From positions 64,001 to 128,000 of IMG/VR virus record IMGVR_UViG_3300005573_000057: a stretch of DNA of 64,000 nucleotides; one strand, 5' to 3'. Below, piece by piece: positions 1 to 64,000 of this stretch. A program made the translations under genes and the position numbers. The stretch is from a virus. The notes under the pieces were generated by a model. It was not told the DNA's origin. It saw only the letters and a program-made list of their open reading frames with translations, and ran no database searches. How positions within the stretch are numbered: the first letter of the stretch is position 1; each line of letters begins with the position of its first letter.

Positions 1-340
1 CACCGCACCACTCTCCGTAAATCGTAAGTCGATCAAACTCTCCACTAAGCATATTGGCCAAGTCTTTGAAAACTTGTTCTTTTTGAGTGGCGAACAAACA
101 AAATCCAGCATTATCTGATGTAAGCGTCAGGAAACGTTCTCTGGATTGATAGGACAACTCAAGAGGCAGTCCATTTCCCGGATTAAACACATTGACAGCC
201 GCGTTTGTTCCGTGCAACTTAACAGTCCCACGGAACTTCAATTCCGGCAAAGGAAGTACACTTCCTTCGCTGTTCCTTTTCACATTAACGATCACATCAC
301 GAAACTGTTCAATACTTGGAAATTTCTTAAATTCATGCAT
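1..340 (-). CDS. Rnl2-family RNA ligase, partial (runs off the left edge; absent from the ORF track)
   Basis: Manual translation from ATG at 340: MHEFKKFPSIEQFRDVIV...TVKLHGTNAAV...YQSRER...DNAGF...IYGEWCG. It contains nucleotidyltransferase motif I (KxHGTN) and the GEW motif typical of phage Rnl2-like ligases. Confidence 0.8.
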   Translation of the reverse strand, partial: MHEFKKFPSIEQFRDVIVNVKRNSEGSVLPLPELKFRGTVKLHGTNAAVNVFNPGNGLPLELSYQSRERFLTLTSDNAGFCLFATQKEQVFKDLANMLSGEFDRLTIYGEWCG

Positions 341-761
341 ATTGCGTGTGGAACCTCGGCTTTTATGCCGAGTAGGTAGAGCGCAGATTGCTTCGCAATC
401 TTTGCTTTGTGGCGTACCTAAATCACTCTCCATTTTTGCCACAGTTGAATAGGTGGAGGCTTTTCACCCCGCTGGGCCGTGAGGCTCTGCCCGTAAGGGC
501 CTAGTGACGGAGACCTTACGGCCTCGCTCCCCTCGGGAATGTTTGTAACCGGCTCCACCCTTTCGGATGCGGCTAGAACCTTCGGGCCTTTACCTTTGCC
601 CAGCATGATCCCAACCTTCCAGTGTCCGGGACTGAGGAAGCATCCCGGAGTGGGTCTCAACGACCTGTTACAAACGTAGCGGGTTTTCACCGCTTTCCCT
701 GGTCAACCTAGCTATCGACCTTACGGTCTCAAGCTCCGGCCCGAAGGCCGGGGTAGTTGAC
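337..761 (-). mobile_element. Non-autonomous IscB-derived mini-element (left end + omegaRNA + right end, no ORF)
   Basis: About 495-761 is near-identical to the omegaRNA upstream of iscB (20905-21173) and begins GTCAACTACCCC. 343-450 matches the iscB right end (19475-19582). ATGAA follows the right end. Confidence 0.9.
490..761 (-). ncRNA. Stand-alone IscB omegaRNA (HEARO-type) scaffold
   Basis: GTCAAC...GTTGAC terminal helix, GGATGCTTCCTCAGTCC core and GAGGGGAGC motif, as in the iscB-linked copy. Confidence 0.85.
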
Positions 762-794
762 GCATATCCGGCTCCAAAAATTAAAAACATTGTG

Positions 795-1034
795 TCACGA
801 GTTCAAAACTGGCGTAAAATCAACATACATTTCCGTTCCCGGAATGAAATCTTCTGCAACATCTTGTTTGAAAATCCACATTTCAATTGTACCAGAAGGA
901 ACCAACTTGAAGGACTTTTCGTTTTCTTCACTGGTTTCTGCAACTGTCCTTAGTTTGACTTCGGTTCCACAAGTTGTGAACGTGATGTTATCGACTACAA
1001 ATTTCGCTCGTACTTTCATGATTGAATCCTTCAC
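795..1034 (-). CDS. Hypothetical phage protein (VRAKF...PSGTIEMWI...YVDF)
   Basis: 79 aa ORF overlapping the end of spoVR, on the same strand as its neighbours. Confidence 0.65.
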   Translation of the reverse strand: MKDSIMKVRAKFVVDNITFTTCGTEVKLRTVAETSEENEKSFKLVPSGTIEMWIFKQDVAEDFIPGTEMYVDFTPVLNS

Positions 1035-2560
1035 GCTTCCAAGAATGGCCTACCGCGCAATTCACCGATATGACCGCTTAGTGTTTTGGTTCCTTTCTCA
1101 ACCACCGTTGTATCGTCAATCTTTTCGTACTCGGTATCTTTTTTCCGCAGATCAGGAGAAATGAGCCGTACACGATGACCCCACAGAGACTTGATTGCTT
1201 CCAATGTATACAACGCATCCAAAGAGTCAAGTTTACGGGTTTCTTCTTTGTTTGTAAAGTGCTCCAAGAACAAAGTTCGATCCCCTTCTACATCAACCCC
1301 AACCACCTGAATGTCAGGAACCCGATATGATAGACTATGTTGCCTTGAAAGTCTAATCTTGAGTTCGTCCAACATGCGCCCGTTACGCGGAATTTCTCGA
1401 ACTTCAATCAAAGATTCATCGTTATTCATCGAAGTTCCAAACAAACCAAAGTCTTGAGCAACTTCCAACGACAAATATTGAGCAATAAACGATTCGTCAT
1501 TGAAGTTCTGCATTGCATAATTTACTTCGGTCTGCCAGTGTTTTCCAGCTTCTTCTGCTTTCTTCTTAATGTCCATGAACATCTTGAACCCGAACCTGTA
1601 TGGGTTCAGTTGTGATGTGTGCTTGTAAGAATGTTGCGTCAGCACTCCCGAATGACTTGCGTAGAACTCTAGCATAGATCCATCACTAATCAAACCCTTA
1701 TCGTACAACCGATGCATGATGTAGTAATGCGTAAAGGATGCGTAGCCTTCATGCACGATCTGCATTTGACGTTGCGGAAGAAAATATTGACTGATTTTCC
1801 GAACAATGCGGATAATCTCACGTTGCCACGGTTCAAGATTTGGGGCACGCTTTTCAATGAAGTACAGAATGTTTTCTTCTGGTTCCATGTATCCAGGATC
1901 ACGACCACCAACCACTCCATCATTTGCTTTTGAATGATCCATCAATGTATGATGCATCAAGTCAAATTCAGCGACCTTGTCTGTAAGCTTTTTAGGCGAT
2001 CTTTTGCCCCTGCGCCGATACTTATCCACCCCATAGATTTGAATGGCATGGCAAGCGTCCAAGACCCGTTCAACAGTATCTATACCATGTTCGGCTTCGC
2101 ACTTGGTAATGAACTTCTTTGCAAAATCAATGTATGGGATGATGCTTGTCGCATCCGTGTTCTCACGAAAGTAAACGTTGTTTTTATAGACAGCAGAATG
2201 CCCAACACTTGCATGAGCCATCACAAGCGTTTGCATCAAAGCATTGTTGCTTTCCATCAAATAGGCAATGCAAGGGTCTGAATTGATCACCATTTCATAC
2301 GCTAGGCCCATCTTCCCATTTTCATAGTCTTGTTTCTGCACAATGGCGGATTGTCCAAACGACCAGTGTTTGTACATCATTGGCATTCCAGTCGTCACAT
2401 AAGCTTCAAGCATCTGATCGGAAGAAATGATTTCAAACTGTGGCTCATAGTAAGAAATTTCTAATTCTTTTGCTATGATTTCGATTTCATGCCAAATTTT
2501 ATCAAGCATGTCTGGGTTCCAATCTTCCCCCGGTTGAAAAAGCAATTTCGACTTGGCCAT
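1031..2560 (-). CDS. spoVR: SpoVR/YcgB family protein
   Basis: GMPMMYKHWSFG, GLAYEMVINSDPCIAYLME, HASVGHS, YFLPQ...HEGYASF, NPY and VPDIQV motifs; third gene of the prkA-yeaH-spoVR operon. Confidence 0.93.
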   Translation of the reverse strand: MAKSKLLFQPGEDWNPDMLDKIWHEIEIIAKELEISYYEPQFEIISSDQMLEAYVTTGMPMMYKHWSFGQSAIVQKQDYENGKMGLAYEMVINSDPCIAYLMESNNALMQTLVMAHASVGHSAVYKNNVYFRENTDATSIIPYIDFAKKFITKCEAEHGIDTVERVLDACHAIQIYGVDKYRRRGKRSPKKLTDKVAEFDLMHHTLMDHSKANDGVVGGRDPGYMEPEENILYFIEKRAPNLEPWQREIIRIVRKISQYFLPQRQMQIVHEGYASFTHYYIMHRLYDKGLISDGSMLEFYASHSGVLTQHSYKHTSQLNPYRFGFKMFMDIKKKAEEAGKHWQTEVNYAMQNFNDESFIAQYLSLEVAQDFGLFGTSMNNDESLIEVREIPRNGRMLDELKIRLSRQHSLSYRVPDIQVVGVDVEGDRTLFLEHFTNKEETRKLDSLDALYTLEAIKSLWGHRVRLISPDLRKKDTEYEKIDDTTVVEKGTKTLSGHIGELRGRPFLEA

Positions 2561-3795
2561 TACTTGATCCTTTTTGTAAAGAACTTCCTGAACAATGGGT
2601 ATACATCAGCGACGCCTTGCACCATCCCATACGTAAAGTTCTTTGACTTGACAAACTTCTTATAAGTTTGAAGTAAATTCGACTCGGCTAATGAACTTGA
2701 GGAAAACAAACTTAGAGTAGAATCCCCCCAATCAGTTGCCAGATCAATCTCGACATAAAATGCGTAATTGATCAGATCGAGAATTTCGTTCATTGTCTTA
2801 GCTGATTTTCCATCGTCATAAGGCATGTTGTCCCCATCAGACGCTTGTGCAAGATAGACGTTGCTTTTGCCTTTCAGTTTTTTCGCATACTCAAGTGCAA
2901 TCTTGAGCGCAGGGGATACCAGTGTACCACCACTATGCGTAGAATTGAAGAACTCGTTTTGATCAACAACATAAGCCTTATCAGTGTGAGAAATGAATAC
3001 AAGATCGACATTATCGTAATTGCGACGAACAAAATGATACAAAAGCCAAAAAAATCGTTTCGCCACACTCTTTTCATCGTCACCCATAGACCCACTTACA
3101 TCCATGACCATGATGACCGTAGCATGGGTTGACGGTATGGTTTCGATCTTGGATGACCTATAGCGCAAATCCATATCTTCAAACAGCGGAACTTCTTCAA
3201 TGCGGGTCTGAATTTCTTTTCTTTCTTCTTCGGTCAAATTTTCATCAGCAAGTTCATCTTCAATTATACCACGCAGAACCAACTGGCGAGTGAATCCATT
3301 GATGTATGACCGGACGATATGCAGGCGCGACGGGGTTCCTTCTGTCTGAAACCCTGCATTTGTGCGTCTTGTTTCCTCAACTTTTGAAAGTTCCTGTCTA
3401 ACAAGATCAGGCAGTTCCATCCCGTCAAAGAACAAATCCAGAAATTCTTCGGCACTCAAATGCACACTGAATTCATCACCTTCACCAGCATCATCCCCAC
3501 CACTACCACCGCTTCGATCAATGTGAAGCACATCCCCAGGAACAAACTGATCATTTCCAGGGAGAACCAAATCCCACGATCCACTTCCGTCACGATGGAT
3601 GTTTGGTTCTCGCATCAGCTTGTCCCAGGGAACTTTTACGTCAACTCCTTTTTTCCCAATGTCCTGAATGTCCTGATCTTTGATAGCATCATTCACCCGC
3701 TGCTTCATGACTCCCCGAATGCGCCGCAAGTAACGCTCACGCGAACTAATGGTTCTATCCGGGGTAGCCCTACGTCTATCAATGATGATTGCCAT
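2560..3795 (-). CDS. yeaH: YeaH/YhbH (DUF444) vWA-domain protein
   Basis: IIDRR N-terminus, PGNDQFVPGD, DLRYR, MIDAS-like MDVSGSM, SGGTLVS and QASDGDN. Confidence 0.93.
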   Translation of the reverse strand: MAIIIDRRRATPDRTISSRERYLRRIRGVMKQRVNDAIKDQDIQDIGKKGVDVKVPWDKLMREPNIHRDGSGSWDLVLPGNDQFVPGDVLHIDRSGGSGGDDAGEGDEFSVHLSAEEFLDLFFDGMELPDLVRQELSKVEETRRTNAGFQTEGTPSRLHIVRSYINGFTRQLVLRGIIEDELADENLTEEERKEIQTRIEEVPLFEDMDLRYRSSKIETIPSTHATVIMVMDVSGSMGDDEKSVAKRFFWLLYHFVRRNYDNVDLVFISHTDKAYVVDQNEFFNSTHSGGTLVSPALKIALEYAKKLKGKSNVYLAQASDGDNMPYDDGKSAKTMNEILDLINYAFYVEIDLATDWGDSTLSLFSSSSLAESNLLQTYKKFVKSKNFTYGMVQGVADVYPLFRKFFTKRIK

Positions 3796-3808
3796 GACAA
3801 GGGTTCCT

Positions 3809-5728
3809 TTAATTACTATACTTGGCCCGCAGGAAGAACTCGACCAGAATACGAGTTTGGCGCGGAGTGTAGTTCAACTTTTGCATCTGTGCGACAAAAT
3901 CGTTGTGCTTCTTGGTTTCTTCTTCTGTGCGCTTCGGGGTAAATGCGATCACCGGCAGAATATCCGCTGTACTTGCCAGGACATTCTTTTCGATGACCAG
4001 ACGCATCTTTTCAAAACCGTTCCATGCTGGCATCTTGCCTTTGTTTGCACCCTTGTAGCGAACGATGAACATTGCTACATCATTACGGAAATCCTTCGGG
4101 TTACTGATTCCGGCAGGCTTTTCCATCTTTTCGAGTTCGGCGTTCAACGCAGCACGATCCAACATCAGACCAGTATTCGAGTCACGGTACTCCTGATCAC
4201 TCACCCATGCGTCTGCATAGTAGAAGTATCTTTCAAACATATTCTGGCACAAATCTTGGAAGCTATTCAAGAATGAGGCACGAATATCCTTTTCCAGAAA
4301 CTCCATGTAATTTTCCATCAGAGTGCCATCAAGGATGGTCAAAAGTTCCTGTTCCTTTTCTTTTCCAAGCTGTTCTTCACTGATACTGCGCTTGAGGACG
4401 TACATCAAATGAATCGGGTTCGCCGCAATTTCCTCAGTATCATAGTTGAAAGTCTTGGACAGAATCTTAAAAGCAAACCGAGTGCTGATTCCGTTCATCC
4501 CTTCCTTAACCCCAGCAGCATCCTTGTATTCCTGCAAGGGCTTTGCTGTTGGATCTTCTTGTTTCAGATTTTCACCGTTGTAGACGCGCATCTTCACATA
4601 CAAAGGCGAATTTTCTGGTTTGACCAACCGACTCATGACCGCAAATTGCGCCATCGTTTCCAATGTTCCTGGAGCGCAAGGCGCAGTCGCCAAGGCGCTA
4701 TTTGACAGGAGTTTCTTGTAAATCTTGACTTCTTCGTCAACCCGAGTTACATAAGGAACCGACACAAGATAGACCCGATCCAAGAACGCTTCATTGGTCT
4801 TGTTATTACGAAAAGCTTCCCATTCACTTTCGTTGCTATGAGCAATAATAATGCCGTGGAAGGGCATATTACCAATGGCCTTAGTACCTGTATACATATG
4901 CTCTTGTGTGGCCGTGAGCAACGGATGGAGCATCTTGATTGGCGCTTTGAACATTTCCACAAACTCAAGCACACCGTTGTTTGCCCGATTCAAGCCGCCA
5001 CTAAAGTTGTAAGCATAGGGATGGTTTTGAGAATACTTGCCAACCATACGAATATCCAGTTCCCCAACCAGCGTGGAAATATCTTGGTTGTTTTCGTCAC
5101 CAGGTTCGACCCGAGCGATGCAGATTTGGTGAAGCCGACTTGGATAGACCTTGCGAACTTTGAACTGCGACAGATCCCCCTTGAATTCCTTGATCTTTTC
5201 AATTGCCCACGGACTCGGAACATTCTTGAAAAGCATAGCAGGAAGGCCAAAAATTTTAGATGCATCAGGTTGATTAAAGAACAACCCAAATGGAGTTTCA
5301 AAGACTGGAGACCCATCTAGGATATAAACAGGTTCCTTTTCGGCCAATTCTTTGATTTTCTCGGCCAATGTGCTCTTACTAGAGCCAACAGGCCCCAACA
5401 AGTACAGGATTTGCTTTGCTTCTTCAAGCCCCTGTGATGCATGTCGAAAATAGGCGACAATTTGGTCAATTGTATCTTCCATCCCATAGAAATCAGAAGA
5501 AAAGGATGGATAGACCCGAATGATTCGGTTTTGAAAAATGCGCGAAAGGTGAGGATCGTTTTTGGTATCCAAAAGTGTCGGTTCACCGATTGCTTTAAGA
5601 ATTCGTTCTGCTGGGGAAGCATACAAAGACGGATCTGAAACACACCGTTCCATAAAATCCTCAAGGCCAATGACTTCATCGTCAAACTGAGTTGAAAGTG
5701 CTTGTGTGAATGTATCGAGTTTACTCAT
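3809..5728 (-). CDS. prkA: PrkA/YeaG AAA+ ATPase (annotated serine kinase)
   Basis: Walker A LLGPVGSSKS, EPGDENNQDISTLVG, GGLNRAN, EFVEMFKAPIKMLHPLLTATQE and NEAFLDR. Confidence 0.95.
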   Translation of the reverse strand: MSKLDTFTQALSTQFDDEVIGLEDFMERCVSDPSLYASPAERILKAIGEPTLLDTKNDPHLSRIFQNRIIRVYPSFSSDFYGMEDTIDQIVAYFRHASQGLEEAKQILYLLGPVGSSKSTLAEKIKELAEKEPVYILDGSPVFETPFGLFFNQPDASKIFGLPAMLFKNVPSPWAIEKIKEFKGDLSQFKVRKVYPSRLHQICIARVEPGDENNQDISTLVGELDIRMVGKYSQNHPYAYNFSGGLNRANNGVLEFVEMFKAPIKMLHPLLTATQEHMYTGTKAIGNMPFHGIIIAHSNESEWEAFRNNKTNEAFLDRVYLVSVPYVTRVDEEVKIYKKLLSNSALATAPCAPGTLETMAQFAVMSRLVKPENSPLYVKMRVYNGENLKQEDPTAKPLQEYKDAAGVKEGMNGISTRFAFKILSKTFNYDTEEIAANPIHLMYVLKRSISEEQLGKEKEQELLTILDGTLMENYMEFLEKDIRASFLNSFQDLCQNMFERYFYYADAWVSDQEYRDSNTGLMLDRAALNAELEKMEKPAGISNPKDFRNDVAMFIVRYKGANKGKMPAWNGFEKMRLVIEKNVLASTADILPVIAFTPKRTEEETKKHNDFVAQMQKLNYTPRQTRILVEFFLRAKYSN

Positions 5729-5769
5729 TGTTTTGCTCCATTACTAAGTCGGGGTGTGAACAAGTTAGT

Positions 5770-6351
5770 CTAGTGTTTGACGCCAGCAGCGATCATTAGT
5801 GCATCCAAAACAACATCATGAACAGGGTTTTGTTTCATAATGTCGTCAACATCCATATATTGAGGATCAATATCGGTAACTCCTTTTGGGACACTGTACA
5901 ACAAATTAACGGCAGTCCGAGTATCCATATAACGCCAAAACGGGATAAAATTACTCCCAACATCCTTACTCAATGATGCAGAAACGACCTGTGAAAGATG
6001 CCCACGAGTCCAAACAAAAAAGTCTTCATTAGGCAGCAATCGAGAATAGATGTAATCTTGAATTTCTCCAAGCGCAGCTTTACAAGTTGTTGGCTGGGGA
6101 TATTTTTTGGATTCCCCCAAACTAACTTCTTGCACTTCTTTTGGAAGGGTTTTCCAAAACTCAACCGTAGCAGGATCAATTACACGGTCTCCGACTTGCT
6201 CCGAAGTATCAAACTTCACAAGTAATGTGTCTTCGACCAACTCACTGAACAACTTTGGGGTTTCAACGTCAAACTCGACAATTGCAGCACTCACAACGAC
6301 CGAGCGTTCGGATAGCCCCAAAGTTTTGACATTATAAGAAAACATTTTCAT
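5770..6351 (-). CDS. DexA-like DEDDh exonuclease homologue with substituted catalytic residues
   Basis: Overall DexA pattern (xTLG..S VVS, T.EFW, WxRG, FWRYMDTRTAV, NPVHDVVLDALM), but ExoI reads NVK instead of DVE. Confidence 0.7.
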   Translation of the reverse strand: MKMFSYNVKTLGLSERSVVVSAAIVEFDVETPKLFSELVEDTLLVKFDTSEQVGDRVIDPATVEFWKTLPKEVQEVSLGESKKYPQPTTCKAALGEIQDYIYSRLLPNEDFFVWTRGHLSQVVSASLSKDVGSNFIPFWRYMDTRTAVNLLYSVPKGVTDIDPQYMDVDDIMKQNPVHDVVLDALMIAAGVKH

Positions 6352-6614
6352 TTTATGATACCTTGCGTTTCGAACAAATGTTCAACATACAACGATGCAC
6401 CCTTTTCGTCATTCATATTAAAAAACCGAACCGAATAGGACTCGTCCATTTTATTAGTTTCATCAAAAGCAATAATACAAATGCTGTTCATTTCTTTGAT
6501 CAAACTAACACTAACACGGAGATTTCCGCGTTTATACGGCCCCAAACTTTGAATAACAAACGCGATCTTTTTTGGGTTTTCGTGTTGCATGTAAACATCA
6601 ATGTTTGTTTTCAT
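6348..6614 (-). CDS. Hypothetical protein
   Basis: ORF from MKTNIDVY, overlapping regA and the dexA-like gene. Confidence 0.6.
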   Translation of the reverse strand: MKTNIDVYMQHENPKKIAFVIQSLGPYKRGNLRVSVSLIKEMNSICIIAFDETNKMDESYSVRFFNMNDEKGASLYVEHLFETQGIIK

Positions 6615-7050
6615 AATGTCGCGGTTTATCGCCCCCGATTTTGTACTTAGCAATGATGTTCCAGTCTTCCTTTTCTTCGTAGGACAACACAGTTAGACGA
6701 CTGAGTTCACGACGCATAATATCATCCGTGGCGCGAATGGCTGGATTCACGATCTTGATCAGTCCCCATTGCTCCAACAATGTTGCGATACAATTGCGAC
6801 GCTGTGCATCCCCAACAGTCATTGTTGTAGAGCGACCATCTAGGGCAAAAAGTTCTTTGAAGTGAACGATGTAGTATCGACCGCGCTTATGCAAAATGTG
6901 TGCAGTTTGCGTTAGCGATTTGTTCGCTTTACTGGCTATGCCGATGCGTGACAAAGTTTCCCGGACAGTCAAGAAACTGCCATCTGTCAAAAGCTTGACC
7001 TCCACCATGTCATCAGGTGTCCAATCAAATAAAAGTTCAGTAGTAATCAT
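6598..7050 (-). CDS. regA: Translational repressor RegA
   Basis: FLTVRETLSRIGIAS, HILHKRGRYYIVHFKELF, RRNCIATLLEQWGL; T4-like synteny with the clamp loader genes. Confidence 0.95.
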   Translation of the reverse strand: MITTELLFDWTPDDMVEVKLLTDGSFLTVRETLSRIGIASKANKSLTQTAHILHKRGRYYIVHFKELFALDGRSTTMTVGDAQRRNCIATLLEQWGLIKIVNPAIRATDDIMRRELSRLTVLSYEEKEDWNIIAKYKIGGDKPRHYENKH

Positions 7051-7053
7051 GAT

Positions 7054-7452
7054 TTATCCTCGTTTAGATTTCAAACCACCCATGTTTGTATAGGTATCTA
7101 CAATTTTCTTCATTTGCTCGTTAGTTAGCAAGCCCTCCACTTCTTGCGCCTTTTTGATACTCATTCCAAAAACCTTTGCTATCAGGCTGACATTTTCCGA
7201 AACCTTGTCCTTCTTACCCCACTCAATATACTTCTTCGCTGTTTTCGGCATCGCATGTCGGTAAAACATGAACTGATCATGCTTTGACAGCGTTGAGTGC
7301 CGATTCATAGATTCAGCATAAAACAGGCAATCCCTACGTTGCGAAAGTGCTCGGTTGACAAGGAACGGATTGTACGCCGCTTCTAACTCGTCAGACCATT
7401 CGACGTTCTTTGTTAGAATATCGCTGATCAAGCCAAAAATGTCAAGCGCCAT
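7054..7452 (-). CDS. gp62: Clamp loader small subunit gp62
   Basis: YNPFLVNRALSQ..DC..YA..MN motif; start taken at MALDIF. Confidence 0.9.
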   Translation of the reverse strand: MALDIFGLISDILTKNVEWSDELEAAYNPFLVNRALSQRRDCLFYAESMNRHSTLSKHDQFMFYRHAMPKTAKKYIEWGKKDKVSENVSLIAKVFGMSIKKAQEVEGLLTNEQMKKIVDTYTNMGGLKSKRG

Positions 7453-7846
7453 TTTTATCTGTCCCAGACAAAACAACCACCAAGCCAACATCGTGTCGCA
7501 AGTAAACACACAATGCTTCCCTGACCTTTTGACCGGCAGCATTCACTGCCAACTCCATCGGTTCCATGATACTAGAAGGAGTAGAATACAAAGAATGAAC
7601 AAAAGTTCCGGTTTCCTTGTCACGAACAATATTCAAAATTTCAGTGACCCCATCGTGTTGTGTCTCCACAGTTTCAGTTTCGGCAAACCACATTGCCATC
7701 CCATTCACGAATTTGACTTTGACTTGTCGATCCTCATAAATGCTCAACGTAACTTCCTTCTGCCTGTTGAAATACCTGACAACACCAGCCATCACAAACA
7801 TCAAAAAAATAGAATAAACAAGATATGAAACGATAATTTCAAACAT
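7442..7846 (-). CDS. Hypothetical protein with N-terminal transmembrane helix
   Basis: Hydrophobic residues 3-24; inserted between gp44 and gp62. Confidence 0.65.
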   Translation of the reverse strand: MFEIIVSYLVYSIFLMFVMAGVVRYFNRQKEVTLSIYEDRQVKVKFVNGMAMWFAETETVETQHDGVTEILNIVRDKETGTFVHSLYSTPSSIMEPMELAVNAAGQKVREALCVYLRHDVGLVVVLSGTDKNGA

Positions 7847-7855
7847 TTTTCTTCC

Positions 7856-8815
7856 TTAAAATTTAACTACGCCCATGATTTCAGTCAAACATGCTGTTGT
7901 ACAAATTTCTTGATCGGCACTGAACGAAGACTTAAACTGATAGTCGGCAAGAAGCAAAATTATATCAGGCAAACATTCAGGACGAACAGTATCTTGCAAA
8001 ATCTTGTAAAACTGCGTATAGAGTGATGATACATCAATATCTGAGTTTCGCCCAACCCATTTACGCATGCTAGAGAAATTTTTATCACGCAATGCGGTCA
8101 GTAGATCATCAAAAACTCCAATATCGTTATCATTCAAAACACTCGAATCAATCGTATTGTCGGTAGCATGACGTTGCAACGAGTTCAGAGTGCGCCTAAA
8201 ATCTGGAAAGTTCTTCGAAATGAGAGCAGCCAGAGACTTTTTATCGTAGGTCGTAACTCCTTCCTGATGTAGAATCTCCATACTACGAACCATCATTTCC
8301 TTTGCTAACACAGCCTTTTCGTTGCTTGGAATCTTAAAGTCAACGACAGTGCAACGACTGTGAATCGCTTCCGAAATCATGCTCTTGAAATTGCATGTAA
8401 AGATAAACCGAGCATTCGAACTAAATTCTTCCAAAGAACCATTCAAGGCTTTTTGCGCTGCTTGTGAAATGTGATCCGATTCATCCAAAATCACAATCTT
8501 TTTTGAATCTGTCAAACTAACCGTTGAGCAAAACTGTCTAATCTGATTCCGTATCATGTCAATGCCGTTTTCTTCGGCAGCTTTGACAAACAACACATCA
8601 GCACCAATTTCACTGGCAAGCGCCCGCGCAACTGTAGTCTTTCCACTTCCGGGAGGGCCAGCTAGAAGGAAATGAGGAATTTCACCCTTATCGACATATC
8701 CTTGAAAGAGTGCCTTCAAATTTTCGGGGATGATACACTCAGAAATCGTTTTGGGCCTATACTTCTGTGCCCACAAAAATTCGTCTGGGTTGATCGAAAT
8801 TGTTACATCTGTCAT
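7856..8815 (-). CDS. gp44: Clamp loader large subunit gp44
   Basis: LWAQKYRP, Walker A GPPGSGKTT, ILDESD, SRC and FPDFRR. Confidence 0.96.
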   Translation of the reverse strand: MTDVTISINPDEFLWAQKYRPKTISECIIPENLKALFQGYVDKGEIPHFLLAGPPGSGKTTVARALASEIGADVLFVKAAEENGIDMIRNQIRQFCSTVSLTDSKKIVILDESDHISQAAQKALNGSLEEFSSNARFIFTCNFKSMISEAIHSRCTVVDFKIPSNEKAVLAKEMMVRSMEILHQEGVTTYDKKSLAALISKNFPDFRRTLNSLQRHATDNTIDSSVLNDNDIGVFDDLLTALRDKNFSSMRKWVGRNSDIDVSSLYTQFYKILQDTVRPECLPDIILLLADYQFKSSFSADQEICTTACLTEIMGVVKF

Positions 8816-8836
8816 GATTTATCCTTGTCGCATTTT

Positions 8837-9443
8837 TTAACATGCCGCCCTCCATAAAGGAGGATAATTCCTACTGTTCTGCGCACGAATCGCTTCAAGC
8901 GTAGTCACTTCGACGAGTTCATCAGTTCAAAGACGATAGATGATCTAGGGCAGCATCAAGCGTCGGGAAGACTCGTTCGCAGCACTGGCGAACCATTTCG
9001 AAGTAGCGCTTCACCGAGGGGTTCTCGACCTGATCAACCAAGAAGATTTGTTTACCCAAGGCTTTTGCAAATCCGATTTCCAACGCCAGCGCATAGCCGC
9101 CCGGATTCGAAGCCTCCATGTTGGCCAAAACAATGTCGGAATGGCGAACCGCCTCTAAGTCCCAACGTGTGTATTCGGCGGGGTCTTGAATGTTGTGTGT
9201 GCTCGGGTCAAGCAGCTCAAACGATCCGCCGAATCTGGCGGCAACTTGAGATTGCCAGTTGGATTTGAACCCACCGGCTAGGTACATCTTTTTAAGGGGT
9301 GTGGGGAGTTTTTTTAACATTGGTGTCCTTCTTAACTGTTTTCATTGCTTTATTATACTCGGTCTATGATTCAAAAGCAACAACAGATTTATCTTTTGCC
9401 CTATCCTTCCTTACCCCAAACTGCGGGGTCTGTAGCTCAATTG
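8837..9443 (-). mobile_element. IS605/TnpB-derived non-autonomous element carrying a passenger gene
   Basis: 9341-9443 aligns with the left end and promoter of the TnpB element at 24141-24242. 8837-8910 aligns with TnpB right ends (38376-38452, 22883-22960). Confidence 0.8.
8922..9320 (-). CDS. Nucleoside 2-deoxyribosyltransferase-like protein (Rcl/MilB-type N-glycosidase fold)
   Basis: MYLAGGF, DLEAVRHSDIV and G.ALEIGFAKALGK motifs; visibly more GC-rich than its flanks. Confidence 0.8.
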   Translation of the reverse strand: MLKKLPTPLKKMYLAGGFKSNWQSQVAARFGGSFELLDPSTHNIQDPAEYTRWDLEAVRHSDIVLANMEASNPGGYALALEIGFAKALGKQIFLVDQVENPSVKRYFEMVRQCCERVFPTLDAALDHLSSLN

Positions 9444-9450
9444 GTCAATG

Positions 9451-9951
9451 TCAATCAGAAATTGGTCTGAAAAACACATGATCACCAATAACCGCCGTTC
9501 TCTCCATTTTACCACTCCACGATGGATTGACTTGTTTCGTATGATAGAACAGTGCTCCACGTGTAGGATCTTCCACGGAATGCGACAATACCATACGCGC
9601 AGCGTTGAATGCCGATTCCCATGCACCAACATAAGTAGACGGAATATAAAGATGTTGGAACCAACCCCGTTTAACAGGCTGTAAGAGCCACGAAAATTGG
9701 TAGGGTGACTCAACTACCTTGCAAACACTATCGGGGAACCTAGCGTTGTTTACGCGGTTTAGGACGACCCAACCAACCGCTATTTGACCTTCCAATGGTT
9801 GACTAGTCGCTTCAAACATGATGTTATAGGCCATGCAAATTTCCTCTTTCAGAGAAACAATCGGATGCGGAATATAACCAGCATCCGAAATAGTGTGCAG
9901 AGGGATCATCACCATGAACACGACTAACACCAGTCTAATCACCGCCCGCAT
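9451..9951 (-). CDS. Cell wall hydrolase SleB/Hydrolase_2
   Basis: Signal peptide; CMAYNIMFEA, AVGWVVLNRV, FPDSVCKVV, YQFSW, GALFYH and IGDHVF. Confidence 0.92.
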   Translation of the reverse strand: MRAVIRLVLVVFMVMIPLHTISDAGYIPHPIVSLKEEICMAYNIMFEATSQPLEGQIAVGWVVLNRVNNARFPDSVCKVVESPYQFSWLLQPVKRGWFQHLYIPSTYVGAWESAFNAARMVLSHSVEDPTRGALFYHTKQVNPSWSGKMERTAVIGDHVFFRPISD

Positions 9952-10454
9952 CAGTGGACAGTCCTCGATTCGAGCGAATCAACAGTCACTTGGCCTTTAT
10001 TTGCAGATTCCTTCAAAGATGTATGAAAATCTTCCACTGTTGAATATTGAACCACATTCAAAGGATTAACTTCATCGCTTTCCCCTTGTTCGACCGCACC
10101 AGATTCACGTTCATCGTTGACGGTTTTTGAAAACTCAGACACCGCCAAAGCAACCCACTTCATTGCGGCATGGGCCGATTCTTTGTCTACCTCAAGAACG
10201 CTTTCAATATCGCCCAAGATGTTGTTCGCAATTTGTGCGTATCGACTATACAAAACCATCGAATCAACTTGTGAACGACCCGCTGTAACTAGACCTGAGA
10301 TAAGCTCCAACGAGTAGACAAGTTTGGCTATTAGACCAGCCGCCTTACCGTACTTTCCCACAAGTTCCGAAAAAGCAATTCCAACTGCATTTTCGACTTT
10401 CACATCATTAGAACCATTACCATTGCCATTGCCATGCCCAGAAAGATCGCTCAT
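9951..10454 (-). CDS. Hypothetical protein
   Basis: 167 aa ORF with RBS GGAG, translationally coupled to the hydrolase gene. Confidence 0.7.
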   Translation of the reverse strand: MSDLSGHGNGNGNGSNDVKVENAVGIAFSELVGKYGKAAGLIAKLVYSLELISGLVTAGRSQVDSMVLYSRYAQIANNILGDIESVLEVDKESAHAAMKWVALAVSEFSKTVNDERESGAVEQGESDEVNPLNVVQYSTVEDFHTSLKESANKGQVTVDSLESRTVH

Positions 10455-11042
10455 GATTTAACTCCTTGGTTATTTAACGAAACTCACTTTTGTCCTTCAC
10501 CAGAAGAACTCAAGTCTACAAAACTTATGGGATTTGTCTATGTCATTGCCCATAATGAAACTAAAAAATCATACATCGGCAAAAAAACTTTTTGGTCACA
10601 CAGAAAGCTCAAACCATCTGACAAACGCAGAACAACAGTCGAAAGCGATTGGAGAACTTACTGCGGGAGCAACAAGGAACTTCAAGCACTGTTCAAAAAG
10701 AATCCATCACACTTCACCCGCACAATCCTTTACTTATGCAATACCAAATATGGAATGTCCTATAACGAAGATCGGCTACTATATGCCTACAATGTCCTTG
10801 AAAACCCCGATCTTTTTTACAACGACAATATAGCAGGAAAATACTTCATTGGCAAGTTTGACCAGTGGTATCGCCCTGCTGGATACGGAGTCTTTCCAGA
10901 GCATCTTCAAACGCAATCGGTGTATAATCCGTATGTTCAACCGATACACACAAATATCGGGGGTCAACCGATCCATCAGGCAACAACACTCGACGCGAAT
11001 GCAAATGACCATGCACATTCCCTACACACCACGTTGCAATAG
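10434..11042 (+). CDS. GIY-YIG-family endonuclease
   Basis: GFVYVI...YIGKK, ESDWRTYCGSN, E..L....VL and FYNDNI; on the strand opposite its neighbours. Confidence 0.8.
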   Translation: MPRKIAHDLTPWLFNETHFCPSPEELKSTKLMGFVYVIAHNETKKSYIGKKTFWSHRKLKPSDKRRTTVESDWRTYCGSNKELQALFKKNPSHFTRTILYLCNTKYGMSYNEDRLLYAYNVLENPDLFYNDNIAGKYFIGKFDQWYRPAGYGVFPEHLQTQSVYNPYVQPIHTNIGGQPIHQATTLDANANDHAHSLHTTLQ

Positions 11043-11400
11043 ACGTTGGATGAATAGGGATATGACTCAGAAGCGCATTCCCAAGCTTATGAGATCCACG
11101 AATATCATAGAAATATTTCAAATAGTCTGCCACTCCATAAATGTCGTGGTTCCCCTTGACCAAAATCTTCTTGCCGTTCATCCTACCAAACGCCTCAAGT
11201 CCTTTTTTGGTCATTGATACATCACCCAACACATAAACTTTATCGTATTGCTTTACCACGGCATTCCAACGCTCAATCATGTCCGATTCCATATCGGACA
11301 AATTTGTCCACGGACGAATCAATGCATCGTTGTCATCACGAAAAGTCACGATGCGTGGATGCCCAAAATGTAGATCGGCAGTAAGAAAACAGTTACTCAT
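10846..11400 (-). CDS. Calcineurin-like metallophosphoesterase
   Basis: DLHFGH, LGD, GNHD, HIP and HGHLH. Confidence 0.9.
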   Translation of the reverse strand: MSNCFLTADLHFGHPRIVTFRDDNDALIRPWTNLSDMESDMIERWNAVVKQYDKVYVLGDVSMTKKGLEAFGRMNGKKILVKGNHDIYGVADYLKYFYDIRGSHKLGNALLSHIPIHPTSIATWCVGNVHGHLHSRRVLLPDGSVDPRYLCVSVEHTDYTPIAFEDALERLRIQQGDTTGQTCQ

Positions 11401-11457
11401 GATTTTTTTCTATTCCTTATTTTGATCGAATTCAACCGCTACGTTTTCACTGCGGAT

Positions 11458-11625
11458 CTACAAATACAGGGCGAGCAAAACCCCAATGGCAGCGCCGAAA
11501 GCCACCGTCAAGACGAAAGCTAGTGCTCGGCTTTCCCGTTTTGCGGGTTTGTAGGTTTGTGTGTACTTGGTGCGCTTGGCACCTCGTGTCAGTTCTCGGT
11601 TCGCATTATATTCGGATTCGCGCAT
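11458..11625 (-). CDS. Small membrane protein
   Basis: RBS AAGGAG; basic N-terminus and C-terminal hydrophobic helix. Confidence 0.6.
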   Translation of the reverse strand: MRESEYNANRELTRGAKRTKYTQTYKPAKRESRALAFVLTVAFGAAIGVLLALYL

Positions 11626-11635
11626 GTTTAGCTCC

Positions 11636-11965
11636 TTAAAATTGTTGATAGAGAAACGTGTCACCTTTAGACCAAACAATAGTGGTGTTGTCGTTAAGAA
11701 ATTCCTCTACTAGATCACATTTATCGGAATTATCCTCGCAGCCCGAAACGTCAAGTCCGTAGTAATAGAGGAATTCATCGACAGTTGATTCCGCATAGTT
11801 GCAGCAGATTGTAGGTATGTCCAGTTCAATTTTTTCTCCGGTATCTTCTTCATATTGTTCAAAATAATCGAATAGCGCTTCAAGGGCTTCGTTGCTAAAT
11901 TGATCTTCGCAACCATGACGCCGGATGGCATCGCAAAACTCCGAAAACGTGATGCGTAGATACAT
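11636..11965 (-). CDS. Small highly acidic early protein
   Basis: 109 aa with about 26 Asp/Glu and 6 Lys/Arg; first gene after the 12003-12067 promoter. Confidence 0.75.
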   Translation of the reverse strand: MYLRITFSEFCDAIRRHGCEDQFSNEALEALFDYFEQYEEDTGEKIELDIPTICCNYAESTVDEFLYYYGLDVSGCEDNSDKCDLVEEFLNDNTTIVWSKGDTFLYQQF

Positions 11966-12002
11966 GATTTACTCTCTTTCTCTTAGCTTCATCGCACTAT
12001 TG

Positions 12003-12067
12003 CGATAAGTGAACTATAGCAGATCAATTCGCGCTATAGTCATTGGTTAACAGACTTTTACATCTTT
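12003..12067 (-). promoter_or_regulatory. Boxed promoter, copy A: AAAGATGTAAAAGTCTGTTAAC-N24-TGCTATAGT
   Basis: The same 22-nt box and the same 24-nt spacing to an extended -10 recur at 17982-18046. Confidence 0.65.
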
Positions 12068-12074
12068 ACCTATG

Positions 12075-12416
12075 TTAGCCATTCTGCTGCGCACTCTTTA
12101 CGCCATCTTCAAACGCTCGGGTAATAAGTTCCTCAAGTTCATTTTCTGACAAAAATGCCATCCTCGTCACAAGTTTTACCTTTGACAAACCATAGACATA
12201 TGAATCGGATTCATCGAGCTTTTTGATATTAACCATTTCGTTAATATAGTTAAGGTTCTTCAATTGGTTAAACAGCATTTCAAGCCCTTGCTCTTGTAAA
12301 GCTTCTTTACCAAGAGGGGATGCCGGATCGCCGGGTGGAAAAATCGGCTTACTTTCAAAATGTTCCAGCAAAAGCGCCTTTTCATCGTTGATGCGCGTTT
12401 TCAAAATCTTGTTCAT
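12075..12416 (-). CDS. Hypothetical protein
   Basis: Follows a sigma70 promoter cassette with RBS AAGGAG. Confidence 0.7.
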   Translation of the reverse strand: MNKILKTRINDEKALLLEHFESKPIFPPGDPASPLGKEALQEQGLEMLFNQLKNLNYINEMVNIKKLDESDSYVYGLSKVKLVTRMAFLSENELEELITRAFEDGVKSAQQNG

Positions 12417-12420
12417 GACC

Positions 12421-12474
12421 AACTCCTTATCAATGTTTACAACTTAATTGTAGATGATCCCTAGCAAAAGTCAA
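12421..12474 (-). promoter_or_regulatory. Early promoter cassette (TTGACT...TACAAT, AGTTGTAAACATTGATAAGGAG)
   Basis: The leader recurs at 13941-13994 and 44597-44648, with a partial match at 41011-41061. Confidence 0.75.
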
Positions 12475-13001
12475 GAAGAAATTTCTCGATTCCCCGAAAT
12501 CAAATAGTCCCCATAGACTTTAGCATTTCCGTAGACCCGAGCATTCCCAGAGACACGAGCATTCCGAAAAACATGAGCATTTTCGTAGACCCGAGCATGC
12601 CCATAGAGTTGAGCATTCCCACAAACACGAGAATTCCCATACACCAGAGCATTCTCGACAACCTGGGAGTTCTCGAAGATCCACGCATTACCATAGACCA
12701 TAGCCTTTCCAGAAACCCATGAATTTTCAAAGACCATACTATTCTGGAAGACTTGAGCATCCCCGAAGACCAAAGCATTCCCGAATACCTTAGCATCATC
12801 AAAGACCCGAGCATTTCCGAAAACTAGTGCAGTCCCGTAGACCCAGCAGTTTCCCTCTTGACTCAAATTCTGTTCGGATTCGAGATAGCCGCCTATGTTT
12901 CCTGCGCGAAAATCGCCAAAATCGCGCAAAGCGCGGATACGGTAAAGAGTGCGGCCAGAAAATTCGATAGATTCATTTTTCAACAGTTCATACTTGTTCA
13001 T
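12471..13001 (-). CDS. Hexapeptide-repeat (left-handed beta-helix) protein, copy 1
   Basis: Conserved head MNKYELLK...LYRIRALRDFG...GGYLESE.NLSQEGNCWV followed by about 21 GNARVY-type repeats. The ORF-track N-terminal extension comes from an IS end. Confidence 0.85.
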   Translation of the reverse strand: MNKYELLKNESIEFSGRTLYRIRALRDFGDFRAGNIGGYLESEQNLSQEGNCWVYGTALVFGNARVFDDAKVFGNALVFGDAQVFQNSMVFENSWVSGKAMVYGNAWIFENSQVVENALVYGNSRVCGNAQLYGHARVYENAHVFRNARVSGNARVYGNAKVYGDYLISGNREISS

Positions 13002-13147
13002 CGGTTTGCGCGTGAAACCTCGGCATTTATACCGAGTAGGTATAAAGCAGAACGAGAAGCGTTCTATGCTTTGTGGCGTACCCAAATCACTCTCCATTTT
13101 TGCCACAGTTAAAAGGTGGGGGATTTCGCCCCGCTGGGGCGAGGCGA
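13002..13147 (-). mobile_element. Truncated IscB mini-element (linker + right end only)
   Basis: Aligns with 343-480 and 19475-19580; followed by ATGAA, the start of LbH copy 1. Confidence 0.85.
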
Positions 13148-13296
13148 GAACAAAGAAGAAATATCACATGACGCGGATTTTTGAGTTCAGCTTCTACATC
13201 ATATTCGCCATCACAATGCTTCATAGCATATTCAGCAAGATTCACTAGGTCTTCAAGACTATCCAATGCTAGTTTCAGCAGTTCAACATCGTTCAT
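13087..13296 (-). CDS. Hypothetical protein whose C-terminus reads into the IS remnant
   Basis: RBS AAGGA, starts MNDVELLK; the last ~17 codons derive from the mini-element. Confidence 0.55.
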   Translation of the reverse strand: MNDVELLKLALDSLEDLVNLAEYAMKHCDGEYDVEAELKNPRHVIFLLCSRLAPAGRNPPPFNCGKNGE

Positions 13297-13306
13297 GACA
13301 AATTCC

Positions 13307-13936
13307 TTATGCGTTGTTCTCGAAGACATGGGAAGTTTCAAAGACCCGAGAGTTACCAGAAACTACAGCATCCCCATAGACGCGAGAATTCTCAGAGACC
13401 CGAGCATCGCCGAAAACCAACGCATCCCCGCAGACCTCGGCATTATCGACTACCCGAGCATACCCAAAGACTTTACCATTTTCGTAGACCCAAGCAGTCC
13501 CCAAGATCCAACAATTTCCGTGGACACGAGCACCCCCGAAGATCCGCGCATCCATGTAAACCCAAGCATGCTCGAAGACATGAGCAACGTCATAGACCCG
13601 AGCATACCCACAAACCCAAGCACACCCGTAAACCGCAGAATCCCCGTAAACCCGAGAATTCCCATAGACCTCAGAATCCCCGGAGACAAGAGCATTTTCA
13701 AAGACCCTAGAATTCTCAAAGACTTGAGCATTCTCGTAGACATGGGCATTCCCGTAGACACGAGCATTATCGGAAACCCAACAATTTCCATCTTGACTCA
13801 AATTCTTTTCGGATTCGAGATAACCGCCTTTGTCGCCTGCACGAACAGCACCGAAATCGCGCAGAGCGCGGATACGGTAAAGGACTCGCCCATCGACTTC
13901 AACAGTTTCATCTTTCAAAAGTTCGTACTTGTTCAT
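13307..13936 (-). CDS. Hexapeptide-repeat (LbH) protein, copy 2
   Basis: Same head domain plus about 26 hexapeptide repeats; RBS AAGGAG. Confidence 0.85.
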   Translation of the reverse strand: MNKYELLKDETVEVDGRVLYRIRALRDFGAVRAGDKGGYLESEKNLSQDGNCWVSDNARVYGNAHVYENAQVFENSRVFENALVSGDSEVYGNSRVYGDSAVYGCAWVCGYARVYDVAHVFEHAWVYMDARIFGGARVHGNCWILGTAWVYENGKVFGYARVVDNAEVCGDALVFGDARVSENSRVYGDAVVSGNSRVFETSHVFENNA

Positions 13937-13940
13937 GATT

Positions 13941-13994
13941 AACTCCTTATCAACATTTACAACTGCATTATAGACCATCCACCAAAGAAATCAA
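13941..13994 (-). promoter_or_regulatory. Early promoter cassette (TTGATT...TATAAT, AGTTGTAAATGTTGATAAGGAG)
   Basis: Paralogous to 12421-12474. Confidence 0.75.
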
Positions 13995-14075
13995 GAAGAA
14001 ATTTCTTGATTCCGGGAGACCCGAGCATTCCCAGAAATCCGAGAACACCCAAAAACGCGACCATTTCTGTAGACC
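13991..14075 (-). pseudogene. 3' remnant of a fourth LbH repeat gene
   Basis: Translates VYRNGRVFGCSRISGNARVSRNQEISS*, with the same EISS* ending as copy 1. Confidence 0.75.
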
Positions 14076-14513
14076 TCAAGATCCAAACTTGAATACAAGT
14101 TGCAAACCAAGAACCCCAGAAGTGCCTTTGACAGTTGGAGGAATAACCATCAAATTAAAACCATAATTTGAGTGACGATACGCCACGAGTAAACCACCAA
14201 TAACCGGAGTTTCATATCCGGTAGCTGGGCCACCAAACGCACCCAATGCAAAGTCGCCAAGATGAATAGGTGTATAAGAAGCAACAAAATAGACAGTCTG
14301 TTGATAATAGCTGTTCTTGTACTCTCCGCCAGAAATTCCCCAATTTCCAACATCATACTCTAATCCAACACCAGCGTTGACCTGATCGAAACCACGGTCA
14401 GGAAAGTGTCGGCTCACCGTTGTCACGGCACCATATAAACCATCAGCGTGTGCCATCGGCATCGCAACAAGTACGCTCAACATCATAAACAAACTCAAGA
14501 ACATCTTTTTCAT
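14076..14513 (-). CDS. Small outer-membrane beta-barrel protein (PagP-like family)
   Basis: Sec signal peptide (AHA cleavage), amphipathic beta strands, SRHF/NAGVGLEY/YKNSY/ATGY motifs and near-terminal Phe. Confidence 0.65.
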   Translation of the reverse strand: MKKMFLSLFMMLSVLVAMPMAHADGLYGAVTTVSRHFPDRGFDQVNAGVGLEYDVGNWGISGGEYKNSYYQQTVYFVASYTPIHLGDFALGAFGGPATGYETPVIGGLLVAYRHSNYGFNLMVIPPTVKGTSGVLGLQLVFKFGS

Positions 14514-14567
14514 GATAAATTCTCCAAATGTTTGAAAAACGAGATAAATTCACGAACCTCAATTAAC

Positions 14568-14596
14568 ATCATACCACACAGACGCCACCTTGTCAA
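14568..14596 (-). promoter_or_regulatory. Sigma70 promoter TTGACA-17-TATGAT
   Basis: Near-consensus; the -35 overlaps the gp43 stop codon. Confidence 0.75.
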
Positions 14597-17133
14597 TCAT
14601 CAAAAAATGCTTCCAGACTCGACCGTTCTTCAACATCCAGATCGGCTACCGAACACATCTTAGACAATGGCGACAAGAACAGCTTATCAAACATTGTATC
14701 ATAGTCAAACATCTTTTCCATTCCCAATTCTGGTGGAATTTCTCCAACAAATCCAAACACATTTTCCCTTGTTCTGTTCGGAGTTTTCAAATAAAAATAC
14801 TTCATTTTAGATCCGTTGTAGATCATTGGATACTGAACACTATCGAACTTTCCTTTCTCCATCGCATCATTGTAGAGCAACGCTGCCCTCACATAGATTG
14901 GAGTTTTGGCAACGTATACAACACCGTTGCGATTTGACGACTTATACTTTTCAAGCCCATTGACGCCAACCGTAAACGAAATTTTGTTGATCGGAGACTC
15001 GTAAAATGCTTTCTTCACATCCTTGACATATTGGATGATCTTGGCCTGATCACCGTCCAAGATGTAATTCAGAGATTCTTTCAAACGGTTTTGAATAAGT
15101 TTTGGTGTCGTTGAACGTACAATTTCCAAGCCAACAACTTTAAGAACCGGCTCGTGATAGTAAACACCCTCATTGTATAAAACGCGCATGACATAGCGTT
15201 TCTTCGCAACATACAAGATGTGATCACCGATTGCTTCGAGTTTGAAACTAATGAAATTTTCTTTGAATCCGACCTTTTCAAGTTGGTTGTTAACAATTCG
15301 TTGAATAGCAGGTTGGAGCTTATCAATTGCATATCGTTCAATCATTCTGACGATTTTTGCTTTGTCTGTTCGATCTACAATTGGATAAATAAACTTTTCA
15401 ACAATGGATTGAAGGTCAATATACATGCTGTCTGTATCACCAGCAATCACGTTGGCTTGAACATTCCCCAAATATCGACCCAAAGACATTTCACATGATC
15501 GAATGATGTATTGACCGCCAGCAGTGATTGCTTCTGCCAAGTCAATGTCGAAGAATCTGAAAAACTTGTTGCCAAGCGCCCCATATGCAGAATTGAGCAA
15601 AAGCTTAAAGGCGTTCTGCATCGAGTTCAAACGAGATATTTCAATTGCAACATTGGTTGCATCTTCGCCACTATACTCTCCAGATTCAAGACGCTTCTTG
15701 AGTGCAAGCATTTCCCCCTTAACCTTCTTGCGACGGATAAAGTAGTATCGAAACAACCGTGGAATGAATCCTTCTTTCGTTAAATCAAACAGTACCCCGT
15801 TCGCAGCAATGCAAGTCCCTTCTGGGCGTTCCACAGCTTCGACACGATCCAAAAGCGTCTGGGGATTTACATTTTCCATCCTATACAGCTTTGTATCGGG
15901 GCTAATGTTCCATGTGATAGCTGTGCTCGGATACAGGGAAGTCGCGTCCACACTGCACGACCATCCATAATTTTTTGGAATTGGTTCAATAACATAGGCA
16001 CCATCATAACTTTGCGACCGAGCTTCTTTTGGTGGATCAAAGACAACATTTCTTCGTTCAAAGTCGTTGTAAATGATGCTTTCCCAAGTTTTGACTGGCG
16101 AGTATGCATCTTCAAAGTTCTCTTTTGCTTCATACCCTACAGAACAATGTTGATCAATGTATCCAAGCTTGTTGTCCAACACATCCACGACCCTAACGTC
16201 ATCAATGTTATAGAGGACAAACCGATTCCAATGTTTCGTATAAAGTTCGACAAAGCCACCTGATAAATCCTCAAAGGTGTTCTTTTGAACTTCCACGTTT
16301 TCATGTTCAGCAATAAATCCAAGCGTCCATGATTCTCGGCTTCCCGATGCATACTTTTTATACAGCGCCAACAAGTCAAGTTGCGAAACTCCGGGAATCC
16401 GAATAACATCAATTTCTTTGTTGTTGTAACCCTTTTCAACATCTTGGTAAACAGTACCCCAAGGAGAAAGGCTATTGGCTCTTTCTTCACCCACTACTCG
16501 CGCAGAACGAGCATAGATGTACGGCATATCAAACCCGTCTGAGTTCCACCCACTTACAACATCCGGGTATGAGGATGCCCATTCTGCCAAAAACTTGTTC
16601 AGCAAGTCAGCTTCGCTAGAACACTGAATGTAGTACCATTTCAACGGTAACTCACCATCAAAAGGTTTGACTCCAAACGTCTTCCCAATTTTTGTTGTTC
16701 GATTGTACAAAGAAATAAGGAGAATGGCCTGAACCGGATTAGATGGAACAGGAATACCCATACCGGGAATAATTTCGGTTTCAATGTCAACGATTACAAC
16801 ATTCAACAGACTCACATCATAGGATGTTGGCAAAGTTGCCATAAACTGTTGAATATAGTTCTGGTTCCCGTAAATTTCTTGGCCATGAACACCATCAAAT
16901 TGCTTTACATAAGACTTCGCATCGTTAATACAGTCAAACTCATATGGAACAACATTGTCACCACCTAAGCTTTTCCATTCGCTTTCACGATCTGTTTTTT
17001 TAAACAGCTTTGGCTTAAACTTAACACGCTCAAGGGTTCTTTGATGCGTGTAAGTATCAATCCCTCGTACCAACAGCGTGTTGCCATACGGGGCAACATG
17101 TGTATACTGGAATGTCGATTTAGTGTAGTCCAT
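14593..17133 (-). CDS. gp43: Family B DNA polymerase gp43
   Basis: DIET, GWNSDGFD, YNIDD, DATSLYPS, KLLLNSAYG, GDTDS and KKRY; uninterrupted. Confidence 0.98.
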   Translation of the reverse strand: MDYTKSTFQYTHVAPYGNTLLVRGIDTYTHQRTLERVKFKPKLFKKTDRESEWKSLGGDNVVPYEFDCINDAKSYVKQFDGVHGQEIYGNQNYIQQFMATLPTSYDVSLLNVVIVDIETEIIPGMGIPVPSNPVQAILLISLYNRTTKIGKTFGVKPFDGELPLKWYYIQCSSEADLLNKFLAEWASSYPDVVSGWNSDGFDMPYIYARSARVVGEERANSLSPWGTVYQDVEKGYNNKEIDVIRIPGVSQLDLLALYKKYASGSRESWTLGFIAEHENVEVQKNTFEDLSGGFVELYTKHWNRFVLYNIDDVRVVDVLDNKLGYIDQHCSVGYEAKENFEDAYSPVKTWESIIYNDFERRNVVFDPPKEARSQSYDGAYVIEPIPKNYGWSCSVDATSLYPSTAITWNISPDTKLYRMENVNPQTLLDRVEAVERPEGTCIAANGVLFDLTKEGFIPRLFRYYFIRRKKVKGEMLALKKRLESGEYSGEDATNVAIEISRLNSMQNAFKLLLNSAYGALGNKFFRFFDIDLAEAITAGGQYIIRSCEMSLGRYLGNVQANVIAGDTDSMYIDLQSIVEKFIYPIVDRTDKAKIVRMIERYAIDKLQPAIQRIVNNQLEKVGFKENFISFKLEAIGDHILYVAKKRYVMRVLYNEGVYYHEPVLKVVGLEIVRSTTPKLIQNRLKESLNYILDGDQAKIIQYVKDVKKAFYESPINKISFTVGVNGLEKYKSSNRNGVVYVAKTPIYVRAALLYNDAMEKGKFDSVQYPMIYNGSKMKYFYLKTPNRTRENVFGFVGEIPPELGMEKMFDYDTMFDKLFLSPLSKMCSVADLDVEERSSLEAFFDD

Positions 17134-17189
17134 GCAAAATTCTCAAAAAGATCAGTGTACTCTACACCACGATGAAAAACAAGATTACA

Positions 17190-17462
17190 TCACGTAGTAA
17201 ATTCTGTAGGGTCTCCGGCAGTTATAATAGCTCCGCATCCTGTAACAGATCCTACACAAGCAACCTCTTTTCCTTCCACAATTTTTGTGGTTGCTGGTGT
17301 TGCGACGATTGGTGTAATACCATGTCCCTTTATCGGACATATATGTAAATCACCAATCCTTGCAATCAACTTACCACCCGAGTATGAATGCTGAGTAGAC
17401 ACAGATAGTATATAACCACCATGACTACTCGGATCACCAAGTCTCGCTACTTGATCTGCCAC
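17190..17462 (-). CDS. PAAR-repeat spike-tip protein (gp5.4-like)
   Basis: VARLGD..SHGG, ARIGD.HICP..GHG and ACVGSVTGCGA. Confidence 0.9.
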   Translation of the reverse strand: MADQVARLGDPSSHGGYILSVSTQHSYSGGKLIARIGDLHICPIKGHGITPIVATPATTKIVEGKEVACVGSVTGCGAIITAGDPTEFTT

Positions 17463-17464
17463 GA

Positions 17465-17866
17465 TTAGAACCGAATGAAGTATTCTTTAGAGAACGATCC
17501 CCATTTGTCAGCACGCGGCCCAATCAGTTCGCCACGGTCTTCTAGGGGATAATACAGAGCGATGCAATCTTGATCAAGGGCGCGGGCCAGTTCATTGCAC
17601 AGTCCAGTGGGGTTATTTGAACGCATCTTCACAACCAGAGTTGGCTCTGTATCGGACGTTTGAGTTCTGAATTGTGCGCTGCCCTCCGCAAATTTATTGC
17701 ACAAATTTCGTGCCACCGACTCATTGGCTCGAACTTCATCTGGGGTGTTTGCACGATCATTGATATACAAACCAACGTTCAACTCGATCAGTTTTGTGTC
17801 ATCCGATTCAATGATAATCTGTTTGACGGCATTGACAAGATCTTGGCTAATTTCTGACAATTGCAT
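17465..17866 (-). CDS. Hypothetical late protein, possibly SAM-lyase-like
   Basis: TEPTLVV...LARALDQDCIA pattern; late-promoter-like motif upstream. Confidence 0.45.
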   Translation of the reverse strand: MQLSEISQDLVNAVKQIIIESDDTKLIELNVGLYINDRANTPDEVRANESVARNLCNKFAEGSAQFRTQTSDTEPTLVVKMRSNNPTGLCNELARALDQDCIALYYPLEDRGELIGPRADKWGSFSKEYFIRF

Positions 17867-17889
17867 GGTGTTTCCTTTGTAAGTATTCA

Positions 17890-17897
17890 GTAGTTAG
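17890..17897 (-). promoter_or_regulatory. Putative gp55-dependent late promoter CTAACTAC
   Basis: The same motif precedes virion genes at 45829, 53303, 54665 and 62004. Confidence 0.6.
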
Positions 17898-17981
17898 TGT
17901 AGCAGAAGTTGTAAACCTGATGGTGAAAAATGTCTGTGAATTGGATTTCGTGTGCTCCTAGTTGTTGGTATCGCGTTGTTC

Positions 17982-18046
17982 CGATAACTGAACTATAGCA
18001 GAAAAATTTCCGATATGCTCACTTGTTAACAGACTTTTACATCTTT
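17982..18046 (-). promoter_or_regulatory. Boxed promoter, copy B
   Basis: Same box and spacing as 12003-12067; its RBS (TAGGAG) is followed by ACG rather than ATG. Confidence 0.6.
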
Positions 18047-18090
18047 CGCATCCTTCCCCGCCCCGAAAGGGGGGGTCTGTCTCTCAACTG
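18047..18090 (-). mobile_element. Orphan IS605 left-end hairpin
   Basis: CAGTTGAGAGACAGACCCCCCCTTTCGGGGCGGGGAAGGAT resembles 24198-24240; immediately preceded by TTGAT. Confidence 0.7.
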
Positions 18091-18091
18091 A

Positions 18092-18568
18092 TCAAATCTG
18101 AGGGTAAACCAAGGAAAGATGCTCAAGAACAGCAGACCAATTTGGATAAAATTGTGATCCAAAATGAATGATTTTTCCAGGAAAATTGGAACAGTTCGCC
18201 TTGTGAATCCGATCATCGACAAGAAAATCTCGGTATGATCCAAGAATTCCCTTGTCTTGAGTCAGGATGATCTTTTTTTGAAGATCCGGCAAATACTCCT
18301 TAATCCAATCCACCTTTTCTGCATAGGAGTGCGGAACACTTGGCGGCGGTTTTGAAGCAACCCAAACATCAAACCCCATTTGTTGTATTTTTGCCACGGA
18401 AGCGATTGCATCCGGCATTGGCGGCATTTCCCTAAAAAAATTCGGATGATCCATGAACCATTCATCCGTGAAATCATCGTTACCGAGCTTGAATCCAAGA
18501 TTAACAGCATGCGACTCGAAATCAACCAGTACACCGTCCATATCAATAAAAATTTTTCGTTGTTTCAT
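18092..18568 (-). CDS. HAD-family 5'(3')-deoxyribonucleotidase
   Basis: FIDMDGVLVDF, FF..MPP.P.A, EK..W and LVDDR. Confidence 0.9.
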   Translation of the reverse strand: MKQRKIFIDMDGVLVDFESHAVNLGFKLGNDDFTDEWFMDHPNFFREMPPMPDAIASVAKIQQMGFDVWVASKPPPSVPHSYAEKVDWIKEYLPDLQKKIILTQDKGILGSYRDFLVDDRIHKANCSNFPGKIIHFGSQFYPNWSAVLEHLSLVYPQI

Positions 18569-18594
18569 ATCAAACTCCTTACACACATTCTACA

Positions 18595-18825
18595 TCAATC
18601 AAGAAACGAAGTCAAGGCATTCGACGATTTAGGCAAGTAGCCAAGTGATTGAAAGTCGATTTCCAGGCGATCACGTAGGGGCATTGACATAAGTGACTGA
18701 ATAGTTTCAATGTCGAGTTCTTCTTCCTCGATCATTTCTGTCAAAAGTTCCAGATGCGTCTTTTTTTCATTCAAAACACGCATTTCGATATAAGATGCAA
18801 ATTCCGCTGCACTAGAGAACACCAT
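18595..18825 (-). CDS. gp33: Late transcription coactivator gp33
   Basis: F...IE........L......E...DIE....L....L...LE.....LGYLP pattern and T4-like position. Confidence 0.8.
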   Translation of the reverse strand: MVFSSAAEFASYIEMRVLNEKKTHLELLTEMIEEEELDIETIQSLMSMPLRDRLEIDFQSLGYLPKSSNALTSFLD

Positions 18826-18826
18826 G

Positions 18827-19471
18827 TCATTTCACTCCAGGTTGTTTAACGACTTTTGGCCGACCAGATACGGCCTTGAAAATTCCATCAATGATACGCC
18901 CAACTTGGTGTCTGCCGTTTGGTTCTACACGAACAACCTTGGTTGGATCTGTAGAATGTGGTTCGTAGAAAACATCTTGGGATGCAGAAAGAGTAGCAAG
19001 ATCATCAATGGTAGCAACTGGTGCCACGACTTCGGGAGTTGTAGGATTCAAAATCAGATCATCCCACCCATAAATCTTTGCCAACTCTTTATAGGGAATG
19101 TTAGGGTACAAAAGATCAAGCTTTTGATCCTTTACAGCAATCAAAATTTCACACTCGGGCTTCGTCAAGCCGGTCAAGAGTTCAATGAAAATAGACTCGC
19201 GCTGCACTGCGCGAACATCTGCGCGACAAAACACATAAAACCTGCGCAGTTCGTTGTTCAGATTCACAGCAGTCATTGCGTAAGGAGCCGGATCAAACTT
19301 GTAATTCTCTGGTGCCCCTTCTGGAAGTAGAAACTTTTGACCAGAACGAATTGCATGATTCAGAAGCAGCTTGAGCGCAGAAGATCCAGCAACATCATGA
19401 ACACGATCCGGGTTTTCATTGAGCCACACAATCAGTTCATAAATGCGTGTCGGAGGCGTATTTTGATTCAT
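18827..19471 (-). CDS. Conserved T4-like hypothetical protein (usually follows rnh)
   Basis: LLPEGAP, LRRFYVF, RESIFIELL and EILIAVKD. The true start is the ATGAA just outside the IscB right end. Confidence 0.8.
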   Translation of the reverse strand: MNQNTPPTRIYELIVWLNENPDRVHDVAGSSALKLLLNHAIRSGQKFLLPEGAPENYKFDPAPYAMTAVNLNNELRRFYVFCRADVRAVQRESIFIELLTGLTKPECEILIAVKDQKLDLLYPNIPYKELAKIYGWDDLILNPTTPEVVAPVATIDDLATLSASQDVFYEPHSTDPTKVVRVEPNGRHQVGRIIDGIFKAVSGRPKVVKQPGVK

Positions 19472-20885
19472 CATTTTCGCGTGAAACCTCGGCATTATTG
19501 CCGAGTAGGTAGAGCGCAGAACGCTTCGCGTTCGTTGCTTTGTGGCGTACCTGTTCACTCTCCTTTTTTGCCACAGTTGAATAACCATAACCATCCGCAC
19601 GTTGTACCAAAGTACAGTGCTTGTAGGATATGCCTTGAACGACACCCGTTGCGGTTTGTATATTGAAGTATCCATTTGCACGAACCACTAAGCGCCCAGA
19701 ATGGATTCCAGATTTCTTACCAGTAGGAACACTGGCCTTAACCATATCACCCGTCTGGAAACCTTTGATACTCTTTTTCCTAGTTAGGTATCCACGCGGA
19801 AATCCGAATGCATTCAACTGTGTGCGCTGATAGCGTCCTCGACCTGTACACTTAATTGCCAGTGTCGGTCTTTGCCAGCCCGTAACGGAACTAACTCGAC
19901 CTACGCATACCGCATCAAGCGCGTGTGTTTTCGGAATACCGAGTTGCATACGATTGAATTTCGTCAAACCGCCTGAACCTGTTGTGACCGGAACGTTAAC
20001 AGCTTTGAGCGCATTGAACAACGCCCAACGGGTTGAATTAACCGCCGATGCGTCTTTAAGAGGTCGTTTTGCTTGAGCCAAAATACGATCAAGTCGTTTG
20101 GTATCGTTCGCCAAGAATACGCGAACATCCTGCGCACCTTTTTTCTGGTTGCATGATTGGCAAGCCAAGGCCAGATTCGAGACCCGATTGCTTCCGCCTT
20201 TAGATCGAGGATGGATGTGCTCAATCTGTAATGGCACATCTTTTGCACCGCAGTACGCGCAAACCCTGTTCCACTTGTTGAGCAGATATTCGCGCACTTC
20301 ATAACCGGCTAATGTGCCTTGTTGATACTCAACACCAGAAATTTCCACATTCTGCATTTTTTGCATATCAAACCGAACCAGTTCCTGAGCAATACCAGCA
20401 ACCGGCACCACACGTTGAAAACGATTGACCCATGCAACGGTTGTATCAACCCGGTGTTGTAGAGAAGGAGCTAACCAACCTTTAGGTTTTGTCCGATTGT
20501 CGAAACGGGCTGGCCTATACCGCAACTTGGAACGACGAAAACTTCGATGTTGCCTCCGTGCCGTTAAAGCCTCGCTAATCTGACGCCCGCGATGCAACAA
20601 TTCAAAAAGATTAAGCACATGGACACCAACACTAATTTCACCACTTTCCGCATCAATTTTCTCTGATTCTCTGACCACTGCAATACCTGTAAACTTACTA
20701 CCCGGATCAATTTTTACCTTGATCGGTTGTAATACACAACTGGAAACTTCACGATCAACAATGCGTATCGAAAACGGGATCAGCCGATGAACACGCGCAC
20801 GACCAGACGCGAGCAGTTTTTTTGCTCGTTTCTCGCTGCACGGCATCAGCGGTTTTCCTCGTTTGTCGATTACAAATACTGCCAT
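19437..20885 (-). CDS. iscB: RNA-guided endonuclease IscB
   Basis: PLMP, RuvC-I IDPGS, bridge helix RRQHRSFRR, RuvC-II QELVRFD, HNH EHIHPRSKGGSNRVSNL and RuvC-III HALDA all intact. Confidence 0.96.
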   Translation of the reverse strand: MAVFVIDKRGKPLMPCSEKRAKKLLASGRARVHRLIPFSIRIVDREVSSCVLQPIKVKIDPGSKFTGIAVVRESEKIDAESGEISVGVHVLNLFELLHRGRQISEALTARRQHRSFRRSKLRYRPARFDNRTKPKGWLAPSLQHRVDTTVAWVNRFQRVVPVAGIAQELVRFDMQKMQNVEISGVEYQQGTLAGYEVREYLLNKWNRVCAYCGAKDVPLQIEHIHPRSKGGSNRVSNLALACQSCNQKKGAQDVRVFLANDTKRLDRILAQAKRPLKDASAVNSTRWALFNALKAVNVPVTTGSGGLTKFNRMQLGIPKTHALDAVCVGRVSSVTGWQRPTLAIKCTGRGRYQRTQLNAFGFPRGYLTRKKSIKGFQTGDMVKASVPTGKKSGIHSGRLVVRANGYFNIQTATGVVQGISYKHCTLVQRADGYGYSTVAKKESEQVRHKATNAKRSALYLLGNNAEVSRENDESKYASDTHL

Positions 20886-21173
20886 TTACTTCCTTAAATG
20901 CGCTTACGCGCCTAGTGACGGAGACCTTACGGCCTCGCTCCCCTCGGGAATGTCTGTAACCGGCTCCTGCCTTGCGGCAGCGACTAGAACCTTCGGGCCT
21001 TTACCTTTGCCCAGCATGATCCTAATCTTCCAGTGTCCGGGACTGAGGAAGCATCCCGGAGTGGGTCTCAACGACCTGTTACAAACGTAGCGGATTGGAT
21101 ACCGCTTTCCCTGGTCAACCAAGCTATCAACCTTACGGTTTCTAGCTCCAGCCCGAAAGCCGGGGTAATTGAC
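19472..21173 (-). mobile_element. IS200/IS605-superfamily IscB element (no tnpA)
   Basis: Left end GTCAATTACCCC, omegaRNA, iscB and right-end hairpin CTCGGCAATAATGCCGAG, followed by ATGAA. Confidence 0.92.
20890..21173 (-). ncRNA. omegaRNA of iscB
   Basis: Structured noncoding region immediately upstream of iscB with HEARO-type motifs. Confidence 0.88.
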
Positions 21174-22060
21174 TAAAAATCGTTAATCCGATCAACTAAA
21201 TGTCGGTTTTTTTCCAAAAAATAGTTATACATGCCCATCTTGTTTTTCTTTGGTACTTCTTTTTGATACTCTTTCACAATCTCTTTCGCTAAAGAAGTAG
21301 GTATCTGACTCAGATCAATCAAACGTCGATTCCGAGTATATCCAGCTTCGGCTTTCCAATACCGCCTACCGCTGTTAGTTTTTGTCTCGGCCAAAACTTG
21401 TTGCGTAATTGGCAACTGTTTTTTCTTATCGACAAATGACATATCATGGCTTCGAGCGTTAGGAATTCCATCACTACGATCACCGCGCATGATCAACTCG
21501 TGAAGTTGCTCTAGTGCTTGTTCTTGCGTCAGTTTGAAATATTCGTCTTTGATAGAACTGTATTGAGCAACATTCGGAAACCGATGTAGTTGCTTGAAAT
21601 CCTTATCACCAGACACAATCAAAATGTCTTGTGGCCTTTTCTCTCCAAACTCGTCCTGAATCAGTTCATTGAATTGCGACCAAATAGTCAATACACCAAT
21701 AATATCATCAGCTTCCGCATATTCGACTTCAATCAACCTGTACGGGAAACATTGCTTGATACCAGTTTTCATATCATCAACAGTTTCTCGAATTTCATCC
21801 CACGGTAAGGTAGACGCTTTGCGTATTGCTTCGCGGCTATGCTTATATGGAGGAAAAACACTTCGACGCCAATATTTATCGTTGTCGATTGCGATACACA
21901 ATTCCCCGTACTTTGTTCCAAACTTTCGTTTGATTCGAATCAATGACGAAAAAAGGCTTTCCATCAAAAGTTGTGACACATCAGACGGGCGAGCCGCAAA
22001 ATCACGCTCAAGAACGTGAGAGTTTGCGTGGATCATCGCACTGAAATCAACAAGGATCAT
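21173..22060 (-). CDS. rnh: T4-type RNase H (5'-3' exonuclease)
   Basis: MILVDFS, YWRR..FP.YK..R, EADDIIG, SGDKDF.QL and GDRSDGIPN. Confidence 0.95.
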   Translation of the reverse strand: MILVDFSAMIHANSHVLERDFAARPSDVSQLLMESLFSSLIRIKRKFGTKYGELCIAIDNDKYWRRSVFPPYKHSREAIRKASTLPWDEIRETVDDMKTGIKQCFPYRLIEVEYAEADDIIGVLTIWSQFNELIQDEFGEKRPQDILIVSGDKDFKQLHRFPNVAQYSSIKDEYFKLTQEQALEQLHELIMRGDRSDGIPNARSHDMSFVDKKKQLPITQQVLAETKTNSGRRYWKAEAGYTRNRRLIDLSQIPTSLAKEIVKEYQKEVPKKNKMGMYNYFLEKNRHLVDRINDF

Positions 22061-22743
22061 TTGTCCAATTCACCAAAATTGGTGGATTCTACCTCCAGAG
22101 CGACGTAGTATTCCAATTTGCCATCAGCACTTCGGAACCGGCTAACACGTTTACGATGCAACGCAACACGATACTCTGTCGGAATCATCTTCATGTTTTC
22201 TGTTCGCATGTAAGCTGTAAACGGGAGTTTTGTACTTGCTTCTCCCAAATCCAACACGAAAGCGTTTGAAGTATCGTTCTTTTTATCAGCGACTAGAGCA
22301 GAAACAGTACCGCCACCGTCAGAAGTAAAAGCCACGTCATACGCTCTAAGAGTCGTTGATGCACGCATAATTCTCTGAAAATCGTGTTCTTTGATGGTAA
22401 ATTCAACATCTTCTCCCGGAAAAGCAATTTTCTTGCTTCGATAGATCAAAACAGATGGGTCTGCAAAATAAAATTTTACACTGCTTCCAGCACCTTCCAA
22501 TCGAACAAATTTTTCCTCAAACTTGAGTTCTGGCGGTGTTTCAAACAACGCACAAGCCCCAAGAAATTCGGACAAGTCGTAAATCCCAAACTGCACAGGA
22601 AACACTTCTGAAACCTTTGCATACCCAACAATCGTTTTTTGGGCATTCATAGTGTTCAATTCACTTCCGGGCATGATCAAAAGATTCGAATTGATCGAAG
22701 AAAAGTTTTTGAGAACAGCTATCGTTTCTCTTGATAATTTCAT
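22057..22743 (-). CDS. gp45: Sliding clamp gp45
   Basis: MKLSRETIAVLKNFSSINSNL, FGIYDLSEFL and YYVALE. Confidence 0.95.
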   Translation of the reverse strand: MKLSRETIAVLKNFSSINSNLLIMPGSELNTMNAQKTIVGYAKVSEVFPVQFGIYDLSEFLGACALFETPPELKFEEKFVRLEGAGSSVKFYFADPSVLIYRSKKIAFPGEDVEFTIKEHDFQRIMRASTTLRAYDVAFTSDGGGTVSALVADKKNDTSNAFVLDLGEASTKLPFTAYMRTENMKMIPTEYRVALHRKRVSRFRSADGKLEYYVALEVESTNFGELDK

Positions 22744-22882
22744 AAAAATTCCTTTGGTAGTCAATTTGCAAATTTTAACACGACAACGATTGAAAGTGAA
22801 GGGATGCTTTTTCTTTACACTCCAAAAATTTTTCAATGTACTCGCGTTTCAGAGGACGAACAAAAACTTGAGGACTGCCCAT

Positions 22883-24242
22883 TTGACATCCTCCCCGGCT
22901 CAAAGGCGGGAGATTCCTACTGCGTTCAACACAAAACATGCTGACTCGCTTCGGCGGGTTCCTGCTTCACAGAACGGCCTTGCTGCACCGATTCTCCACA
23001 GGCTAACAAGCGGTATCCCCGCTCTAAAATGTTAATCGCGCCGACCAAATCGGCGTTTTCCTTAAAACCACATTCTACACATGCAAACTTGGCTTGTGTT
23101 TGGCGGTTCTCTGCGGCAACATGACCGCAGTGCGGACACGTCTGGCTTGTGTAATGAGCCGGAACTGGAAGCAGAATGCCACCGTTCCAAGTCATTTTGT
23201 ATTCCAGTTGTCGCCTGAATTCGTCCCATCCCTGATCGAGAATGGCGCGATTCAGTCCAAACTTCTGAGCTACGTTTTTACCCGGTGCTTCGCTATTGCC
23301 TTTAGAAGACTTGGACATATTCCGTACCTGCAAATCTTCAATAACAATCATAGCGTGGTTTTTGCTGATTGTGGTTGAAGTCTTGTGCAGGAAATCTTTG
23401 CGGGCATTAGCGATAGTGCTGTGAATCTTCTGGACTTTAGCTTTCGCCTTTTTCCAGTTACTACTGAACTTAACCTTTCGAGACATGGCACGTTGGTACC
23501 GTGCTAGTCTTTGTTGATGTTTCTTGAAACTGTTAAGCGGTTTAATATAGCTACCATCGCTCAAGGTAGCAAACCGAGTAATGCCCATGTCGATTCCAAT
23601 GGCGCTAGTAGCTGTTGGAATAGGTTGTTCAACTTCGCGTTCAGTTTGAATACTCACAAACCACTTGTCACCGGCTTTGCTGATAGTGACATTGCGTACA
23701 TTGCCTAGCACATCACGACTGTTGCGGTAACGCAACCAACCAAGTTTAGGCAGGTAAATACGGTTGTTGCATTGTTCTAGTTTGATACTTTTCGGGTCTG
23801 GATAACGAAAACTGAGGTGTTGCCCTTTTTTCTTGAACTTTGGAAAATCCGCACGCTTGGCAAAGAAATTGGCATAGGCACGTTCCAAATTCTTGAGCGA
23901 TTGTTGCAACGGGTGAACAGGAGAATCTCTTAACCACGTAGTATCGGTGCTGTTGCGCCATTCTGTGAGCATCTTGCACAACCCCGCATAACCAAGCTTT
24001 TTCTCGCGTTGCTCGTAACGCTCTTTCTGCATCGCTAAAGCCTTGTTGAAAACAAACCGGCACGACCCGGCGAAGCTACGCATTTTGCGTTGCTGTTCGC
24101 CGTTTGGCATCAGTTCGTATTTGTAGGCTTGTAGACGTTTCATGGCTTTATTATACTAGGTCTATGGTTCAAAAGCAACAACAGATTTACTTTCGCGCTA
24201 TCATTCCCCGCCTTGAACGGCGGGGTTTGTCGCGCAACTAAA
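22883..24242 (-). mobile_element. IS605-family (IS1341-type, tnpB-only) element 1
   Basis: Left-end hairpin preceded by TTGAT; right end finishes ...GGGGAGGATGTCAA. Confidence 0.88.
22926..24143 (-). CDS. tnpB: TnpB RNA-guided endonuclease
   Basis: RuvC GIDMG / IEDL / NAD, zinc finger CPHC..CVEC. Confidence 0.95.
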   Translation of the reverse strand: MKRLQAYKYELMPNGEQQRKMRSFAGSCRFVFNKALAMQKERYEQREKKLGYAGLCKMLTEWRNSTDTTWLRDSPVHPLQQSLKNLERAYANFFAKRADFPKFKKKGQHLSFRYPDPKSIKLEQCNNRIYLPKLGWLRYRNSRDVLGNVRNVTISKAGDKWFVSIQTEREVEQPIPTATSAIGIDMGITRFATLSDGSYIKPLNSFKKHQQRLARYQRAMSRKVKFSSNWKKAKAKVQKIHSTIANARKDFLHKTSTTISKNHAMIVIEDLQVRNMSKSSKGNSEAPGKNVAQKFGLNRAILDQGWDEFRRQLEYKMTWNGGILLPVPAHYTSQTCPHCGHVAAENRQTQAKFACVECGFKENADLVGAINILERGYRLLACGESVQQGRSVKQEPAEASQHVLC

Positions 24243-24263
24243 ATCAAGAACAGATCGAACCCA

Positions 24264-25010
24264 TTAACTGGCTGTTCCAACTCGTTCAGAAGCCTCGATA
24301 AATTCTTTGACCAACGAAGAACGAACAATATCATTGATCGTAAACCGTATCCCCGTATGAGATTTCATGCGATTAGCAACTTGCATGAATTCCCCCAATC
24401 CACTAACTTCATGACGCTTGAATTGCAGATCATCCTGACGCACATCCCCACAAATGATGATCTTCGAATCATGCCCAACTCGGGTAATGATAGTTGACAG
24501 TTCTCCGAAGTGCATGTTCTGAGCTTCATCGACTATGATCACAGAGTTGTTAAAAGTTGTTCCGCGCATGAAAGATGTGACCATAAAACGGATATGCTTT
24601 TGTTCAACAAGTCGTTGGTATGCATCAGGACGACCAAGCAAGTCTGCCGCAATCTGCGTATAGGGAGTTTCATACATTGCGGCTTTTTCTTCAACAGTAC
24701 CAGGGGTGAAACCAATATCACGGCCCTGCACAGCAGATCGAACAATAATCAAATGCTGATATGGTGTCGATTTATCCAACACTTCATCCAACGCAAGATA
24801 CATCGCCAAAAAGCTTTTCCCGGTTCCAGCACTTCCCAACAAAGTCATAAAATAATCACCACGTCGATAGGCTTTGAAAACCTCGTTTTGCGCCATTGTC
24901 AATGGCTTAATTTCTTTCAAGTTGTTATGACTAACTTTCAGAGTCGTTGTACGCGGGGCATACTCAGGCGCAGGACGTTCGATTTCTTGGACTACATTAC
25001 GTTTTGCCAT
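24264..25010 (-). CDS. phoH: PhoH-like ATPase
   Basis: GSAGTGKS, RSAV, IGFTPG, FMRGTT, DEAQN, GD..Q.D and DIVRS. Confidence 0.95.
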   Translation of the reverse strand: MAKRNVVQEIERPAPEYAPRTTTLKVSHNNLKEIKPLTMAQNEVFKAYRRGDYFMTLLGSAGTGKSFLAMYLALDEVLDKSTPYQHLIIVRSAVQGRDIGFTPGTVEEKAAMYETPYTQIAADLLGRPDAYQRLVEQKHIRFMVTSFMRGTTFNNSVIIVDEAQNMHFGELSTIITRVGHDSKIIICGDVRQDDLQFKRHEVSGLGEFMQVANRMKSHTGIRFTINDIVRSSLVKEFIEASERVGTAS

Positions 25011-25033
25011 AATTATTTTTTTAGAAAGTCTGG

Positions 25034-25675
25034 TTAGTTAATATCAGGAGGGAGATACGGAGCCAAAACTGGTTCTCTCCAACCTGCCGGTTTTACGACT
25101 TTACCATTTTCGTCACGGTTAGCATACATTCCAGATCCTTGACAAGTTGGGCAATCTGGATTCAATGGATCAGGAGCATCGCACAAAGAAAACTTTTCAA
25201 AATTTGCCCTTGCCACTTCCTTCCATGCATCCGGCGTTGCATAGCCACCAGCAGCAGTTGCACCAATTGTGACCCAAACAATGTCTAGCAAATGATCAAG
25301 CAACTTCGCGGCTTTTGCTTGTTGATTATTAAATACGGAGTTGACAAAATCGGGTGTATCTTTGTTTTTGAGTTTTTCAGCAGCCTTTTTGAGTTCAATT
25401 AGGAGTTCTGGTGTAAAAACGTCACTACCTTCGAATTCAGTAACGAGTTCCGACATTTCTTCCATCATCAACCCAAGTTGAAATTGTAGAAGCTTAGAAT
25501 CAAATCTTCGCATCCGTTGAAGTTGTTTCGCAATCATCATCCATGAAACCACGGAAGAAATAGGGTTTTCACTGATTGATTGGAACACCGAAACGGCATG
25601 AGCTTGAACTTCTTGTTGTGTTACAACAACTTCTGCGTCTACGTGCTCTGTTTGTTGCTTTTCTTCTGTATTCAT
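25034..25675 (-). CDS. MazG-like/PRA-PH NTP pyrophosphohydrolase with Cys-rich insert
   Basis: L..EE..E, D...D..WV..G, EV..AN..K and GKVVKP.GW. Confidence 0.75.
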   Translation of the reverse strand: MNTEEKQQTEHVDAEVVVTQQEVQAHAVSVFQSISENPISSVVSWMMIAKQLQRMRRFDSKLLQFQLGLMMEEMSELVTEFEGSDVFTPELLIELKKAAEKLKNKDTPDFVNSVFNNQQAKAAKLLDHLLDIVWVTIGATAAGGYATPDAWKEVARANFEKFSLCDAPDPLNPDCPTCQGSGMYANRDENGKVVKPAGWREPVLAPYLPPDIN

Positions 25676-25683
25676 AAAATTTC

Positions 25684-25974
25684 CTAAACAACGGCAAAGT
25701 CGCCGGGAGATTTACGGGGCTTCAAATGCAAAACGATACATTCACCAGCATCATCATAAGAAATATCAAAACAAATCAAGGAAGATCCAAAATAAGTCAA
25801 TACTCCATTAGTATAACGAATTGACGTAATTTTGTTTTTTGATCTTTTGGAATCTACATTATAAAGTTCGGTAATAAGTTCCTTCATCGTTTCATTAAAA
25901 TCATACCGAAGCCTAAGATTGACCGATGTGATAATCGTTTGGAATTGTGCTTTGTCAGAAACTTTGATTTCCAT
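25684..25974 (-). CDS. Hypothetical protein
   Basis: 96 aa ORF on the coding strand. Confidence 0.6.
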   Translation of the reverse strand: MEIKVSDKAQFQTIITSVNLRLRYDFNETMKELITELYNVDSKRSKNKITSIRYTNGVLTYFGSSLICFDISYDDAGECIVLHLKPRKSPGDFAVV

Positions 25975-25980
25975 GCAAAC

Positions 25981-26000
25981 AAGGGGGATTGCTCCCCCTT
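25981..26000 (-). terminator. Intrinsic terminator after gp32
   Basis: AAGGGGGAGCAATCCCCCTT hairpin with a GCAA loop. Confidence 0.7.
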
Positions 26001-26006
26001 CCCTTC

Positions 26007-26951
26007 TTAAGTTTTTGCTTCCAAGTGTGCAAAATAGTCTTCGATGCTTCCTTCGTCCGAATCGAAGTTTGACTCTGCGCTTGTACCGCTTTCTTTCTTT
26101 TCCATCAAGGGAGCAATTGACGGCTTTTCAGGCGCTGATTTTGCAGGTGGCAGACTTGACTGTTGAATACTTCCGCCAAGCCCGAAACGAACATTGTCGG
26201 TGTTCCCGATAACCGCCAAAAACTTGCGCTTGAGTTCGTCGTATGACTTGAACTGATCTGGAGCAACGAATGAAGACAATAGTGGCAATTCCTCCATCAT
26301 CTTCACAACTTTGTCAATATCAGCGTTCAGAGGCCCCTTCTTGTACCACGAACTTTTGTCATAGTTCATCTGTTCATCAACTTTTGTCGCCCGAAGCTTA
26401 AATGTTGCACCATCGTCCCACATATCCCATGCGCTTGCAATTTCAGTTTCTTCATCGACAAACTGTGGTTTCGCCTTTTCCATGATCATTTCAAAAATCT
26501 TCCTCCCGTATCGGAAAAAGAAAACCTTTCCTTCATTGTCGGGATTACCCGGATCACGAACAACATAAATCTTTGAAATATAAAAAAGCTTTCGTTTACG
26601 TTGACGCGCAATCGCTTTCGCTTCATTAGTACCGACCTCATTCCACAAGATTGTGTTTGCTTCTGCTACCGGATCGTCTTCGCCAATGGTAGTACGAGAA
26701 TTTTCGATATACCACTTACCTGTCGGCCCCTTGAATTCATGTTTGTACAGTTTAACCCAAGGCAGATCATCACCATCCAAATTGATCAAAAATCGAATAT
26801 CAGCAGAAGCATTTCCACTCTTATCAGGAGTGTATTTCCAAAACCTCGGATCTTCGTATGACGAATTACTGTTCGATTTACTCATTTCTTCCGTGATTGT
26901 AGAAAAGCTAGAGGCAGCTTTAGCACGGAGTTTATCAAGTTGTGTAGACAT
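26007..26951 (-). CDS. gp32: Single-stranded DNA-binding protein gp32
   Basis: D.RFWK, IRFL, WYIENS.TTIG..DPV, YG.KIF, NYDKS, FKSYDELK and acidic tail. Confidence 0.95.
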   Translation of the reverse strand: MSTQLDKLRAKAASSFSTITEEMSKSNSNSSYEDPRFWKYTPDKSGNASADIRFLINLDGDDLPWVKLYKHEFKGPTGKWYIENSRTTIGEDDPVAEANTILWNEVGTNEAKAIARQRKRKLFYISKIYVVRDPGNPDNEGKVFFFRYGRKIFEMIMEKAKPQFVDEETEIASAWDMWDDGATFKLRATKVDEQMNYDKSSWYKKGPLNADIDKVVKMMEELPLLSSFVAPDQFKSYDELKRKFLAVIGNTDNVRFGLGGSIQQSSLPPAKSAPEKPSIAPLMEKKESGTSAESNFDSDEGSIEDYFAHLEAKT

Positions 26952-27012
26952 TTGTATTTCCTTTAAGATGCGCCACAGAATAACGTGGCAAAAGTGGCAT
27001 TAACGCCTAGTT

Positions 27013-27192
27013 TTATTCACGAATGAACCGCTTCAAATCGACACCATACTTTGATTCGATCTCGCTTATCTCGTCATCGTCATCATTCTGAACGATTGAC
27101 TTCGATTTTTTAGTTACATTGGATGAACGCTTTTGGAATTCTTCATCTTCAAGCGTTTTCCGAAACTTTTTACAGTTTTTAACAGTCTTCAT
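27013..27192 (-). CDS. Small hypothetical protein
   Basis: Start taken at MKTVKN; lies just upstream of gp32. Confidence 0.5.
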   Translation of the reverse strand: MKTVKNCKKFRKTLEDEEFQKRSSNVTKKSKSIVQNDDDDEISEIESKYGVDLKRFIRE

Positions 27193-27329
27193 GGTGAAAA
27201 TTTTAGAGAGTAATGTTATTCTTCGCCGTCCAGAAAAGCAACGTTTGCCGAGCAATCGTTAAAAATCTCATTTTGACACCTGTTCCAATATGTAGGCAGT
27301 GTATCCCAACGGAAATTGAAAAGCAAGAC

Positions 27330-28727
27330 TTAATCGAACACAAAGCCACTATGACGTGAGCGATCCGTCGAACGATCAAACAACGGAACATCATCACGAT
27401 TCGCAGGAGAATCCTTATCGGCTTTCGGCGTATCGAACAACGGCGCATCAACATCAAACAGCTTCATGCGACTCTTATCGACGCCAACGATGAACCGCCG
27501 CATCACCGAAACATCCGAATATCGGTTTTTCAGTTGTTTGAACAGCAGTTGATTGGCCTTTTCAAGTTCTTCGTTCGTCATCACAACAAGAAGCAAATCG
27601 GCAGTCATAGGGCCACCAACGCTATCGGAAGTGTCCCCCAAATCAACATCGGAATTGTTCATCCCACCACGATTGGTTTGCGTGCTTGTTATAAGTGCAA
27701 CATCGTATTCTACAGCCAAACCGCGCAGTTCTTCCGCAATCGACTTCACATAGGAGTAAGTATTCACTCCAGTTCCCATCTTCAATCGCTGACTTGCAGC
27801 AATGTTCATGTAGTCCACAATGACGATCTGAGGGCGGAAATCTTTCTTAACCTTTAGTTCCTCAATGAGAGCACGAAAATGGCCAGCATGAGCCTGAGCA
27901 GTAGGATACTCTTTGATGATGATTTTACCACGCTTGAGCGCATTGATCTTTTCAAGATAAATCCCCTTGTTCATCTTTTTAAGGTCTTGCAAGGGCACAT
28001 TCAGTAGGTTAGCATCAATACGTTCAGCAATCCGTTCCTCGGCCATTTCGAGAGTAATGTAGAGTACATTGTAGCCCTTCAACAGATAGCTTGCTGCAAA
28101 ATGACAATTTACCAAGGTTTTCCCAACACCAGTTGGAGCCATGATGATTGACAAAGTTTTCGGCATCAGTCCACCATTGGTAATGGTGTTCAAACACTCA
28201 AGGTCAAATGGAATCTTTTCCTCAAACTTGTGGCGCAAATCAAACCGCGCTTCCGCGTCCTCAATAAAATCATGTCCGATCTTGGTATCGAAATTGATCT
28301 GCAAAGCATTTGAAAATAAGGTAGGCAACGAATCCTTTTTCATACTTGGATGGTTCCCTTCGATAATCTCAAGTGACTCCATAATCGCCAAAAACAAGGC
28401 TCGATCCCGACACCACTTTTCCGTTTTTTCAATCAACCACTTTTCATCTGTTACAACGACTTTATGAAGTTCGCTTAGGAGTTCATGACTTTCGGAAATC
28501 ACTGCATCTGGAAAGCCGGTCAACGAGTTAACATCGAGGCTAACCATCGTCATTGTTGGAACTTTATTGTACTTATTGAAACTTTGTTGAAACGCCGAAA
28601 AGATTGCTTGTTCTGGTTTCTCGCTGAAATAATCTGGTTTAATATAAGGGGTCACATATCGTGCATACGTATCACTGTTCAAAAGACCACCAAGGATTGC
28701 TATTTCAATTCGTTTTGGCAAGTTCAT
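27330..28727 (-). CDS. gp41: Replicative helicase gp41
   Basis: APTGVGKT, YITLEMAEERIAERIDAN, KEYPT, VDY, AEELRGLA, TQTNR and KQLKNRY. Confidence 0.96.
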   Translation of the reverse strand: MNLPKRIEIAILGGLLNSDTYARYVTPYIKPDYFSEKPEQAIFSAFQQSFNKYNKVPTMTMVSLDVNSLTGFPDAVISESHELLSELHKVVVTDEKWLIEKTEKWCRDRALFLAIMESLEIIEGNHPSMKKDSLPTLFSNALQINFDTKIGHDFIEDAEARFDLRHKFEEKIPFDLECLNTITNGGLMPKTLSIIMAPTGVGKTLVNCHFAASYLLKGYNVLYITLEMAEERIAERIDANLLNVPLQDLKKMNKGIYLEKINALKRGKIIIKEYPTAQAHAGHFRALIEELKVKKDFRPQIVIVDYMNIAASQRLKMGTGVNTYSYVKSIAEELRGLAVEYDVALITSTQTNRGGMNNSDVDLGDTSDSVGGPMTADLLLVVMTNEELEKANQLLFKQLKNRYSDVSVMRRFIVGVDKSRMKLFDVDAPLFDTPKADKDSPANRDDVPLFDRSTDRSRHSGFVFD

Positions 28728-28999
28728 AGTGAGAGTTGATAAGTGCATTGTTCTTGGTTCGACATTTCTTTCACAACTTCTTCCAACACACTATACAGAC
28801 TTGGGCGACTATCTTCTTCAAAATCCTTTTGATTAACCCACTTGAAAACCGAATTCTCTGTTTTACTTTGGATAACCATTGTAGGCAAATTTTCAGCCCA
28901 AGCATCTAAAATCTTCACGAATACCAATAATGTATCCGTTGAAAACTGAAACATATTGTAAAAGTCAACAGTCACGTCATCAAGCTTGAGCTTCGTCAT
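28724..28999 (-). CDS. Hypothetical protein at the T4 gp40 position
   Basis: Overlaps both uvsX and gp41. Confidence 0.6.
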   Translation of the reverse strand: MTKLKLDDVTVDFYNMFQFSTDTLLVFVKILDAWAENLPTMVIQSKTENSVFKWVNQKDFEEDSRPSLYSVLEEVVKEMSNQEQCTYQLSL

Positions 29000-30044
29000 C
29001 TGTTTCTCCGGTTTCTTCTACAGTTGCAGGAACCTCGCTACCAAACATAAACGCACTCTTAGTATACGTGTCAATCATATCAAGAGTAGCAGGAGTAAAA
29101 TACTTTTCTGGATCTGCGTAAATCCTAGATTCAAATGTCTTTTCTTCGCCAATCTTGATAAACTTTCCCTCTTTCGACCAGATCCCCGCTGCAAGGGCAA
29201 AATCGAGAAGTCCGTGATACCGAGACAAGCCATTTTCATAGGACAAGCTTGTTTCGACTTGCAACCCTTCGCGTGTAAAGCGGCTTTTTGCCAACGTGAT
29301 TTTCAGAGTGTTCCCAACAACGAGCGAACCATCCTTTTCTCGGGTTTTGCTGATCATCAGGACTGTGCTAGCAGCATAGTTGCCACCTTTGCCACCACCT
29401 GTCGTTTTTGTCGGAACATACGATCCAATTGTATCACTCACATGGTTTGTCATGATCAGTGGGACATTCAAAACACCCATTTCGAGCGACAAGATCCTGA
29501 AAGCCCCACGGATCAATTGAGCGCGTGTCATGTCCCGCGTATCTTCACCTTCCTTCGCATCCCCAATTTCTTTACTCGTCGAAAGCATCCCCAACGAATC
29601 TAGCACCATCATCATTGGAGGACGATTTTTCATTTTTTTGTATGATTCCAAAACCCTAGCAGCTTGTGTTCGAAATTGTTGTACTGTTGCAACAGGCACA
29701 ACAAGAATTCGACTCGTATCCATCTTACGGGATTTGAACATATTCAAACTCAAAGCACCTTCTGATTCAAAAAACACAACCTGACCAGTCGGGTTTTTAC
29801 TCAAGAAATCGGCCATGAAGGACATGGCAAAGTACGTTTTGCCGACCGATGGATCACCTGCCAACATGATCGTTTTGTTTGATGGAAACCCCCCATAAAT
29901 TGATCCGCACAAAAGAGCATTCAAGGCATAGCTGCCAGTGTCTATGTATGTTGATACTTGACCGATAAGGCCATCTTCGACTACTGATGCATATTCATTG
30001 CCGAGAACAGAGACAATATTTTCCAAAAAAGTGTTTGTTGCCAT
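28980..30044 (-). CDS. uvsX: RecA-like recombinase UvsX
   Basis: DTGSYALNAL, GDPSVGKT, LDSLGMLST and DMTRAQ. Confidence 0.96.
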   Translation of the reverse strand: MATNTFLENIVSVLGNEYASVVEDGLIGQVSTYIDTGSYALNALLCGSIYGGFPSNKTIMLAGDPSVGKTYFAMSFMADFLSKNPTGQVVFFESEGALSLNMFKSRKMDTSRILVVPVATVQQFRTQAARVLESYKKMKNRPPMMMVLDSLGMLSTSKEIGDAKEGEDTRDMTRAQLIRGAFRILSLEMGVLNVPLIMTNHVSDTIGSYVPTKTTGGGKGGNYAASTVLMISKTREKDGSLVVGNTLKITLAKSRFTREGLQVETSLSYENGLSRYHGLLDFALAAGIWSKEGKFIKIGEEKTFESRIYADPEKYFTPATLDMIDTYTKSAFMFGSEVPATVEETGETDDEAQA

Positions 30045-30115
30045 AGGAGAAAGATAAAATAGTGATGGAAGACAATTCTATGCTGGCTAGAATTGAACGC
30101 TAGAGATTGACTACA

Positions 30116-30367
30116 TCAAACGTCTGCAACCTTGTCCAGTTGCGAACCAGGAGTGCGATGATGAATGTCCCGTAGAACCTCTTTGAATCCCCCAGGAACC
30201 TTTTGGCGTGACAGGCGAATAGGATCTATAAAGGAATTGATAGGGGGCGTCAAATGGACTTGCTCAAGTTCGGGGTGAGTTTCCAAAAAGGTTTCACGTT
30301 CAGAAATTTTCATCAACTGTTCGAACGTTTCACCAGTTTCTTTGTTGCGAAATTCATATGTGGGCAT
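30116..30367 (-). CDS. FmdB-like small regulator (T4-like, Cys-less)
   Basis: MPTYEFRNKETGE..E..M.ISE and GFKEVL..I. Confidence 0.8.
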   Translation of the reverse strand: MPTYEFRNKETGETFEQLMKISERETFLETHPELEQVHLTPPINSFIDPIRLSRQKVPGGFKEVLRDIHHRTPGSQLDKVADV

Positions 30368-30412
30368 AGCGGTTCCTTTTGTTGTTTGGTAGTTATCACG
30401 AGACTACGAAGT

Positions 30413-30670
30413 TTACTTTCTCCCGTAGGAACCACGCTTAACTCCAGAAATGCTTCCGCGACCACGTTTCTGTCCATCTGTTGAAATGGTATCTGTATTA
30501 TAATCCATATTCTTTTCGTATGTCAAGCCTTGATTTGTGTAGTAAATTGTACCACATCGAAGTTTTATCTCTGATTGGTCTTTTCCCCACCGATAATCTA
30601 CCACGGAAACGGATGGATCTGAATTTCCTAGATCACACACCTTGCTCAAAAGTTCATCTAATGAAATCAT
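30413..30670 (-). CDS. Hypothetical protein
   Basis: 85 aa ORF with a basic C-terminus. Confidence 0.5.
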   Translation of the reverse strand: MISLDELLSKVCDLGNSDPSVSVVDYRWGKDQSEIKLRCGTIYYTNQGLTYEKNMDYNTDTISTDGQKRGRGSISGVKRGSYGRK

Positions 30671-30678
30671 GGACGATA

Positions 30679-30698
30679 AAGGGGCCTTTCGGCCCCTC
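30679..30698 (-). terminator. Intrinsic terminator
   Basis: GGGGCC-GAAA-GGCCCC followed by a T run on the minus strand. Confidence 0.8.
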
Positions 30699-30705
30699 CC
30701 TCTTG

Positions 30706-31683
30706 TTATGCCAGTGCCAGAAGTTCTTCCATCGCACGATCTTTCATGTCCGAGGAAGCGCCTGTAAAACTATCAGCAAACTGCGCTGACTGATCGCGGC
30801 GACCTGTACCGTGAGTGTACATATTCGTAACCGCATTCAACGCGCCCCAAGCTGTACCCTTTGCCATGTCTGCGCCTGCACCTTCATTGTACAGACTCAA
30901 CAGTCTATCGAGCCTACGAGTGGCACCCCACTTTTGATCTTCTTCGGAAAGCTTCGGATCGAACACCAGCTTCTTGAAGAACTCATTGACTTGTTGATCT
31001 GCCATCGGCGTTTCGGCCAGCTTGTTGATCTTATTGATGAACACGACCCAACTATCATCAAGAACGCCCATGTCAATCTTGACCGATTTGGCATCGAATT
31101 CGGCATGGTGAGTCTTGCGAATCACTTTACCGCCTTCACGAAGCGCGACATTCAGCGTGTTATTGCACACCACCCGAGTTGACACAAATTGTGCTGTTGT
31201 CGATTGAGTACCATCCACAGAAGTTGTCAGAAGCAGGTTTCCACGAACTTCATCATTGCCATTGATCTTGGTTTCCTTGCCAACTTCGGCAAGTGCCCAA
31301 AACTTTTTGCCGCCAAACAAGGTTCCAGCAGTCGAAAGCTTCATTCCATTCAAGGCGACCAGATCGCGGAAAAATTCAAGAACCTCTCCAGGTTGTACAA
31401 TCTTGAAACTTTCACCCATCACCGAAAGCGGCGCTTTCGTATCGCTACGGTAGAGCACTTTCTTACCAGGAAACGGAACAACCTGATACCCTTGATCGTT
31501 GGTGTAGTCAAAAAATACATCCGAACGCTCGACTGTCCAATCCAAACCGGCAACCTTTTTCCATTCTTCGATGGACGCATTTTCTGGAAGTTCGTTTCCA
31601 AGACCGTGCCAAATTGCATCCCGACTACCGATGAAAGCAAATTCAACGGAACCATCTTCACGTACTGTAAGTTCATGAGACAT
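30706..31683 (-). CDS. DUF932 (LGT_TIGR03299) family protein
   Basis: WHGLG, AGLDW.V, VQP.E.LEFF, TAG.L.GG, RVVCNNT and GTAWGALNAVT. Confidence 0.9.
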   Translation of the reverse strand: MSHELTVREDGSVEFAFIGSRDAIWHGLGNELPENASIEEWKKVAGLDWTVERSDVFFDYTNDQGYQVVPFPGKKVLYRSDTKAPLSVMGESFKIVQPGEVLEFFRDLVALNGMKLSTAGTLFGGKKFWALAEVGKETKINGNDEVRGNLLLTTSVDGTQSTTAQFVSTRVVCNNTLNVALREGGKVIRKTHHAEFDAKSVKIDMGVLDDSWVVFINKINKLAETPMADQQVNEFFKKLVFDPKLSEEDQKWGATRRLDRLLSLYNEGAGADMAKGTAWGALNAVTNMYTHGTGRRDQSAQFADSFTGASSDMKDRAMEELLALA

Positions 31684-31728
31684 GACAAACTCCAAAGTTG
31701 AGAAAGAAATTACAAACCACAATTGAAT

Positions 31729-31754
31729 TGTACATCAATTTTCCCGACTGTCAA
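31729..31754 (-). promoter_or_regulatory. Sigma70 early promoter TTGACA...TACAAT
   Basis: Near-consensus hexamers upstream of the DUF932 gene. Confidence 0.65.
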
Positions 31755-31805
31755 GAACCTTTTTCAACGTTTGTGGTAGCGGCCATAGAAAACGCCACCC
31801 GGAAC

Positions 31806-33103
31806 GTGAATTGCCCCGCCCTAAAGGACAGAGCTTCTAATTTCGACGGCACGAGCAAGGACAGAAGGGTTCTTCCCTCTGACTTGGCTAACAGTGCCTC
31901 GATTAGCAGTACCGGCGATTCCCGCCGCTATTATTCTTTGCGCTTCATTGCTGATGTTTTTGGCGGCATTTATGTCCCTATCATGCAGAGTGCCGCATTG
32001 GTCACATCGCCAAGAGCGAATACTTAAAGGCATTGAAGGTTGAACGTGTAGACAACACGAACAAGTTTTACTCGACGGGAAATAGCGGTTTACCTTCACG
32101 AATCCTTTGCCCGCTTTCGCGGCCTTGTATTCGAGAAATCTGGTAAACATGCCCCATCCCGCATCCCCAATAGCCTTTGCCAAGCAATGATTTTTCATCA
32201 TTCCTTTGACGTTCAAATCCTCAACGGCAATGACTTTGTTTTCGTCAACAAGTCGTCGAGAAAGTTTGTGCAACCAGTCCTTGCGAGCATTAGCGACACG
32301 TTCATGCGCCTTTGCCACAAGGATTCTAGCTTTGTTTCTGGTGTTACTATCTTTCTTTTTACGGGAAAGCTTTTGTTGCTTCCGTTTTAGGTTCTTGGTT
32401 GCTTTCGCCAAGTGACGAGGATTTTTGAACTTCGATCCGTCGCTAGTGACAACAAGATGAGTAAGACCAACATCTATGCCGATGATCTTGCCGTCAAAAG
32501 AAACTTTTGGTACGTCAAGACCGTTTTCAGTCAGAATAGAAGCAAAGTATTGACCCGATTGATTCCGGCTTACAGTGACGGTTTTGATCTTTCCCACAAT
32601 CTCACGATGCACGACTGCCTTGATGTGACCGATCTTCGGCAAATAAAGTTTACGCCCATCAACAATCTTAACGTCTTGTGGGTATTGGATGGACTGTTTA
32701 CCGTGCTTCGATTTAAAGTTAGGGTACTTAGCACGATTCTTGAAGAAGTTTACAAAAGCACGAGAAAGATTAAGACTTACAGCTTGAAGTACCTGAGCAT
32801 AGGGTTCAGCAAGCCACTCGTATTCTTTCTTGAGTTCTGGAAGGCGCTTGGTCAAATCGAAATGGCTAAGACCTTTGCCGGTTTCTTTATATGTCTTTTG
32901 CGTTTCTGCCAAGCTGTTGTTCCACAACCACCGCGCACAGCCGAACGCCTTGGCAAGAGATTCTTCCTGCTTGGCGTTTGGATAGATGCGAATTTTGGTG
33001 GCTGTTAACATATCTTTAGTAGGTAGTGTACCCTAATTTTATTCAAAAGTCAATAGAACACTTACATTCCCCACCTAAAGGAGAGGGTTTTACGTGTAAT
33101 CGG
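31806..33103 (-). mobile_element. IS605-family tnpB-only element 2 (second subfamily)
   Basis: Left end CCGATTACAC...CCTTTAGG hairpin; right end ...CTTTAGGGCGGGGCAATTCAC. Confidence 0.8.
31821..33011 (-). CDS. tnpB: TnpB RNA-guided endonuclease
   Basis: RIYP HTH start, GIDVG / VEDL / DRDINAA, zinc finger CSCC..CDQC. Confidence 0.95.
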   Translation of the reverse strand: MLTATKIRIYPNAKQEESLAKAFGCARWLWNNSLAETQKTYKETGKGLSHFDLTKRLPELKKEYEWLAEPYAQVLQAVSLNLSRAFVNFFKNRAKYPNFKSKHGKQSIQYPQDVKIVDGRKLYLPKIGHIKAVVHREIVGKIKTVTVSRNQSGQYFASILTENGLDVPKVSFDGKIIGIDVGLTHLVVTSDGSKFKNPRHLAKATKNLKRKQQKLSRKKKDSNTRNKARILVAKAHERVANARKDWLHKLSRRLVDENKVIAVEDLNVKGMMKNHCLAKAIGDAGWGMFTRFLEYKAAKAGKGFVKVNRYFPSSKTCSCCLHVQPSMPLSIRSWRCDQCGTLHDRDINAAKNISNEAQRIIAAGIAGTANRGTVSQVRGKNPSVLARAVEIRSSVL

Positions 33104-33161
33104 ATAACGATGCACGATGCACGAAGCATGATAGCACCTTTTGAATTGCTCGACGATTTCA

Positions 33162-33449
33162 TCAGTATGCAAACCTTCCGCGATACATCCGATCAAGGCG
33201 AATTTCTTCTGCTTTCAAGTCGTCGATGTGATCGCGTTCAAGCTTAACATATTTGTCATATTCTTTCTTCGCCCTAGGTTCCAACGACGAGTTAATAATT
33301 TCGTCTGACAACAGACCCATCAAATCATCGCCAGCGTGAATGGCGCTAATGATGTAAACCTCACCATCCTCTGCATCTACGCCGTAGCGCACATCCAGCG
33401 GCACACCTTCAATCTCGGTACTAAATGTATCAATATGATCGCTTTTCAT
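33162..33449 (-). CDS. Small acidic hypothetical protein
   Basis: RBS AAAGGA; start MKSDHID. Confidence 0.65.
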   Translation of the reverse strand: MKSDHIDTFSTEIEGVPLDVRYGVDAEDGEVYIISAIHAGDDLMGLLSDEIINSSLEPRAKKEYDKYVKLERDHIDDLKAEEIRLDRMYRGRFAY

Positions 33450-33459
33450 TTCAATTCCT

Positions 33460-33648
33460 TTAGTCCGTCTTGTCTTCACTGCGATCTTTGGCAATGAACC
33501 CATAATAAACGAGCAAAGCCCACAAAAACATCATCACAGCAAGGATAGCAGTCTGGACACTCAAAGAGAACAACGGGGTCACTGCAAATAGAATGATGAT
33601 GCCACTAAAGCAAAGTAGCACTTTTTGAAGATTGCTTAACGGTTTCAT
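33460..33648 (-). CDS. Small two-transmembrane-helix protein
   Basis: Two hydrophobic segments; follows TTGACA-17-TATGAT. Confidence 0.65.
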   Translation of the reverse strand: MKPLSNLQKVLLCFSGIIILFAVTPLFSLSVQTAILAVMMFLWALLVYYGFIAKDRSEDKTD

Positions 33649-33687
33649 TTCAATTCCTTTCAAGATCATGACTTGATCATAGTCGAT

Positions 33688-34497
33688 TCAAAGATCTTTG
33701 TCAAGGGGGATGTACTCTCCACCTTTCAACAAATTATGCCACATACCAATCCTGCAATAGAACAAATTAAGACTGCTTTCAGAAATATACTCACTAGTAA
33801 CGATACTATTGATCGTTACGGATTCACCAACCGAACGCTCCACAGCAGCACTAGCGGCGAAAGCATCAATTTCAATCGGGTTGTTCATGTATGCCTTGCG
33901 ATCATTAGAATCATAAGGGGCTTCAAACAATTCTTGACTATTAACACTTTGAGCAAGGTGCGCAAGTTCGTGCGTAAGACAACCAACGGTTTCAGCAACG
34001 ATTGATTTTTTTGATTTTTCCGTATTCAGTAGATGTTCTTTCAAAGCATTGACATAACAATCAATCTCAATTGAATGCATAGAATTTCCGGTAAAGATTC
34101 TACCAACAACGAAATATGGAGAAGAATTGACCGCCCTAGGATCATAAGCCGAAATTTTTCTAAATGATAGAGTAGCAAATCGAGTAATCTCGTCAACAAG
34201 AGCCTTCGTTTTATAGATTGGAAGTGAAGAACTTTTGAATTCGCCCATGATGTTCATGATCATTTTAGAAGGATCAAATTCTTTAACAAGATGGGAAATT
34301 TTCATTTTTGAGGCTATGTCACACATGATAAACTCCTGAAAGATTCGCACGACGCCCACAAAACAATGATAGTCCATTAAACCTTTCTTGTCTAGCCCAA
34401 AGTTGTAAATTATCGTGACATGGTTGGTGCCGGATGTAGGAATGGAACATCCAGACTCCTGTACTAGAAAGATTTTTTCATGCTTTACTTCGGTCAC
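33688..34497 (-). CDS. HExxH zincin-like metallopeptidase-domain protein (start uncertain)
   Basis: LTHELAHLAQ...Y..NPIEIDAFA. Confidence 0.65.
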   Translation of the reverse strand: MTEVKHEKIFLVQESGCSIPTSGTNHVTIIYNFGLDKKGLMDYHCFVGVVRIFQEFIMCDIASKMKISHLVKEFDPSKMIMNIMGEFKSSSLPIYKTKALVDEITRFATLSFRKISAYDPRAVNSSPYFVVGRIFTGNSMHSIEIDCYVNALKEHLLNTEKSKKSIVAETVGCLTHELAHLAQSVNSQELFEAPYDSNDRKAYMNNPIEIDAFAASAAVERSVGESVTINSIVTSEYISESSLNLFYCRIGMWHNLLKGGEYIPLDKDL

Positions 34498-34530
34498 TTA
34501 GTTTTTTGGACTTTGACATATCTATCTCTG

Positions 34531-34619
34531 TGGTACACGGAACGGGAGTCGAACCCGTATGACCTATTAAAGTCGGTGGATTTTAAGTCCACTGTGTCTA
34601 CCAATTCCACCACCCATGC
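34531..34619 (-). tRNA. tRNA-Leu(UAA)
   Basis: Cloverleaf with long variable arm, anticodon loop CT-TAA-AA, GGTTCGAC and encoded CCA. Confidence 0.9.
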
Positions 34620-34660
34620 ACTGAATTACTTACTACAAGTAGTTCTACTACAATTATAGT

Positions 34661-34736
34661 TGGTGCCGGATACAGGAATCGAACCCACGACCTCCAACTT
34701 ACAAGGTTGTTGCTCTACCAACTGAGCTAATCCGGC
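34661..34736 (-). tRNA. tRNA-Thr(UGU)
   Basis: GCCGGAT acceptor, loop CT-TGT-AA and encoded CCA. Confidence 0.9.
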
Positions 34737-34765
34737 ACATTCCAAGACAAAGATCAATGATTGAA

Positions 34766-34794
34766 ATCATACCAAACTTTCAATCCCATGTCAA
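34766..34794 (-). promoter_or_regulatory. Sigma70 promoter TTGACA-17-TATGAT for the Thr/Leu tRNAs
   Basis: Near-consensus; 30 nt upstream of tRNA-Thr. Confidence 0.75.
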
Positions 34795-34818
34795 GAACAT
34801 GGGATATAGAAGCATGCT

Positions 34819-35922
34819 TCACAGGGCGAAATCTAAAACTTCATCACCAACATCGTGCTCGACCATGCCTAGCATATAGTTTGCAGGTTTTTCTTCTTGG
34901 GGGCTAGACTGCATCTTACCCATATCAATCCATTTTTCCATAAACTTTAGTGGATTTTTTTCAGGAAAGGCATAAGCGCAGTCGATTTCAAAAAATTTAT
35001 AGACTTCCATAGAGGAAAACAAAACAAACGAGAAAAGTTTATCACTGGTAAGGCCCGGAAACTCTCGGTTGTCAGAAAGAATATATTCGGCCCATTCTTT
35101 CTCTGTTTCAACGACCAAATCTACCATTTCTTTAATTTTAGGTTTAAGTCGGTACAAAGCTTCTGAACCTCTTGGTGTCGATTTTTCAATTTTCAAAATT
35201 TCATAGTCTGCCAGAGAATGAATTTCATATTCATCTTGGGCGATTTTTTGCACAGCTTTACCAATTGGCATAAACTGTCCGGTCTCTGCCACGGCAAAAG
35301 TAACTGCGAAGGAAGAAATAAATTGGATACGCTCCAAGATATACATCGCAGCCATGTACAGAATCACCGAATCGTAGACTGCTGGATCGTCTTTGGCGAG
35401 TAGCCCAAGAGCAAGTTGATGTGAAATCACATAAGTTTTCTCTAGGGCATCCGTGATAGGCTTTAGGCGATGATGGGCTTCTTTGACTTTGAGAATTTCA
35501 TCCAATATGTCGTCCGGGTTGTCAAAAGAAGTTCTGACAATCTCGGAGTATGTAAAGGAATGCAAACTCTCGTTTTCGCCAATGCGCTGCCACAAAGCCC
35601 AAAGTTCGGAACTACTCGTGATATTTGCGCCAATACCTGCAACCGACCGACTGACTACACTGTCGGCTTCCCATTGCCAAGCAAGTGTTTTAATCATAAT
35701 ATCGTAGGTATTCTTATCGCAAATTTGAAACTCACGCTTACAACTGGAAAAATTAAACTCGTTTTCATCCCAATCCAAAGCTTTGAGTTTTTTGTAAAGA
35801 TTCCATAGTTTAGGATACTGTTTATTGATGGTATCAACTAGACCCGGAGACTGCCCCAAAAACAAAGGAGTCTTCTTATACTCAGAGTAATTCAAGTTAA
35901 TAATGGATGATGGTAAGTTCAT
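34819..35922 (-). CDS. nrdB: Ribonucleotide reductase class I beta subunit
   Basis: W...E, DS, ENESLH..TY, LERIQF..SF and IAQDE..IH. Confidence 0.93.
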   Translation of the reverse strand: MNLPSSIINLNYSEYKKTPLFLGQSPGLVDTINKQYPKLWNLYKKLKALDWDENEFNFSSCKREFQICDKNTYDIMIKTLAWQWEADSVVSRSVAGIGANITSSSELWALWQRIGENESLHSFTYSEIVRTSFDNPDDILDEILKVKEAHHRLKPITDALEKTYVISHQLALGLLAKDDPAVYDSVILYMAAMYILERIQFISSFAVTFAVAETGQFMPIGKAVQKIAQDEYEIHSLADYEILKIEKSTPRGSEALYRLKPKIKEMVDLVVETEKEWAEYILSDNREFPGLTSDKLFSFVLFSSMEVYKFFEIDCAYAFPEKNPLKFMEKWIDMGKMQSSPQEEKPANYMLGMVEHDVGDEVLDFAL

Positions 35923-35938
35923 AAAAGTCCTTTGTATG

Positions 35939-38191
35939 TTACAGGGTACAAACACCAGACTCACAACCGACACTTTCGGGTGTCGAGTCACGTTCATCGT
36001 CAGATGTTAAACTATTAGTGTAATACTTACTCTTTAGCCCGTATTTGATCATGGTTAGATAAAGATCGAGCATTTCCTTGGTTTTGATACTAATGTTGGC
36101 TGTTCTGTCTCGGAACAGATCTGCACTGATGGACTGATCAGTAAATTTTTGAATGATTGCGTAAAATTTGACAAGATCAATTTCTGAAATATCCCAAGCT
36201 CTTTGATAGGACTGATTCATCAAGTCACCATCTTTAGCACACCACTCAACCGCGTTGGTGCCGTCTGTTTTCTTCAAAGCCAAACCACGGATAGGATACA
36301 GCCCGTTAGGAACTCCAGAAGCCTTGGAAGAAGATTCGCTTGGCATATGAGCGATCAAACTTGAAAAACGAATACCGCCATTATCAATAATCTTTTTTCT
36401 CAAATTCTCCCAATCGTACTGATAGGAAGGTTCAACAAGTTCGTCTACACTTTTGTTATAGGTATCAATAGGCAACCATCCTTGAGGCCATTTTGTTTTG
36501 TGTATCCAAGGAGCATTTCCTTTTTCCATACCCAATTTCAGGGCTTGGTTGATAGCATGCCACGCATGGCGTTCAGCAACTTTGTGCGCAAAAGCAAACC
36601 CTTCGGGCGTATCGAATTTTTGATTGTTTTCTGCCATGAGGGTAGCTAGGCCAATGATTCCAACCGCTGCATTGCGACGCATCTTTGTCGTGTATTCTAC
36701 GTGTGGCAGTTCATAATCGCTAATTTCAATACATTGATCAATCATTTCTAAGCAATGATACATGGCCGAAGCATAGGTTTCTTCGTCATGAATATTGCAA
36801 ACGACAATGCCGCCGATGGTACACTGAGAGACTTCACCACGTTGATGATCTTCCTTCTTAAACAGATCTTCCATCGACTCGTATGGGGCAGTTGGCTGAA
36901 CAATCTCTGCACAAAGATTCGAGCTATAGATAGGATCTATATAAGAAGTGTGGCGATTGACTTCATCAATTGATAGATGATATACAGTGGATACATCGTA
37001 AAATTGCCCGATAAATTTAAGGGCCAATTTACGCGCATTGAAGTATTTCTTTTTGAAATTAGGATCGTTTTCGTATTTTTCGTAAATAGCTTTGAAAGTG
37101 TCAATGTCTCCACTATAAAAGGCTTTGTGTAAATCGGGAGCAGATTTAACATTAAAATGAAAACATTCTTTGTTTTCAATGACTTTCTGAGCAAAAAATT
37201 TATTAGTCAGAATACCAAAATGCAAGAGTCGGTTTTGAACATCAACCGTAGTCTTTGGGTTTTGTAGCATTGTAATGGTTTCTGCCTCGGGATCAAAGCA
37301 ACTGTAATAAACCGTACATGCGCCACCCCTAGACCCTTGTATGTTCGCACGGACAGCGCCAGCAAGTGATCGGTAATATGGCAGCTTTCCTTGGTGCGAA
37401 ATAGCTCCATTGCGCACACTATCACCTACCGAACGGCACATAACGTTGCTTCCGATTCCGGCAGACATATAAGTCTGTGTATAAGCAATGAAATCCCCAA
37501 TCGCCAACGACCTAGCCGAGTCCCCAGCCGCATACAAACAGCAAGAGGCCAACCCATGATGAGGGGTGCCTAGATTGACATAATTTGGGGTAGGTGCGTT
37601 GATTCGGTTAAAAGACAGATGATCATAAAACTCTTTAACATATCGAAGTTTAACATCGGGACTCTTGTTAGCGTGAATCGCCATAGCCATTCGCATATAG
37701 ATAACCTGCGGGGTCTCATAAGCTTGACCTGTTTTTCGGTTTTGCAGTGAATACTTATGTGACATATAGCGAATTTGAAAAAACGCTAGATTAAAGTCCC
37801 TATTATGATCAATGATTTTTTCAATGGCTTCATATTCTTCTTCGGAGTAGCCTAGATCAACCATCAGTCCCAGGTCGATAAGGTTTTTATGGATCTCCTT
37901 TAAAGGAGGAATCTGGTCTCCGTAAATATCTTTTCGCAGTACCGCGCTGTACAAACGCCCCGCCATAATTTGATAAGGCCAAGAATCTCGGCCCAAACAA
38001 ACATCAATGAGTTTTTTCTGTAAATCTTGGGAAGAAATTTCTTCTGGACACTCTTTAATGGCGTCTAAAACAACACCACTCCAATCGACACGATCACTAA
38101 TATGTTCAGAAGCCCACATACTCCACTTGTTAAGTTTACTAGGATCGAAATTTTCAATAAACTGATTTCTTTTAATAATTTTTTTTAGCAT
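35939..38191 (-). CDS. nrdA: Ribonucleotide reductase class I alpha subunit
   Basis: N-terminal ATP cone, PTP, ASCC, SNLCAEI, MPSESSS, DQSISAD, YY and C-terminal CESGVC. Confidence 0.95.
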   Translation of the reverse strand: MLKKIIKRNQFIENFDPSKLNKWSMWASEHISDRVDWSGVVLDAIKECPEEISSQDLQKKLIDVCLGRDSWPYQIMAGRLYSAVLRKDIYGDQIPPLKEIHKNLIDLGLMVDLGYSEEEYEAIEKIIDHNRDFNLAFFQIRYMSHKYSLQNRKTGQAYETPQVIYMRMAMAIHANKSPDVKLRYVKEFYDHLSFNRINAPTPNYVNLGTPHHGLASCCLYAAGDSARSLAIGDFIAYTQTYMSAGIGSNVMCRSVGDSVRNGAISHQGKLPYYRSLAGAVRANIQGSRGGACTVYYSCFDPEAETITMLQNPKTTVDVQNRLLHFGILTNKFFAQKVIENKECFHFNVKSAPDLHKAFYSGDIDTFKAIYEKYENDPNFKKKYFNARKLALKFIGQFYDVSTVYHLSIDEVNRHTSYIDPIYSSNLCAEIVQPTAPYESMEDLFKKEDHQRGEVSQCTIGGIVVCNIHDEETYASAMYHCLEMIDQCIEISDYELPHVEYTTKMRRNAAVGIIGLATLMAENNQKFDTPEGFAFAHKVAERHAWHAINQALKLGMEKGNAPWIHKTKWPQGWLPIDTYNKSVDELVEPSYQYDWENLRKKIIDNGGIRFSSLIAHMPSESSSKASGVPNGLYPIRGLALKKTDGTNAVEWCAKDGDLMNQSYQRAWDISEIDLVKFYAIIQKFTDQSISADLFRDRTANISIKTKEMLDLYLTMIKYGLKSKYYTNSLTSDDERDSTPESVGCESGVCTL

Positions 38192-38375
38192 TTTTTTACC
38201 AGCAATGAAAGAAAGTAATGGTTAGAAAAAGAAAAACCCCTCGAACAAGGGGTGGTCTATGATGTACAGAAAGATCAGAAAATCTTACAAGTTTGGTGAC
38301 TACTTGCGGCATTGATTATCAAATTGGTCTACAAGGTCATGAAAAGTGAACGCGAAATCCAAAAATTCCTTTTTT

Positions 38376-39672
38376 TTGACATCCTCCCCGGCCCGAAGGC
38401 CGAAGATTCCTACTGCGCTACACGATAATTTGTGTAGTCACTTCGGCGGGTTCCTGCTTCACAGAACGGCCTTGCTGCACCGATTCTCCACAGGCTAACA
38501 AGCGAAATCCTCGCTCTAAAATATTGATTGCACCGACTAGATCGGCGTTTTCCTCATACCCACAGTCCACACATGCAAACTTGGCTTGTGTCTGGCGATT
38601 CTCTGCCGACACACAACCGCAGTCCGGGCAAGTCTGACTGGTGTAATGAGCCGGAACTGCAAGCAGAATGCCACCGTTCCAAGCCATTTTGTATTCCAGT
38701 TGTCTCCTGAATTCGCTCCATCCTTGATCGAGGATCAAATGGTTCAGACCGGATTTTTGTCTGACTTTCTTGCCGTGTTGTTCACTATTGCCCTTTGAAG
38801 ACTTGGACATATTCCGTACCTGCAAATCTTCAATAACAATCATAGCGTGGTTTTTGCTGATCATTGTTGAGGCTTTATGCAGGAAGTCTTTCCGGGCATT
38901 GGCGATACTGCTGTAAATCTTCTGGACTTTGGCCTTCGCCTTTTTCCAGTTACTACTGAACTTAACTTTGTGACCCATTCGCCGCTGGTATTTTTTCAGG
39001 CGCTTCTCATGTTTCTTGAAACTGTTAAGCGGTTTAATATAGCTACCATCGCTCAATGTAGCGAAGCGAGTAATGCCCATGTCGATACCAACGGCAGTTG
39101 TGGCCGTTGGAACAGGCTGTTCGACTTCACGTTGCGTCTGAATCGAGGCAAACCACTTTCCTGCCACCTGACTTACCGTGACATTTCGCAGTTCGCCTAG
39201 AACATCACGACTGTTGCGGTAGCGCAACCAACCAAGTTTAGGCAGGAAAATACGGTCATTGGTCTGATCAAGCTTAATCTTTTTAGGGTCAGGATAACGA
39301 AAACTGACGTGTTGATCTTTTTTCTTGAACTTTGGAAAATTTGCACGTTTAGCAAAGAAGTTCTTGTAAGCGCGTTCTAAGTCTTTAAGCGTCTGTTGCA
39401 ACGGATGCACAGGAGCATCCCCGAGCCACGGCGTTTCCGTTCCATTGCGCCAACCAGTCAAGTGCTTCGTCATAGAAAAGTAGCCGATGAACTTGTTCCC
39501 AGCTTCGTGATTTTCTTTCTGCAACGCCAAAGCCTTGTTATAAACAAACCGGCACGACCCAGCGAAGCTACGCATTTTGCGTTGCTGTTCGCCATTCGGC
39601 ATCAGTTCGTATTTGTAAGCTTGTAGACGTTTCATAACTTTATTATACTAGGTCTATGGTTCAAAAGCAACA
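38376..39672 (-). mobile_element. IS605-family tnpB element 3, left-end hairpin missing
   Basis: Right end as in element 1; homology to the element 1 left end stops after the TTGCTT-17-TATAAT promoter. Confidence 0.82.
38418..39635 (-). CDS. tnpB: TnpB RNA-guided endonuclease (paralogue of 22926-24143)
   Basis: Intact RuvC D/E/D and zinc finger; long identical stretches with TnpB 1. Confidence 0.95.
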   Translation of the reverse strand: MKRLQAYKYELMPNGEQQRKMRSFAGSCRFVYNKALALQKENHEAGNKFIGYFSMTKHLTGWRNGTETPWLGDAPVHPLQQTLKDLERAYKNFFAKRANFPKFKKKDQHVSFRYPDPKKIKLDQTNDRIFLPKLGWLRYRNSRDVLGELRNVTVSQVAGKWFASIQTQREVEQPVPTATTAVGIDMGITRFATLSDGSYIKPLNSFKKHEKRLKKYQRRMGHKVKFSSNWKKAKAKVQKIYSSIANARKDFLHKASTMISKNHAMIVIEDLQVRNMSKSSKGNSEQHGKKVRQKSGLNHLILDQGWSEFRRQLEYKMAWNGGILLAVPAHYTSQTCPDCGCVSAENRQTQAKFACVDCGYEENADLVGAINILERGFRLLACGESVQQGRSVKQEPAEVTTQIIV

Positions 39673-39693
39673 TCTAAACTATGACGGCGAAAA

Positions 39694-39786
39694 TGGCGGG
39701 AACCGTGAGACTCGAACTCACACGCCCCTTTCGGGGCCTTCGGTTTTCAAGGCCGCTGCCGCTAGTCCAACTCGGCTTAGGTTCCC
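39694..39786 (-). tRNA. tRNA-Ser(UGA)
   Basis: Long variable arm, loop CT-TGA-AA and GCCA end. Confidence 0.88.
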
Positions 39787-39795
39787 AATTCTAAA

Positions 39796-39885
39796 TGGTC
39801 TGTGTGGTAGGATTTGAACTTTTATTCAAAAGTTAAAGCAAACTTACATTTTACACCTAAAAGAAGTGGTTTTAGGTGTAATCGG
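39796..39885 (-). pseudogene. 3' fragment of a tRNA-Pro copy fused to a decayed IS605 left end
   Basis: 39796-39819 repeats the T-arm and acceptor of 40008-40031; 39820-39885 aligns with 33037-33103. Confidence 0.7.
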
Positions 39886-39894
39886 TTAGATAAT

Positions 39895-39981
39895 TGGTGG
39901 GTTGCCAGGGAGTCGAACCCCGTTACTCCGTAGAGCGTCTGATTTACAGTCAGGTGCATTCGCCAGTGATGCTCGCAACCC
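39895..39981 (-). tRNA. tRNA-Tyr(GUA)
   Basis: Loop CT-GTA-AA, long variable arm and CCA. Confidence 0.88.
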
Positions 39982-40007
39982 AAAAATCGTGAAAATTAGT
40001 TTTCTAA

Positions 40008-40085
40008 TGGTCTGTGTGGTAGGATTCGAACCTACGACAACTCGGCTCCAAACCGAGGACTCTGGCCAGACTGAGCTACACACAG
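40008..40085 (-). tRNA. tRNA-Pro(UGG)
   Basis: C1-G72, loop TT-TGG-AG and CCA. Confidence 0.9.
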
Positions 40086-40108
40086 GTACAAATGACATTG
40101 AAACAACT

Positions 40109-40182
40109 TGGAGCGACAACTGAGAATCGAACTCAGGTTAGTAGATTGGAAATCTACAGTTCTACCATTGAACTACTGTCGC
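40109..40182 (-). tRNA. tRNA-Gly(UCC)
   Basis: GCG acceptor start, loop TT-TCC-AA, U73 and CCA. Confidence 0.9.
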
Positions 40183-40188
40183 AAATCT

Positions 40189-40264
40189 TGTTGGAACTAG
40201 TCGGATTCGAACCGACGACCTTCTGCTTACAAAACAGATGCTCTACCTTCTGAGCTATAGCTCC
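40189..40264 (-). tRNA. Atypical tRNA: Ala-type body, UGU anticodon, ACA end (probable pseudo-tRNA)
   Basis: GGAGCTA/TAGTTCC acceptor, loop TT-TGT-AA; 3' end reads A-ACA. Confidence 0.6.
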
Positions 40265-40300
40265 AATTCGTTTAATTATTAACAACACTCAAAATTCAAA

Positions 40301-40376
40301 CGGTTGCGGGAGTGGGATTCGAACCCACGGCCTCCGGGGTATGAACCCGGCGCTCTACCAACTGAGCTATCCCGCG
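40301..40376 (-). tRNA. Initiator tRNA-fMet(CAU)
   Basis: C1:A72 mismatch, three G-C pairs in the anticodon stem, CAT anticodon; ends CCG. Confidence 0.85.
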
Positions 40377-40400
40377 AAAAAATGTTTGTACTACTCTTTA

Positions 40401-40429
40401 ATTATATCCCACAAACTAACCAATGTCAA
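40401..40429 (-). promoter_or_regulatory. Perfect sigma70 promoter TTGACA-17-TATAAT for the tRNA cluster
   Basis: Exact consensus 25 nt upstream of tRNA-fMet. Confidence 0.88.
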
Positions 40430-40656
40430 TCTTTATTTAGCTCGGCTTTCAAAGCAATCACACTAGGAAAATCATCGGCCATATTATCAGAAAGATTTGC
40501 CAGATCCCAACCACGAAGGTAAGCATCCAACAACTTATCCACACCACGTTCAGCCACTACGCACCTACGAAGGAAATCATGATTCAGTGCAGGAGCACGC
40601 CCTTTGCCAGCTTTGAAAGCATCAACACCGGCCTTGAATGCATCGTTTACGTTCAT
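40426..40656 (-). CDS. Hypothetical early protein (MNVNDAFKAG...)
   Basis: RBS GGAG; starts at the ATGAA next to the mini-element. Confidence 0.7.
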   Translation of the reverse strand: MNVNDAFKAGVDAFKAGKGRAPALNHDFLRRCVVAERGVDKLLDAYLRGWDLANLSDNMADDFPSVIALKAELNKD

Positions 40657-40997
40657 AGCAATCTCCATTTTTGCCACAGTTAAAAGGTGGGAGCTTTTCA
40701 CTCCGCCGGGCCGTGAGGCTCTGCCCGTAAGGGCCTAGTGACGGAACCTTTCGGTTCGCTCCCCTCGCCAATGTTGTAACGCAGCTTCGTCCTTTAAGGG
40801 ACTTGCGACAAGCTGTTTCGTGCGTACCCTATGCTTGTCTACTCCTGCCGCTTGCAGAGCAATGGACTGAGGAAGCATCCATTGGTGCGTCTTGTACTTC
40901 GTTACAACGTAGTCACGATGTTTTGTGACTGAGGCTGGTCAACCGAGCTATCGACCTTGCGGTTTCTAGCTCCGGCCCGAAAGCCGGGGTAGTTGAC
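40657..40997 (-). mobile_element. IscB mini-element with divergent omegaRNA core and deleted right-end hairpin
   Basis: 40936-40997 matches the iscB left end; 40662-40745 matches 428-510; the middle is a different omegaRNA variant. Confidence 0.85.
40725..40997 (-). ncRNA. Stand-alone omegaRNA, second subtype
   Basis: GTCAAC/GTTGAC helix, CTACGTT, GGATGCTTCCTCAGTCC and ACATTGGCGAGGGGAGC. Confidence 0.8.
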
Positions 40998-41033
40998 ATC
41001 AATCTCCATTAGTTTCGATCAACCTACAACTGA

Positions 41034-41061
41034 ATTATACAGCATCTACGGAAAAAGTCAA
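41034..41061 (-). promoter_or_regulatory. Sigma70 early promoter TTGACT-16-TATAAT pointing into the omegaRNA
   Basis: The -35 overlaps the LbH copy 3 stop codon; the -10 ends 36 nt upstream of the scaffold. Confidence 0.72.
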
Positions 41062-41897
41062 GAAGGAATTTTCTTGTTTTCGAAGACCCAAGCATTCCCA
41101 GAGACCCGAGTATTCTTAGATACCACACCATCATCATAAACCCGAGAATTCCCATAGACCCGAGCATTCCCACAGATCAGAGCATTCCCACAGATCAGAG
41201 GATTCCCGTAGACCCGAGCATTCCCATAGACCTGAGCATCATCGAAGACCCAAGCATTCTCAGAGACCTTAGCATCATCATAGATCCAAACATACCCGTA
41301 GACCCGAGCATTTCCGTAGACCCGAGCATTCCAAGAGACCCAAGCATTCCCGTAAATCCGGGCATTCTTGTAGACCCGAGCGTCCTTGTAAACCTGAGAA
41401 TTGCCGTAGACATTAGCATCCCCATAGACCTGAGCGTTCCCAAAGACTAAAGCATACCCATAGACCCGAGCATGATCGAAGACCGAAGCGTTCCCGAAGA
41501 CCCGAGCATGATCGAAGACCCAAGCGTTCCCATAGACCCGAGCATGTTCGAAGGCGAAAGCACCCCCGTAAACCCGAGCATTATCGTAAACAAAAGCGTT
41601 TTCAGATACTAGAGCGTCCCTGTAGACCTCTGCATTCCCGAAGACCCGAGCATTTCCACATACCTCGGCATTTTCGGATATTTGGGCATCCTCATAGACT
41701 AGAGCATTATCAAAAACACAAGCATTCCCCGAAACCCAGCAGTTTCCCTCGTGACTCAAATTCTTTTTAGATTCGAGATAACCGCCTTTGTCGCCAGAAC
41801 GAACATCACCAAAATCGCGCAAAGCGCGGATACGGTAAAGCACACGACCACCGACTTCAATGCTTTCGTCTTTCAACAATTCGTACTTTTTCATCAC
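41058..41897 (-). CDS. Hexapeptide-repeat (LbH) protein, copy 3
   Basis: Same head domain plus about 38 GNARVY-type repeats (18-nt DNA period). Confidence 0.87.
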   Translation of the reverse strand: MMKKYELLKDESIEVGGRVLYRIRALRDFGDVRSGDKGGYLESKKNLSHEGNCWVSGNACVFDNALVYEDAQISENAEVCGNARVFGNAEVYRDALVSENAFVYDNARVYGGAFAFEHARVYGNAWVFDHARVFGNASVFDHARVYGYALVFGNAQVYGDANVYGNSQVYKDARVYKNARIYGNAWVSWNARVYGNARVYGYVWIYDDAKVSENAWVFDDAQVYGNARVYGNPLICGNALICGNARVYGNSRVYDDGVVSKNTRVSGNAWVFENKKIPS

Positions 41898-41929
41898 AAA
41901 TTCCTAAAAAATCAAGCTAGTGAATTAGT

Positions 41930-42200
41930 GTAGGGAATTCTGTTCCCAAGTTTCCCTACAGACTCGTAGCCTATTGCTTAAGCAGCAATCGCTTGGGCGT
42001 AAACCTCGTCGTTAGCGTTTACAGTTTTGCTCTGATTACGTCAGTCGCCTCTCGTGTTGCAACCTCAATTTCTTTAGCATGTCGAATCCAGATCGCCCCC
42101 ATCAAAAACACTCCTTAAAATGCTTATGGTGGAGGCGGCGGGAATTGAACCCGCGTCCACGCCGCTTCCATCTTAGTTGAATAACAACAATTCTGTGAAT
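41930..42200 (-). ncRNA. ssrA: Circularly permuted (two-piece) tmRNA; tag ANDEVYAQAIAA
   Basis: On the minus strand the T-arm/acceptor (GACGCGGGTTCAATTCCCGCCGCCTCCACCA, ending 42127) precedes a 26-nt spacer and the GGGGGCGA..TGGATTCGAC segment (starting 42100), then the tag ORF at 42016-41978. Confidence 0.9.
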
Positions 42201-42237
42201 TTTGTTGGTTTAGTATGTAGAGAAACCGAGTTTTTGG

Positions 42238-42414
42238 TTACTCTCCAATCACCTTTTCACTTAACTGAACAGACTTAGCCTTTTTCTCACCAAGTTCGGC
42301 AAGAACAAGAAATCGTTTGAAATCAGCACGTTCTGCGTTTGTTTTACACTTGTACGTCGCAAGACGCACCTTGCTACCTTTGCTCAAACGAAAATGACTA
42401 TCAAGACCTGTCAT
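42238..42414 (-). CDS. Small basic hypothetical protein
   Basis: RBS GGAG; starts MTGLDSHF. Confidence 0.6.
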   Translation of the reverse strand: MTGLDSHFRLSKGSKVRLATYKCKTNAERADFKRFLVLAELGEKKAKSVQLSEKVIGE

Positions 42415-42480
42415 GATTTTTACTCCAAAGATGAATTTTTCTATCGAAAAGACTAAACTATACCACAAAAATTCGATTTG

Positions 42481-43650
42481 TCAAGACCCCATCAACAATT
42501 TTTTTGGAACTGAGTCGTCGAACTCATTTTCATTACGAGTGTACCACTTTCCACCAGAAACCGCAAAATCCGTGATCGGAATGTAGTCAAAATTGGTTGA
42601 TCGTGTCTTTGTGTCAACATTGACAATGACGAATCCATTGTGCCACTTTTCGCCCTCTGTGTAACTTGCAGATCGTTTGTGCCCTGCACCAATTTGTTGC
42701 CATTCATAAGCACCATAGACCGGACTAAACATCGACCATACATGGTGCGAATGATGATGCCCATTCACTCCTGGCAATCCCATATTACGCCCATAGGGGT
42801 AGTGGTGACAAAGAACTGATTCGTAGTAGACCTTATAGTTGTTCCCGAGTTCTTTCTGAATATCTCGCTGATTCCATGATGCCATATCTGCCTTGGCAAT
42901 GTAGTTAATCTCGTATTTTTCAAGACCAAGCAACTTTCCGATTGTCATGCCATGCAAATCAGACAGCACAGCTTTCAAGGCCGGTGTTGCATCTGCCATG
43001 TGCTTCAAAAGCCGAAGTTCGTGATTTCCCTCAATCAAATCAATCTGGCTATCTGGACACACTTCACGAATAGGATTCAAAATGTTATCATGAACGAATT
43101 TTATCCGGTTCACTACATCCCAATCACGCGGATCAACTGTATATCGTCCAAATTCGGGCAAATCAAACACATCGCCATTCAGCACGATCACATCTGGTTG
43201 CACACGTTTAGCAGTATCAATCAAGACACGCAAATAAAATTTGTCAACTTCAATATCGTGTAGATCCGAAGCCACCAGAATGCTCTTGTAGCGGTTCGAA
43301 TTTGGTCTGATGTACTTGTCGCCCCATTCCGACCTTTCCCGCTGGAACGACCTGTAGTGGTCTACACTGGCATGTTTGGCAATTTCTCGTTCAAGCTTGT
43401 GTTGTTGTCTGGTTAAGATGATCCCGGATTGTCGCTTAAATTCGTGAAACGTTCCGAAATGAACTGACCAAGCTGATTCGGCGTATTTTCCGTGAATCCG
43501 ATAGTAGTTCCTACTAATCACGCGGTCTGGTTCAGACACAGCCATGATCCGCAAATCTTTGATGCATTCTTCCTTGGTTGCATCCTTGATCTTTGGAATG
43601 ATCGTTTCTGATAGGGGTTGATCTGTTTCGTCAGTATCTTTTGTCATCAT
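42481..43650 (-). CDS. Metallophosphoesterase with N-terminal helical (homing-endonuclease-associated-repeat-like) domain
   Basis: SDLH, GDVFD, GNHE and GHHH. Confidence 0.85.
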   Translation of the reverse strand: MMTKDTDETDQPLSETIIPKIKDATKEECIKDLRIMAVSEPDRVISRNYYRIHGKYAESAWSVHFGTFHEFKRQSGIILTRQQHKLEREIAKHASVDHYRSFQRERSEWGDKYIRPNSNRYKSILVASDLHDIEVDKFYLRVLIDTAKRVQPDVIVLNGDVFDLPEFGRYTVDPRDWDVVNRIKFVHDNILNPIREVCPDSQIDLIEGNHELRLLKHMADATPALKAVLSDLHGMTIGKLLGLEKYEINYIAKADMASWNQRDIQKELGNNYKVYYESVLCHHYPYGRNMGLPGVNGHHHSHHVWSMFSPVYGAYEWQQIGAGHKRSASYTEGEKWHNGFVIVNVDTKTRSTNFDYIPITDFAVSGGKWYTRNENEFDDSVPKKLLMGS

Positions 43651-43687
43651 TTGATTTCAGGTTCGGTGAATGAATAGCACGCTGTAG

Positions 43688-43918
43688 TTACGCAACTTGA
43701 TCTACGGTTGGCGTGTCGAGAACAAGATCGCAACTACGGGGAGACCCAACGCCAATGAACTTGCCGTTAAGATCCCATCCGACAGGATACCACTCGTTTT
43801 CGGAAGCTTTGTACGCCCCGATCATCTTGGTATCGGTTGTCATGAACACCAAAGCATCCGAACCCCCTAGTGTCTTGAATGACGAACATTTACAATTGTT
43901 TTCTACATTTTCGGTCAT
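43688..43918 (-). CDS. Hypothetical protein
   Basis: RBS AAGGA; 76 aa. Confidence 0.65.
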   Translation of the reverse strand: MTENVENNCKCSSFKTLGGSDALVFMTTDTKMIGAYKASENEWYPVGWDLNGKFIGVGSPRSCDLVLDTPTVDQVA

Positions 43919-43929
43919 GTAAATTTCCT

Positions 43930-44208
43930 TTAATCGGTGGTGCAGTTGATGGTTTCATCTCGTGCTTGCCAGCCAGCAATGAAATAGCTTCCTTGAATGT
44001 CGAACCATCCTTCATCCGATCCGTATACTCGCACAAAATCTGATCTAATTTTGTCGTGAACTCCATCTTCTTCTGGTGTTTCGCCATGATCAGATTCGTG
44101 ACAATAATCGGGTGGTGGCGTCTGATCTACAGGTTCAATCCAGCTTGGACAGCCGCAGTATTTACAGCGGTATGGAGGATTGTTGATGCGTTTTGGTAGT
44201 GTTGTCAT
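43930..44208 (-). CDS. Hypothetical protein with CxxC/CH zinc-binding motif
   Basis: CKYCG...PPPDYCHE. Confidence 0.6.
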   Translation of the reverse strand: MTTLPKRINNPPYRCKYCGCPSWIEPVDQTPPPDYCHESDHGETPEEDGVHDKIRSDFVRVYGSDEGWFDIQGSYFIAGWQARDETINCTTD

Positions 44209-44209
44209 T

Positions 44210-44590
44210 TTATTTCACCGGGATCTGTTCGACGGGCCACTTATCTTTTTTCAAATTTTCAGAAAACTCTACTTCGTCTTCAACCTCAACGCCTTTTGCC
44301 CAATAACTCGGAAGGCAGTACGGAATTTTTTTGGTATTTAGAACGACAACCTTGGATTCGCCAAACTGACTTGCAGTTACATCCACAATGTAGTCGCCAA
44401 CTACAACAAAGCAGTGACCATGATTGTACTTGATCTTGGATTGAAAGCCAACCTTTTTGAGCGCCTTATGCAACAAAAATGCACCGTGAGCACACATCCC
44501 GACAAGGTTTTGTTTGAATCCCTTCTCAACAGCAACAGCTTCGACTTCCTTACGAACTTCTCTTGCTACACTGATCAACTCGTCTTTCAT
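44210..44590 (-). CDS. Hypothetical protein, transglutaminase/papain-like C-H-D pattern
   Basis: GMC...GHCF...IVDVTASQF. Confidence 0.6.
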   Translation of the reverse strand: MKDELISVAREVRKEVEAVAVEKGFKQNLVGMCAHGAFLLHKALKKVGFQSKIKYNHGHCFVVVGDYIVDVTASQFGESKVVVLNTKKIPYCLPSYWAKGVEVEDEVEFSENLKKDKWPVEQIPVK

Positions 44591-44596
44591 GATCTA

Positions 44597-44680
44597 TTCC
44601 TTATCAATGTCTACAGCTAAAGTATAGACGATGGTCTTCGATTGTCAAGCTTGACATTGAAACAAGTTGTGAGATACAAT
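44597..44680. promoter_or_regulatory. Back-to-back sigma70 promoters sharing the palindrome TGTCAAGCTTGACA
   Basis: Leftward TTGACA..TATACT with the early-cassette leader; rightward TTGACA-18-TACAAT; marks the strand switch. Confidence 0.75.
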
Positions 44681-44794
44681 GGCATCGTGTTCAGAAATTC
44701 GGTTCTTCCATCTATGAAGAAAAGCTATCGAACATTTGCTTTCGATGAAATTTTTAAATGATAGTCAAAAAGTTGAACTTTTTCACTAACTACA

Positions 44795-45095
44795 GTATCG
44801 AAGCAAGATTGACAGGTTGAATCACCTCGTAACAGAAGATTCCAATACAGATGTTGTTTGTTGGCATCTGGGTTCATTGTAATACAACAACCGTGATAGG
44901 ACAAGACCTTACTGTTCCACGGAAAAGTCGAAGTCAGGCATCTTCATCCCCAATCGACTCTAAATAATCACCGGATTCTCGTAGTGTCGCTTGGTAGAAG
45001 CCCAACCATTTAGAGAATCCAAAAACCATAGGTTTCTGTGACGCGGATAACGGCGCACCTTCTTTCCCTATGTTTCACAATTTTTGTGAAGAACT
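44795..45095 (+). ncRNA. Candidate structured noncoding RNA
   Basis: No long ORF; six consecutive inverted repeats; downstream of a sigma70 promoter and a CTAACTAC motif. Confidence 0.4.
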
Positions 45096-45230
45096 ACAAA
45101 AAGACCGGGATGCATTTCATAGTTTTCCTTTATTGTCCGTTCTAAAGTTCTTCCAAAATAAAAAAAACTACCTTTCCTAAAGAAAATAGTTGTTCTCTAA
45201 AGAAACTAAAGTAAAAAACAAAATAAAATC

Positions 45231-45600
45231 ACCAGATAACTAGAGACCACTAAGTAAACCAAGGAACCAAGGAACCAGAGACCACTAAAGACCACTAAAG
45301 ACCACTAAGTAAACCAAGGAACCAAGGAACCAGAGACCACTAAGTAAACCAAGGAACCAAGGAACCAGAGACCACTAGAGATTACTAAAGGCCACTAGAG
45401 ACCACTAGAGATTACTAAAGTCCACTAGAGACCACTAAAGACCATTAGAGAGCCGACAGTGACCTATAGACCAGTAGAGAATAGGAAATTAGTAGACCAC
45501 TAGAGATTACTAAAGGCCACTAAAGGCCACTAGAGACCACTAGAGACCACTAAAGACCACTAAAGACCACTAAAGAGTCTATAGTGACCTCTAGGCCCAT
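45231..45600. repeat. Tandem 10-nt repeats (ACCACTARAG) interleaved with 8-nt AACCAAGG repeats; possible replication origin
   Basis: Many degenerate ACCACTAGAG/ACCACTAAAG units and three copies of ACCACTAAGTAAACCAAGGAACCAAGGAACCAGAG; adjacent A-rich tract at 45150-45230. Confidence 0.85.
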
Positions 45601-45865
45601 GAAGTTACGTCCTAAATTTTTGTCTTAACACAGATTAAAAACGCTGTAGCGTTTGATACTGATTGACATGGTGAAACCATAGTAGGTCTTGAAGCGCACT
45701 GCAAAACATCAGTTCCGGTTGTTTTTTTCTTTTTCACCAAAAGACCCAATTTTTGAAGAATGCGGTATCTTGAAACCCTTGACCGCGTGTGTAACAAAAT
45801 GTAACAAAAGTGTTTCTCAAAGGTCTACATAACTACTTGAACTTATTTCAACGCCTCTCTCCACC

Positions 45866-46393
45866 ATGATTTCCAACACCGATTTTGCAACTGTCAACAG
45901 TTATCAACTTACGATTTCCAAACTTCCCGGAGTTGGGTTTTTTTGCGTCAAAGCTTCATTGCCGGGTATCCGTCTTCCAAGTTTAGCTCAATACAGTCCC
46001 TATAAACCCATTCCTCAAGCCGGTTCTGAAATGACTTTAGAACCGTTTTCTGTTGACTTTTATATTGATCGGATGTATAATAATTATATTGCGGCAATGA
46101 ATTGGATCTTGGCGCTTGGAAGAACTGATGATACTCAATATCAGAATTTCTTGATTTCAAACAACGTATCGTCCCCTCTTGGAGAAGGATTGGTAGATTC
46201 GAGTGATGGGTCTCTCATTGTTCTGACAACCAATAACAACCCCGCACTTGAAATCGTCTATCACAACTTGATCCCGGTTTCTCTAGGAACCCCATACCAA
46301 GCTACGAGTGTTGGAACGGATGTTCAGTATCTCCAAGCCACCATGACGTTTGAATATACAGACTTCACTTTGAATCAACTAGGTGGAGCGTAA
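45866..46393 (+). CDS. Tail tube terminator gp3-like / tail-tube-family protein
   Basis: LP.V.FFC..A.LPGI, NY.....WI, SDGSL, P.SL and ATMTFEY; T4-like synteny with uvsY/uvsW. Confidence 0.8.
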   Translation: MISNTDFATVNSYQLTISKLPGVGFFCVKASLPGIRLPSLAQYSPYKPIPQAGSEMTLEPFSVDFYIDRMYNNYIAAMNWILALGRTDDTQYQNFLISNNVSSPLGEGLVDSSDGSLIVLTTNNNPALEIVYHNLIPVSLGTPYQATSVGTDVQYLQATMTFEYTDFTLNQLGGA

Positions 46394-46410
46394 CCTTTTG
46401 TGGGAATTCA

Positions 46411-46860
46411 ATGTTTCAAAGTATCGAAGAATTAAAGCAAGCTTGGGAAGCTGATTCAAAGATAGACATTCGAAACCTTGGTGTTGAAAGCATCAAGTCG
46501 CCATCAATTCATTCAAAATATCTGTCTGAATACATTGACGCAAAGAAACGTATCATCAAAACTCAGTCCGACTACAACATCCTTGTTGGAAAAAAGGTAC
46601 GTTACTGGCGTGGTGAAATGAGTCCAGAAGAAGTTGCCGAACTTGGGTGGAACCAGTGGCAGTATAACAAAATTGCTATGGGACAAATTGATCAAATGGT
46701 TGATGCAGATGAAGAATTGTCGGTCATGTCAAGCAAGCTTAATTACTGGAAGTTATATGCAGATGCAGCAGAACGCATTTTGACCTCAGTAAAGCAACGT
46801 GACTTTTCAATTTCAAACGCAATCAAGTTTATTCTTCACATGAATGGGGAACAGGTTTGA
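46411..46860 (+). CDS. uvsY: Recombination mediator UvsY
   Basis: W..DSKID...L..ES...P.IHSKYL, Y.G, D.DE and R.F.I.NAI. Confidence 0.9.
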   Translation: MFQSIEELKQAWEADSKIDIRNLGVESIKSPSIHSKYLSEYIDAKKRIIKTQSDYNILVGKKVRYWRGEMSPEEVAELGWNQWQYNKIAMGQIDQMVDADEELSVMSSKLNYWKLYADAAERILTSVKQRDFSISNAIKFILHMNGEQV

Positions 46861-48386
46861 ACGGCTTCGAAGACGATACAATTTATGTTTCACCTTTCAA
46901 CGAAGCCTTTATTCGTGTGCGTGGCACCGAAGCGGTTGAAATGCATCTATCGGATCACCTGAAATTTCGTTCTCCAACTGCAAGATGGTCTAAAAAGGTC
47001 AAGATGCGCCTACAAACGGGCGATGTGTATCTGTACAACCGCAAAGACCATCTTGTTTTGAAAGGTTTGTACAATCGAATCCTACTATTTGCTAGGGTTA
47101 ACAACTACAAAATCAAATCGACGTTGACTGATGAAGCAACTGTTCCTATGGAACGTGCTGAATCGTATGCATCAAAGGTCTTGGTCAACATTAAAGACAA
47201 AGGTGCTGTTCACCTTGACAAATATCAACAGGATGCGGTAGCCAAAGCAATCCACTACGAACGATTGTTGTTGCTCTCTCCTACATCATCCGGGAAATCG
47301 GCAATGATGTACGCAATGGTTCGATGGTACTTGTCATACAAGAAGCGCATCGTGATCATTGTTCCGTCAACATGGCTTGTTGACCAGATGTATCAGGATT
47401 TTGTCCAGTATGCAAAGGACATAGACCCAAAATTCGATCCAGAAAAAACCTTTCACCGTCTATACAGTGGGCAACCCAGAAAATTTTCTCAACCATGTTT
47501 GATTACGACATGGCAGACTCTAAGCCTTTTGGAAACAAAATTTTTCAACGGCTTCGATGTGATTATTGGGGATGAAGCTCACGGATTCAATGCTAAGGTT
47601 TTGTCGTTGATGATGAAAACCAATGTACGTTCAAAAGTACGGATTGGAATGACCGGGACAATAGATGACCTCAAAGTGCATCTTTATAATCTGGAAGGAT
47701 ATTTTGGGCCAACCTATCAGGTTAGCACAACAAAAACACTGATGGATGAAGGTCGGGTTAGTCAACTATCTATTGAGTTTATTTGTCTAAACTACAAAAA
47801 CTTTGATCAACTGTTGGAGTCGAAAGGATATGCTTCAAAGCATCGACTTGAATATACCGAAGAAGTTGATCTAATTCAGAATGTTCAAAAAAGAACCGAT
47901 TTTATTGCTCAACTTGGTGCTAAAGTCATTAAAGGTACGACTCTGATCTTATTTCAGAACATTGCTCACGGAAAGGCCATTGTAGAATCTTTGAAAGCTA
48001 TGAATCTTGATGACATTGATGTGCATTACATCGACGGTCAAGTTGAAGTCGATGGCAGGCAGGAAATCAAGTCGATTGTCGAATCGAGCAAACGTCATGT
48101 CATTGTTGCAAGCTATGGAGTTTTGCGTCAAGGGGTTTCAATTCCATCCATTGATGCTATCATTTTTGCCCACCCAACGAAAAGCAAGATACGCAGTCTT
48201 CAATCCATTGGTCGGGGACTTCGCCTGAAAGACGGTAAATCGTCTTGTACCCTTTACGATATTGTTGACATTTTTTCAAGTGCTGGCAGAGCAAGCTATT
48301 GCTCGGTGCATGGTAGGGAACGTGCATCTTTTTATCAGGCCGAACAGTTCGATATGAATATACGGCGTTTGAACCTTGAATTGTAG
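46857..48386 (+). CDS. uvsW: SF2 helicase UvsW
   Basis: SPTSSGKS, DEAH, GMTGT and LQSIGRGLR. Confidence 0.95.
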   Translation: MNGFEDDTIYVSPFNEAFIRVRGTEAVEMHLSDHLKFRSPTARWSKKVKMRLQTGDVYLYNRKDHLVLKGLYNRILLFARVNNYKIKSTLTDEATVPMERAESYASKVLVNIKDKGAVHLDKYQQDAVAKAIHYERLLLLSPTSSGKSAMMYAMVRWYLSYKKRIVIIVPSTWLVDQMYQDFVQYAKDIDPKFDPEKTFHRLYSGQPRKFSQPCLITTWQTLSLLETKFFNGFDVIIGDEAHGFNAKVLSLMMKTNVRSKVRIGMTGTIDDLKVHLYNLEGYFGPTYQVSTTKTLMDEGRVSQLSIEFICLNYKNFDQLLESKGYASKHRLEYTEEVDLIQNVQKRTDFIAQLGAKVIKGTTLILFQNIAHGKAIVESLKAMNLDDIDVHYIDGQVEVDGRQEIKSIVESSKRHVIVASYGVLRQGVSIPSIDAIIFAHPTKSKIRSLQSIGRGLRLKDGKSSCTLYDIVDIFSSAGRASYCSVHGRERASFYQAEQFDMNIRRLNLEL

Positions 48387-48439
48387 CATTTCAATCTATG
48401 TCGTGGTATACTTTATCCTAGTTTTATAAAGGATACAAA

Positions 48440-49054
48440 ATGAAATCAAAACCAAAAAGAGAAAAGGCCGAAGGGCATAAAGCGGCATCCCATTATGTCG
48501 ATAATCGGGAGTTTCTCAAGGCTCTCCAAGAGTATCATCAGGAGTTGAAAACTAATCCCAACGCCCGAGTAAGCGAGTTCATTGGGGAATGTATCCTCAA
48601 AATATGTTCTGGAGTGTCTAAAAAGTATCAGTTCAATAATGAAATCAATCATCGCTACATCAATGATATGGTTGGTGATGCTGTTTTGGTTTGCCTACGG
48701 GCTGTTCCGAAGTTTGATTCGTCAATGAATACAAGCGCATTCAGTTATTTTACGACTTGCGCGGAACGTGCATTCCTGCATCGTATCGAAGGCGAAACCA
48801 ATCAAGTGATGATTCAGTACAAGGTGATCGTTGATTACTTTGATGAAATGGGAGAAATTCCAGACGGATTTTCAGAAGATGATGCTGCGATTCGCAGTGA
48901 AGGCATTGATACTGATCAAGTCGAAAACATGCGGCAAAAAATTCTTCAAAAGGAACTTGCGCATATGCAGAAAATCAAAAAGGTCAAACCGCTGACTCCA
49001 TTGGAAGAACTGGACAGCATTGATGATCTCGAAGGATTGGAGGATTTCGTTTGA
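48440..49054 (+). CDS. gp55: Late sigma factor gp55
   Basis: HYVDNREF, IGECILKI, DMVGD and AFSYFT....AFLHRI. Confidence 0.92.
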   Translation: MKSKPKREKAEGHKAASHYVDNREFLKALQEYHQELKTNPNARVSEFIGECILKICSGVSKKYQFNNEINHRYINDMVGDAVLVCLRAVPKFDSSMNTSAFSYFTTCAERAFLHRIEGETNQVMIQYKVIVDYFDEMGEIPDGFSEDDAAIRSEGIDTDQVENMRQKILQKELAHMQKIKKVKPLTPLEELDSIDDLEGLEDFV

Positions 49055-50133
49055 AGGTCGCCATTCTAGGGGATCTTCATTTTGGGGCCAGTGGCGATTC
49101 GGCTCGGATGCACGCTTACCAAAAGCGCTTTTTTGAGGAATGCCTTTTCCCTACTCTCAAAGAACGCAACGTTGAGCACATCTTTCAGCTAGGGGATGTG
49201 TTTGATCGACGGAAGTTCATCAATTACTATACGATGGCAATGTCGTATCAGAACTTCTTTCATCCTCTTGAGAAAAATGGCTTGAGGATGATTACGATTG
49301 TTGGCAATCACGATATGTTCTGGAAAGACGATATGAGCATCAATTCTCATTCGCTCTTGTTGTCTGATTACAAGAATATTCAGTCAATCTCCAAGCCAAC
49401 AGTGATCAATGTAAAGGGTTGTCGATTCGCCTTTGTTCCGTGGATTTGCAAAAGCAATCAAGCAGAAGTGACAGAATTCCTCAAAAATTGCAACGCTGAT
49501 GTATGCATGGGCCACTTTGAAATCGAAGGATTTTCGATGAACAAAGGGAGTGCTCCTGGAAGTGGTTTGTCTCCGAAGGTTTTTGAACGGTTCGATCATA
49601 CGTTTTCTGGTCACTACCATACTCACTCAATCCAAGACAACATCATCTATACTGGCACCCCTTATGAGTTGACGTGGATTGATGCTGATGATCCCAAGTG
49701 TTTTTTCATCTATGACACGGATGCCCGTACTTACGAAAAGATCATCAACCCCTTTACATTGTTTGAAAACTTGTGGTACAATCCAGCATTAGATACAAAA
49801 ATGTATCTTAAACAAGAACTCGAAGGAAAGTATGTAAAACTTCATATCGCTTCTGATGCTCCAGTGACAGACTGGAACCACTTCAACAAATGTGTCTCGG
49901 AAATTACGGATTCGGCACCTTCTGAACTGAAAGTGTCGGATCACTCTGTTGTAAAGTCTTCTGAACAAGCTTCCGAAGATGTAGATGATGCAACCAACGT
50001 TCTCAGTGCAATCAAAACGAACATTGATATGGTTGTATCTGACGATGCTATTCGATCTGATTTGTTTTCTTACATGAACGGCGTATACGAAACCGCACTC
50101 GAAACAATCGTTGACAAAGATGGTGGCCTGTGA
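49051..50133 (+). CDS. gp47: Mre11-like nuclease gp47
   Basis: GDLHFG, GDVFDRRK, GNHD, GHFE and SGHYH. Confidence 0.95.
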   Translation: MKVAILGDLHFGASGDSARMHAYQKRFFEECLFPTLKERNVEHIFQLGDVFDRRKFINYYTMAMSYQNFFHPLEKNGLRMITIVGNHDMFWKDDMSINSHSLLLSDYKNIQSISKPTVINVKGCRFAFVPWICKSNQAEVTEFLKNCNADVCMGHFEIEGFSMNKGSAPGSGLSPKVFERFDHTFSGHYHTHSIQDNIIYTGTPYELTWIDADDPKCFFIYDTDARTYEKIINPFTLFENLWYNPALDTKMYLKQELEGKYVKLHIASDAPVTDWNHFNKCVSEITDSAPSELKVSDHSVVKSSEQASEDVDDATNVLSAIKTNIDMVVSDDAIRSDLFSYMNGVYETALETIVDKDGGL

Positions 50134-51842
50134 AATTTCATAAAATCGAATTCAAGAATTTTTTATCCTATGGCGCTGCACCTACTGTCATCAATCTTGA
50201 CTATGATGGAATTACGTGCATTGTGGGTCGCAATGGTGCTGGAAAATCCTCTATACTTGAAGCTATCTGTTTTGCTTTGTTCGGTAAAGCGTATCGAGCA
50301 ATCAACAAAGGCGATCTGGTCAATACGGTCAACAAAAAAGAAAGCCTAGTCACTCTCTATTTGAGTCACAAGGGGCACGATTACCGCATTGTGCGTGGCA
50401 TGTCGCCAAACGTCTTTGAAATTTATGACAATGATGTTTTGATTCCGATTCCCCCCGATGTGCGCGAATATCAGAACAAGTTGCAAGCGTTGTTGCGAAT
50501 CAACTACAAAAACTTTACCCAGAGTATTTTTATCGGGAATGCAGGATTTACACCGTTTATTCAACTAAGTGCCGCTGAACGAAGGAAAGTTGTTGATAAT
50601 CTTCTTGATATTGATGTGCTTGGCGTAATGCTAACCAACGTCACAAAGGATCTATCAGCAACGGTTACACGCATTGCCGAATCGAAAAACACTATTGTAA
50701 AGAACAAGATCGAAGTTGATGGATACCAACAAGTCATTGATGTAATCAAGAATCAACAAACTTCCTTGGTCAATGAACTCGACTCCAAGATCGAATCTTT
50801 GGATGCTGAAATAGCATCTTTGGGAGGGCGCCTAGATGGGCATACAACGGCTTTGCAGATTGCCAAGGATGGGTTGGCCTTGGTTGATAAACAAATCGAA
50901 TCCGAAGTATCTGGAAAGACTGCCGAAATCAACAAACTCAAGTGGGAAATTCAGCAATTCAAAGTGTCCATCGAAAAGATGGGAACCGATACAATTTGCC
51001 CACACTGCTATCAATCCGTATCGGAAGAACATCGGCAAAAAGTTAGGGATGGGTTCGAATCGTCTTTGAATGAGTTGACACCAAAATTGAAGTTGTTGAC
51101 CAAAGAACGTGATGAAAAAGAGTTCGAGTATGCAGAAAAGCGCAAAGAATTTGAAGCAACGGTAACAGCAGAAAGATCGGAAATTTCTACCATCAATGGC
51201 ATCATAGCTGAAAAAAAGAAAACAAAATCTGGTCTTCTTGAAGAAAAGAAAAAAGCGTCCTCGAACAACTCGGAGTTGCTGGAAGATACAAAAAAGAAGA
51301 TGAAGGATGTGATTGATCGTACCAACGCAATATTGAAAGAACGAAAGAAAGACATTCAATTGCAAGGCATTCAAGAACAAGCCCAACAACTCTTACGAGA
51401 CAGTGGCATCAAAAGCTACATTATCGGAAAATACCTTCCTATGATCAATAACAGCATCAATGAACGCCTTGATGCAATGGAGTTCCCTGCTACATTCGCA
51501 TTCGACAACGAATTCAAGGAACGGATCTTTATTCGACGCCGTGACGATGTTTCATATTTTTCTTTGAGTCAGGGCGAACGCCAGCGCGTTGATATGGCGA
51601 TCCTTTTTACTCTCAGACATATCGCGGCACGCATTCATGGTGCAGATTCTAATTTGTTGATTCTGGATGAAACTTTTGATAGTTCATTGGACGATACAGC
51701 GTGCAACTATCTACTTAAACACCTCAAAGAACACGAAAAATCTGTGGTGATCATTACCCATAACGATTCTGTTGCAGAACAAGCAGACCGACTTTTGACA
51801 GTCAAAAAGAACGGCAACTTTAGCGAGATTAAAATTGAATAA
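50130..51842 (+). CDS. gp46: Rad50-like ATPase gp46
   Basis: KNFLSYG, GRNGAGKS, zinc hook CPHC, signature SQGE and LILDE. Confidence 0.95.
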   Translation: MKFHKIEFKNFLSYGAAPTVINLDYDGITCIVGRNGAGKSSILEAICFALFGKAYRAINKGDLVNTVNKKESLVTLYLSHKGHDYRIVRGMSPNVFEIYDNDVLIPIPPDVREYQNKLQALLRINYKNFTQSIFIGNAGFTPFIQLSAAERRKVVDNLLDIDVLGVMLTNVTKDLSATVTRIAESKNTIVKNKIEVDGYQQVIDVIKNQQTSLVNELDSKIESLDAEIASLGGRLDGHTTALQIAKDGLALVDKQIESEVSGKTAEINKLKWEIQQFKVSIEKMGTDTICPHCYQSVSEEHRQKVRDGFESSLNELTPKLKLLTKERDEKEFEYAEKRKEFEATVTAERSEISTINGIIAEKKKTKSGLLEEKKKASSNNSELLEDTKKKMKDVIDRTNAILKERKKDIQLQGIQEQAQQLLRDSGIKSYIIGKYLPMINNSINERLDAMEFPATFAFDNEFKERIFIRRRDDVSYFSLSQGERQRVDMAILFTLRHIAARIHGADSNLLILDETFDSSLDDTACNYLLKHLKEHEKSVVIITHNDSVAEQADRLLTVKKNGNFSEIKIE

Positions 51843-52842
51843 AAAAACTATTTTGCTTCATCCAGCAGATGAACAAGGATGCGGAAATTATCGAGTTATT
51901 CAGCGCGGAGTGATGTGGAACACGCACTATGCGCCAACCAACGACTTTTTCTGTAAACAGTCTTTTCATTATTTGAACAGAGAAACTCTGTTGACAGAAA
52001 ATGTAAAAATTGCTTTTTATCAAAGACAAAATACGGTAGAACAAGTTAAACACATCGAATTCTACAAAGATATGGGAATTCGGCTAATCAATGATACAGA
52101 CGATCTTTTGTGGAAGATTCCGCCGTCTAATCCGGTCAAAAGTGCATATGGGGTAGAAGCAGTCAAATCATTGAAACGGTCAATGCAACTCGCTGATATA
52201 AACACAGCTAGTACGATTCCGCTTGCTCAAGAAATCAAGCGATTTTCTGGAAATAGTAGCATCGTCATTCCAAATTTTGTGTTTCCCAACTTTTTTGTTA
52301 AAGAACCAAAGCGGCGATTGCCGGATAAAAAGTTTGTTGTTGTATGGGCCGGGTCTCAAACTCATGATGAAGATTTGTCACCGCTGTTTCAAGTTGCCGC
52401 AGAAATGAATGATATTGAGTTTCGTATCATTGGATACAAGCCCAAAGGATTCAGAGAAGTTTCGAACATTGTTTATGTTTCGGGTGTATCATTCGTTGAT
52501 TATGACGCTCTTTTGAAAATAGCTACTGCTGATGCATCACTGGCTCTTGCTCCTTTACATCCATCACTTTTCAATGAGTGTAAAAGCAATTTGAAACTTT
52601 TAGAGTATGGTTCTCAAGGATTGCCAGTTATTTCATCGGACATTTACCCATATCAAGACAACCCGTATCGAGTTGAATGGAACAAAAAACAATGGAAAAA
52701 ATGGGTAGACCTGATTCGATTTTTCAAAGATAACGAAGAAGAACGGTTCAAAGCCGCCGAAGCATCACTTGCTTATGCAAGGAAATTTGCTGCTGATCAT
52801 CCCGACAATCTACAGCAACTCAAAAACCTTTTTTCACTTTAG
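51835..52842 (+). CDS. GT-B fold glycosyltransferase
   Basis: GCGNYRV, DTDD, WAGS.TH..D and APL....FNECKSNLKLLEY. Confidence 0.85.
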   Translation: MNKKTILLHPADEQGCGNYRVIQRGVMWNTHYAPTNDFFCKQSFHYLNRETLLTENVKIAFYQRQNTVEQVKHIEFYKDMGIRLINDTDDLLWKIPPSNPVKSAYGVEAVKSLKRSMQLADINTASTIPLAQEIKRFSGNSSIVIPNFVFPNFFVKEPKRRLPDKKFVVVWAGSQTHDEDLSPLFQVAAEMNDIEFRIIGYKPKGFREVSNIVYVSGVSFVDYDALLKIATADASLALAPLHPSLFNECKSNLKLLEYGSQGLPVISSDIYPYQDNPYRVEWNKKQWKKWVDLIRFFKDNEEERFKAAEASLAYARKFAADHPDNLQQLKNLFSL

Positions 52843-52852
52843 GATACATATC

Positions 52853-53293
52853 ATGGAAAATCAACAAAACGAAGAACTTCAAGCAGATCTTTCAATGGAA
52901 GATTTTTGGAAAACTGCCGTGTTCGCTGCCGAAACTTGTCACAATGTCAATCGTGTGTATTGTCAATCCTTGGGCGATTATAGCCAACCGACATGGGATG
53001 ATGCTGACGATGAAACTAAAGCCACTGCAATCACTGTAGTAGTAAGCATTGTAACTCATGGCCGGGATGCAAGCCCTCAAAAGTCCCATGAATCGTGGAT
53101 GAATTCCAAGAAACTTGATGGATGGGTCTATGGCGAAGTCAAGGATGCAAAAAAGAAAACACATCCTTGCATGGTTCCCTACAGTGAACTTCCTCCTGAG
53201 CAAAAGTTCAAAGACGAACTTTTCTACACGATTGTTCGCACGTTTTTTCCATTGAGCAAAGAAGTAGAGGAAAGTCGCATCATCACGCTCTGA
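52853..53293 (+). CDS. Stand-alone RyR-domain protein
   Basis: HESWM..K..DGWVYG..KD..KKTHPCMVPY.ELP.EQK.KD. Confidence 0.85.
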   Translation: MENQQNEELQADLSMEDFWKTAVFAAETCHNVNRVYCQSLGDYSQPTWDDADDETKATAITVVVSIVTHGRDASPQKSHESWMNSKKLDGWVYGEVKDAKKKTHPCMVPYSELPPEQKFKDELFYTIVRTFFPLSKEVEESRIITL

Positions 53294-53310
53294 ATAGGTT
53301 TTCTAACTAC

Positions 53311-53733
53311 ATGATGGAAAAAACATTCAAAAAATATCTACAAGAAATGTCACGGAGCACAGCGCGGGGTGTCGAAGCGCAATTGAACGCCATTGTTGCC
53401 GACACTCCGTTTGACATTGTGTTCACGAACCATTTTTATGATCGTCTGGAAGGACGAGAAGATTCGGTGACGCCCGCCGAACTGGTTTCATCTTTCGAAA
53501 AGTTCTTTCGGAAGTTTCACGAAACTCTTACAACGATGGTGGGTAAGACACATGCCGAAATTGCTGTGATCCTCAAAGATTATGCATCCAAGCTGAACAT
53601 TCCTCTGGAAATTGAAGCCGGTAAAAAGGATAGCATGGGCAAATACACCATCCTTGGAATTACGATCATGCGCAAGAATCCCCGCGAGTTCCGTAGTAGC
53701 GGGAGAAGTGAAAAGCAGTTCGATGTGTATTGA
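53311..53733 (+). CDS. Putative internal head protein (capsid-targeting N-terminus)
   Basis: KTFKKYLQE start; FTNHFYDR...LNIP...TIMRK core; late motif upstream. Confidence 0.7.
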   Translation: MMEKTFKKYLQEMSRSTARGVEAQLNAIVADTPFDIVFTNHFYDRLEGREDSVTPAELVSSFEKFFRKFHETLTTMVGKTHAEIAVILKDYASKLNIPLEIEAGKKDSMGKYTILGITIMRKNPREFRSSGRSEKQFDVY

Positions 53734-53736
53734 AAG

Positions 53737-54414
53737 ATGAAACCAAAAATCATCTTTTTTGTTCCTGGTGCCTTTTCTGGGCAAGAATCGTTCAACTTCA
53801 TTCGGCAAAACCTTGCGATTTCGTTCACAGAACCTGTTGTCACTTTTTCCTACGACATAACCGAAGAACCTCTCGAAACGATTGTTACTCGATTGGTCAA
53901 AGAAACTCAGAAGATCGACAAAGAAAAGTATGATGTGGTGATCATTGGTCACAGCTACGGTGGCTTGATTGGGAGGCTGGCTTGTTTACAATTTGCTTCT
54001 GCAAGGGAACTTATCACGATCAATTCACCGCATCATGGTTTCCCAGCCTATTCGTACAATTCGTTTTTGTTCCCCATTTCAAACATGATGTTTTACCAAA
54101 ACACCAATGAATACAACGAGTTGATCAAGTTCAATGGGCGTTGTTCATTACCAGAAGGGATACGCCATCTAAATATTACAGGAGACCGTGGGGTTGATTC
54201 TTGGTTTTTCAATACAAACGAGAACGATACTGTCGTTCCTTGTAAGTCACAAACATTGGTTACAAATAGAGTTCATTGGTATTCGTGTGAAGAATGGTTT
54301 GAAAAATCCTGTCCTGTTCATGATTTGGTGGAGATTTGTTTCCATTTGAATCATTTTGAAGTTCTTTTAGCAGAGAACGTGTGTAAATCTATCGGTATAT
54401 TTTTAGGAGTCTAA
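53737..54414 (+). CDS. Alpha/beta hydrolase (PGAP1/lipase-like)
   Basis: GHSYGG nucleophile elbow, NSPHHG, NDTVV and HFEVL. Confidence 0.85.
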   Translation: MKPKIIFFVPGAFSGQESFNFIRQNLAISFTEPVVTFSYDITEEPLETIVTRLVKETQKIDKEKYDVVIIGHSYGGLIGRLACLQFASARELITINSPHHGFPAYSYNSFLFPISNMMFYQNTNEYNELIKFNGRCSLPEGIRHLNITGDRGVDSWFFNTNENDTVVPCKSQTLVTNRVHWYSCEEWFEKSCPVHDLVEICFHLNHFEVLLAENVCKSIGIFLGV

Positions 54415-54415
54415 G

Positions 54416-54601
54416 ATGACCAATATCAAAGCGTTTTTTAAGTTGACTGTTCCGGGTCATGAAGAAATCGAAATCCCATTCGAGGATGCCGAAGTTCTTT
54501 ACGGTCAACTCAAAGATATTTTTGGAGCAAAATACACGTTTCCAATGGATAAACCCATCCCCCGTCCGTTTGGCCCCGAAGATTACAAGGTTACTTGCTG
54601 A
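54416..54601 (+). CDS. Small hypothetical protein
   Basis: RBS AGGAG; precedes a terminator. Confidence 0.6.
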   Translation: MTNIKAFFKLTVPGHEEIEIPFEDAEVLYGQLKDIFGAKYTFPMDKPIPRPFGPEDYKVTC

Positions 54602-54617
54602 ATAGCACTATTGCAGA

Positions 54618-54644
54618 TAAAGGCCCCTTAATTGGGGCTTTTTT
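54618..54644 (+). terminator. Intrinsic terminator
   Basis: GGCCCC-TTAATT-GGGGCT followed by a T run. Confidence 0.85.
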
Positions 54645-54699
54645 GTGGGCGCTTTCTTTGTACTCTAAATACTGAATAGACCTTCCAGATTTCATACCA

Positions 54700-55341
54700 A
54701 TGCAAACATTCAAACAATATTTGAGCGAAGAAGATCAGAATTTGGCCAGCATAGCCACGACTATTAACCGATGGTTCAAAGGGTACTACATGAACGCGCC
54801 TTTGACTTCATCTGATGAAGACACTATGATCAATGCCTTCCGTGAAGCCATAAAACTCATTCCTAACCCTTCTCGTCCACCGTCTAATACCCTGTATAGG
54901 GTGTTTCCTGATCGTGAGTTTAAGACCCTCCTAGACGCCGAAACGAACAAGAAGCTTGATGCTTTGAAGCCGGGACAGTTCGGAGCCTATGAAAAAATCG
55001 TGAACGACGCATTGGATGGTCGTAATGTCTCACTTAACACAGGCTTAAAAAACATTCAATCATGGTCTGATTCGCAAGATGCCGCAAAACGTGTCTATGA
55101 GGAAATTGAAGACCATCGAGTTCCTTACGTCTTGGCTCAGAGTTCGTTCAGTAATAGTGAAATTCTGTTTTATTACAAAAACATAAACGAGTTTCTTAAA
55201 GCAACTTTTAACAATCTTGGAATTACCAGTGCTATCCGCAACTCTTTGGATAACTTGAGTTATATTTTTGCCTATCAGAAAGAAGTTGTTGTCGATACCC
55301 GCAACCCACGTCCAGTCAAGATCCTGTCATTTTTCTATTGA
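54700..55341 (+). CDS. Putative encapsidated ADP-ribosyltransferase-like protein A
   Basis: MQTFKQYLSEE targeting peptide; LYR / QSWS / QKE motif triad. Confidence 0.6.
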   Translation: MQTFKQYLSEEDQNLASIATTINRWFKGYYMNAPLTSSDEDTMINAFREAIKLIPNPSRPPSNTLYRVFPDREFKTLLDAETNKKLDALKPGQFGAYEKIVNDALDGRNVSLNTGLKNIQSWSDSQDAAKRVYEEIEDHRVPYVLAQSSFSNSEILFYYKNINEFLKATFNNLGITSAIRNSLDNLSYIFAYQKEVVVDTRNPRPVKILSFFY

Positions 55342-55344
55342 TCT

Positions 55345-56043
55345 ATGAAAACATTCAAAGAATACTTGTTGGAAGCAACAACTGTTGTACAACAAGATGC
55401 AACCCCCTATGTCAATGCTGTTGCTCTATTGCGAAAATGGTTTGATGGTGATTATATGGCAATGGATCAGTCAACCTTTAGTTCGAGTCAACAAAAACTG
55501 GTCGATGCATTCAAGTTGTTTACAGACTATATCAAACCAGCAAATTTCGGCCCATCGACTTTGTATCGCGTCTTTCCAGAAGATCATTTGAAACAGTTTC
55601 TATCAGACAGTGATGTCAAGAAGTCCGAATCTTACACACAAGGAGACAAAAAAAGATTTTACAATGCGGTTCTCAAAGGAAAGAACGTCGATTTATCAAC
55701 TGGAATCAAAGAAATCCAAAGTTGGACTGAATCTTTGAGTTCGGTAAAAACTTTTCACCGAGATATTCATTTTCATCAAAAACAACATGAATGGTTTTTT
55801 CTTGTTAAAAGTTCATTTTCTGATAGCGAAAAACTATTCTACTATGGTATGTTTACACCAATTATAGATAAACTTAACGATTTTGATTACACTACTACAA
55901 AACTCAATCAGAAATGGCATGATGTTTTATTCGATTTTATTTATTTAAGACAGTCATATGAAAACCAAAAGGAAACAGTAGTTGATACCCATCAACCAAG
56001 AGAAGTTGAAATTCTTGAGGTTACTAATCCCCTTCACGCATGA
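55345..56043 (+). CDS. Putative encapsidated ADP-ribosyltransferase-like protein B (paralogue of A)
   Basis: MKTFKEYLLE; LYRVFP / QSWT / QKE. Confidence 0.6.
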   Translation: MKTFKEYLLEATTVVQQDATPYVNAVALLRKWFDGDYMAMDQSTFSSSQQKLVDAFKLFTDYIKPANFGPSTLYRVFPEDHLKQFLSDSDVKKSESYTQGDKKRFYNAVLKGKNVDLSTGIKEIQSWTESLSSVKTFHRDIHFHQKQHEWFFLVKSSFSDSEKLFYYGMFTPIIDKLNDFDYTTTKLNQKWHDVLFDFIYLRQSYENQKETVVDTHQPREVEILEVTNPLHA

Positions 56044-56819
56044 AAACATTCAAAGAATATCTTAACGAAAATAGCGGGTTGATCACTACTTCTCTTGACG
56101 AAGATCCAGAGAAGTTTCTGAATACCTATTGCAAAGCGTTTGCTAAAAGTGATGTTCCGTTGTTGTATCGGGGAAGTAGTCATTTGTACGAAGTCGGAAA
56201 AGAAAACCTTAAAAGGAATCGTCTGACTTTTTTGGATGCAACATCTTCTTATCGAGAATCGAAATCAGGCCCAAACTACAATACGATGATTCTTGATTAT
56301 CTGTTCAAAACCAAATTTCCTCAATTTCCTTTACGTTCAAAAAGTTTGATTGCTACGACTGACATTTCTTATTGTAAAACTTTTGGCCCAAGAAACCTGA
56401 TTATTCCGTTTGATGACGACAAGCTTGGTTGTGTAAATGATGGTGATATATGGTTTGTTAGATTGAATTTTACCGAATCTGTAACTTTCTTAAACTTTTT
56501 TCGGGCGCTTACCGCAGCATCTTCTGATTACAGACTACCAACTGATAATATTGATGAATTTTTTGCTGCTCTAGACAAGGGAATCAAAGAAGACAAGTTC
56601 ACAAACCCGTATATTCCAATCGTGATTCCAACAAAGGCCAAGATCATTGCAGCCTTTACAGAAGTGATTGAGAACAAATTTAGAGCATGTAAACCGGCAT
56701 CCTTCGATAATCCGGGCGAAGTATGGTTTGGGCCAAAAGCTGTCGCTGTCCCTTTTAACAATTCATTTGATTACGCATACATTGAAAGAAAAAATGGAAA
56801 GTGGGTTATCAACCAATAA
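56040..56819 (+). CDS. Putative internal head protein, divergent ART-like
   Basis: MKTFKEYLNE; LYRG / SLIATT / GEVWF. Confidence 0.5.
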   Translation: MKTFKEYLNENSGLITTSLDEDPEKFLNTYCKAFAKSDVPLLYRGSSHLYEVGKENLKRNRLTFLDATSSYRESKSGPNYNTMILDYLFKTKFPQFPLRSKSLIATTDISYCKTFGPRNLIIPFDDDKLGCVNDGDIWFVRLNFTESVTFLNFFRALTAASSDYRLPTDNIDEFFAALDKGIKEDKFTNPYIPIVIPTKAKIIAAFTEVIENKFRACKPASFDNPGEVWFGPKAVAVPFNNSFDYAYIERKNGKWVINQ

Positions 56820-56826
56820 AACTAAT

Positions 56827-57558
56827 ATGAAAACATTCAAACAGTACATAGAAGAATCTATCAATGACCGTGGAATTTTCAAGGCGGTCTTTGTCATTGG
56901 TATCCCCGGTGCTGGGAAGTCCTATGTTGTCAACCAACTTGGCGGTATTGGTGCCAAAGTTGTCAATACAGATCGAGCAACAGAGTTTTTAACCAAACTA
57001 CTCCATACTCCGTCAACCGATGATAACTGGTCTACATTTCGAGATCGGTCTTACAAGATTACCCGCGAGTATCTAGTACAGTATGTCAACGGGATGCTTC
57101 CTCTTTTTGTGGATGGAACATCCAATGATGTATCGAACATTCTGAATCGTCAGGGGATTTTGGAATCTGTTGGTTATGATGTAGGGATCGTTCATGTCAA
57201 GACCTCTTTGGATGTTGCACTACGCAGGGCAGACGAACGCGGGAAGAAGATCAACCGAACAGTGTCCCCGGATTTTATCAAGCAAGTCTATAATATTTCT
57301 GAACAAAATGCTAACTACTTGGAAGGGAAGGTTAAGTTTTTTAGGACAATCAACAACGATTCTGATGAACTTGGCGATTCGGAAATCAACAAGGCGTTTG
57401 GATCTGTGGAATCGTTTTATGGTCAACCAGTAGAAAACGTGGTTGGTCAACGCAACATTCAAAAACTCAAACAAGACCATCAGAAGTATCTGGTTCCTAC
57501 CATTTTTTCAATGGATGAAATTCAACGCAAGATAGACAGTTGGTATCGAACAGCATGA
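56827..57558 (+). CDS. Putative encapsidated P-loop kinase (AAA_33/zeta-like) A
   Basis: MKTFKQYIEE; Walker A GIPGAGKS, VN.D, VDGT and lid A..R...R. Confidence 0.75.
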   Translation: MKTFKQYIEESINDRGIFKAVFVIGIPGAGKSYVVNQLGGIGAKVVNTDRATEFLTKLLHTPSTDDNWSTFRDRSYKITREYLVQYVNGMLPLFVDGTSNDVSNILNRQGILESVGYDVGIVHVKTSLDVALRRADERGKKINRTVSPDFIKQVYNISEQNANYLEGKVKFFRTINNDSDELGDSEINKAFGSVESFYGQPVENVVGQRNIQKLKQDHQKYLVPTIFSMDEIQRKIDSWYRTA

Positions 57559-58379
57559 TCACATTCAAACAGTACCTTAACGAAGCTATTGTATCTTTTG
57601 GTAACAATCCAAAAGGACAAGTTGTTATTCTTGCCGGTGGCGCTGGATCTGGAAAGGGGTTCATTCTACAGTATGGAATCGACATTGATGGTAAACACAT
57701 TGATACGGATGAAATAAAAAGTTTGGCTTTGCGCTGGCCTCAATTACAAGATGCCGTCAAAGAAAAAACCGGCATAGACATTCAAAAACTAGATCTTCGC
57801 AACCCATCCAATACGGAACAACTCCACGATATTATGAAAAAAATGGGATGGTATGATGATCGTCTTTTGAATCTCATGGCAAGCATTGCTGCTGGTAATC
57901 CAGAAAACCGGCCAAATTTGATTTTTGATGTTACCTTGCAAAATTTTTCTAAACTTGAAACATTGTGTGATGATGTTAAATCTGTTGGGTATTCACCGCG
58001 TAACATCAATATAGTATGGGTGTTGGATAGTGTGAAAATGTCGATTCAAAAGAACCTTTCTAGGGACAGGGTTGTTCCGACTGACATTTTGGTTAAAACA
58101 CACGAAGGAGCAAGCCAAACGATGCGCGAAGTTTTAGACGACTATGATCGTGTGAAGCAATATGCCGATGGTTACTACTACATCGTGTTCAATGCTGTTG
58201 GAATTGATAATAATGTTTACCATGACTCAACAAAAGGAATTTTTGTAGATGTAAAAGGCAGACTTTTGATCAAAACTCCCGGAAATGGGATTGATCAAAG
58301 TAAATTGACAAAGGAAGTGGTCGAAAAGATCAAATCATACGTCCCCAACCCTGATATTTGGAAAGACACCCAAACTTAA
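57555..58379 (+). CDS. Putative encapsidated P-loop kinase B
   Basis: MITFKQYLNE; GGAGSGKG, D.D, IFDVT and N..R.RVVP. Confidence 0.75.
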   Translation: MITFKQYLNEAIVSFGNNPKGQVVILAGGAGSGKGFILQYGIDIDGKHIDTDEIKSLALRWPQLQDAVKEKTGIDIQKLDLRNPSNTEQLHDIMKKMGWYDDRLLNLMASIAAGNPENRPNLIFDVTLQNFSKLETLCDDVKSVGYSPRNINIVWVLDSVKMSIQKNLSRDRVVPTDILVKTHEGASQTMREVLDDYDRVKQYADGYYYIVFNAVGIDNNVYHDSTKGIFVDVKGRLLIKTPGNGIDQSKLTKEVVEKIKSYVPNPDIWKDTQT

Positions 58380-58384
58380 AAATT

Positions 58385-58780
58385 ATGGCACTCGCAACAG
58401 AAGTCAATTGGATCGACGTATCCTTATCCTTCCAGCCTATTCCGGGTTCGGGAGACATTGGAGTTAAGAAGAACGAAGAAGCCATCAAAGGGGCTATTCG
58501 GAATCTTGTGTTGCGTTCTCACTATGAAGTTCCGTTCCATAGTGAAGAAGGTTCTGATGCTGCAAACATCTTGTTTGAGACCTTCAACCCGGTTTCACTC
58601 ACAGCGATGCGTGATTCTTTAATTCGACTTTTGAGTACATACGAGCCTCGGGCGTTTGTGAACGATGTTCAAATTCTCACAAATCCCGATAATAACTACA
58701 TTATAGTAACGATCATTTTCACCCCGATCAATTCAAACAATCAGGTAACGGTAACAGTTCCGCTAAAACGCACCCGGTAA
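58385..58780 (+). CDS. gp25: Baseplate wedge protein gp25
   Basis: AIK..IRNLV....E.PF, LFE and YEPR. Confidence 0.92.
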   Translation: MALATEVNWIDVSLSFQPIPGSGDIGVKKNEEAIKGAIRNLVLRSHYEVPFHSEEGSDAANILFETFNPVSLTAMRDSLIRLLSTYEPRAFVNDVQILTNPDNNYIIVTIIFTPINSNNQVTVTVPLKRTR

Positions 58781-58784
58781 AGCA

Positions 58785-60650
58785 ATGACTACGCAGCTAT
58801 CAACAACACTCCAAAGTCCAATTCCGCTGACTGGCTTCGATAGTATCAAGGCTGATTTGATTGCTTATTTGCAATCGCTTCCGCAGTTTACTGACTATAA
58901 CTTTGCCGGATCTAATCTACAGGTTATCATCAATCTATTGGCGTATAACACGTATTACAACATTCTGTATCACAATCTAAGCATCAATGAAATGTTCTTG
59001 GATTCCGCATCCAAGCGAGATAGTGTTGTCAGTCGAGCATCCGAACTCGGTTATTTGCCTCCAAGTACAACATCGGCTGTGGCGATGGTCAATTTGCATG
59101 TCAATCCGGGGGCTTCTGGTTCCCCGGCACAAGCCGTTTTACCGGCTTTTTCTCAATTTTCTACATCCATCAATGGAACTACGTACAACTTTTACACGCT
59201 CCAAAGCTATGTCGCGCCTGTCAATACAGACGGAAGCTATGATTTTAATAACGTCACGATTGTCGAAGGAACGCCAGTCAAAAACACCTATACCTTTACT
59301 GGCAACACTTCGACTCAGATCCCAATTGTTATAGCCAATCAAAACAGTGATGTAAGTACGTTGTCTGTGAATGTCTACGCCTCTGCTGGTAGCGACACTT
59401 ATACAGTTTACAATTCAATCAATGATCTAACTTCTGTCACATCGACAACCCCGGTTTACTTTATTAAAGAAATCCGAAACCAACTGTATGAAGTGAGTTT
59501 TGGTCAGGGTGGATTTGGAATGACACCTCCGGCTAATTCGATTGTGCAATTGACATACTTGGTCAGTAGTGGCCCAGCCGCCAATGGTGCCTATGGATTC
59601 GCCTTTGTACCGAATCAATTTTTGGGCGCTACTGTTGTCGTTACAACGACCTCAAATGCCGCTGGTGGCGCTCCATTGAGTTCCTTGGACACAATTCGCT
59701 TCAATGCTCCGCGTCAGTACGCTGCCCAGAATCGTGCCGTGATTGCTGAAGATTACATTCAGTTTGCTTACCAGTATTTTCCATCGGCCCAGAGCATCAA
59801 TGCTTGGGGTGGTGAGGACAATGTTCCGCCACAGTACGGCCAAGTTTTTATTTGTGTTCAACCTACTGGCGCTGCGTTGTTGACCTCTGCCCAATCTTCT
59901 CTTTTGGTTTCCCAACTAAAAAACAAGGCAGTCACAACTATCATTCCTAAAATTGTTCCACCAGATCAACTTTTGATCAATATTACTTCCGATGTTTATT
60001 ATAATCCATTATTGACAAACAACACTCCAAATTTTTTGCAAGCTAGTGTAACCAGCACAATTTCGAACTTTGGGTCAACGATTCTAAAATTTGGGTCGAT
60101 GTTTAGATATTCGAATCTGCTGACTGCCATTGATCAAACTGATCCATCTATTCTCGGAAACACAACTTCGATTACGTTGACTCGGGTTTACAACAATCTT
60201 TATATCTACTTCGGAACAACAAGTAGCTACTCGTTTGTTCTTGGCAATCCAATCGAATATACCGGGAATCCAGAAGAAGCCATTTTGACGACCGGATTCA
60301 TGATCGCTGGTGACACGGTTAACACCTATTACATTGACGATGATGGAGTTGGAAATTTGAGATTGTTCTACTATGACATAAACCAGAACAAAACCATTAC
60401 AAATACTGCAATTGGAACGGTGGACTATAGTTTTGGCCAGATTTCAATTCCTTCTCTGAATCTTTCTAGCGTTGTTGGTGGGCAGTGGAGTTTTAACATC
60501 AAACCACAATCCTACGATGTTTATTCATACCAGTCTCAGATTTTGTCAATCAATCAATCTGCAATCAATGTCAATGTCATTGTTGATCCAACGTCCACTG
60601 GTCAACTGGTAAGTTCAACTGGTTATCCATTTAGTAGCATTCGGTCATGA
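58785..60650 (+). CDS. gp6: Baseplate wedge protein gp6
   Basis: FTDYNFAGS, LAYNT, NEMFLDSA, IRFNAP..YAAQNRAV..EDY and WGGEDN.PP.YG. Confidence 0.95.
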   Translation: MTTQLSTTLQSPIPLTGFDSIKADLIAYLQSLPQFTDYNFAGSNLQVIINLLAYNTYYNILYHNLSINEMFLDSASKRDSVVSRASELGYLPPSTTSAVAMVNLHVNPGASGSPAQAVLPAFSQFSTSINGTTYNFYTLQSYVAPVNTDGSYDFNNVTIVEGTPVKNTYTFTGNTSTQIPIVIANQNSDVSTLSVNVYASAGSDTYTVYNSINDLTSVTSTTPVYFIKEIRNQLYEVSFGQGGFGMTPPANSIVQLTYLVSSGPAANGAYGFAFVPNQFLGATVVVTTTSNAAGGAPLSSLDTIRFNAPRQYAAQNRAVIAEDYIQFAYQYFPSAQSINAWGGEDNVPPQYGQVFICVQPTGAALLTSAQSSLLVSQLKNKAVTTIIPKIVPPDQLLINITSDVYYNPLLTNNTPNFLQASVTSTISNFGSTILKFGSMFRYSNLLTAIDQTDPSILGNTTSITLTRVYNNLYIYFGTTSSYSFVLGNPIEYTGNPEEAILTTGFMIAGDTVNTYYIDDDGVGNLRLFYYDINQNKTITNTAIGTVDYSFGQISIPSLNLSSVVGGQWSFNIKPQSYDVYSYQSQILSINQSAINVNVIVDPTSTGQLVSSTGYPFSSIRS

Positions 60651-61987
60651 CCGCAATAGTCAAACCTTTAACATCGAACTTTACACCGGCTCAGGTTCCG
60701 CATTTTGTTGCGGAAAGCTACCCGGTGTTTGTTCAATTCATGCAGGCGTACTATACGTGGCTCGATAGCTATGTTCCTCGGGATCTGGAAAATGAACAGA
60801 ACGTTGATGATAGTTTGAGTGGGTTTCTGTCGCATTACAACGCAGAGTTGAACTATCTTAGTGGTATTTTCGCAGGGTTAACTCCGCAGCAATTCATCGA
60901 AATATCAAAACAGTTTTATTTGTCGAAGGGATCTGCTGCATCTTATCAGTTGTTGTTCAATCTTTTGTACAACGAAAGTGTAAGTTTGACATATCCAAGT
61001 TCTCAAATATTCAAGCTTTCGGATTCACAATGGATACAAGATCGGAGTATTTTTGTCAATATCACGGTCGGTAACGCATTCAATCTTATTGGACAAACGG
61101 TAACAATTCAAGTTGGGTCAAACAGTTATGTGGTTTTGGTGTCTGCTGTTTCTGTTGTAAACGGAACGATTTATGAGTTGTCTTTAGATGCCTCTGCCCG
61201 AAACGTTCCTATGAATTGTGTTGGATATATTGTTACAAGTTTGGTGGGGGTTAGTGGCACCGTTGTTGGAGTTGTCAACCCATTTGCATCAACCATCTAC
61301 CAAGCTGGAAACGGGTTCTCGGTTGGTCAGACTTACAATGTTCAGCCAGTAGGAAGCACTTCTTCGACCACGATTAAGATTACAAGTGTCACATCTGGCG
61401 GTGGTATTGGAAGCTTCGAAATCATTAAATTTGGATCTGGATATACGGCTCCTTTTAACGTTGTTATTGTCCCGACAACGAATTCAACTAAAGCAACAAC
61501 AACTGTTTACAATCCATATGTCGATAATCTCGGAAATTTTAGCGAAAGTGGTTATATTTTAACGTCAAACTATTGGATTGTTAATCAGTCAAATACGGCT
61601 GTTCAGTATGGAAGTGCAGATTATGTAGGTCAGGTTATTTCGTCTTTTTCTTCGACTGAAAATACTGGTCTGGCTTCAACGACAACTCCGACTAATTTAG
61701 CCATTGTTTCTTTCGGGATTGGTGGTGTAGCAAATTATCCTGGCTACTACCAGACAGCTAACAGTCTGTTGGACAATCCTGCATCTGTCTTGCAAGATAG
61801 TTTGTATTATCAGCAATTCTCGTATTTGATTAAATCGACGCACCCGTTGAGTGATTTTGAACAGTATGTCAAGAACTATCTCCATCCTGCCGGAACAAAA
61901 GTGTTTTCGGAATATGGTATTGAGACTGTATCTCCGTTTAACAACTCTCCACCGCCAATTGTACAGACAATAACAACATATCCGTAA
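60647..61987 (+). CDS. Baseplate wedge initiator gp7-like
   Basis: P.FV...YP.FV.F..AYY, FY.SKGS, LQDS.YYQQFSY and HPAG. Confidence 0.85.
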   Translation: MTAIVKPLTSNFTPAQVPHFVAESYPVFVQFMQAYYTWLDSYVPRDLENEQNVDDSLSGFLSHYNAELNYLSGIFAGLTPQQFIEISKQFYLSKGSAASYQLLFNLLYNESVSLTYPSSQIFKLSDSQWIQDRSIFVNITVGNAFNLIGQTVTIQVGSNSYVVLVSAVSVVNGTIYELSLDASARNVPMNCVGYIVTSLVGVSGTVVGVVNPFASTIYQAGNGFSVGQTYNVQPVGSTSSTTIKITSVTSGGGIGSFEIIKFGSGYTAPFNVVIVPTTNSTKATTTVYNPYVDNLGNFSESGYILTSNYWIVNQSNTAVQYGSADYVGQVISSFSSTENTGLASTTTPTNLAIVSFGIGGVANYPGYYQTANSLLDNPASVLQDSLYYQQFSYLIKSTHPLSDFEQYVKNYLHPAGTKVFSEYGIETVSPFNNSPPPIVQTITTYP

Positions 61988-62032
61988 CAGCAATTCTCCA
62001 TACCTAACTACTAAAGACTAACAGGACGGCCA

Positions 62033-62473
62033 ATGCAAGAAAGCCTTAAATTAACAGGGGAACTTGAAATTATCACTAGAGATTCTAGTGGAAAAGTCAA
62101 ACTTCACCTAAAAAAACCAAATTTGATTGTTACTGTTGGAAAAACTTGGGCAGCTAGCGCATTGATTGGGGCTGTCCCGTATATGAATGCAATTGCAGTT
62201 GGTACAAGTTCAGTCCCTCCTAATGTAAGCGATGTAGTGCTTGGGGCCGAACTTGCTAGGGTAGCGATGAATACGCCTACGTCTTCGGGATCGACGATCA
62301 CGTATACAGCAACTTTTAATAGTGGTGTAGGAACCGGAACGTGGGCGGAAGCTGGAATCTTTAATAGCACAAGTCCGACTAGCGGAACAATGCTTTCCCA
62401 TACAACATTTTCTCCTGTTACCAAATTATCAACTGATGTAACAACAATTACTTGGTCGATTACAATCAACTGA
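62033..62473 (+). CDS. Baseplate/tail-fibre-associated structural protein
   Basis: NLIV..G, IAVGT, L..E..R, EAGIFN and ITW.I. Confidence 0.75.
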   Translation: MQESLKLTGELEIITRDSSGKVKLHLKKPNLIVTVGKTWAASALIGAVPYMNAIAVGTSSVPPNVSDVVLGAELARVAMNTPTSSGSTITYTATFNSGVGTGTWAEAGIFNSTSPTSGTMLSHTTFSPVTKLSTDVTTITWSITIN

Positions 62474-64000
62474 TGACTACACAGACATTCAACACTAGTG
62501 CTTTTAGTACCTCGATGGCTCAACGTTTCGTGGACGATGTGCTATACAACACTGGAAACTACTTTGTCGGTTATGGATACGGGATTCCTTGGGGCAATCC
62601 CGATATTCCTCCGACCCTGTATGACAATGCTCAAACCGAGTTGACTGCTCGGCGCAACCTCATTTTCGTCAAACGCTTGACAGATCCTCAAATTGTGTTT
62701 GGAACTGTTCGCCATGATTGGGTGAGTGGAACGGTTTATGACTTCTATGACGATGCAATATCCCCAACAAACCCGGCACACTCTGGCGCTACAAGCCTTG
62801 AAACATCCATTTTTTATGTTTTAACACCACAAAATAACGTTTATAAGTGTCTATTCAATAATTATTCTTCTCCATCAACAGTGATGCCTACTGGCACATC
62901 AACTAATCTGTTGTACACTGCTGATGGATATGTGTGGAAATTCCTGTACACGGTTCCTCCTTATCTGGTCAATTCGTTTCTTGATTCGAATAATTTGCCG
63001 GTTGTGCGATCTGTTCAATCGAATTTTTACAGTGGTGGGAGCATTTCTGCTGTAACGATTACGAATCCCGGAAGCGGTTATACAAGCGCATCTATCAGTA
63101 TTAACGGGGATGGATCAAGTGCAACGAATTCGTTTTTGATTCAATCTTTGACGATTACTGCTGCTGGTTCTGGATATACGTCAAGTCCAACGATTACTTT
63201 TCAAGCTCCGCAATCAACAGGAACCGGAAATGTTACTGCTGTTGGAAAAACAACTATCAATGCTGCTGGTCAGGTTACAACGGCAACTTTAACTGTAACA
63301 GGATATGGGTATACATCTTCACCAACGATTACTGTGAGTTCTCCGGTTGGAAGCTATATTCTTTGGAATCCGGGAACGGTAGTGATTGGTGGTCAAGTTT
63401 TGTTTACTGGAACAAACTACTATACAGTAACACAGGGCGGCACAACAGGCACAACGGCTCCTACGGCAACTTCTGGAAGCATTTCGGATGGGGGGGCAAC
63501 ATTGGCTTTCTCCGGTTCTCAAGCCATTCTTACGGTAAACGGAGTCTCAAACCCAGCAAAATTTACACCAAATATTGCGAATGGTCAAATCACTTCGGTT
63601 ACGATCAATGATCCCGGAATTGGTTATAGCTATGCCGATTTGGTCGTAACTGGAAACGGAAGTGGGGCTTCTATTTCCCCTGTTATCTCAACATCCGACC
63701 TGACAACAAACCAATCAACAGTCGAATTAACTGCCGTCAAAGGGTCACTAAGTTCAATTCTTGTAACCAATGGTGGTCAAGGATATAGCACAGCAAATGT
63801 TGTTATTAGCGGCGATGGGAGTGGGGCGACTGCAACTGCTACCGTCACCAACGGTAGAATTACCAATGTCCTTCTTACAAACATTGGTTCTGGATATACC
63901 TACGCAACTGCAACGATAACCGGAAATGGAAGTGGCGCTACCTTGCGTGTCATTGTTGCTCCCATGAATGGTCATGGGTGGAACGCGGTTGATGAACTCA
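62473..64000 (+). CDS. Baseplate wedge gp8-like protein with beta-rich repeat insertion, partial (absent from the ORF track)
   Basis: Open from ATG 62473 to the window end: RHDWVSGTVYD.Y, FYV.T....VYKCLFNN, DGYVWKFLY, repeated ITNPGSGY-like units, then GHG.NAVDEL. Confidence 0.85.
   Translation, partial: MTTQTFNTSAFSTSMAQRFVDDVLYNTGNYFVGYGYGIPWGNPDIPPTLYDNAQTELTARRNLIFVKRLTDPQIVFGTVRHDWVSGTVYDFYDDAISPTNPAHSGATSLETSIFYVLTPQNNVYKCLFNNYSSPSTVMPTGTSTNLLYTADGYVWKFLYTVPPYLVNSFLDSNNLPVVRSVQSNFYSGGSISAVTITNPGSGYTSASISINGDGSSATNSFLIQSLTITAAGSGYTSSPTITFQAPQSTGTGNVTAVGKTTINAAGQVTTATLTVTGYGYTSSPTITVSSPVGSYILWNPGTVVIGGQVLFTGTNYYTVTQGGTTGTTAPTATSGSISDGGATLAFSGSQAILTVNGVSNPAKFTPNIANGQITSVTINDPGIGYSYADLVVTGNGSGASISPVISTSDLTTNQSTVELTAVKGSLSSILVTNGGQGYSTANVVISGDGSGATATATVTNGRITNVLLTNIGSGYTYATATITGNGSGATLRVIVAPMNGHGWNAVDEL

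Follow-up and report, generated by a model that had tools for sequence, protein, structure and literature searches.

Among the closest described counterparts of the locus is ISGst5/GstIscB of Geobacillus stearothermophilus, which carries its omegaRNA at the right end and for which PATEs exist (Meers et al. 2023, 10.1101/2023.03.14.532601; Nature 622:863). The TAM of GstIscB, TTCAT, located 5' of the left end, has been tested experimentally and cleavage is abolished by single-base changes in it; the use of PATE omegaRNAs in trans was already proposed in the same work (10.1101/2023.03.14.532601). The proteobacterial transposons ISC2-1_HM and ISC2-1_MS (Halomonas, Marinobacter) have N|ATGA as their target (PMC4810608), and the study reporting them treats neither start codons (0 occurrences), guide RNAs nor phages (Kapitonov, Makarova & Koonin 2016, PMC4810608). 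In plasmids, spread driven by TnpB and independent of TnpA has been reported; for co-infecting phages, homing has been proposed (review PMC13565253).

The window analysed here, 64,000 nt of a 140-kb viral record (79% complete), comes from a T4-like hot-spring phage, described as lytic, that holds one intact IscB-omegaRNA unit (E3) and three protein-less relatives (E1, E2 and E4). E3 shares with ISGst5 the non-autonomous IS605-family layout, a right-end omegaRNA and a flank-derived guide. The TAM TTCAT 5' of the ISGst5 left end corresponds to ATGAA in the phage, positions 3 and 5 distinguish the right-end motif from the TAM in both, and both have protein-less PATE relatives and co-orientation with the upstream gene; this comparison draws on architecture and motifs. 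The two differ in that E3 resides in a T4-like lytic phage whose record has no TnpA (a search for Y1 transposase, PF01797, gave no match in the 140 kb, 79% complete), and in that 10 nt are replaced at E3 whereas insertion of ISGst5 is scarless. The phage IscB belongs to the same proteobacterial clade as ISC2-1_HM (Halomonas) and ISC2-1_MS and ISC2-2_MS (Marinobacter sp. ELB17). Loci of the Halomonas group (Halomonas, Vreelandella) and of Marinobacter are 58-65% identical to it, with L245 coming from strain ELB17, and these transposons resemble E3 in their 5' terminus GTCA, insertion just before ATGA and the lack of target duplication. A search of GenBank phages for near relatives gave no match. 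Judged from its sequence, E3 is an IscB-omegaRNA (OMEGA) element of the ISC2 group, IS200/IS605 superfamily; selfish elements of this type, and their target motif, were already known.

The iscB element and its protein-less relatives

E3 (19472..21173, minus strand) is a complete non-autonomous IscB-omegaRNA transposon, with its right end at 21173 and its left end at 19472, both edges set by the empty allele described below. The iscB ORF (19437..20885, minus strand, 482 aa) matches the Pfam profiles RRXRR (PF14239, 4.7e-67) and HNH (PF01844, 4.3e-14), contains the catalytic motifs IDPGS, EHIHP and HALDA, and matches the solved IscBs of the PDB at 1e-28 to 3e-41. It crosses the left end of the element, so that its stop lies 35 nt inside the downstream gene. 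Directly upstream, on the same strand, the omegaRNA scaffold (20905..21173) begins at the transposon's right end with the bases GTCAAT; its fold shows compensatory changes at 34 of 77 pairs across relatives. The subterminal hairpins are placed at 21165-21148 (right end, included in the scaffold) and 19505-19488 (left end), and terminal inverted repeats are absent. In agreement with what Meers describes for TAM and TEM, positions 3 and 5 are those at which the end motifs TTCAT and TTGAC differ. The putative guide segment, GGATTAACGATTTTTA (21174..21189, minus strand), is the end of rnh and was assigned from its location 5' of the scaffold and the guide-outside-right-end model of Meers 2023.

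The Rfam model HEARO (RF02033, the IscB omegaRNA family) gave three matches above the curated cut-off, all on the minus strand and all covering the complete model (1-211): 521-761 in E1 (107.5 bits), 20932-21173 in E3 (98.3 bits) and 40754-40997 in E4 (93.1 bits). All four units are mutually related by alignment, with left-end parts 82-86% identical; the omegaRNAs of E1 and E3 share 90.9% identity over 275 nt, and E4 and E1 75% over 348 nt. The relatedness of four insertions, which the original prediction had put forward, was thus borne out and its coordinates were close to base-exact, but 13002-13147 lacks an omegaRNA and 40657-40997 lacks the left-end hairpin. Because the former holds no omegaRNA, there are two orphan guide RNAs (E1 and E4) and not the three that had been proposed.

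E1 (337..761, minus strand) is a complete ORF-less mini-element, composed of an omegaRNA (505-761), a linker (~445-500) and a left end with its hairpin. E2 (13002..13147, minus strand) is a 5'-truncated relic formed by the linker hairpin and the left end, which aligns solely to the last ~138 nt (linker and left end) of E1. The ORF upstream of E2 now extends into it, and paralogous cassette starts show the intact N|ATGAAC site for this copy. E4 (40657..40997, minus strand) is a diverged, 3'-truncated mini-element that keeps an intact omegaRNA and the linker and ends after AAAATGGAGA, where the left-end hairpin has been lost and a native leader, GGAG-6 nt-ATG, is found. Its omegaRNA is closest to that of a bacterial locus (L232, 83%). 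A sigma-70-like promoter, TTGACT-16-TATAAT (41034..41061, minus strand, 11/12 consensus positions), part of a cassette promoter-leader module, lies ~30 nt ahead of the scaffold. The E4 guide region AATGGAGATTGAT (40998..41010, minus strand) is repeated with one mismatch as AATGGAGATTGCT at the E4 3' junction (40657-40669); with a 16-nt guide, 13 of the 16 bases match at 40672-40657, followed by ATGAAC. Among the matches listed, this self-junction was the sole guide match with at most three mismatches followed by ATGA. The E1 and E4 omegaRNAs are both full-length, with compensatory changes across relatives.

As had been predicted, the alignment places one linker in the three ORF-less copies and not in the iscB copy. 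The same type of linker was found again, at different sites, in the metagenomic mini-elements L229 and L230, and on this comparison the ORF-less mini-elements are a separate lineage of their own, in agreement with the earlier proposal that they spread as such. A 16-mer left-end pattern gave chance matches only in IMG/VR, with the hairpin and the internal motif present in 0 of 80. E1, with two transposon ends, an omegaRNA, no ORF and a lineage that recurs at L229 and L230, resembles the PATEs with omegaRNAs. E2 (no right end) and E4 (no left-end hairpin) do not; each has lost one end and therefore should no longer be movable by TnpA.

ATGAA and gene starts

A minus-strand ATGAA adjoins all four units (336-332, 13001-12997, 19471-19467 and 40656-40652). 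At three of them its ATG is a start codon, as originally predicted: that of the hexapeptide-repeat (YdcK-like) cassette gene after E2 (12997..13001), of the DUF6433 gene at the E3 left end (19467..19471, on the evidence of both the sequence and the empty allele) and of the 76-aa gene after E4 (40652..40656). At the fourth, also in line with the prediction, it lies 4 nt into rnl and corresponds to codons 2-3 (ATG CAT GAA, 332..336), the rnl start being rebuilt by the terminal bases ATGC of E1. The 140-kb record contains 580 ATGAA sites, 41 of which (7%) are first-ATG starts of predicted ORFs, so that at least three of four units at starts has P ~0.001 if insertion sites are random draws. Outside coding sequence there are ~89 sites, including these 41 gene starts.

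The association extends to the relatives. ATGA adjoins 22 of the 22 distinct bacterial relatives with an anchored left end (23 loci listed, one of them a duplicate), all three new copies from metagenomes and nine of the 12 viral relatives; ATGG takes its place in two of the remaining viral relatives and ATGT in one. Among the 22 bacterial relatives, 15 have an ORF of 60 aa or more that starts at the abutting ATG; for control ATGA[AG] sites the figure is 28%. Reverse-complemented, ATGAA gives TTCAT, and it fits the N|ATGA of the proteobacterial ISC2 transposons. This comparison supports ATGA(A) as the likely TAM and target of this IscB family, matching the predicted TAM, ATGAA. It had further been suggested that the TAM steers insertions to translation starts where they are tolerated. 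The link with starts is real and family-wide, but special steering is not needed: the loss of insertions inside genes explains it. The surviving insertions would be those at start codons because 85% of the ATGAA sites of the phage are intragenic and about a quarter of its genes begin with ATGAA.

Several features at these junctions could also be read as signs that the orphan ends serve not DNA targeting but the expression of the downstream gene, whether by translational coupling, by an in-frame rescue start or by structure in the 5' UTR. In E1, E2 and E4 the frame of an internal ATG (aaaATGgag) runs free of stops into the downstream gene, and the ORF upstream of E2 stops 5 nt past that ATG. 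To these can be added the rnl start rebuilt by the E1 end, the native leader of E4 and, in several relatives, a GGAGG placed 4-6 nt before the abutting ATG, in the variable left-end tip. The same features are just as much to be expected, however, if they are repairs by which a selfish insertion becomes tolerable. This open frame derives from the C-terminal tail of IscB, so that only its phase is informative (~1 in 3 per copy), and a role in expression gives no reason for keeping the whole 240-nt omegaRNA fold. We consider this reading distinctly unlikely.

Empty and filled alleles

Two independent assemblies, one from Logan and one a JGI contig (L099), contain the IscB site as a natural empty allele, which is present in JGI sample 3300027863. 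The Logan joint 19471->21174 and L099 fix the edges of E3, 21173 and 19472, to the base. The empty allele reads TAA-GGAAAGATT-ATG, in the context TTTTTA-AGGAAAGATT-ATGAATC, and the DUF6433 gene is called from the ATG of ATGAA, preceded by AAGGAAAG. Since the empty site holds 10 extra nt, E3 replaces 10 nt, the ribosome-binding site among them; no target-site duplication is seen, and such a replacement is atypical. The TAATG overlap that removal of E3 had been predicted to regenerate is correct as in silico arithmetic, but the natural empty site carries 10 more bases. A gapped empty-site pattern gave no match in JGI metagenome contigs, which is not evidence against a TAATG allele, as sample 3300027863 does have the empty allele. 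Slippage between direct repeats was rejected as an origin of the 10-nt loss, since no repeat yields the observed junction. Three further joints (13120->21111, 19584->20910 and 21173->2301) are not rearrangements but cross-mapping of the E4 and E1 copies, which lie outside the stretch used for read mapping, and a fourth (9398->19481) shares just 49 nt with the reference and probably comes from a locus outside the record.

In run X1 the depth was 7.25 for the empty allele and 9.1 for the filled one, with flanks at 14.6-16.7, which puts the filled share at ~55% and the empty one at ~45% in this one sample. The flanks of the two alleles (127 nt and 1840 nt) are 100% identical, and co-conversion therefore has no markers to score. 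RNase H relatives in IMG/VR are only ~35% identical, so that there are no cross-species empty sites to compare. Behind the 16-nt guide match L099 reads AGGAAA instead of ATGAAN, with ATGAAT 10 nt further on; in the sole empty allele seen, the resident guide thus meets no TAM. T-even Seg/Mob free-standing homing endonucleases and the TnpB-driven spread of IS605 in plasmids (reviewed in PMC13565253) offer a parallel, in that the nuclease gene sits between conserved genes of the phage and one population has both filled and empty alleles. The phage case differs in that recognition would be RNA-guided, its only observed empty allele has no guide and TAM match and no co-conversion tract is visible, the flanks being identical.

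The search for empty alleles that had been suggested was successful at the E3 site and not at those of E1, E2 and E4, so that coexistence of filled and empty alleles is restricted to E3. The three ORF-less sites are filled in all five assemblies found, and exact-protein look-ups (rnl, the 76-aa gene, the cassette gene and a 74-aa gene) returned filled alleles only. No empty form of E2 was seen in the sample in which ~45% lack iscB, and none of E1 or E4 in any assembly. E1-site alleles diverge by up to 8% between samples, within identical flanks; together with the intact, promoter-driven omegaRNA of E4, this is more turnover than would be expected of inert relics, a point against the explanation preferred below. 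The possibility that repeats misled the assemblers, the one argument for an artefact, is refuted by identical junctions in assemblies made independently (ENA, JGI and Logan) from several samples and by the covariance-model matches above curated cut-offs; the motif statistics also run contrary to chance repeats. We give an artefact or chance practically no weight.

These alleles bear on the multi-locus homing or phage exclusion of the original prediction, according to which one IscB would load the E1 and E4 omegaRNAs in trans, besides its own, and cut the empty sites of co-infecting relatives. Both orphan omegaRNAs are full-length, exceed the Rfam cut-off and carry compensatory changes, the E1 scaffold is 91% identical to that of E3, and a near-consensus promoter lies ~30 nt upstream of E4. 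The E4 guide matches 13 of 16 bases at its own 3' junction, beside a perfect ATGAAC, and the mismatch, at 2 nt from the TAM, may reflect escape from self-cutting. Trans action of PATE omegaRNAs has been proposed (10.1101/2023.03.14.532601), as has phage homing, next to TnpA-independent plasmid spread driven by TnpB (PMC13565253). Against this, five assemblies hold no empty E1, E2 or E4 allele, which leaves nothing to cut in the population, and E2 has no guide RNA at all. With iscB missing from ~45% of the genomes in a sample without an empty form of E2, the orphans seem to be kept where the nuclease is absent. The E4 scaffold is just 75% identical to that of E3 and groups with another IscB sub-lineage, and the guide of the IscB itself meets no TAM in the extant empty allele. 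With the ORF-less copies all filled and the guide meeting no TAM, multi-locus homing or exclusion is possible but unsupported, and the multi-guide system as a whole appears rather unlikely.

Origin and meaning of the insertions

The four units are probably insertions of one ISC2 family of the IS200/IS605 superfamily, E3 with its protein-less deletion derivatives, of which E1 would be a complete PATE-like copy, E2 one that lost the right end and omegaRNA, and E4 one that lost the left end. A Y1 TnpA supplied in trans, presumably by the host, would insert the single-stranded element 3' of TTCAT, i.e. directly 5' of a coding-strand ATGAA. By analogy with GstIscB, the IscB with an omegaRNA whose 5' end is flank-derived would read the same motif as TAM and could cut the rejoined or empty site, upon which recombination would restore or copy the element. 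Later local changes may have mended downstream expression, with the E1 end regenerating the rnl ATGC and a native ribosome-binding-site leader replacing the E4 left end. The mini-elements would be old and apparently fixed and the IscB copy a recent polymorphism; the scheme does not require any benefit to the phage. A further observation stands against this explanation: a clean TnpA insertion should keep the 10 nt AGGAAAGATT beside the right end, and their absence at E3 calls for at least one further event or another entry route.

A more ambitious version of the trans-acting scheme, in our view also doubtful, is an RNA-guided arsenal in which a polymorphic IscB, using stand-alone omegaRNAs (one promoter-driven) in trans, would cut or bind the start-codon junctions of co-infecting relatives. 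If it were true, the empty rnh allele, with its 10-nt spacer and AGGAA in place of ATGAA, would be a natural drive-resistant allele, and the single TAM-proximal mismatch between E4 guide and junction the scar of an escape from self-cutting. The persisting empty allele is in any case one that the resident guide should not cut, and drive resistance would look the same.

The counts reported here extend, with phages and bacteria, the pattern seen for this IscB clade, whose target includes the complement of ATG: it occupies start codons and mends the translation signals that it displaces. At the E3 site, presence and absence of an IscB element segregate in one otherwise identical lytic phage population, in a natural case resolved to the base, beside older orphan omegaRNA copies. 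Reviews have proposed that OMEGA nucleases act between phages in the manner of homing endonucleases, which has so far been shown for plasmids only, and this polymorphism may serve as a test bed for whether they do so.

The IscB element and its orphan relatives

Four units on the minus strand (E1, 337–761; E2, 13002–13147; E3, 19472–21173; E4, 40657–40997) are mutually related by BLAST and MAFFT. Full-length matches to the omegaRNA family HEARO (Rfam), above the curated cut-off, fall at 521–761, 20932–21173 and 40754–40997, all minus. The ORF at 19437–20885 encodes an IscB (RRXRR, 4.7e-67, plus HNH) that resembles solved IscBs, with intact RuvC and HNH motifs. E3 is complete, comprising a right-end hairpin, the omegaRNA, iscB and a left end with the hairpin CTCGGC-N6-GCCGAG. 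Its iscB frame, which meets no stop within the element, crosses the left end and reaches a TGA 35 nt into the next gene (19437–19471), so that the C-terminal tail of IscB is set by the insertion site.

E1 is a complete deletion derivative in which a linker of ~45 nt replaces iscB and connects the last omegaRNA hairpin to the final ~110 nt of the element. E4 consists of omegaRNA and linker and ends after AAAATGGAGA, without the left-end hairpin. Three ORF-less omegaRNA copies had been proposed; E1 and E4 do carry the RNA, but E2 is reduced to linker and left end. Within the linker is a short hairpin (GRRG-loop-CYYC), in which two pairs show compensatory change across five copies. Two metagenomic mini-elements, L229 and L230, carry the same linker at sites unrelated to these, which bears out the proposal that the ORF-less form spread as a separate lineage.

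The window spans bases 64001–128000 of a virus record (IMG/VR, 140,449 bp, ~79% complete) that was found in sequencing runs from hot-spring metagenomes. On its minus strand the window carries T4-type genes for RNase H (rnh, 21173–22060), RNA ligase (rnl, ending at 340), a gp45-like clamp and PhoH. The window also holds seven tRNAs (34534–40376) and one tmRNA of betaproteobacterial, permuted type (41921–42235; 148 and 152 bits), which together with the nearest IscB relatives fit a Pseudomonadota host. Four intact tnpB (OrfB_IS605) frames of 403–409 aa occur in the same record, tnpB frames being placed at window 22926–24143(-), ~32190–32510(-) and ~38799–39143(-) and at genome 135870–136172(+); the phage carries a heavy load of OMEGA nucleases. 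No Y1 transposase (tnpA) was found in the 140,449-bp record.

Target motif and the empty E3 site

The 5' terminus, where kept, reads GTCAA(C/T)TACCCCGG in every unit, and ATGAA directly follows all four. This pentamer, originally predicted to be the target-adjacent motif (TAM), is the reverse complement of TTCAT, the TAM located 5' of the left end for GstIscB of ISGst5, a protein assayed by ChIP-seq, TAM library and plasmid interference, whose cleavage is abolished by single-base TAM changes and whose omegaRNA takes its scaffold from the right end and its guide from outside the element (Meers et al., 10.1101/2023.03.14.532601). Positions 3 and 5 distinguish the right-end motif of ISGst5 from the TAM (10.1101/2023.03.14.532601), and the same two positions differ here (TTCAT versus TTGAC). 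For ISC2 elements from Halomonas and Marinobacter sp. ELB17, N|ATGA was reported as the target and GTCA as the 5' terminus (Kapitonov et al. 2016, PMC4810608). IscBs 58–65% identical to that of E3 were found in Halomonas-group (Halomonas, Vreelandella) and Marinobacter genomes, ELB17 included; the best bacterial relatives are from Pseudomonadota MAGs (up to 75% identity). Of the distinct bacterial loci whose left end could be recognised, all 22 have ATGA after it (23 were listed, L235 duplicating L233), with a fifth base of A in 14, G in 5, C in 2 and T in 1. Viral relatives show ATGAA (4), ATGAG (1), ATGAC (3), ATGAT (1), ATGG (2) and ATGT (1), and three further metagenomic copies ATGAA (2) and ATGAG (1). 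The predicted TAM agrees with GstIscB, ISC2 and the bacterial loci, and is already known for this IscB family. In the closest viral relative (L084, IscB 73% identical), a second left-end-like terminus (...CCCGGGTTTTCCGCGCAATGTG|GTCAAC) directly precedes the IscB element at 150–220. Such a tandem arrangement would be expected from insertion of a new copy between a resident one and its ATGA.

Logan contigs of three runs were aligned to 2301–22300. One run (X1) contained a joint 19471→21174, with ten other letters between its two sides, at a depth of 7.25 versus 9.1 for the filled path and 14.6–16.7 for the flanks. An exact-protein look-up with the downstream gene product retrieved a JGI contig (L099) that is likewise an empty allele (...GATTTTTA AGGAAAGATT ATGAATC...), identical to the window over 127 nt upstream and 1840 nt downstream. 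This joint and contig make both proposed E3 edges (19472 and 21173) exact to the base. The empty site is not the TAATG overlap that had been expected, as in the natural allele a ribosome-binding site (AAGGAAAG) still separates the ATG from the rnh stop TAA, and E3 therefore occupies the place of 10 nt. On the plus strand the replaced piece ends in TTCCT, one base off the TAM, so that each of its edges has a TAM-like pentamer on the 5' side. Aberrant cleavage by TnpA may be the cause, since the use of alternative boundary motifs has been described (Meers et al., 10.1101/2023.03.14.532601); an extinct TAATG allele would account for the 10-nt difference equally well. Run X1 also holds a contig of depth 12.6 in which an IscB-type left end is joined to a 49-nt copy of the promoter region at 9350–9398, probably a further insertion that lies outside the record, either elsewhere in the phage or in a relative.

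Gene starts and repair footprints

The 580 ATGAA sites of the record comprise 491 coding sites, 41 first-ATG starts of predicted ORFs and 48 otherwise intergenic sites, ATGAA opening 26% of the 157 predicted ORFs. At least three of four units would fall at starts with P ~0.001 in a random draw from all sites, and about one time in four when the draw is limited to non-disruptive sites. Loss of in-gene insertions is thus a sufficient explanation, and the suggested steering of insertions to starts is not needed. The start association itself is family-wide: in 15 of the 22 bacterial relatives the adjoining ATG begins an ORF of 60 aa or more, versus 28% of control ATGA[AG] sites, and several viral relatives adjoin ORFs of 118 to >964 aa. 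In relatives the few bases that vary between the ATG and the conserved core of the left end often include GGAGG, 4–6 nt before the ATG, which looks like a replacement ribosome-binding site.

The flank upstream of E1 ends in ...GGAGCCGGATATGC and E1 itself in ...CAATATGC, the last four bases of which rebuild the ATG C of rnl that the insertion split. At E4 the 13-mer AATGGAGATTG(A/C)T is present twice, before the element and at its shortened 3' end. The simplest origin would be recombination of a filled with an empty genome, with a crossover at an 8-nt match (AATGGAGA) common to the element interior and the native leader, by which the left end would be lost and the native GGAG-6 nt-ATG restored. 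Such recombination would explain why the E4 guide nearly matches its own 3' junction (13/16 positions, perfect ATGAAC adjoining, a mismatch 2 nt from the TAM). E2 lies where a hexapeptide-repeat cassette gene begins. The intact ...AAGGAGTTGGTC|ATGAACAAGTA site is seen in seven paralogous cassettes; at E2 the right half of the element and the cassette promoter are deleted.

These YdcK-like cassettes have a common promoter-leader module (TTGACT...TATAATTCAGTTGTAAACATTGATAAGGAGTTGGTC|ATGAACAAGTA; window 13972, 41039 and five further record sites), hence the seven paralogous N|ATGAA sites. E2, E4 and a fifth relic all lie within it. In the fifth relic (genome 43184–43240(+), 20.8 kb before the window), the first ~57 nt of an omegaRNA scaffold (GTCAACTACCCCGG...) are joined to the remains of a cassette gene and its promoter. 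At E2 the upstream 69-aa ORF now terminates within the relic (13087–13106). Its TGA stop lies 5 nt past an ATG that shares the reading frame of the downstream cassette gene, an arrangement of the translational-coupling type.

Population state and mobility

No empty allele of E1, E2 or E4 occurs in any of the five assemblies found (ENA ERZ27247228 and ERZ27247235, JGI 3300027863 and 3300002182, Logan SRR5248875); all three sites are filled throughout. The E1-site omegaRNA of other samples is 97.9% (L108) and 92.4% (L109) identical to the window copy within 300 nt of identical flank, which indicates quicker exchange of the RNA module than of the DNA around it. In L109 the allele is mosaic, with hairpins that resemble those of E3 and of L084. 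The nearest relative of the E4 omegaRNA is that of a bacterial locus (L232, 83%); for the E3 omegaRNA the nearest are those of L258 and L084 (84%). Only E4 has a promoter-like site of its own (11/12); the E1 and E3 omegaRNAs would depend on read-through, as described by Meers et al. (10.1101/2023.03.14.532601).

By analogy with characterised relatives, TnpA acting in trans would insert the element at TTCAT, and IscB would cut guide-plus-TAM joints, so that the element is restored or copied. That one IscB with several guides performs multi-locus homing, as once suggested, seems improbable: empty E1, E2 or E4 alleles are lacking among the assemblies found, E2 has no guide, iscB is absent from ~45% of genomes in one sample, yet the orphans appear fixed, and the resident E3 guide GGATTAACGATTTTTA is followed by AGGAAA in the empty allele. 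Such homing might still act on more distant relatives, at low probability. The kind of element, its target and the idea of trans-acting omegaRNAs from protein-less relatives (PATEs) are known already. What is new is the T4-like phage setting, the natural coexistence of filled alleles with an empty, non-cognate one, and the traces of repair at the insertions.

Follow-up and report, generated by a model that had tools for sequence, protein, structure and literature searches.

The 64,000-nucleotide stretch analyzed here (the window) covers positions 64001-128000 in a virus record of 140,449 bp that derives from a T4-like phage and has an estimated completeness of 79%; the nearest relatives of its gp44 in IMG/VR are only ~50% identical, which marks the phage as an isolated lineage. 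Between a SleB-like gene and gp44, and adjoining the clamp-loader genes, lies a single gene encoding a nucleoside deoxyribosyltransferase-like (NDT-like) protein, which together with its transposon-like flanks we refer to as the cassette (Table 1). The NDT-like gene has a GC content of 51%, compared with ~43% in its surroundings. The initial annotation had already noted this difference, had placed the gene behind an insertion sequence (IS) promoter next to the clamp-loader genes and had delimited a TnpB transposon shell at 8837-9448. These observations stand, and the coordinates fit the element boundaries to within 6 nt. Two hot-spring metagenomes are the only public runs that hold this stretch, and across the 2.3 kb that surround the NDT-like gene the identity among five contigs drawn from four samples is 99.95-100%; the cassette is fixed in the phage population.

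The phage also encodes eight tRNAs and three HEARO RNAs. One HEARO match (20932-21173) precedes a 482-aa ORF (19437-20885), while behind another (40754-40997) a nuclease gene is absent. On the opposite strand ~1 kb from the cassette there is an ORF at 10434-11042 (+) that is annotated as a SegE-like GIY-YIG protein on an identical contig (L007), which would place a homing endonuclease in the same gene block as the cassette.

Table 1. Features of the cassette, its surroundings and the related elements (window positions unless another record is named)
Feature	Position	Strand	Remarks
Clamp-loader A subunit	7054-7542	-	gene neighbourhood
gp44	7856-8815	-	gene neighbour of the NDT-like gene
Flank in guide position of a TnpB omegaRNA	8816-8836	-	AAAAATGCGACAAGGATAAATC; placement from right-end alignment; function inferred
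IS right end	8837-8924	-	tnpB 3' remnant of ~40 nt, two 3'-proximal omegaRNA stem-loops, terminal CATGTTAA
Captured bacterial fragment, 422 bp	8914-9335	-	blastn to bacterial loci; 15 nt of orf235, NDT-like ORF, 8 nt
NDT-like gene, 132 aa	8922-9320	-	Pfam; AF2; Foldseek; PDB profile; triad Y13/D54/E81
IS left end	9339-9443	-	hairpin ACCCCGC..GGGGT ~9429-9413; promoter ~9378-9350; tnpB RBS/start ATGAAAC 9345-9339
TAM-like target TTGAC ATTGAC	9444-9454	-	directly 5' of left end; putative; boundary ambiguous by 6 nt
Hydrolase_2 (SleB-like) gene	9451-9951	-	other neighbour of the NDT-like gene; Pfam
E1, intact TnpB element	22882-24237	-	tnpB 22926-24143, 405 aa; nearest relative of the cassette's left end
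E2, full TnpB ORF	31821-33011		different family from E1/E3
E3, intact TnpB element	38375-39672	-	tnpB 38418-39635, 405 aa; nearest relative of the cassette's right end
tRNA-Ser	39694-39786	-	adjoins truncated left edge of E3
Two-piece (permuted) Betaproteobacteria-type tmRNA	41921-42235	-	RF01850, 148 bits; ARAGORN tag peptide ANDEVYAQAIAA
HEARO (IscB omegaRNA) matches, three	521-761, 20932-21173, 40754-40997	-	above Rfam gathering score
Mini element, E1/E3 family	G000 ~62512-62259	-	just outside the window, 1.5 kb before its start

Three full TnpB proteins are encoded in the window by E1, E2 and E3, all with the HTH_OrfB, OrfB_IS605 and Cas12f1-like TNB domains of Pfam, and E1 and E3 are 81% identical to each other over ~1300 nt. 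A further element of the E1/E3 family, the mini element, consists of TTGAT, the left-end hairpin and the promoter joined directly to the last ~165 nt of a tnpB element and ends in GATGTCAA; to judge from this arrangement it is a genuine omegaRNA-only derivative. Its tnpB remnant contains stop codons. E3 is without the distal left end and hairpin, with the homology to E1 ending at 39672, 22 nt from the 3' end of tRNA-Ser.

The flanks of the NDT-like gene were aligned to these elements. At the left end, positions 9440-9340 are 83% identical over 101 nt to 24237-24138 of E1 (E 1e-24), positions 9382-9340 are 91% identical over 43 nt to 39672-39630 of E3, and the identity to the mini element is 92% over 49 nt. 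The homology extends as far as the tnpB start, ATGAAA(C) (9345-9339), and breaks off there, and in a four-way alignment of the cassette, E1, E3 and the mini element the promoter TTGCTT-17-TATAAT is present and conserved in every copy. A generic sigma-70 promoter scan did not call this promoter because its -35 hexamer matches at only 3/6 positions, and the same promoter/terminator scan called no terminator after the NDT-like gene, so that transcription probably continues into gp44. At the right end, positions 8924-8837 align colinearly with the terminal ~88 nt of the other copies, with local alignment z scores of 8.9 for E3, 6.0 for the mini element and 3.9 for E1, which were matched by 0, 0 and 10 of 2000 shuffles, respectively; the blocks common to the copies are GAAC.CG.CGAAG, GTAGGAAT, a hairpin and ATGT(C/T)AA. 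A left end with the tnpB promoter and a residual ATGAAA, and a distal right end with reRNA sequence, had both been proposed from inspection, and in formal alignments the homology was significant at both ends. The reading of window 9443-8837 (minus strand) as a TnpB-type IS200/IS605 shell around the NDT-like gene holds.

This shell differs from its relatives in several respects. Its tnpB is reduced to ATGAAAC and the last ~40 nt of the coding region, the gene having been replaced from ~codon 3 to ~codon 390 or up to ~37 codons before the stop. Of the omegaRNA scaffold it keeps the last two helices and has lost the 5' pair, the sequence of which does not differ between E1, E3 and the mini element. 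The left boundary reads TTGAC in the cassette versus TTGAT in E1 and the mini element, the first TTGAC including the TGA stop of the SleB-like gene (9451-9453), and the right terminus is CATGTTAA versus GATGTCAA in the other copies, with TTAA in place of the TCAA of the three others. The hairpins of the cassette occupy positions homologous to those of the family; the left-end hairpin has a predicted energy of -4.5 kcal/mol (z -0.65) versus -14.4 for the left end of E1, and the right-end hairpin, the stem of which carries compensating changes, one of -4.4 kcal/mol (z -1.3). The flank in guide position contains the RBS of gp44, which starts at 8815. The residual tnpB start opens a 17-codon ORF (9292-9345, minus strand; ATG AAA ACA ... 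TAA) that runs across the start of the NDT-like gene in a different frame; it could provide a leader peptide or allow translational coupling.

The assignment of the gene within this shell as nucleoside deoxyribosyltransferase-like, also made in the initial annotation, was borne out by several lines of analysis. The protein scored just above the Pfam cut-offs for PF15891 (31.6 bits, cut-off 30) and PF05014 (30.9 bits, cut-off 28.8), and a 57-sequence family profile searched against the PDB retrieved YtoQ (2.5e-8), CMP N-glycosidase (1.5e-6) and NDT (3e-5). An AF2 model (pLDDT 94.1, pTM 0.88) matched NDT, CMP N-glycosidase (BcmB/MilB) and DNPH1 in Foldseek at probability 1.00, with TM values of 0.6-0.74 to 7o62, 2a0k, 4jen and 6qai, and the product is accordingly modeled as a flavodoxin-like NDT-fold protein. 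All 57 sequences have E81, and at least 90% of them have D54 and Y13; by profile offsets, Y13, D54 and E81 align to Y7, D62 and E88 of the Chroococcidiopsis NDT (CtNDT), the positions at which the listed PDB entries carry mutations. The NDT-type catalytic Tyr/Asp/Glu triad is, on this alignment, intact in the phage protein. The NDT/DNPH1(Rcl)/CMP N-glycosidase (MilB, BcmB) superfamily thus shares both the fold and the Tyr-Asp-Glu arrangement with the phage protein, although the sequence identity is only 15-25%. NDT-like proteins also serve as retron effectors. In total, 342 protein homologues were found, the best of them 75-89% identical and encoded in Beta- and Gammaproteobacteria. PADLOC 2.0, NCBIfam and PHROGs yielded no family for the NDT protein or for the product of orf235, the gene that accompanies it in bacteria (below), and a literature search yielded no paper on a deoxyribosyltransferase together with SspH, nor on PF15891.

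The origin of the cassette interior (9335-8914) is new in this analysis. By blastn, this fragment is 90.3% identical at the nucleotide level to positions 5986-6407 of a betaproteobacterial metagenomic contig from the same hot-spring samples (L001) and 85.1% identical to a locus in a Curvibacter metagenome-assembled genome (MAG; L021). The upstream edge of the fragment is 15 nt before the ATG and falls within the orf235 coding sequence, from the tail of which the RBS AAGAAGGA comes, and its other edge lies 8 nt past the stop codon of the NDT-like gene. The left junction, ATGAAAC|AGTT, is blunt to within 2 nt. The right junction falls in an imperfect microhomology of ~8-12 nt, GAAC(T/C)CG(T/C)CGAA, in which the IS end and the bacterial fragment overlap; in the alignment of this junction the bacterium reads GGACTCGCCAA, the IS GAACCCGCCGAAG and the phage cassette GAACTCGTCGAAG. 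In both hot-spring runs there are bacterial-copy contigs whose alignment to the phage spans precisely 8914-9335 before they run into bacterial flanks, from which it follows that the phage and a donor-like bacterium occur together; both copies are also present in one JGI sample (L004 and L009). In run X2, a single 314-nt Logan contig (window 8852-9165) resembled the phage across the right end and the 3' portion of the gene and carried 14 bacterial-type SNPs from 9033 onward. This contig is either an assembly chimera over a shared 35-mer (8998-9032) or a product of phage-host gene conversion.

The initial annotation had regarded the cargo as host-derived, a view with which the 90% identity to a co-occurring betaproteobacterial contig and the Betaproteobacteria-type tmRNA of the phage agree. 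The type of this tmRNA hints at a betaproteobacterial host, although the phage gp44 resembles that of cyanophages. In the Curvibacter MAG with the second-closest homologue, which is incomplete, neither an E1-type TnpB nor the phage tmRNA was found.

In order to establish the direction of transfer, substitutions between the phage and L001 were polarised with L021 as the outgroup. The phage branch accounted for 33 substitutions and the L001 branch for 2. The changes on the phage branch were GC>AT in 28/33 cases and AT>GC in 1/33, 22 of them were at third codon positions, and the GC3 of the gene dropped from 0.74 to 0.59. In a quick ML tree the phage protein was sister to P0002 (SH-aLRT 92) within a clade containing Curvibacter, with the entire branch length of this pair on the phage side. 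The dN/dS of the phage versus L001 was 0.147, compared with 0.148 between the two bacterial orthologues; the phage branch had 21 synonymous and 12 non-synonymous changes where 76% non-synonymous would be expected under neutrality (P=1.1e-6), and 0/12 of the replacements were at invariant columns. The orf235 tail, the substitution pattern and the sustained constraint together argue that the gene was taken from a bacterium and kept functional. As read from these comparisons, the direction of transfer is from bacterium to phage, the gene has been resident in an AT-rich genome long enough for ~8% base change, and it has stayed under purifying selection since its capture. Transfer from phage to bacterium was considered and is ruled out by the operon context conserved in 9/9 reference loci, the orf235 tail inside the phage fragment and the polarised substitutions.

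The identity of the cargo as a component of an Ssp phosphorothioate defence operon had been missed in the initial annotation. In both L001 and L021 the NDT-like gene is the last of five translationally coupled, overlapping cistrons, sspF-sspG-sspH-orf235-NDT, and this operon is divergent from or adjacent to sspB-sspC-sspD. PADLOC identified SspH (E=0), SspB, SspC, SspD, SspF and SspG around the NDT homologue on the donor-type loci. Among the reference-genome loci, the homologue follows orf235 in 9/9 and, in 8/9, is also behind sspH beside sspBCD. By PADLOC the donor locus is a canonical sspBCD plus sspFGH of the SspBCD-SspFGH phosphorothioate defence. SspFGH as published comprises three effector genes (Wang et al. 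2021, PMC8092258); beyond these, the donor operon has orf235 and the NDT gene. The phage holds just the last gene, and no sspF/sspG/sspH/sspBCD operon surrounds its copy.

The product of orf235 has conserved hydrophobic blocks and a weak, sub-threshold match to MASE5, and from these features looks like a membrane protein of 235 aa. A sensitive search showed that most of the more distant relatives of the NDT protein are proteins of 360-420 aa in which the NDT domain is C-terminal and the N-terminal part is homologous to orf235 (hhalign 95%, E 3e-8), and it follows that orf235 and NDT are halves of one module. Such a fusion lies directly behind sspC-sspD in one locus (L118, 3-5364), another adjoins a gene of the DUF4007 family, the family of SspB, and a further one is beside Septu-like PtuA/B genes (L115, 3537-5596). 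The bacterial relatives of the phage protein thus work with, or are fused to, a membrane protein, unlike the superfamily comparators described above. Orf235 and NDT, whether coupled (L021, 1-9399) or fused, may constitute an undescribed Ssp-associated effector.

From its fold and triad, the phage product is predicted to be a soluble N-glycosidase or transferase acting on a nucleotide, and it would represent the free catalytic half of a two-part, elsewhere fused, module of membrane anchor and NDT that accompanies SspBCD systems. The phage may therefore have stolen part of the anti-phage defence of its host. We speculate that the gene interferes with the host module, whether its product titrates the membrane partner or SspFGH or, early in infection, destroys the substrate or signal of that module, a role which we consider possible at somewhat less than an even chance. 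Nearly as well placed is the explanation that this is a plain auxiliary gene of nucleotide metabolism, encoding a dNMP/NMP N-glycosidase or deoxyribosyltransferase for sanitation or salvage, with its origin in a defence operon incidental; this we can entertain only tentatively. The NDT/DNPH1/CMP-glycosidase fold with its intact triad and the adjoining replication genes are in keeping with such a function. In the ESM Atlas, viral sequences make up most of the nearest clusters of small PF15891 proteins, although these are language-model look-alikes and provide a lead only, and small stand-alone NDT-like proteins are apparently common in phages, which favours a metabolic role over counter-defence. 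Moreover, the purifying selection includes the catalytic residues, from which it would follow that the activity matters and not merely binding. On the other hand, all of the closest relatives are genes of defence islands with ties to a membrane partner, and the gene had no match in PHROGs and none by tblastn of its protein against 50,697 phage records, which puts it outside any established phage metabolic family. The more specific version of interference, counter-defence by the stolen soluble subunit of an undescribed membrane-anchored NDT effector of SspBCD/SspFGH that is expressed early from the recycled transposon promoter, is rather unlikely as a complete statement. A role other than interference or the nucleotide pool is improbable, and it is more improbable still that the gene has no selected role.

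With regard to how the cassette arose, we propose that the tnpB of a resident phage IS copy was replaced in situ by illegitimate recombination with host DNA during infection. The fragment itself is the 3' end of the sspF-sspG-sspH-orf235-NDT operon of a Comamonadaceae-like bacterium of the same hot springs. The conserved IS promoter is predicted to transcribe the NDT-like gene now, and translation would start from the RBS carried in with the orf235 tail. Taken jointly, and leaving the role of the gene aside, the shell, the origin of the cargo, the direction of transfer, the selection and the in-situ capture make up an account that we hold to be quite probable. An empty sleB-gp44 site was not found: sleB or orf167 was nearby in 0/80 of the IMG/VR gp44 relatives (which are at most 52% identical), the relatives found via SleB are at most 39% identical, and a joint skipping the element was not seen in the contigs of the two hot-spring runs. 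As such, the order of events (IS insertion, then replacement) and the birthplace of the chimera rest on parsimony. The divergence of the shell from E1 (83%) and E3 (~70%) is about equal to that between E1 and E3, and for this reason an origin in another genome, followed by arrival through transposition or recombination, is possible.

The initial annotation had instead seen the shell as a delivery vehicle, that is, as an active non-autonomous IS605 element whose gene was picked up elsewhere and moved by TnpA in trans or by TnpB-guided homing. This we judge to be improbable. Non-autonomous PATE-like IS605 relatives keep similar transposon ends, and those without protein genes are documented and, where they lack tnpA, predicted to be mobilisable in trans (Meers et al., bioRxiv 10.1101/2023.03.14.532601). 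Likewise in keeping with mobility are the TAM-like TTGAC that coincides with the left boundary (TTGAT in E1 and the mini element), the right-end hairpin retained with compensating changes, and the fact that neither E1 nor E3 was recently copied to give the shell. However, the cassette was found once: there is no second copy in the phage record, a search of IMG/VR for the gene returned the same phage only, and a 32-nt left-end promoter pattern, strict enough that diverged relatives would escape it, occurred in no other viral contig and no metagenome contig. A Y1 transposase (Y1_Tnp) was also absent from the 140-kb record, 79% of the estimated genome. The search for the same gene with the same ends elsewhere thus gave a different answer from the one that a vehicle would predict, since in 9/9 reference loci the gene follows orf235 instead, and where contexts were read the 342 homologues lie in bacterial defence loci. 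Given that the bacterial homologues never carry IS ends, we read the IS copy as the recipient of host DNA and not its carrier. The TTAA terminus and the weak left-end hairpin likewise count against mobility, and with the most conserved 5' half of the omegaRNA scaffold missing, TnpB-guided homing is unlikely. It is highly improbable that the flanks belong to a generic PeSL-like cassette of phage promoter and stem-loop that homologous recombination has spread, with the IS likeness secondary: the promoter-gene-stem-loop architecture is like that of the PeSL cassettes of T4-type phages, but the homology covers the tnpB start codon and ~40 nt of tnpB 3' coding sequence and stops at the same TTGAT/TCAA-type boundaries as in bona fide TnpB elements.

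The cassette is more probably, on the basis of its alignments, a dead-end derivative of the TnpB-only IS200/IS605 family of which E1, E3 and the mini element are copies in this phage. Like other non-autonomous IS200/IS605 derivatives (TnpB-only elements, PATEs and omegaRNA-only elements), it has both ends and no TnpA, with weak predicted hairpins at the subterminal positions and a TAM-like sequence at the left boundary, and its genome also contains intact TnpB copies and a mini element that is truly omegaRNA-only. Unlike them, it has a foreign gene in place of tnpB, no 5' half of the omegaRNA, a single copy and eroded ends. A second comparison is with the transporter IS (tIS; the concept of Siguier/Chandler, ISfinder), an IS with passenger genes that usually has a transposase and occurs in several copies. 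The cassette likewise has IS ends bracketing a passenger gene unrelated to transposition; unlike a tIS, it has had the only gene of the element replaced and no mobility was seen.

The cassette represents a clean and datable case of host-to-phage gene capture, with breakpoints placed within ~2-10 nt, a donor-like lineage in the same samples, and amelioration and selection that are both measurable. A defunct TnpB element that would serve as a ready-made expression slot points to a role for OMEGA/IS605 relics in gene acquisition by phages. The cargo also reveals two unannotated, often fused genes that travel with Ssp systems, one for a predicted membrane protein of 235 aa and one for an NDT-like enzyme of 132 aa. 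If the counter-defence interpretation is true, the phage gene would be an anti-Ssp factor obtained by the theft of a subunit and would provide a handle on the function of the module, and orf235 plus NDT, separate or fused, would represent a type of effector new to Ssp systems.

Follow-up and report, generated by a model that had tools for sequence, protein, structure and literature searches.

Capsid-tagged candidate enzymes ahead of the baseplate genes in an uncultured relative of phage T4

Organization of the Locus

The DNA considered here is a 64,000-nucleotide stretch (the window; IMGVR_UViG_3300005573_000057:64001-128000) of a 140,449-bp contig from a phage that is a distant, uncultured relative of T4. 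In the window, six co-directional plus-strand ORFs open with one and the same peptide, M(x)TFK(E/Q/K)Y(L/I)xE (Table 1). The original prediction had listed six such ORFs, and all six were found at those starts, on that strand and with that peptide.

Table 1. Features of the locus, with positions counted from the first letter of the window
Feature	Position	Strand	Tag	Details
CTAACTA, late-promoter-like	53303..53309	+		starts 8 nt before the ATG of ORF 1; atypical spacing
Tagged ORF 1, 140 aa	53311..53733	+	MMEKTFKKYLQE	small viral-only domain; weak RegB/BECR-RNase-like lead
Untagged alpha/beta hydrolase, PGAP1/lipase-like	53737..54414	+		GHSYGG nucleophile elbow; PF07819 32.7 bits, above cut-off
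Untagged 61-aa ORF	54416..54601	+		without family match
Intrinsic-terminator-like hairpin	54623..54644	+		GCCCC-TTAATT-GGGGC, then T6
CTAAATA, one-mismatch variant of CTAACTA	54665..54671	+		starts 35 nt before the ATG at 54700
Tagged ORF 2, 213 aa, Family A R-S-E ADP-ribosyltransferase (by fold and motifs)	54700..55341	+	MQTFKQYLSE	R67, S148/S149, Q193-x-E195
Tagged ORF 3, 232 aa, Family A R-S-E ADP-ribosyltransferase (by fold and motifs)	55345..56043	+	MKTFKEYLLE	R75, S156, Q208-x-E210
Tagged ORF 4, 259 aa, Family B, probable divergent ADP-ribosylation-fold protein	56040..56819	+	MKTFKEYLNE	[YFW]RG, PxRSxSLI, ExW
Tagged ORF 5, 243 aa, P-loop kinase, Zeta_toxin/AAA_33 (by profile and motif)	56827..57558	+	MKTFKQYIEE	Walker A GIPGAGKS, DGTSN; PF13671, PF06414
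Tagged ORF 6, 274 aa, Zeta_toxin-type kinase (by profile and motif)	57555..58379	+	MITFKQYLNE	PF06414 38.8 bits; Walker A GGAGSGKG; phrog_5268
gp25-like baseplate wedge gene	58385..58780	+		PF04965 E 3e-4, below cut-off
Putative gp6-like baseplate wedge gene	58785..60650	+		presumed from gene position and the authors' reading

From ORF 2 to ORF 6 the genes are closely packed, with intergenic gaps of at most 8 nt and two ATGA overlaps, one between the stop of ORF 3 and the start of ORF 4 and the other between the stop of ORF 5 and the start of ORF 6. The gp25-like gene begins 5 nt past the stop of ORF 6 and the gp6-like gene follows, which agrees with the proposal that the locus lies just upstream of baseplate genes: it is an operon-like block directly ahead of them. 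In other viral contigs, relatives of the gp6-like ORF (34-35% identity) directly follow a 130-aa ORF at the gp25 position. In more distant relatives the genes ahead of gp25 are other structural genes (baseplate/tail-type), and no tagged ORFs were found there. The terminator-like hairpin separates the first three ORFs of the block, ORF 1 and the two untagged ones, from the five that follow; the hairpin listing places the same element on the minus strand.

The motifs at 53303 and 54665 had been called late-promoter-like. The late promoter of T4, TATAAATA, has only three copies in the 140-kb contig and none before the tagged genes; the motifs at these two positions are not of the T4 kind and belong to a CTAACTA motif specific to the contig. 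This motif occurs 17 times on the plus strand and 5 times on the minus strand, mostly 29-57 nt before ORF starts, and it precedes the tail sheath, portal, scaffold and tail-tube-like genes. For the tail sheath, portal and scaffold genes, CTAACTA-type motifs start 45-57 nt upstream, and for the three tagged ORFs that lie outside the window (see below), CTAACTA or ATAACTA starts 34-36 nt upstream. Its distribution suggests a recurrent promoter-like motif of structural genes. The copy at 53303 is not suited to serve ORF 1 in the usual way because only 8 nt separate its start from the ATG.

The N-Terminal Tag

Is the shared peptide a real feature of these genes? The six-frame translation of the whole contig was searched with a loose eight-residue expression, [TS][FY][KQER][EQKRD][FY][LIVTM]xE, and nine matches were returned, every one of them at the N-terminus of an ORF. 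The three outside the window are at genome positions 45402 (plus strand), 27980 and 31409 (both minus). Shuffled controls, 30 by nucleotide and 30 by residue, gave a mean of about 0.1 matches each. Given this excess, and since either homologues or a confident fold were found for each ORF, the idea that the motif arose by chance or through annotation, or that the ORFs are not genes, is effectively refuted, and its probability is negligible. Between copies the Leu, Tyr, Phe and Lys codons vary and the upstream DNA is unrelated; thus, it is the peptide that has been conserved, not a DNA cassette. Eight of the nine copies end in Y/F-[L/I]-x-E, while the copy at 45402 ends in F-V-A-E.

The leaders of the T4 internal proteins were translated from NC_000866 for direct comparison: ipII and ipIII start with MKTYQEFIAE and ipI with MKTFKEF. 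The match extends over about ten N-terminal residues in the six ORFs of the window and in the three outside it. On sequence grounds, the tag is a T4-type capsid targeting sequence (CTS), a close match to the leaders of IPI, IPII and IPIII. Sites cleaved by gp21 have an (L/I)xE motif. The contig encodes a gp21-type prohead protease (PF03420, 112 bits, genome 13919-14383) and a PF07068 capsid gene, and its capsid protein has a VLSE|AA site at residue 55. The resemblance to T4 capsid targeting put forward in the original prediction is thus borne out, both by the ip genes themselves and by the protease. In T4, the CTS directs even foreign proteins into heads (PMC3012670, PMC12373910).

The tag is not confined to this phage. 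Its exact form turned up on 135 ORFs of at least 120 IMG/VR contigs, and these ORFs together with the nine of the contig fall into 41 sequence clusters. The claim that one tag is carried by different proteins extends to other phages, in which it occurs on many unrelated proteins.

The shared N-terminus might instead serve translation initiation or protein stability, or be a peptide that some other enzyme recognizes, on proteins that act in the cytoplasm like ModA and ModB of T4. The homologue of the ORF 5 kinase in Pelagibacter phage HTVC008M, which has no tag, is in keeping with such a role. Nevertheless, the tag is nearly identical to the experimentally defined CTS of T4, its residues are conserved and not its codons or upstream DNA, every copy ends in a protease-type Glu, the contig carries no radical-SAM gene, and the genes are linked to virion genes. 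We consider this explanation improbable, and capsid targeting remains the preferred reading of the tag.

The Tagged Proteins

ORFs 2 and 3 are paralogues (33% identity, E 3e-29) and are referred to as Family A. Of the two, ORF 3 was modelled (AF2, pLDDT 85). Its seven best matches in the VIA-wide comparison are all mono-ADP-ribosyltransferases (mono-ARTs), at middling Z values of 5.5-6.5, among them Vis (Z 6.5, rmsd 3.9, 140 residues aligned), C3stau2 (Z 6.3) and C2-I (Z 6.1). In Foldseek, the top PDB entries are the pertussis, cholera, LT and Plt toxins, the first three at E of about 0.05-0.1, and matches to ModA, ModB and "ADP-ribosylase" entries are limited to E 0.01-0.2. The motifs follow the ART order, with an Arg on strand 1, Ser-x-Ser/Thr on strand 2 and [QE]-x-E before strand 5; in ORF 3 they sit on predicted strands 72-78, 151-157 and 210-214. 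Among the homologues, R75, a Trp and E210 are invariant, S156 is nearly so, 14 of the 15 have [QE]xE, and 11 carry the tag. Searches against Pfam gave no family at E 0.1 or better for Family A, and PF03496 (ADPrib_exo_Tox) had no match on the contig even at E 10. Because no curated model matches, Family A is defined by the ART fold and ART motifs and is placed neither in PF03496 nor in the Alt family; by these features it is a rare family of R-S-E ADP-ribosyltransferases.

ORF 4 represents Family B. Its alignment has G45, R72, R99 and E227 invariant and R44 and S102 nearly so. The structure model is of moderate quality (pLDDT 70). In the VIA-wide comparison it matches BC2332 (Z 6.7, rmsd 3.5, 132 aligned) and Arr (Z 5.6), followed at Z 3-4.7 by a PE-like toxin, diphtheria toxin, cholix toxin, exotoxin A, Tpt1 and PARPs; all of these Z values are middling, and Foldseek gave no significant match for the model. 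BC2332 belongs to SCOP d.166.1.6 (PMC3000352). ORF 4 is probably a divergent ADP-ribosylation-fold protein. In some phages this gene has expanded into 4-10 tandem, diverged copies.

By Pfam cut-offs and Walker A motifs, ORFs 5 and 6 are P-loop kinases of the zeta-toxin/AAA_33 type. ORF 5 scores 36.1 bits against PF13671 (cut-off 27) and 34.1 bits against PF06414 (cut-off 22.3, which also applies to ORF 6). The two share these profiles and the Walker A motif with the zeta toxin/PezT UDP-GlcNAc kinases, and ORF 5 has a motif like that of the DxTN kinases (T4 Pnk, PSTK). They differ from zeta/PezT in that the ORF list has no antitoxin partner and in that the nearest solved relative of ORF 5 is the tRNA kinase PSTK (E 0.007). 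For ORF 6 no solved relative was found by sequence. It matches phrog_5268 at E 3e-79 and has homologues in 214 cultured phage records, one of which, KP15_200, has a CTS-like start, MKSFKQFTES.

Family B and the ORF 5 type of kinase tend to occur together. A single profile, phrog_12810, spans both, with positions 6-244 corresponding to ORF 4 and positions 260-415 to ORF 5, which suggests that fused forms exist. In about 14 of 41 loci from uncultured phages (IMG/VR) the two genes are adjacent, in most cases with a tag on each, and they are also neighbors in two cultured jumbo phages, RsoM2USA and Atu_ph07. Many Family B and kinase homologues elsewhere are tagged as well.

As for ORF 1, HFxDRLxGRE and GITIMRKxP are conserved in five homologues, and its atlas neighbors are all viral; DUF4258 scores just 0.81. 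Aligned with T4 RegB by hhalign, HFYDRLEGRE pairs with HLLDRAIQRE over 24 columns, a weak match at a probability of 2.4%. PF10715 reaches E 0.012, also weak, in one of the five homologues, and profile searches with PF10715 and PF14076 had no match on the contig. A homologue of the untagged hydrolase that follows (24% identity, E 6e-9) adjoins the tagged array of L009.

The fold search suggested in the original prediction, as carried out, leads from ORF 3 to mono-ARTs and from ORF 4 to the ADP-ribosylation superfamily at middling Z; for ORF 1 there is the weak profile lead. Of the enzyme kit that had been envisaged, the ART-like and kinase-like members are upheld by folds, motifs and Pfam, and the RNase-like one rests on weak evidence. 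That most of the six are otherwise unrelated is only partly true: ORFs 2 and 3 are paralogues, ORFs 5 and 6 are both of the Zeta_toxin type, and ORF 4 probably has an ADP-ribosylation fold as well.

A Proposed Route into the Host

How would these proteins be used? The best reading of the locus, judged from its genes, is the mechanism of the original prediction, and it is probable that the tagged ORFs encode T4-like internal head proteins, that is, enzymes packaged in the head and then injected with the DNA. The six ORFs and the three elsewhere would be made late, alongside the virion genes, and their first 10-12 residues would act as a T4-type CTS, docking them onto the scaffolding core of the prohead. 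Cleavage by the gp21-type protease would then remove the tag after the terminal Glu of Y-[L/I]-x-E, and the mature proteins would remain in the DNA-filled head until ejection carries them, along with the DNA, into the host. A T4-type tag on enzymes implies that they are probably injected ready-made, and cargo ejected with the DNA could act before any phage gene is transcribed. That cargo would comprise two R-S-E ARTs with intact catalytic motifs, the Family B protein paired with a DxTN/zeta-type kinase, a further kinase of the zeta type and a single small domain. Its most likely role is to modify macromolecules or metabolites of the host, whether for takeover or for counter-defence.

Another possibility is that the tag loads a filler of the core or scaffold, or proteins that act within the head, which are then degraded or retained and never serve as injected effectors. 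The T4 CTS or core proteins gp22, gp67 and gp68 are largely degraded by gp21, the ejection of the present cargo is a prediction, and (L/I)xE may also occur within it. Set against this are the ART and kinase catalytic motifs, whose conservation in homologues argues for a selected enzymatic function, and the needs of these enzymes: NAD+ for the ARTs and ATP for the kinases, neither of which is expected inside a packed head. Moreover, IPI-III and Alt of T4 are injected (PMC12373910, PMC9503650). We regard the filler explanation as unlikely, and injection of the tagged enzymes is preferred.

Several observations speak against the preferred reading: the T4 late promoter is missing ahead of the tagged genes and the CTAACTA motif is a putative promoter, with its copy at 53303 lying close to ORF 1; the Family B model is of moderate quality and the structural Z values are all middling (at most 6.7); no Pfam ART model matches any of the proteins; and two ORFs inside the block are untagged.

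Relation to Known Systems

The original prediction saw here a candidate for an undescribed system. This does not hold because accounts of T-even internal-protein loci with a common CTS date from 1994-1996 and were taken up again in 2025 (Nat Commun, PMC12373910). As cited in PMC3012670 and PMC12373910, these early studies (Repoila 1994; Mullaney & Black 1996) present T-even internal proteins as diverse, with only the CTS in common, and encoded at variable loci. The contig shares with T4 the leader MKT[FY][KQ]E[FY][IL]xE with its final Glu, unrelated cargo that have the tag alone in common, the combination of clustered tagged genes with scattered others, and a gp21-type protease. There are differences as well. 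The contig has nine tagged genes and T4 has three; the locus lies between recombination/glycosyltransferase genes and gp25, a position unlike that in T4; and the internal proteins of T4 are small, have no enzymatic activity and inhibit restriction enzymes of the GmrSD type, whereas the contig cargo has 140-274 aa and mostly enzyme folds.

The comparison with T4 Alt concerns Family A, with its 213-250 aa and an IP-type tag, whereas Alt has about 680 aa and an N-terminal propeptide of a different kind. Unlike Alt and its paralogues ModA and ModB, Family A has no sequence-level match to Pfam ART models. Alt is an R-S-E type ART that is made late, packaged in the head and injected, and the same is predicted for Family A. 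Linkage to baseplate genes is seen in the Alt family as well (PMC5512222).

Earlier work had already predicted that phage heads package ARTs, zeta-like kinases and BECR RNases (PMC5512222, PMC9503650). The MuF/portal-fused effectors and polyvalent proteins (Iyer et al. 2017, PMC5512222; Iyer et al. 2022, PMC9503650) draw on this same repertoire of ARTs, zeta-toxin-like kinases and BECR RNases, but for delivery they are covalently fused to a structural head domain or form part of one giant polypeptide, while the contig enzymes are separate and small, each with a ten-residue tag that would be cleavable.

The delivery principle, then, is already known, and what is new are these cargo families. 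One further, speculative and rather doubtful proposal is that Family B and the DxTN kinase may form a conserved, capsid-delivered two-enzyme module, which on arrival would use NAD+ and ATP in a coupled modification of a nucleic acid or protein of either the host or the phage, perhaps for pre-emptive RNA repair or to disarm a defence system before phage gene expression. If this were true, the module would represent a so far undescribed pathway of counter-defence by injected enzymes.

The Shared Leader and Its T4 Counterpart

The common N-terminus that the original prediction had recognized on six ORFs, M(x)TFK(E/Q/K)Y(L/I)xE, is real and can be read directly from the ORFs; three further proteins of the contig, encoded outside the window, also carry it (Table). 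A loose 8-residue regular expression finds nine matches in the six-frame translation of the contig, each at the start of an ORF, against about 0.1 in shuffles, which excludes that the tag arose by chance. The conserved Leu, Tyr, Phe, and Lys are encoded by different codons in different copies, and the DNA upstream of the copies is unrelated, so that selection acts on the peptide, and not on a recombining DNA cassette.

The tag is also found elsewhere. When IMG/VR was searched with the exact tag, back-translated, it was present in at least 120 contigs; the 135 tagged ORFs among the matches listed have a median length of 190 aa and, together with the nine of this contig, form 41 sequence clusters. 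The largest cluster holds 80 of the 135, proteins of ∼190 aa starting with MKTFKEYLxEx(K)K (loci L020-L139; e.g., L020:7405-, L024:5848-, and L027:3088-), and among the matches listed this family is apparently the commonest protein of uncultured phages to carry such a capsid targeting sequence (CTS). By eye, other tagged proteins include lysozyme-like, HAD-type hydrolase-like, and further ART-like ones.

What is the counterpart of this leader in T4? Translated from NC_000866, the T4 internal proteins begin with MKTYQEFIAE (ipII and ipIII) and MKTFKEFTS... (ipI), and the tag of the contig, MKTFK(E/Q)Y(L/I)xE, is this same leader peptide with conservative changes. The tag ends in an (L/I)-x-E motif, after which the prohead protease gp21 cleaves during T4 head maturation, and a comparable VLSE|AA occurs at residue 55 of the capsid protein of the contig. 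Foreign proteins enter T4 heads when given the CTS alone, and many unrelated internal proteins of T-even phages have only the leader in common; these are encoded at variable loci and injected with the DNA, and Ip1-3 each inhibit one specific GmrSD restriction enzyme (PMC3012670, PMC12373910).

Given the near identity to the T4 CTS, the mechanism originally proposed, in which the tag directs proteins into the head for injection, is the best-supported explanation, and we hold it to be probable. The proposal that it is an undescribed system has to be given up: CTS-sharing internal proteins are established in T-even phages (PMC3012670, PMC12373910), and since their loading and injection have already been reported, the principle is of a known kind. 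For the tagged proteins, docking, cleavage, ejection, and activity are all post-translational steps that we infer. A leader with a role other than packaging is disfavored, because it is at odds with both the near identity to the tested T4 sequence and the conservation at the peptide level. Its variant in which the tag is the substrate of a modifying enzyme is unsupported, as the radical-SAM partner is absent: no radical-SAM gene was found on the contig.

Genomic Setting and Expression Signals

The parent IMG/VR viral contig (140,449 bp, of which bases 64001-128000 form the window; completeness estimated at 79%) belongs to a distant T4-like phage, and it encodes a gp23-type capsid protein with a second, gp24-like paralogue, a gp21-type prohead protease, and portal, tail sheath, and scaffold proteins. 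As originally noted, the tagged block lies just 5' of baseplate genes and runs into a gp25-like and a putative gp6-like gene. Relatives of the latter (34% identity) have other baseplate/tail-type structural genes ahead of gp25, with no tagged array. A megablast comparison of the locus with cultured phages found no near-identical DNA, and word-based searches returned only one to four relatives per protein; the relatives 87%, 70%, and 83% identical to ORFs 1, 3, and 4, which are among the closest, lie on 22,362-bp sequence that is probably a single contig. The RyR-domain protein immediately 5' of the block is untagged. So is the PGAP1/lipase-like alpha/beta hydrolase within it, and a similar untagged hydrolase (24% identity, E 6e-9) stands beside the tagged array of a distantly related phage, IMGVR_UViG_3300045918_000354 (hereafter L009; 19625-20209).

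Features of the tagged block, its surroundings, and the tagged genes elsewhere on the contig (window coordinates unless marked "genome")
Feature	Position	Strand	Remarks
gp46 (SbcC)-like ORF	50130-51842		assigned by eye
Glycosyltransferase	51835-52842		after gp46-like ORF
RyR-domain protein	52850-53293		PF02026, 46.8 bits; phrog_5154
CTAACTA	53303		starts 8 nt before ORF1 ATG (ATGATG start); elsewhere 29-57 nt
ORF1, tagged	53311		start
Alpha/beta hydrolase	53737-54414		untagged; inside block
61-aa ORF			untagged; inside block
Terminator-like hairpin	54623-54644		after 61-aa ORF
CTAAATA			starts 35 nt before 54700, after hairpin; one mismatch to CTAACTA
Family A, tagged	54700		start
Family A, tagged	55345		start
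Family B, tagged	56040		start
Kinase, tagged	56827		start
Kinase, tagged	57555		start
gp25-like baseplate gene	58385-58780		3' of tagged block
gp6-like baseplate gene, putative	58785-60650		after gp25-like gene
Family B, tagged	genome 27980	-	263 aa; outside window
Family A, tagged	genome 31409	-	250 aa; outside window
Tagged ORF	genome 45402	+	74 aa; outside window

The late-promoter-like motifs originally noted ahead of the block are not of the T4 type, since the contig has hardly any copies of the T4 late promoter TATAAATA, which is not enriched; what does stand before ORF1 and 54700 is CTAACTA and CTAAATA, respectively. The contig has 17 copies of CTAACTA on the plus strand and five on the minus strand, and an ORF starts no more than about 60 nt downstream of 13 of the 17; tail sheath, portal, scaffold, and tail-tube-like genes are among those so preceded. 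In all three tagged genes that lie outside the window, CTAACTA or ATAACTA starts 34-36 nt 5' of the ATG. The copy at 53303 is too close to the ORF1 ATG for a normal leader, and this spacing could reflect transcription as a leaderless mRNA, reading of ORF1 from an upstream promoter, or use of the motif as a promoter for the hydrolase gene downstream. From 54700 through gp6 the intergenic gaps are at most 8 nt, with two ATGA overlaps, a packing that fits co-transcription with the baseplate genes. Taken together, the CTAACTA-type motifs and this packing make late timing plausible, albeit as a deduction. Sigma-70-type promoters are not enriched (15 observed, 18 in shuffles). By eye, no Shine-Dalgarno sequence is seen 5' of the tagged genes (53250-58390; genome 27980 and 31409), the copy at 45402+ being a possible exception, and this suggests a host relying little on initiation led by such sequences.

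ADP-Ribosyltransferase-Like Proteins

The cargo had been described as ART-like, kinase-like, and RNase-like. The first term is borne out by fold searches and motifs, and the second by Pfam cut-offs; the third is a lead (see ORF1 below).

Family A consists of the proteins at 54700, 55345, and genome 31409, paralogues with 28-36% identity, and only 18 members emerge when 1.8 billion representatives are searched exhaustively by profile. In the alignment of 15 sequences, 11 of which have the tag at the start, R75, W127, and E210 do not vary, S156 hardly does, and [QE]-x-E is kept in 14. For the AlphaFold model (pLDDT 85), the best Foldseek matches in the PDB are the pertussis, cholera, LT, and Plt toxins (E about 0.05-0.1), and the top seven VIA-wide matches are all mono-ARTs (Vis, C3, C2-I, iota-like, VIP2, and Listeria ART toxin; Z 5.5-6.5, 140-157 residues aligned). 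The nearest viral models are uncharacterized proteins of Achromobacter phage Motura, phiN3, and Bacillus phage G; entries for ModA, ModB, and "ADP-ribosylase" of the T4 type rank lower, and Family A is not counted as a member of the Alt family. Pfam ART models do not match it, and PF03496 has no match on the contig. A sequence search of solved structures gave a single L31 match, taken as chance. Judged by its alignment and model, Family A is a new and rare R-S-E ART family with intact motifs and predicted activity.

Family B comprises the proteins at 56040 and genome 27980, whose mutual relation is weak (E 3e-4) and is bridged by eight paralogues in L009. Its model is of moderate quality (pLDDT 70), and in the VIA-wide structural comparison every one of its best matches is a member of the ADP-ribosylation superfamily: BC2332 (Z 6.7), which is SCOP d.166.1.6 (PMC3000352), and Arr (Z 5.6), with PE-like, diphtheria, and cholix toxins, exotoxin A, Tpt1, PARPs, and DarT next. 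The conserved [YFW]RG, PxRSxSLI, and ExW suggest an R-S-E-like triad. Nothing meaningful was found among the sequences of solved structures.

The least expected result is the linkage of Family B to a kinase. Successive stretches of a single PHROG profile, phrog_12810 (788 positions), are matched by 56040 and 56827, suggesting that fused forms exist; none was seen here. Among the 41 IMG/VR loci found by the Family B pattern, where tandem arrays reach ten copies, a 56827-type kinase adjoins Family B in about 14, and both are usually tagged. Two cultured jumbo phages have the pair as well: Ralstonia phage RsoM2USA, as gp255 and gp254, which are both tagged, and Agrobacterium phage Atu_ph07.

The ten tandem copies of Atu_ph07 (L166 region) start with MRWxQLxE, and some paralogues of L009 (10762-13893) have a second type of N-terminus, MKLxELYEA or MRLAELFEAE, of the same style as the leader of T4 Alt; all of these may be alternative capsid-targeting leaders. 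Ahead of the tagged arrays of L009 (3937-5747) and RsoM2USA (L182:446-2121) lies a common gene pair encoding proteins of ∼414-453 and ∼145 aa. The smaller is TnsA-N-like in L009 (PF08722), its RsoM2USA counterpart was matched by eye, and locus L014 has a similar N-terminus.

Kinases and ORF1

Both 56827 and 57555 score above the Pfam Zeta_toxin cut-off, and 56827 also above that of AAA_33. The protein at 56827 shows a DxTN-like motif; among solved proteins, the tRNA kinase PSTK is the closest to it (E 0.007). In Pelagibacter phage HTVC008M (L181; record 106562-109011) the homologue of 56827 is untagged and precedes a 596-aa "cytidyltransferase". Homologues of the protein at 57555, which belongs to phrog_5268, stand in 214 records of cultured phages (Slopekvirus, Aeromonas, Cronobacter, and others), and that of KP15 has a CTS-like start, MKSFKQFTES.

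The tagged proteins could instead be packaged as part of the core and have no action after injection; this reading is hard to square with the conserved catalytic motifs and with enzymes that require NAD+ or ATP. Loading followed by injection remains the preferred reading.

ORF1 is a viral-only domain of ∼125 residues that is also found within larger phage proteins, and HFxDRLxGRE and GITIMRKxP are kept in five homologues. Aligned to T4 RegB by hhalign (24 columns, 2.4% probability), its H41/D44/R45/R49/E50 fall on H48/D51/R52/R56/E57, and the RegB Pfam model reaches E 0.012 for one homologue. The contig gave no matches to DUF4258 (PF14076) or RegB (PF10715), ORF1 nothing meaningful among the sequences of solved structures, and NCBIfam sub-threshold matches only. 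An RNase-like ORF1 is a lead offered by sequence comparison, not a finding. Its structural neighbors in the Atlas include large phage cytidylyltransferase proteins.

Perspectives

The novelty lies in the cargo, namely a rare ART family, a divergent family of predicted ART fold, whose genes are expanded in tandem and paired with a gene for a tagged DxTN kinase, and a zeta-type kinase that carries the tag and is widespread among cultured T4-like phages. Recent work has shown that the internal proteins of T4 are injected and inhibit restriction enzymes (PMC12373910). The same address tag in distant T4-like phages suggests that whole enzymes are injected, with ARTs and zeta-type kinases similar to bacterial toxins among them. 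The tag offers a simple sequence rule to predict injected phage proteins in metagenomes, and both the rare new ART family and the recurrent pair of predicted ART-fold protein and kinase, present in Ralstonia RsoM2USA and Agrobacterium Atu_ph07, can be tested in culture.
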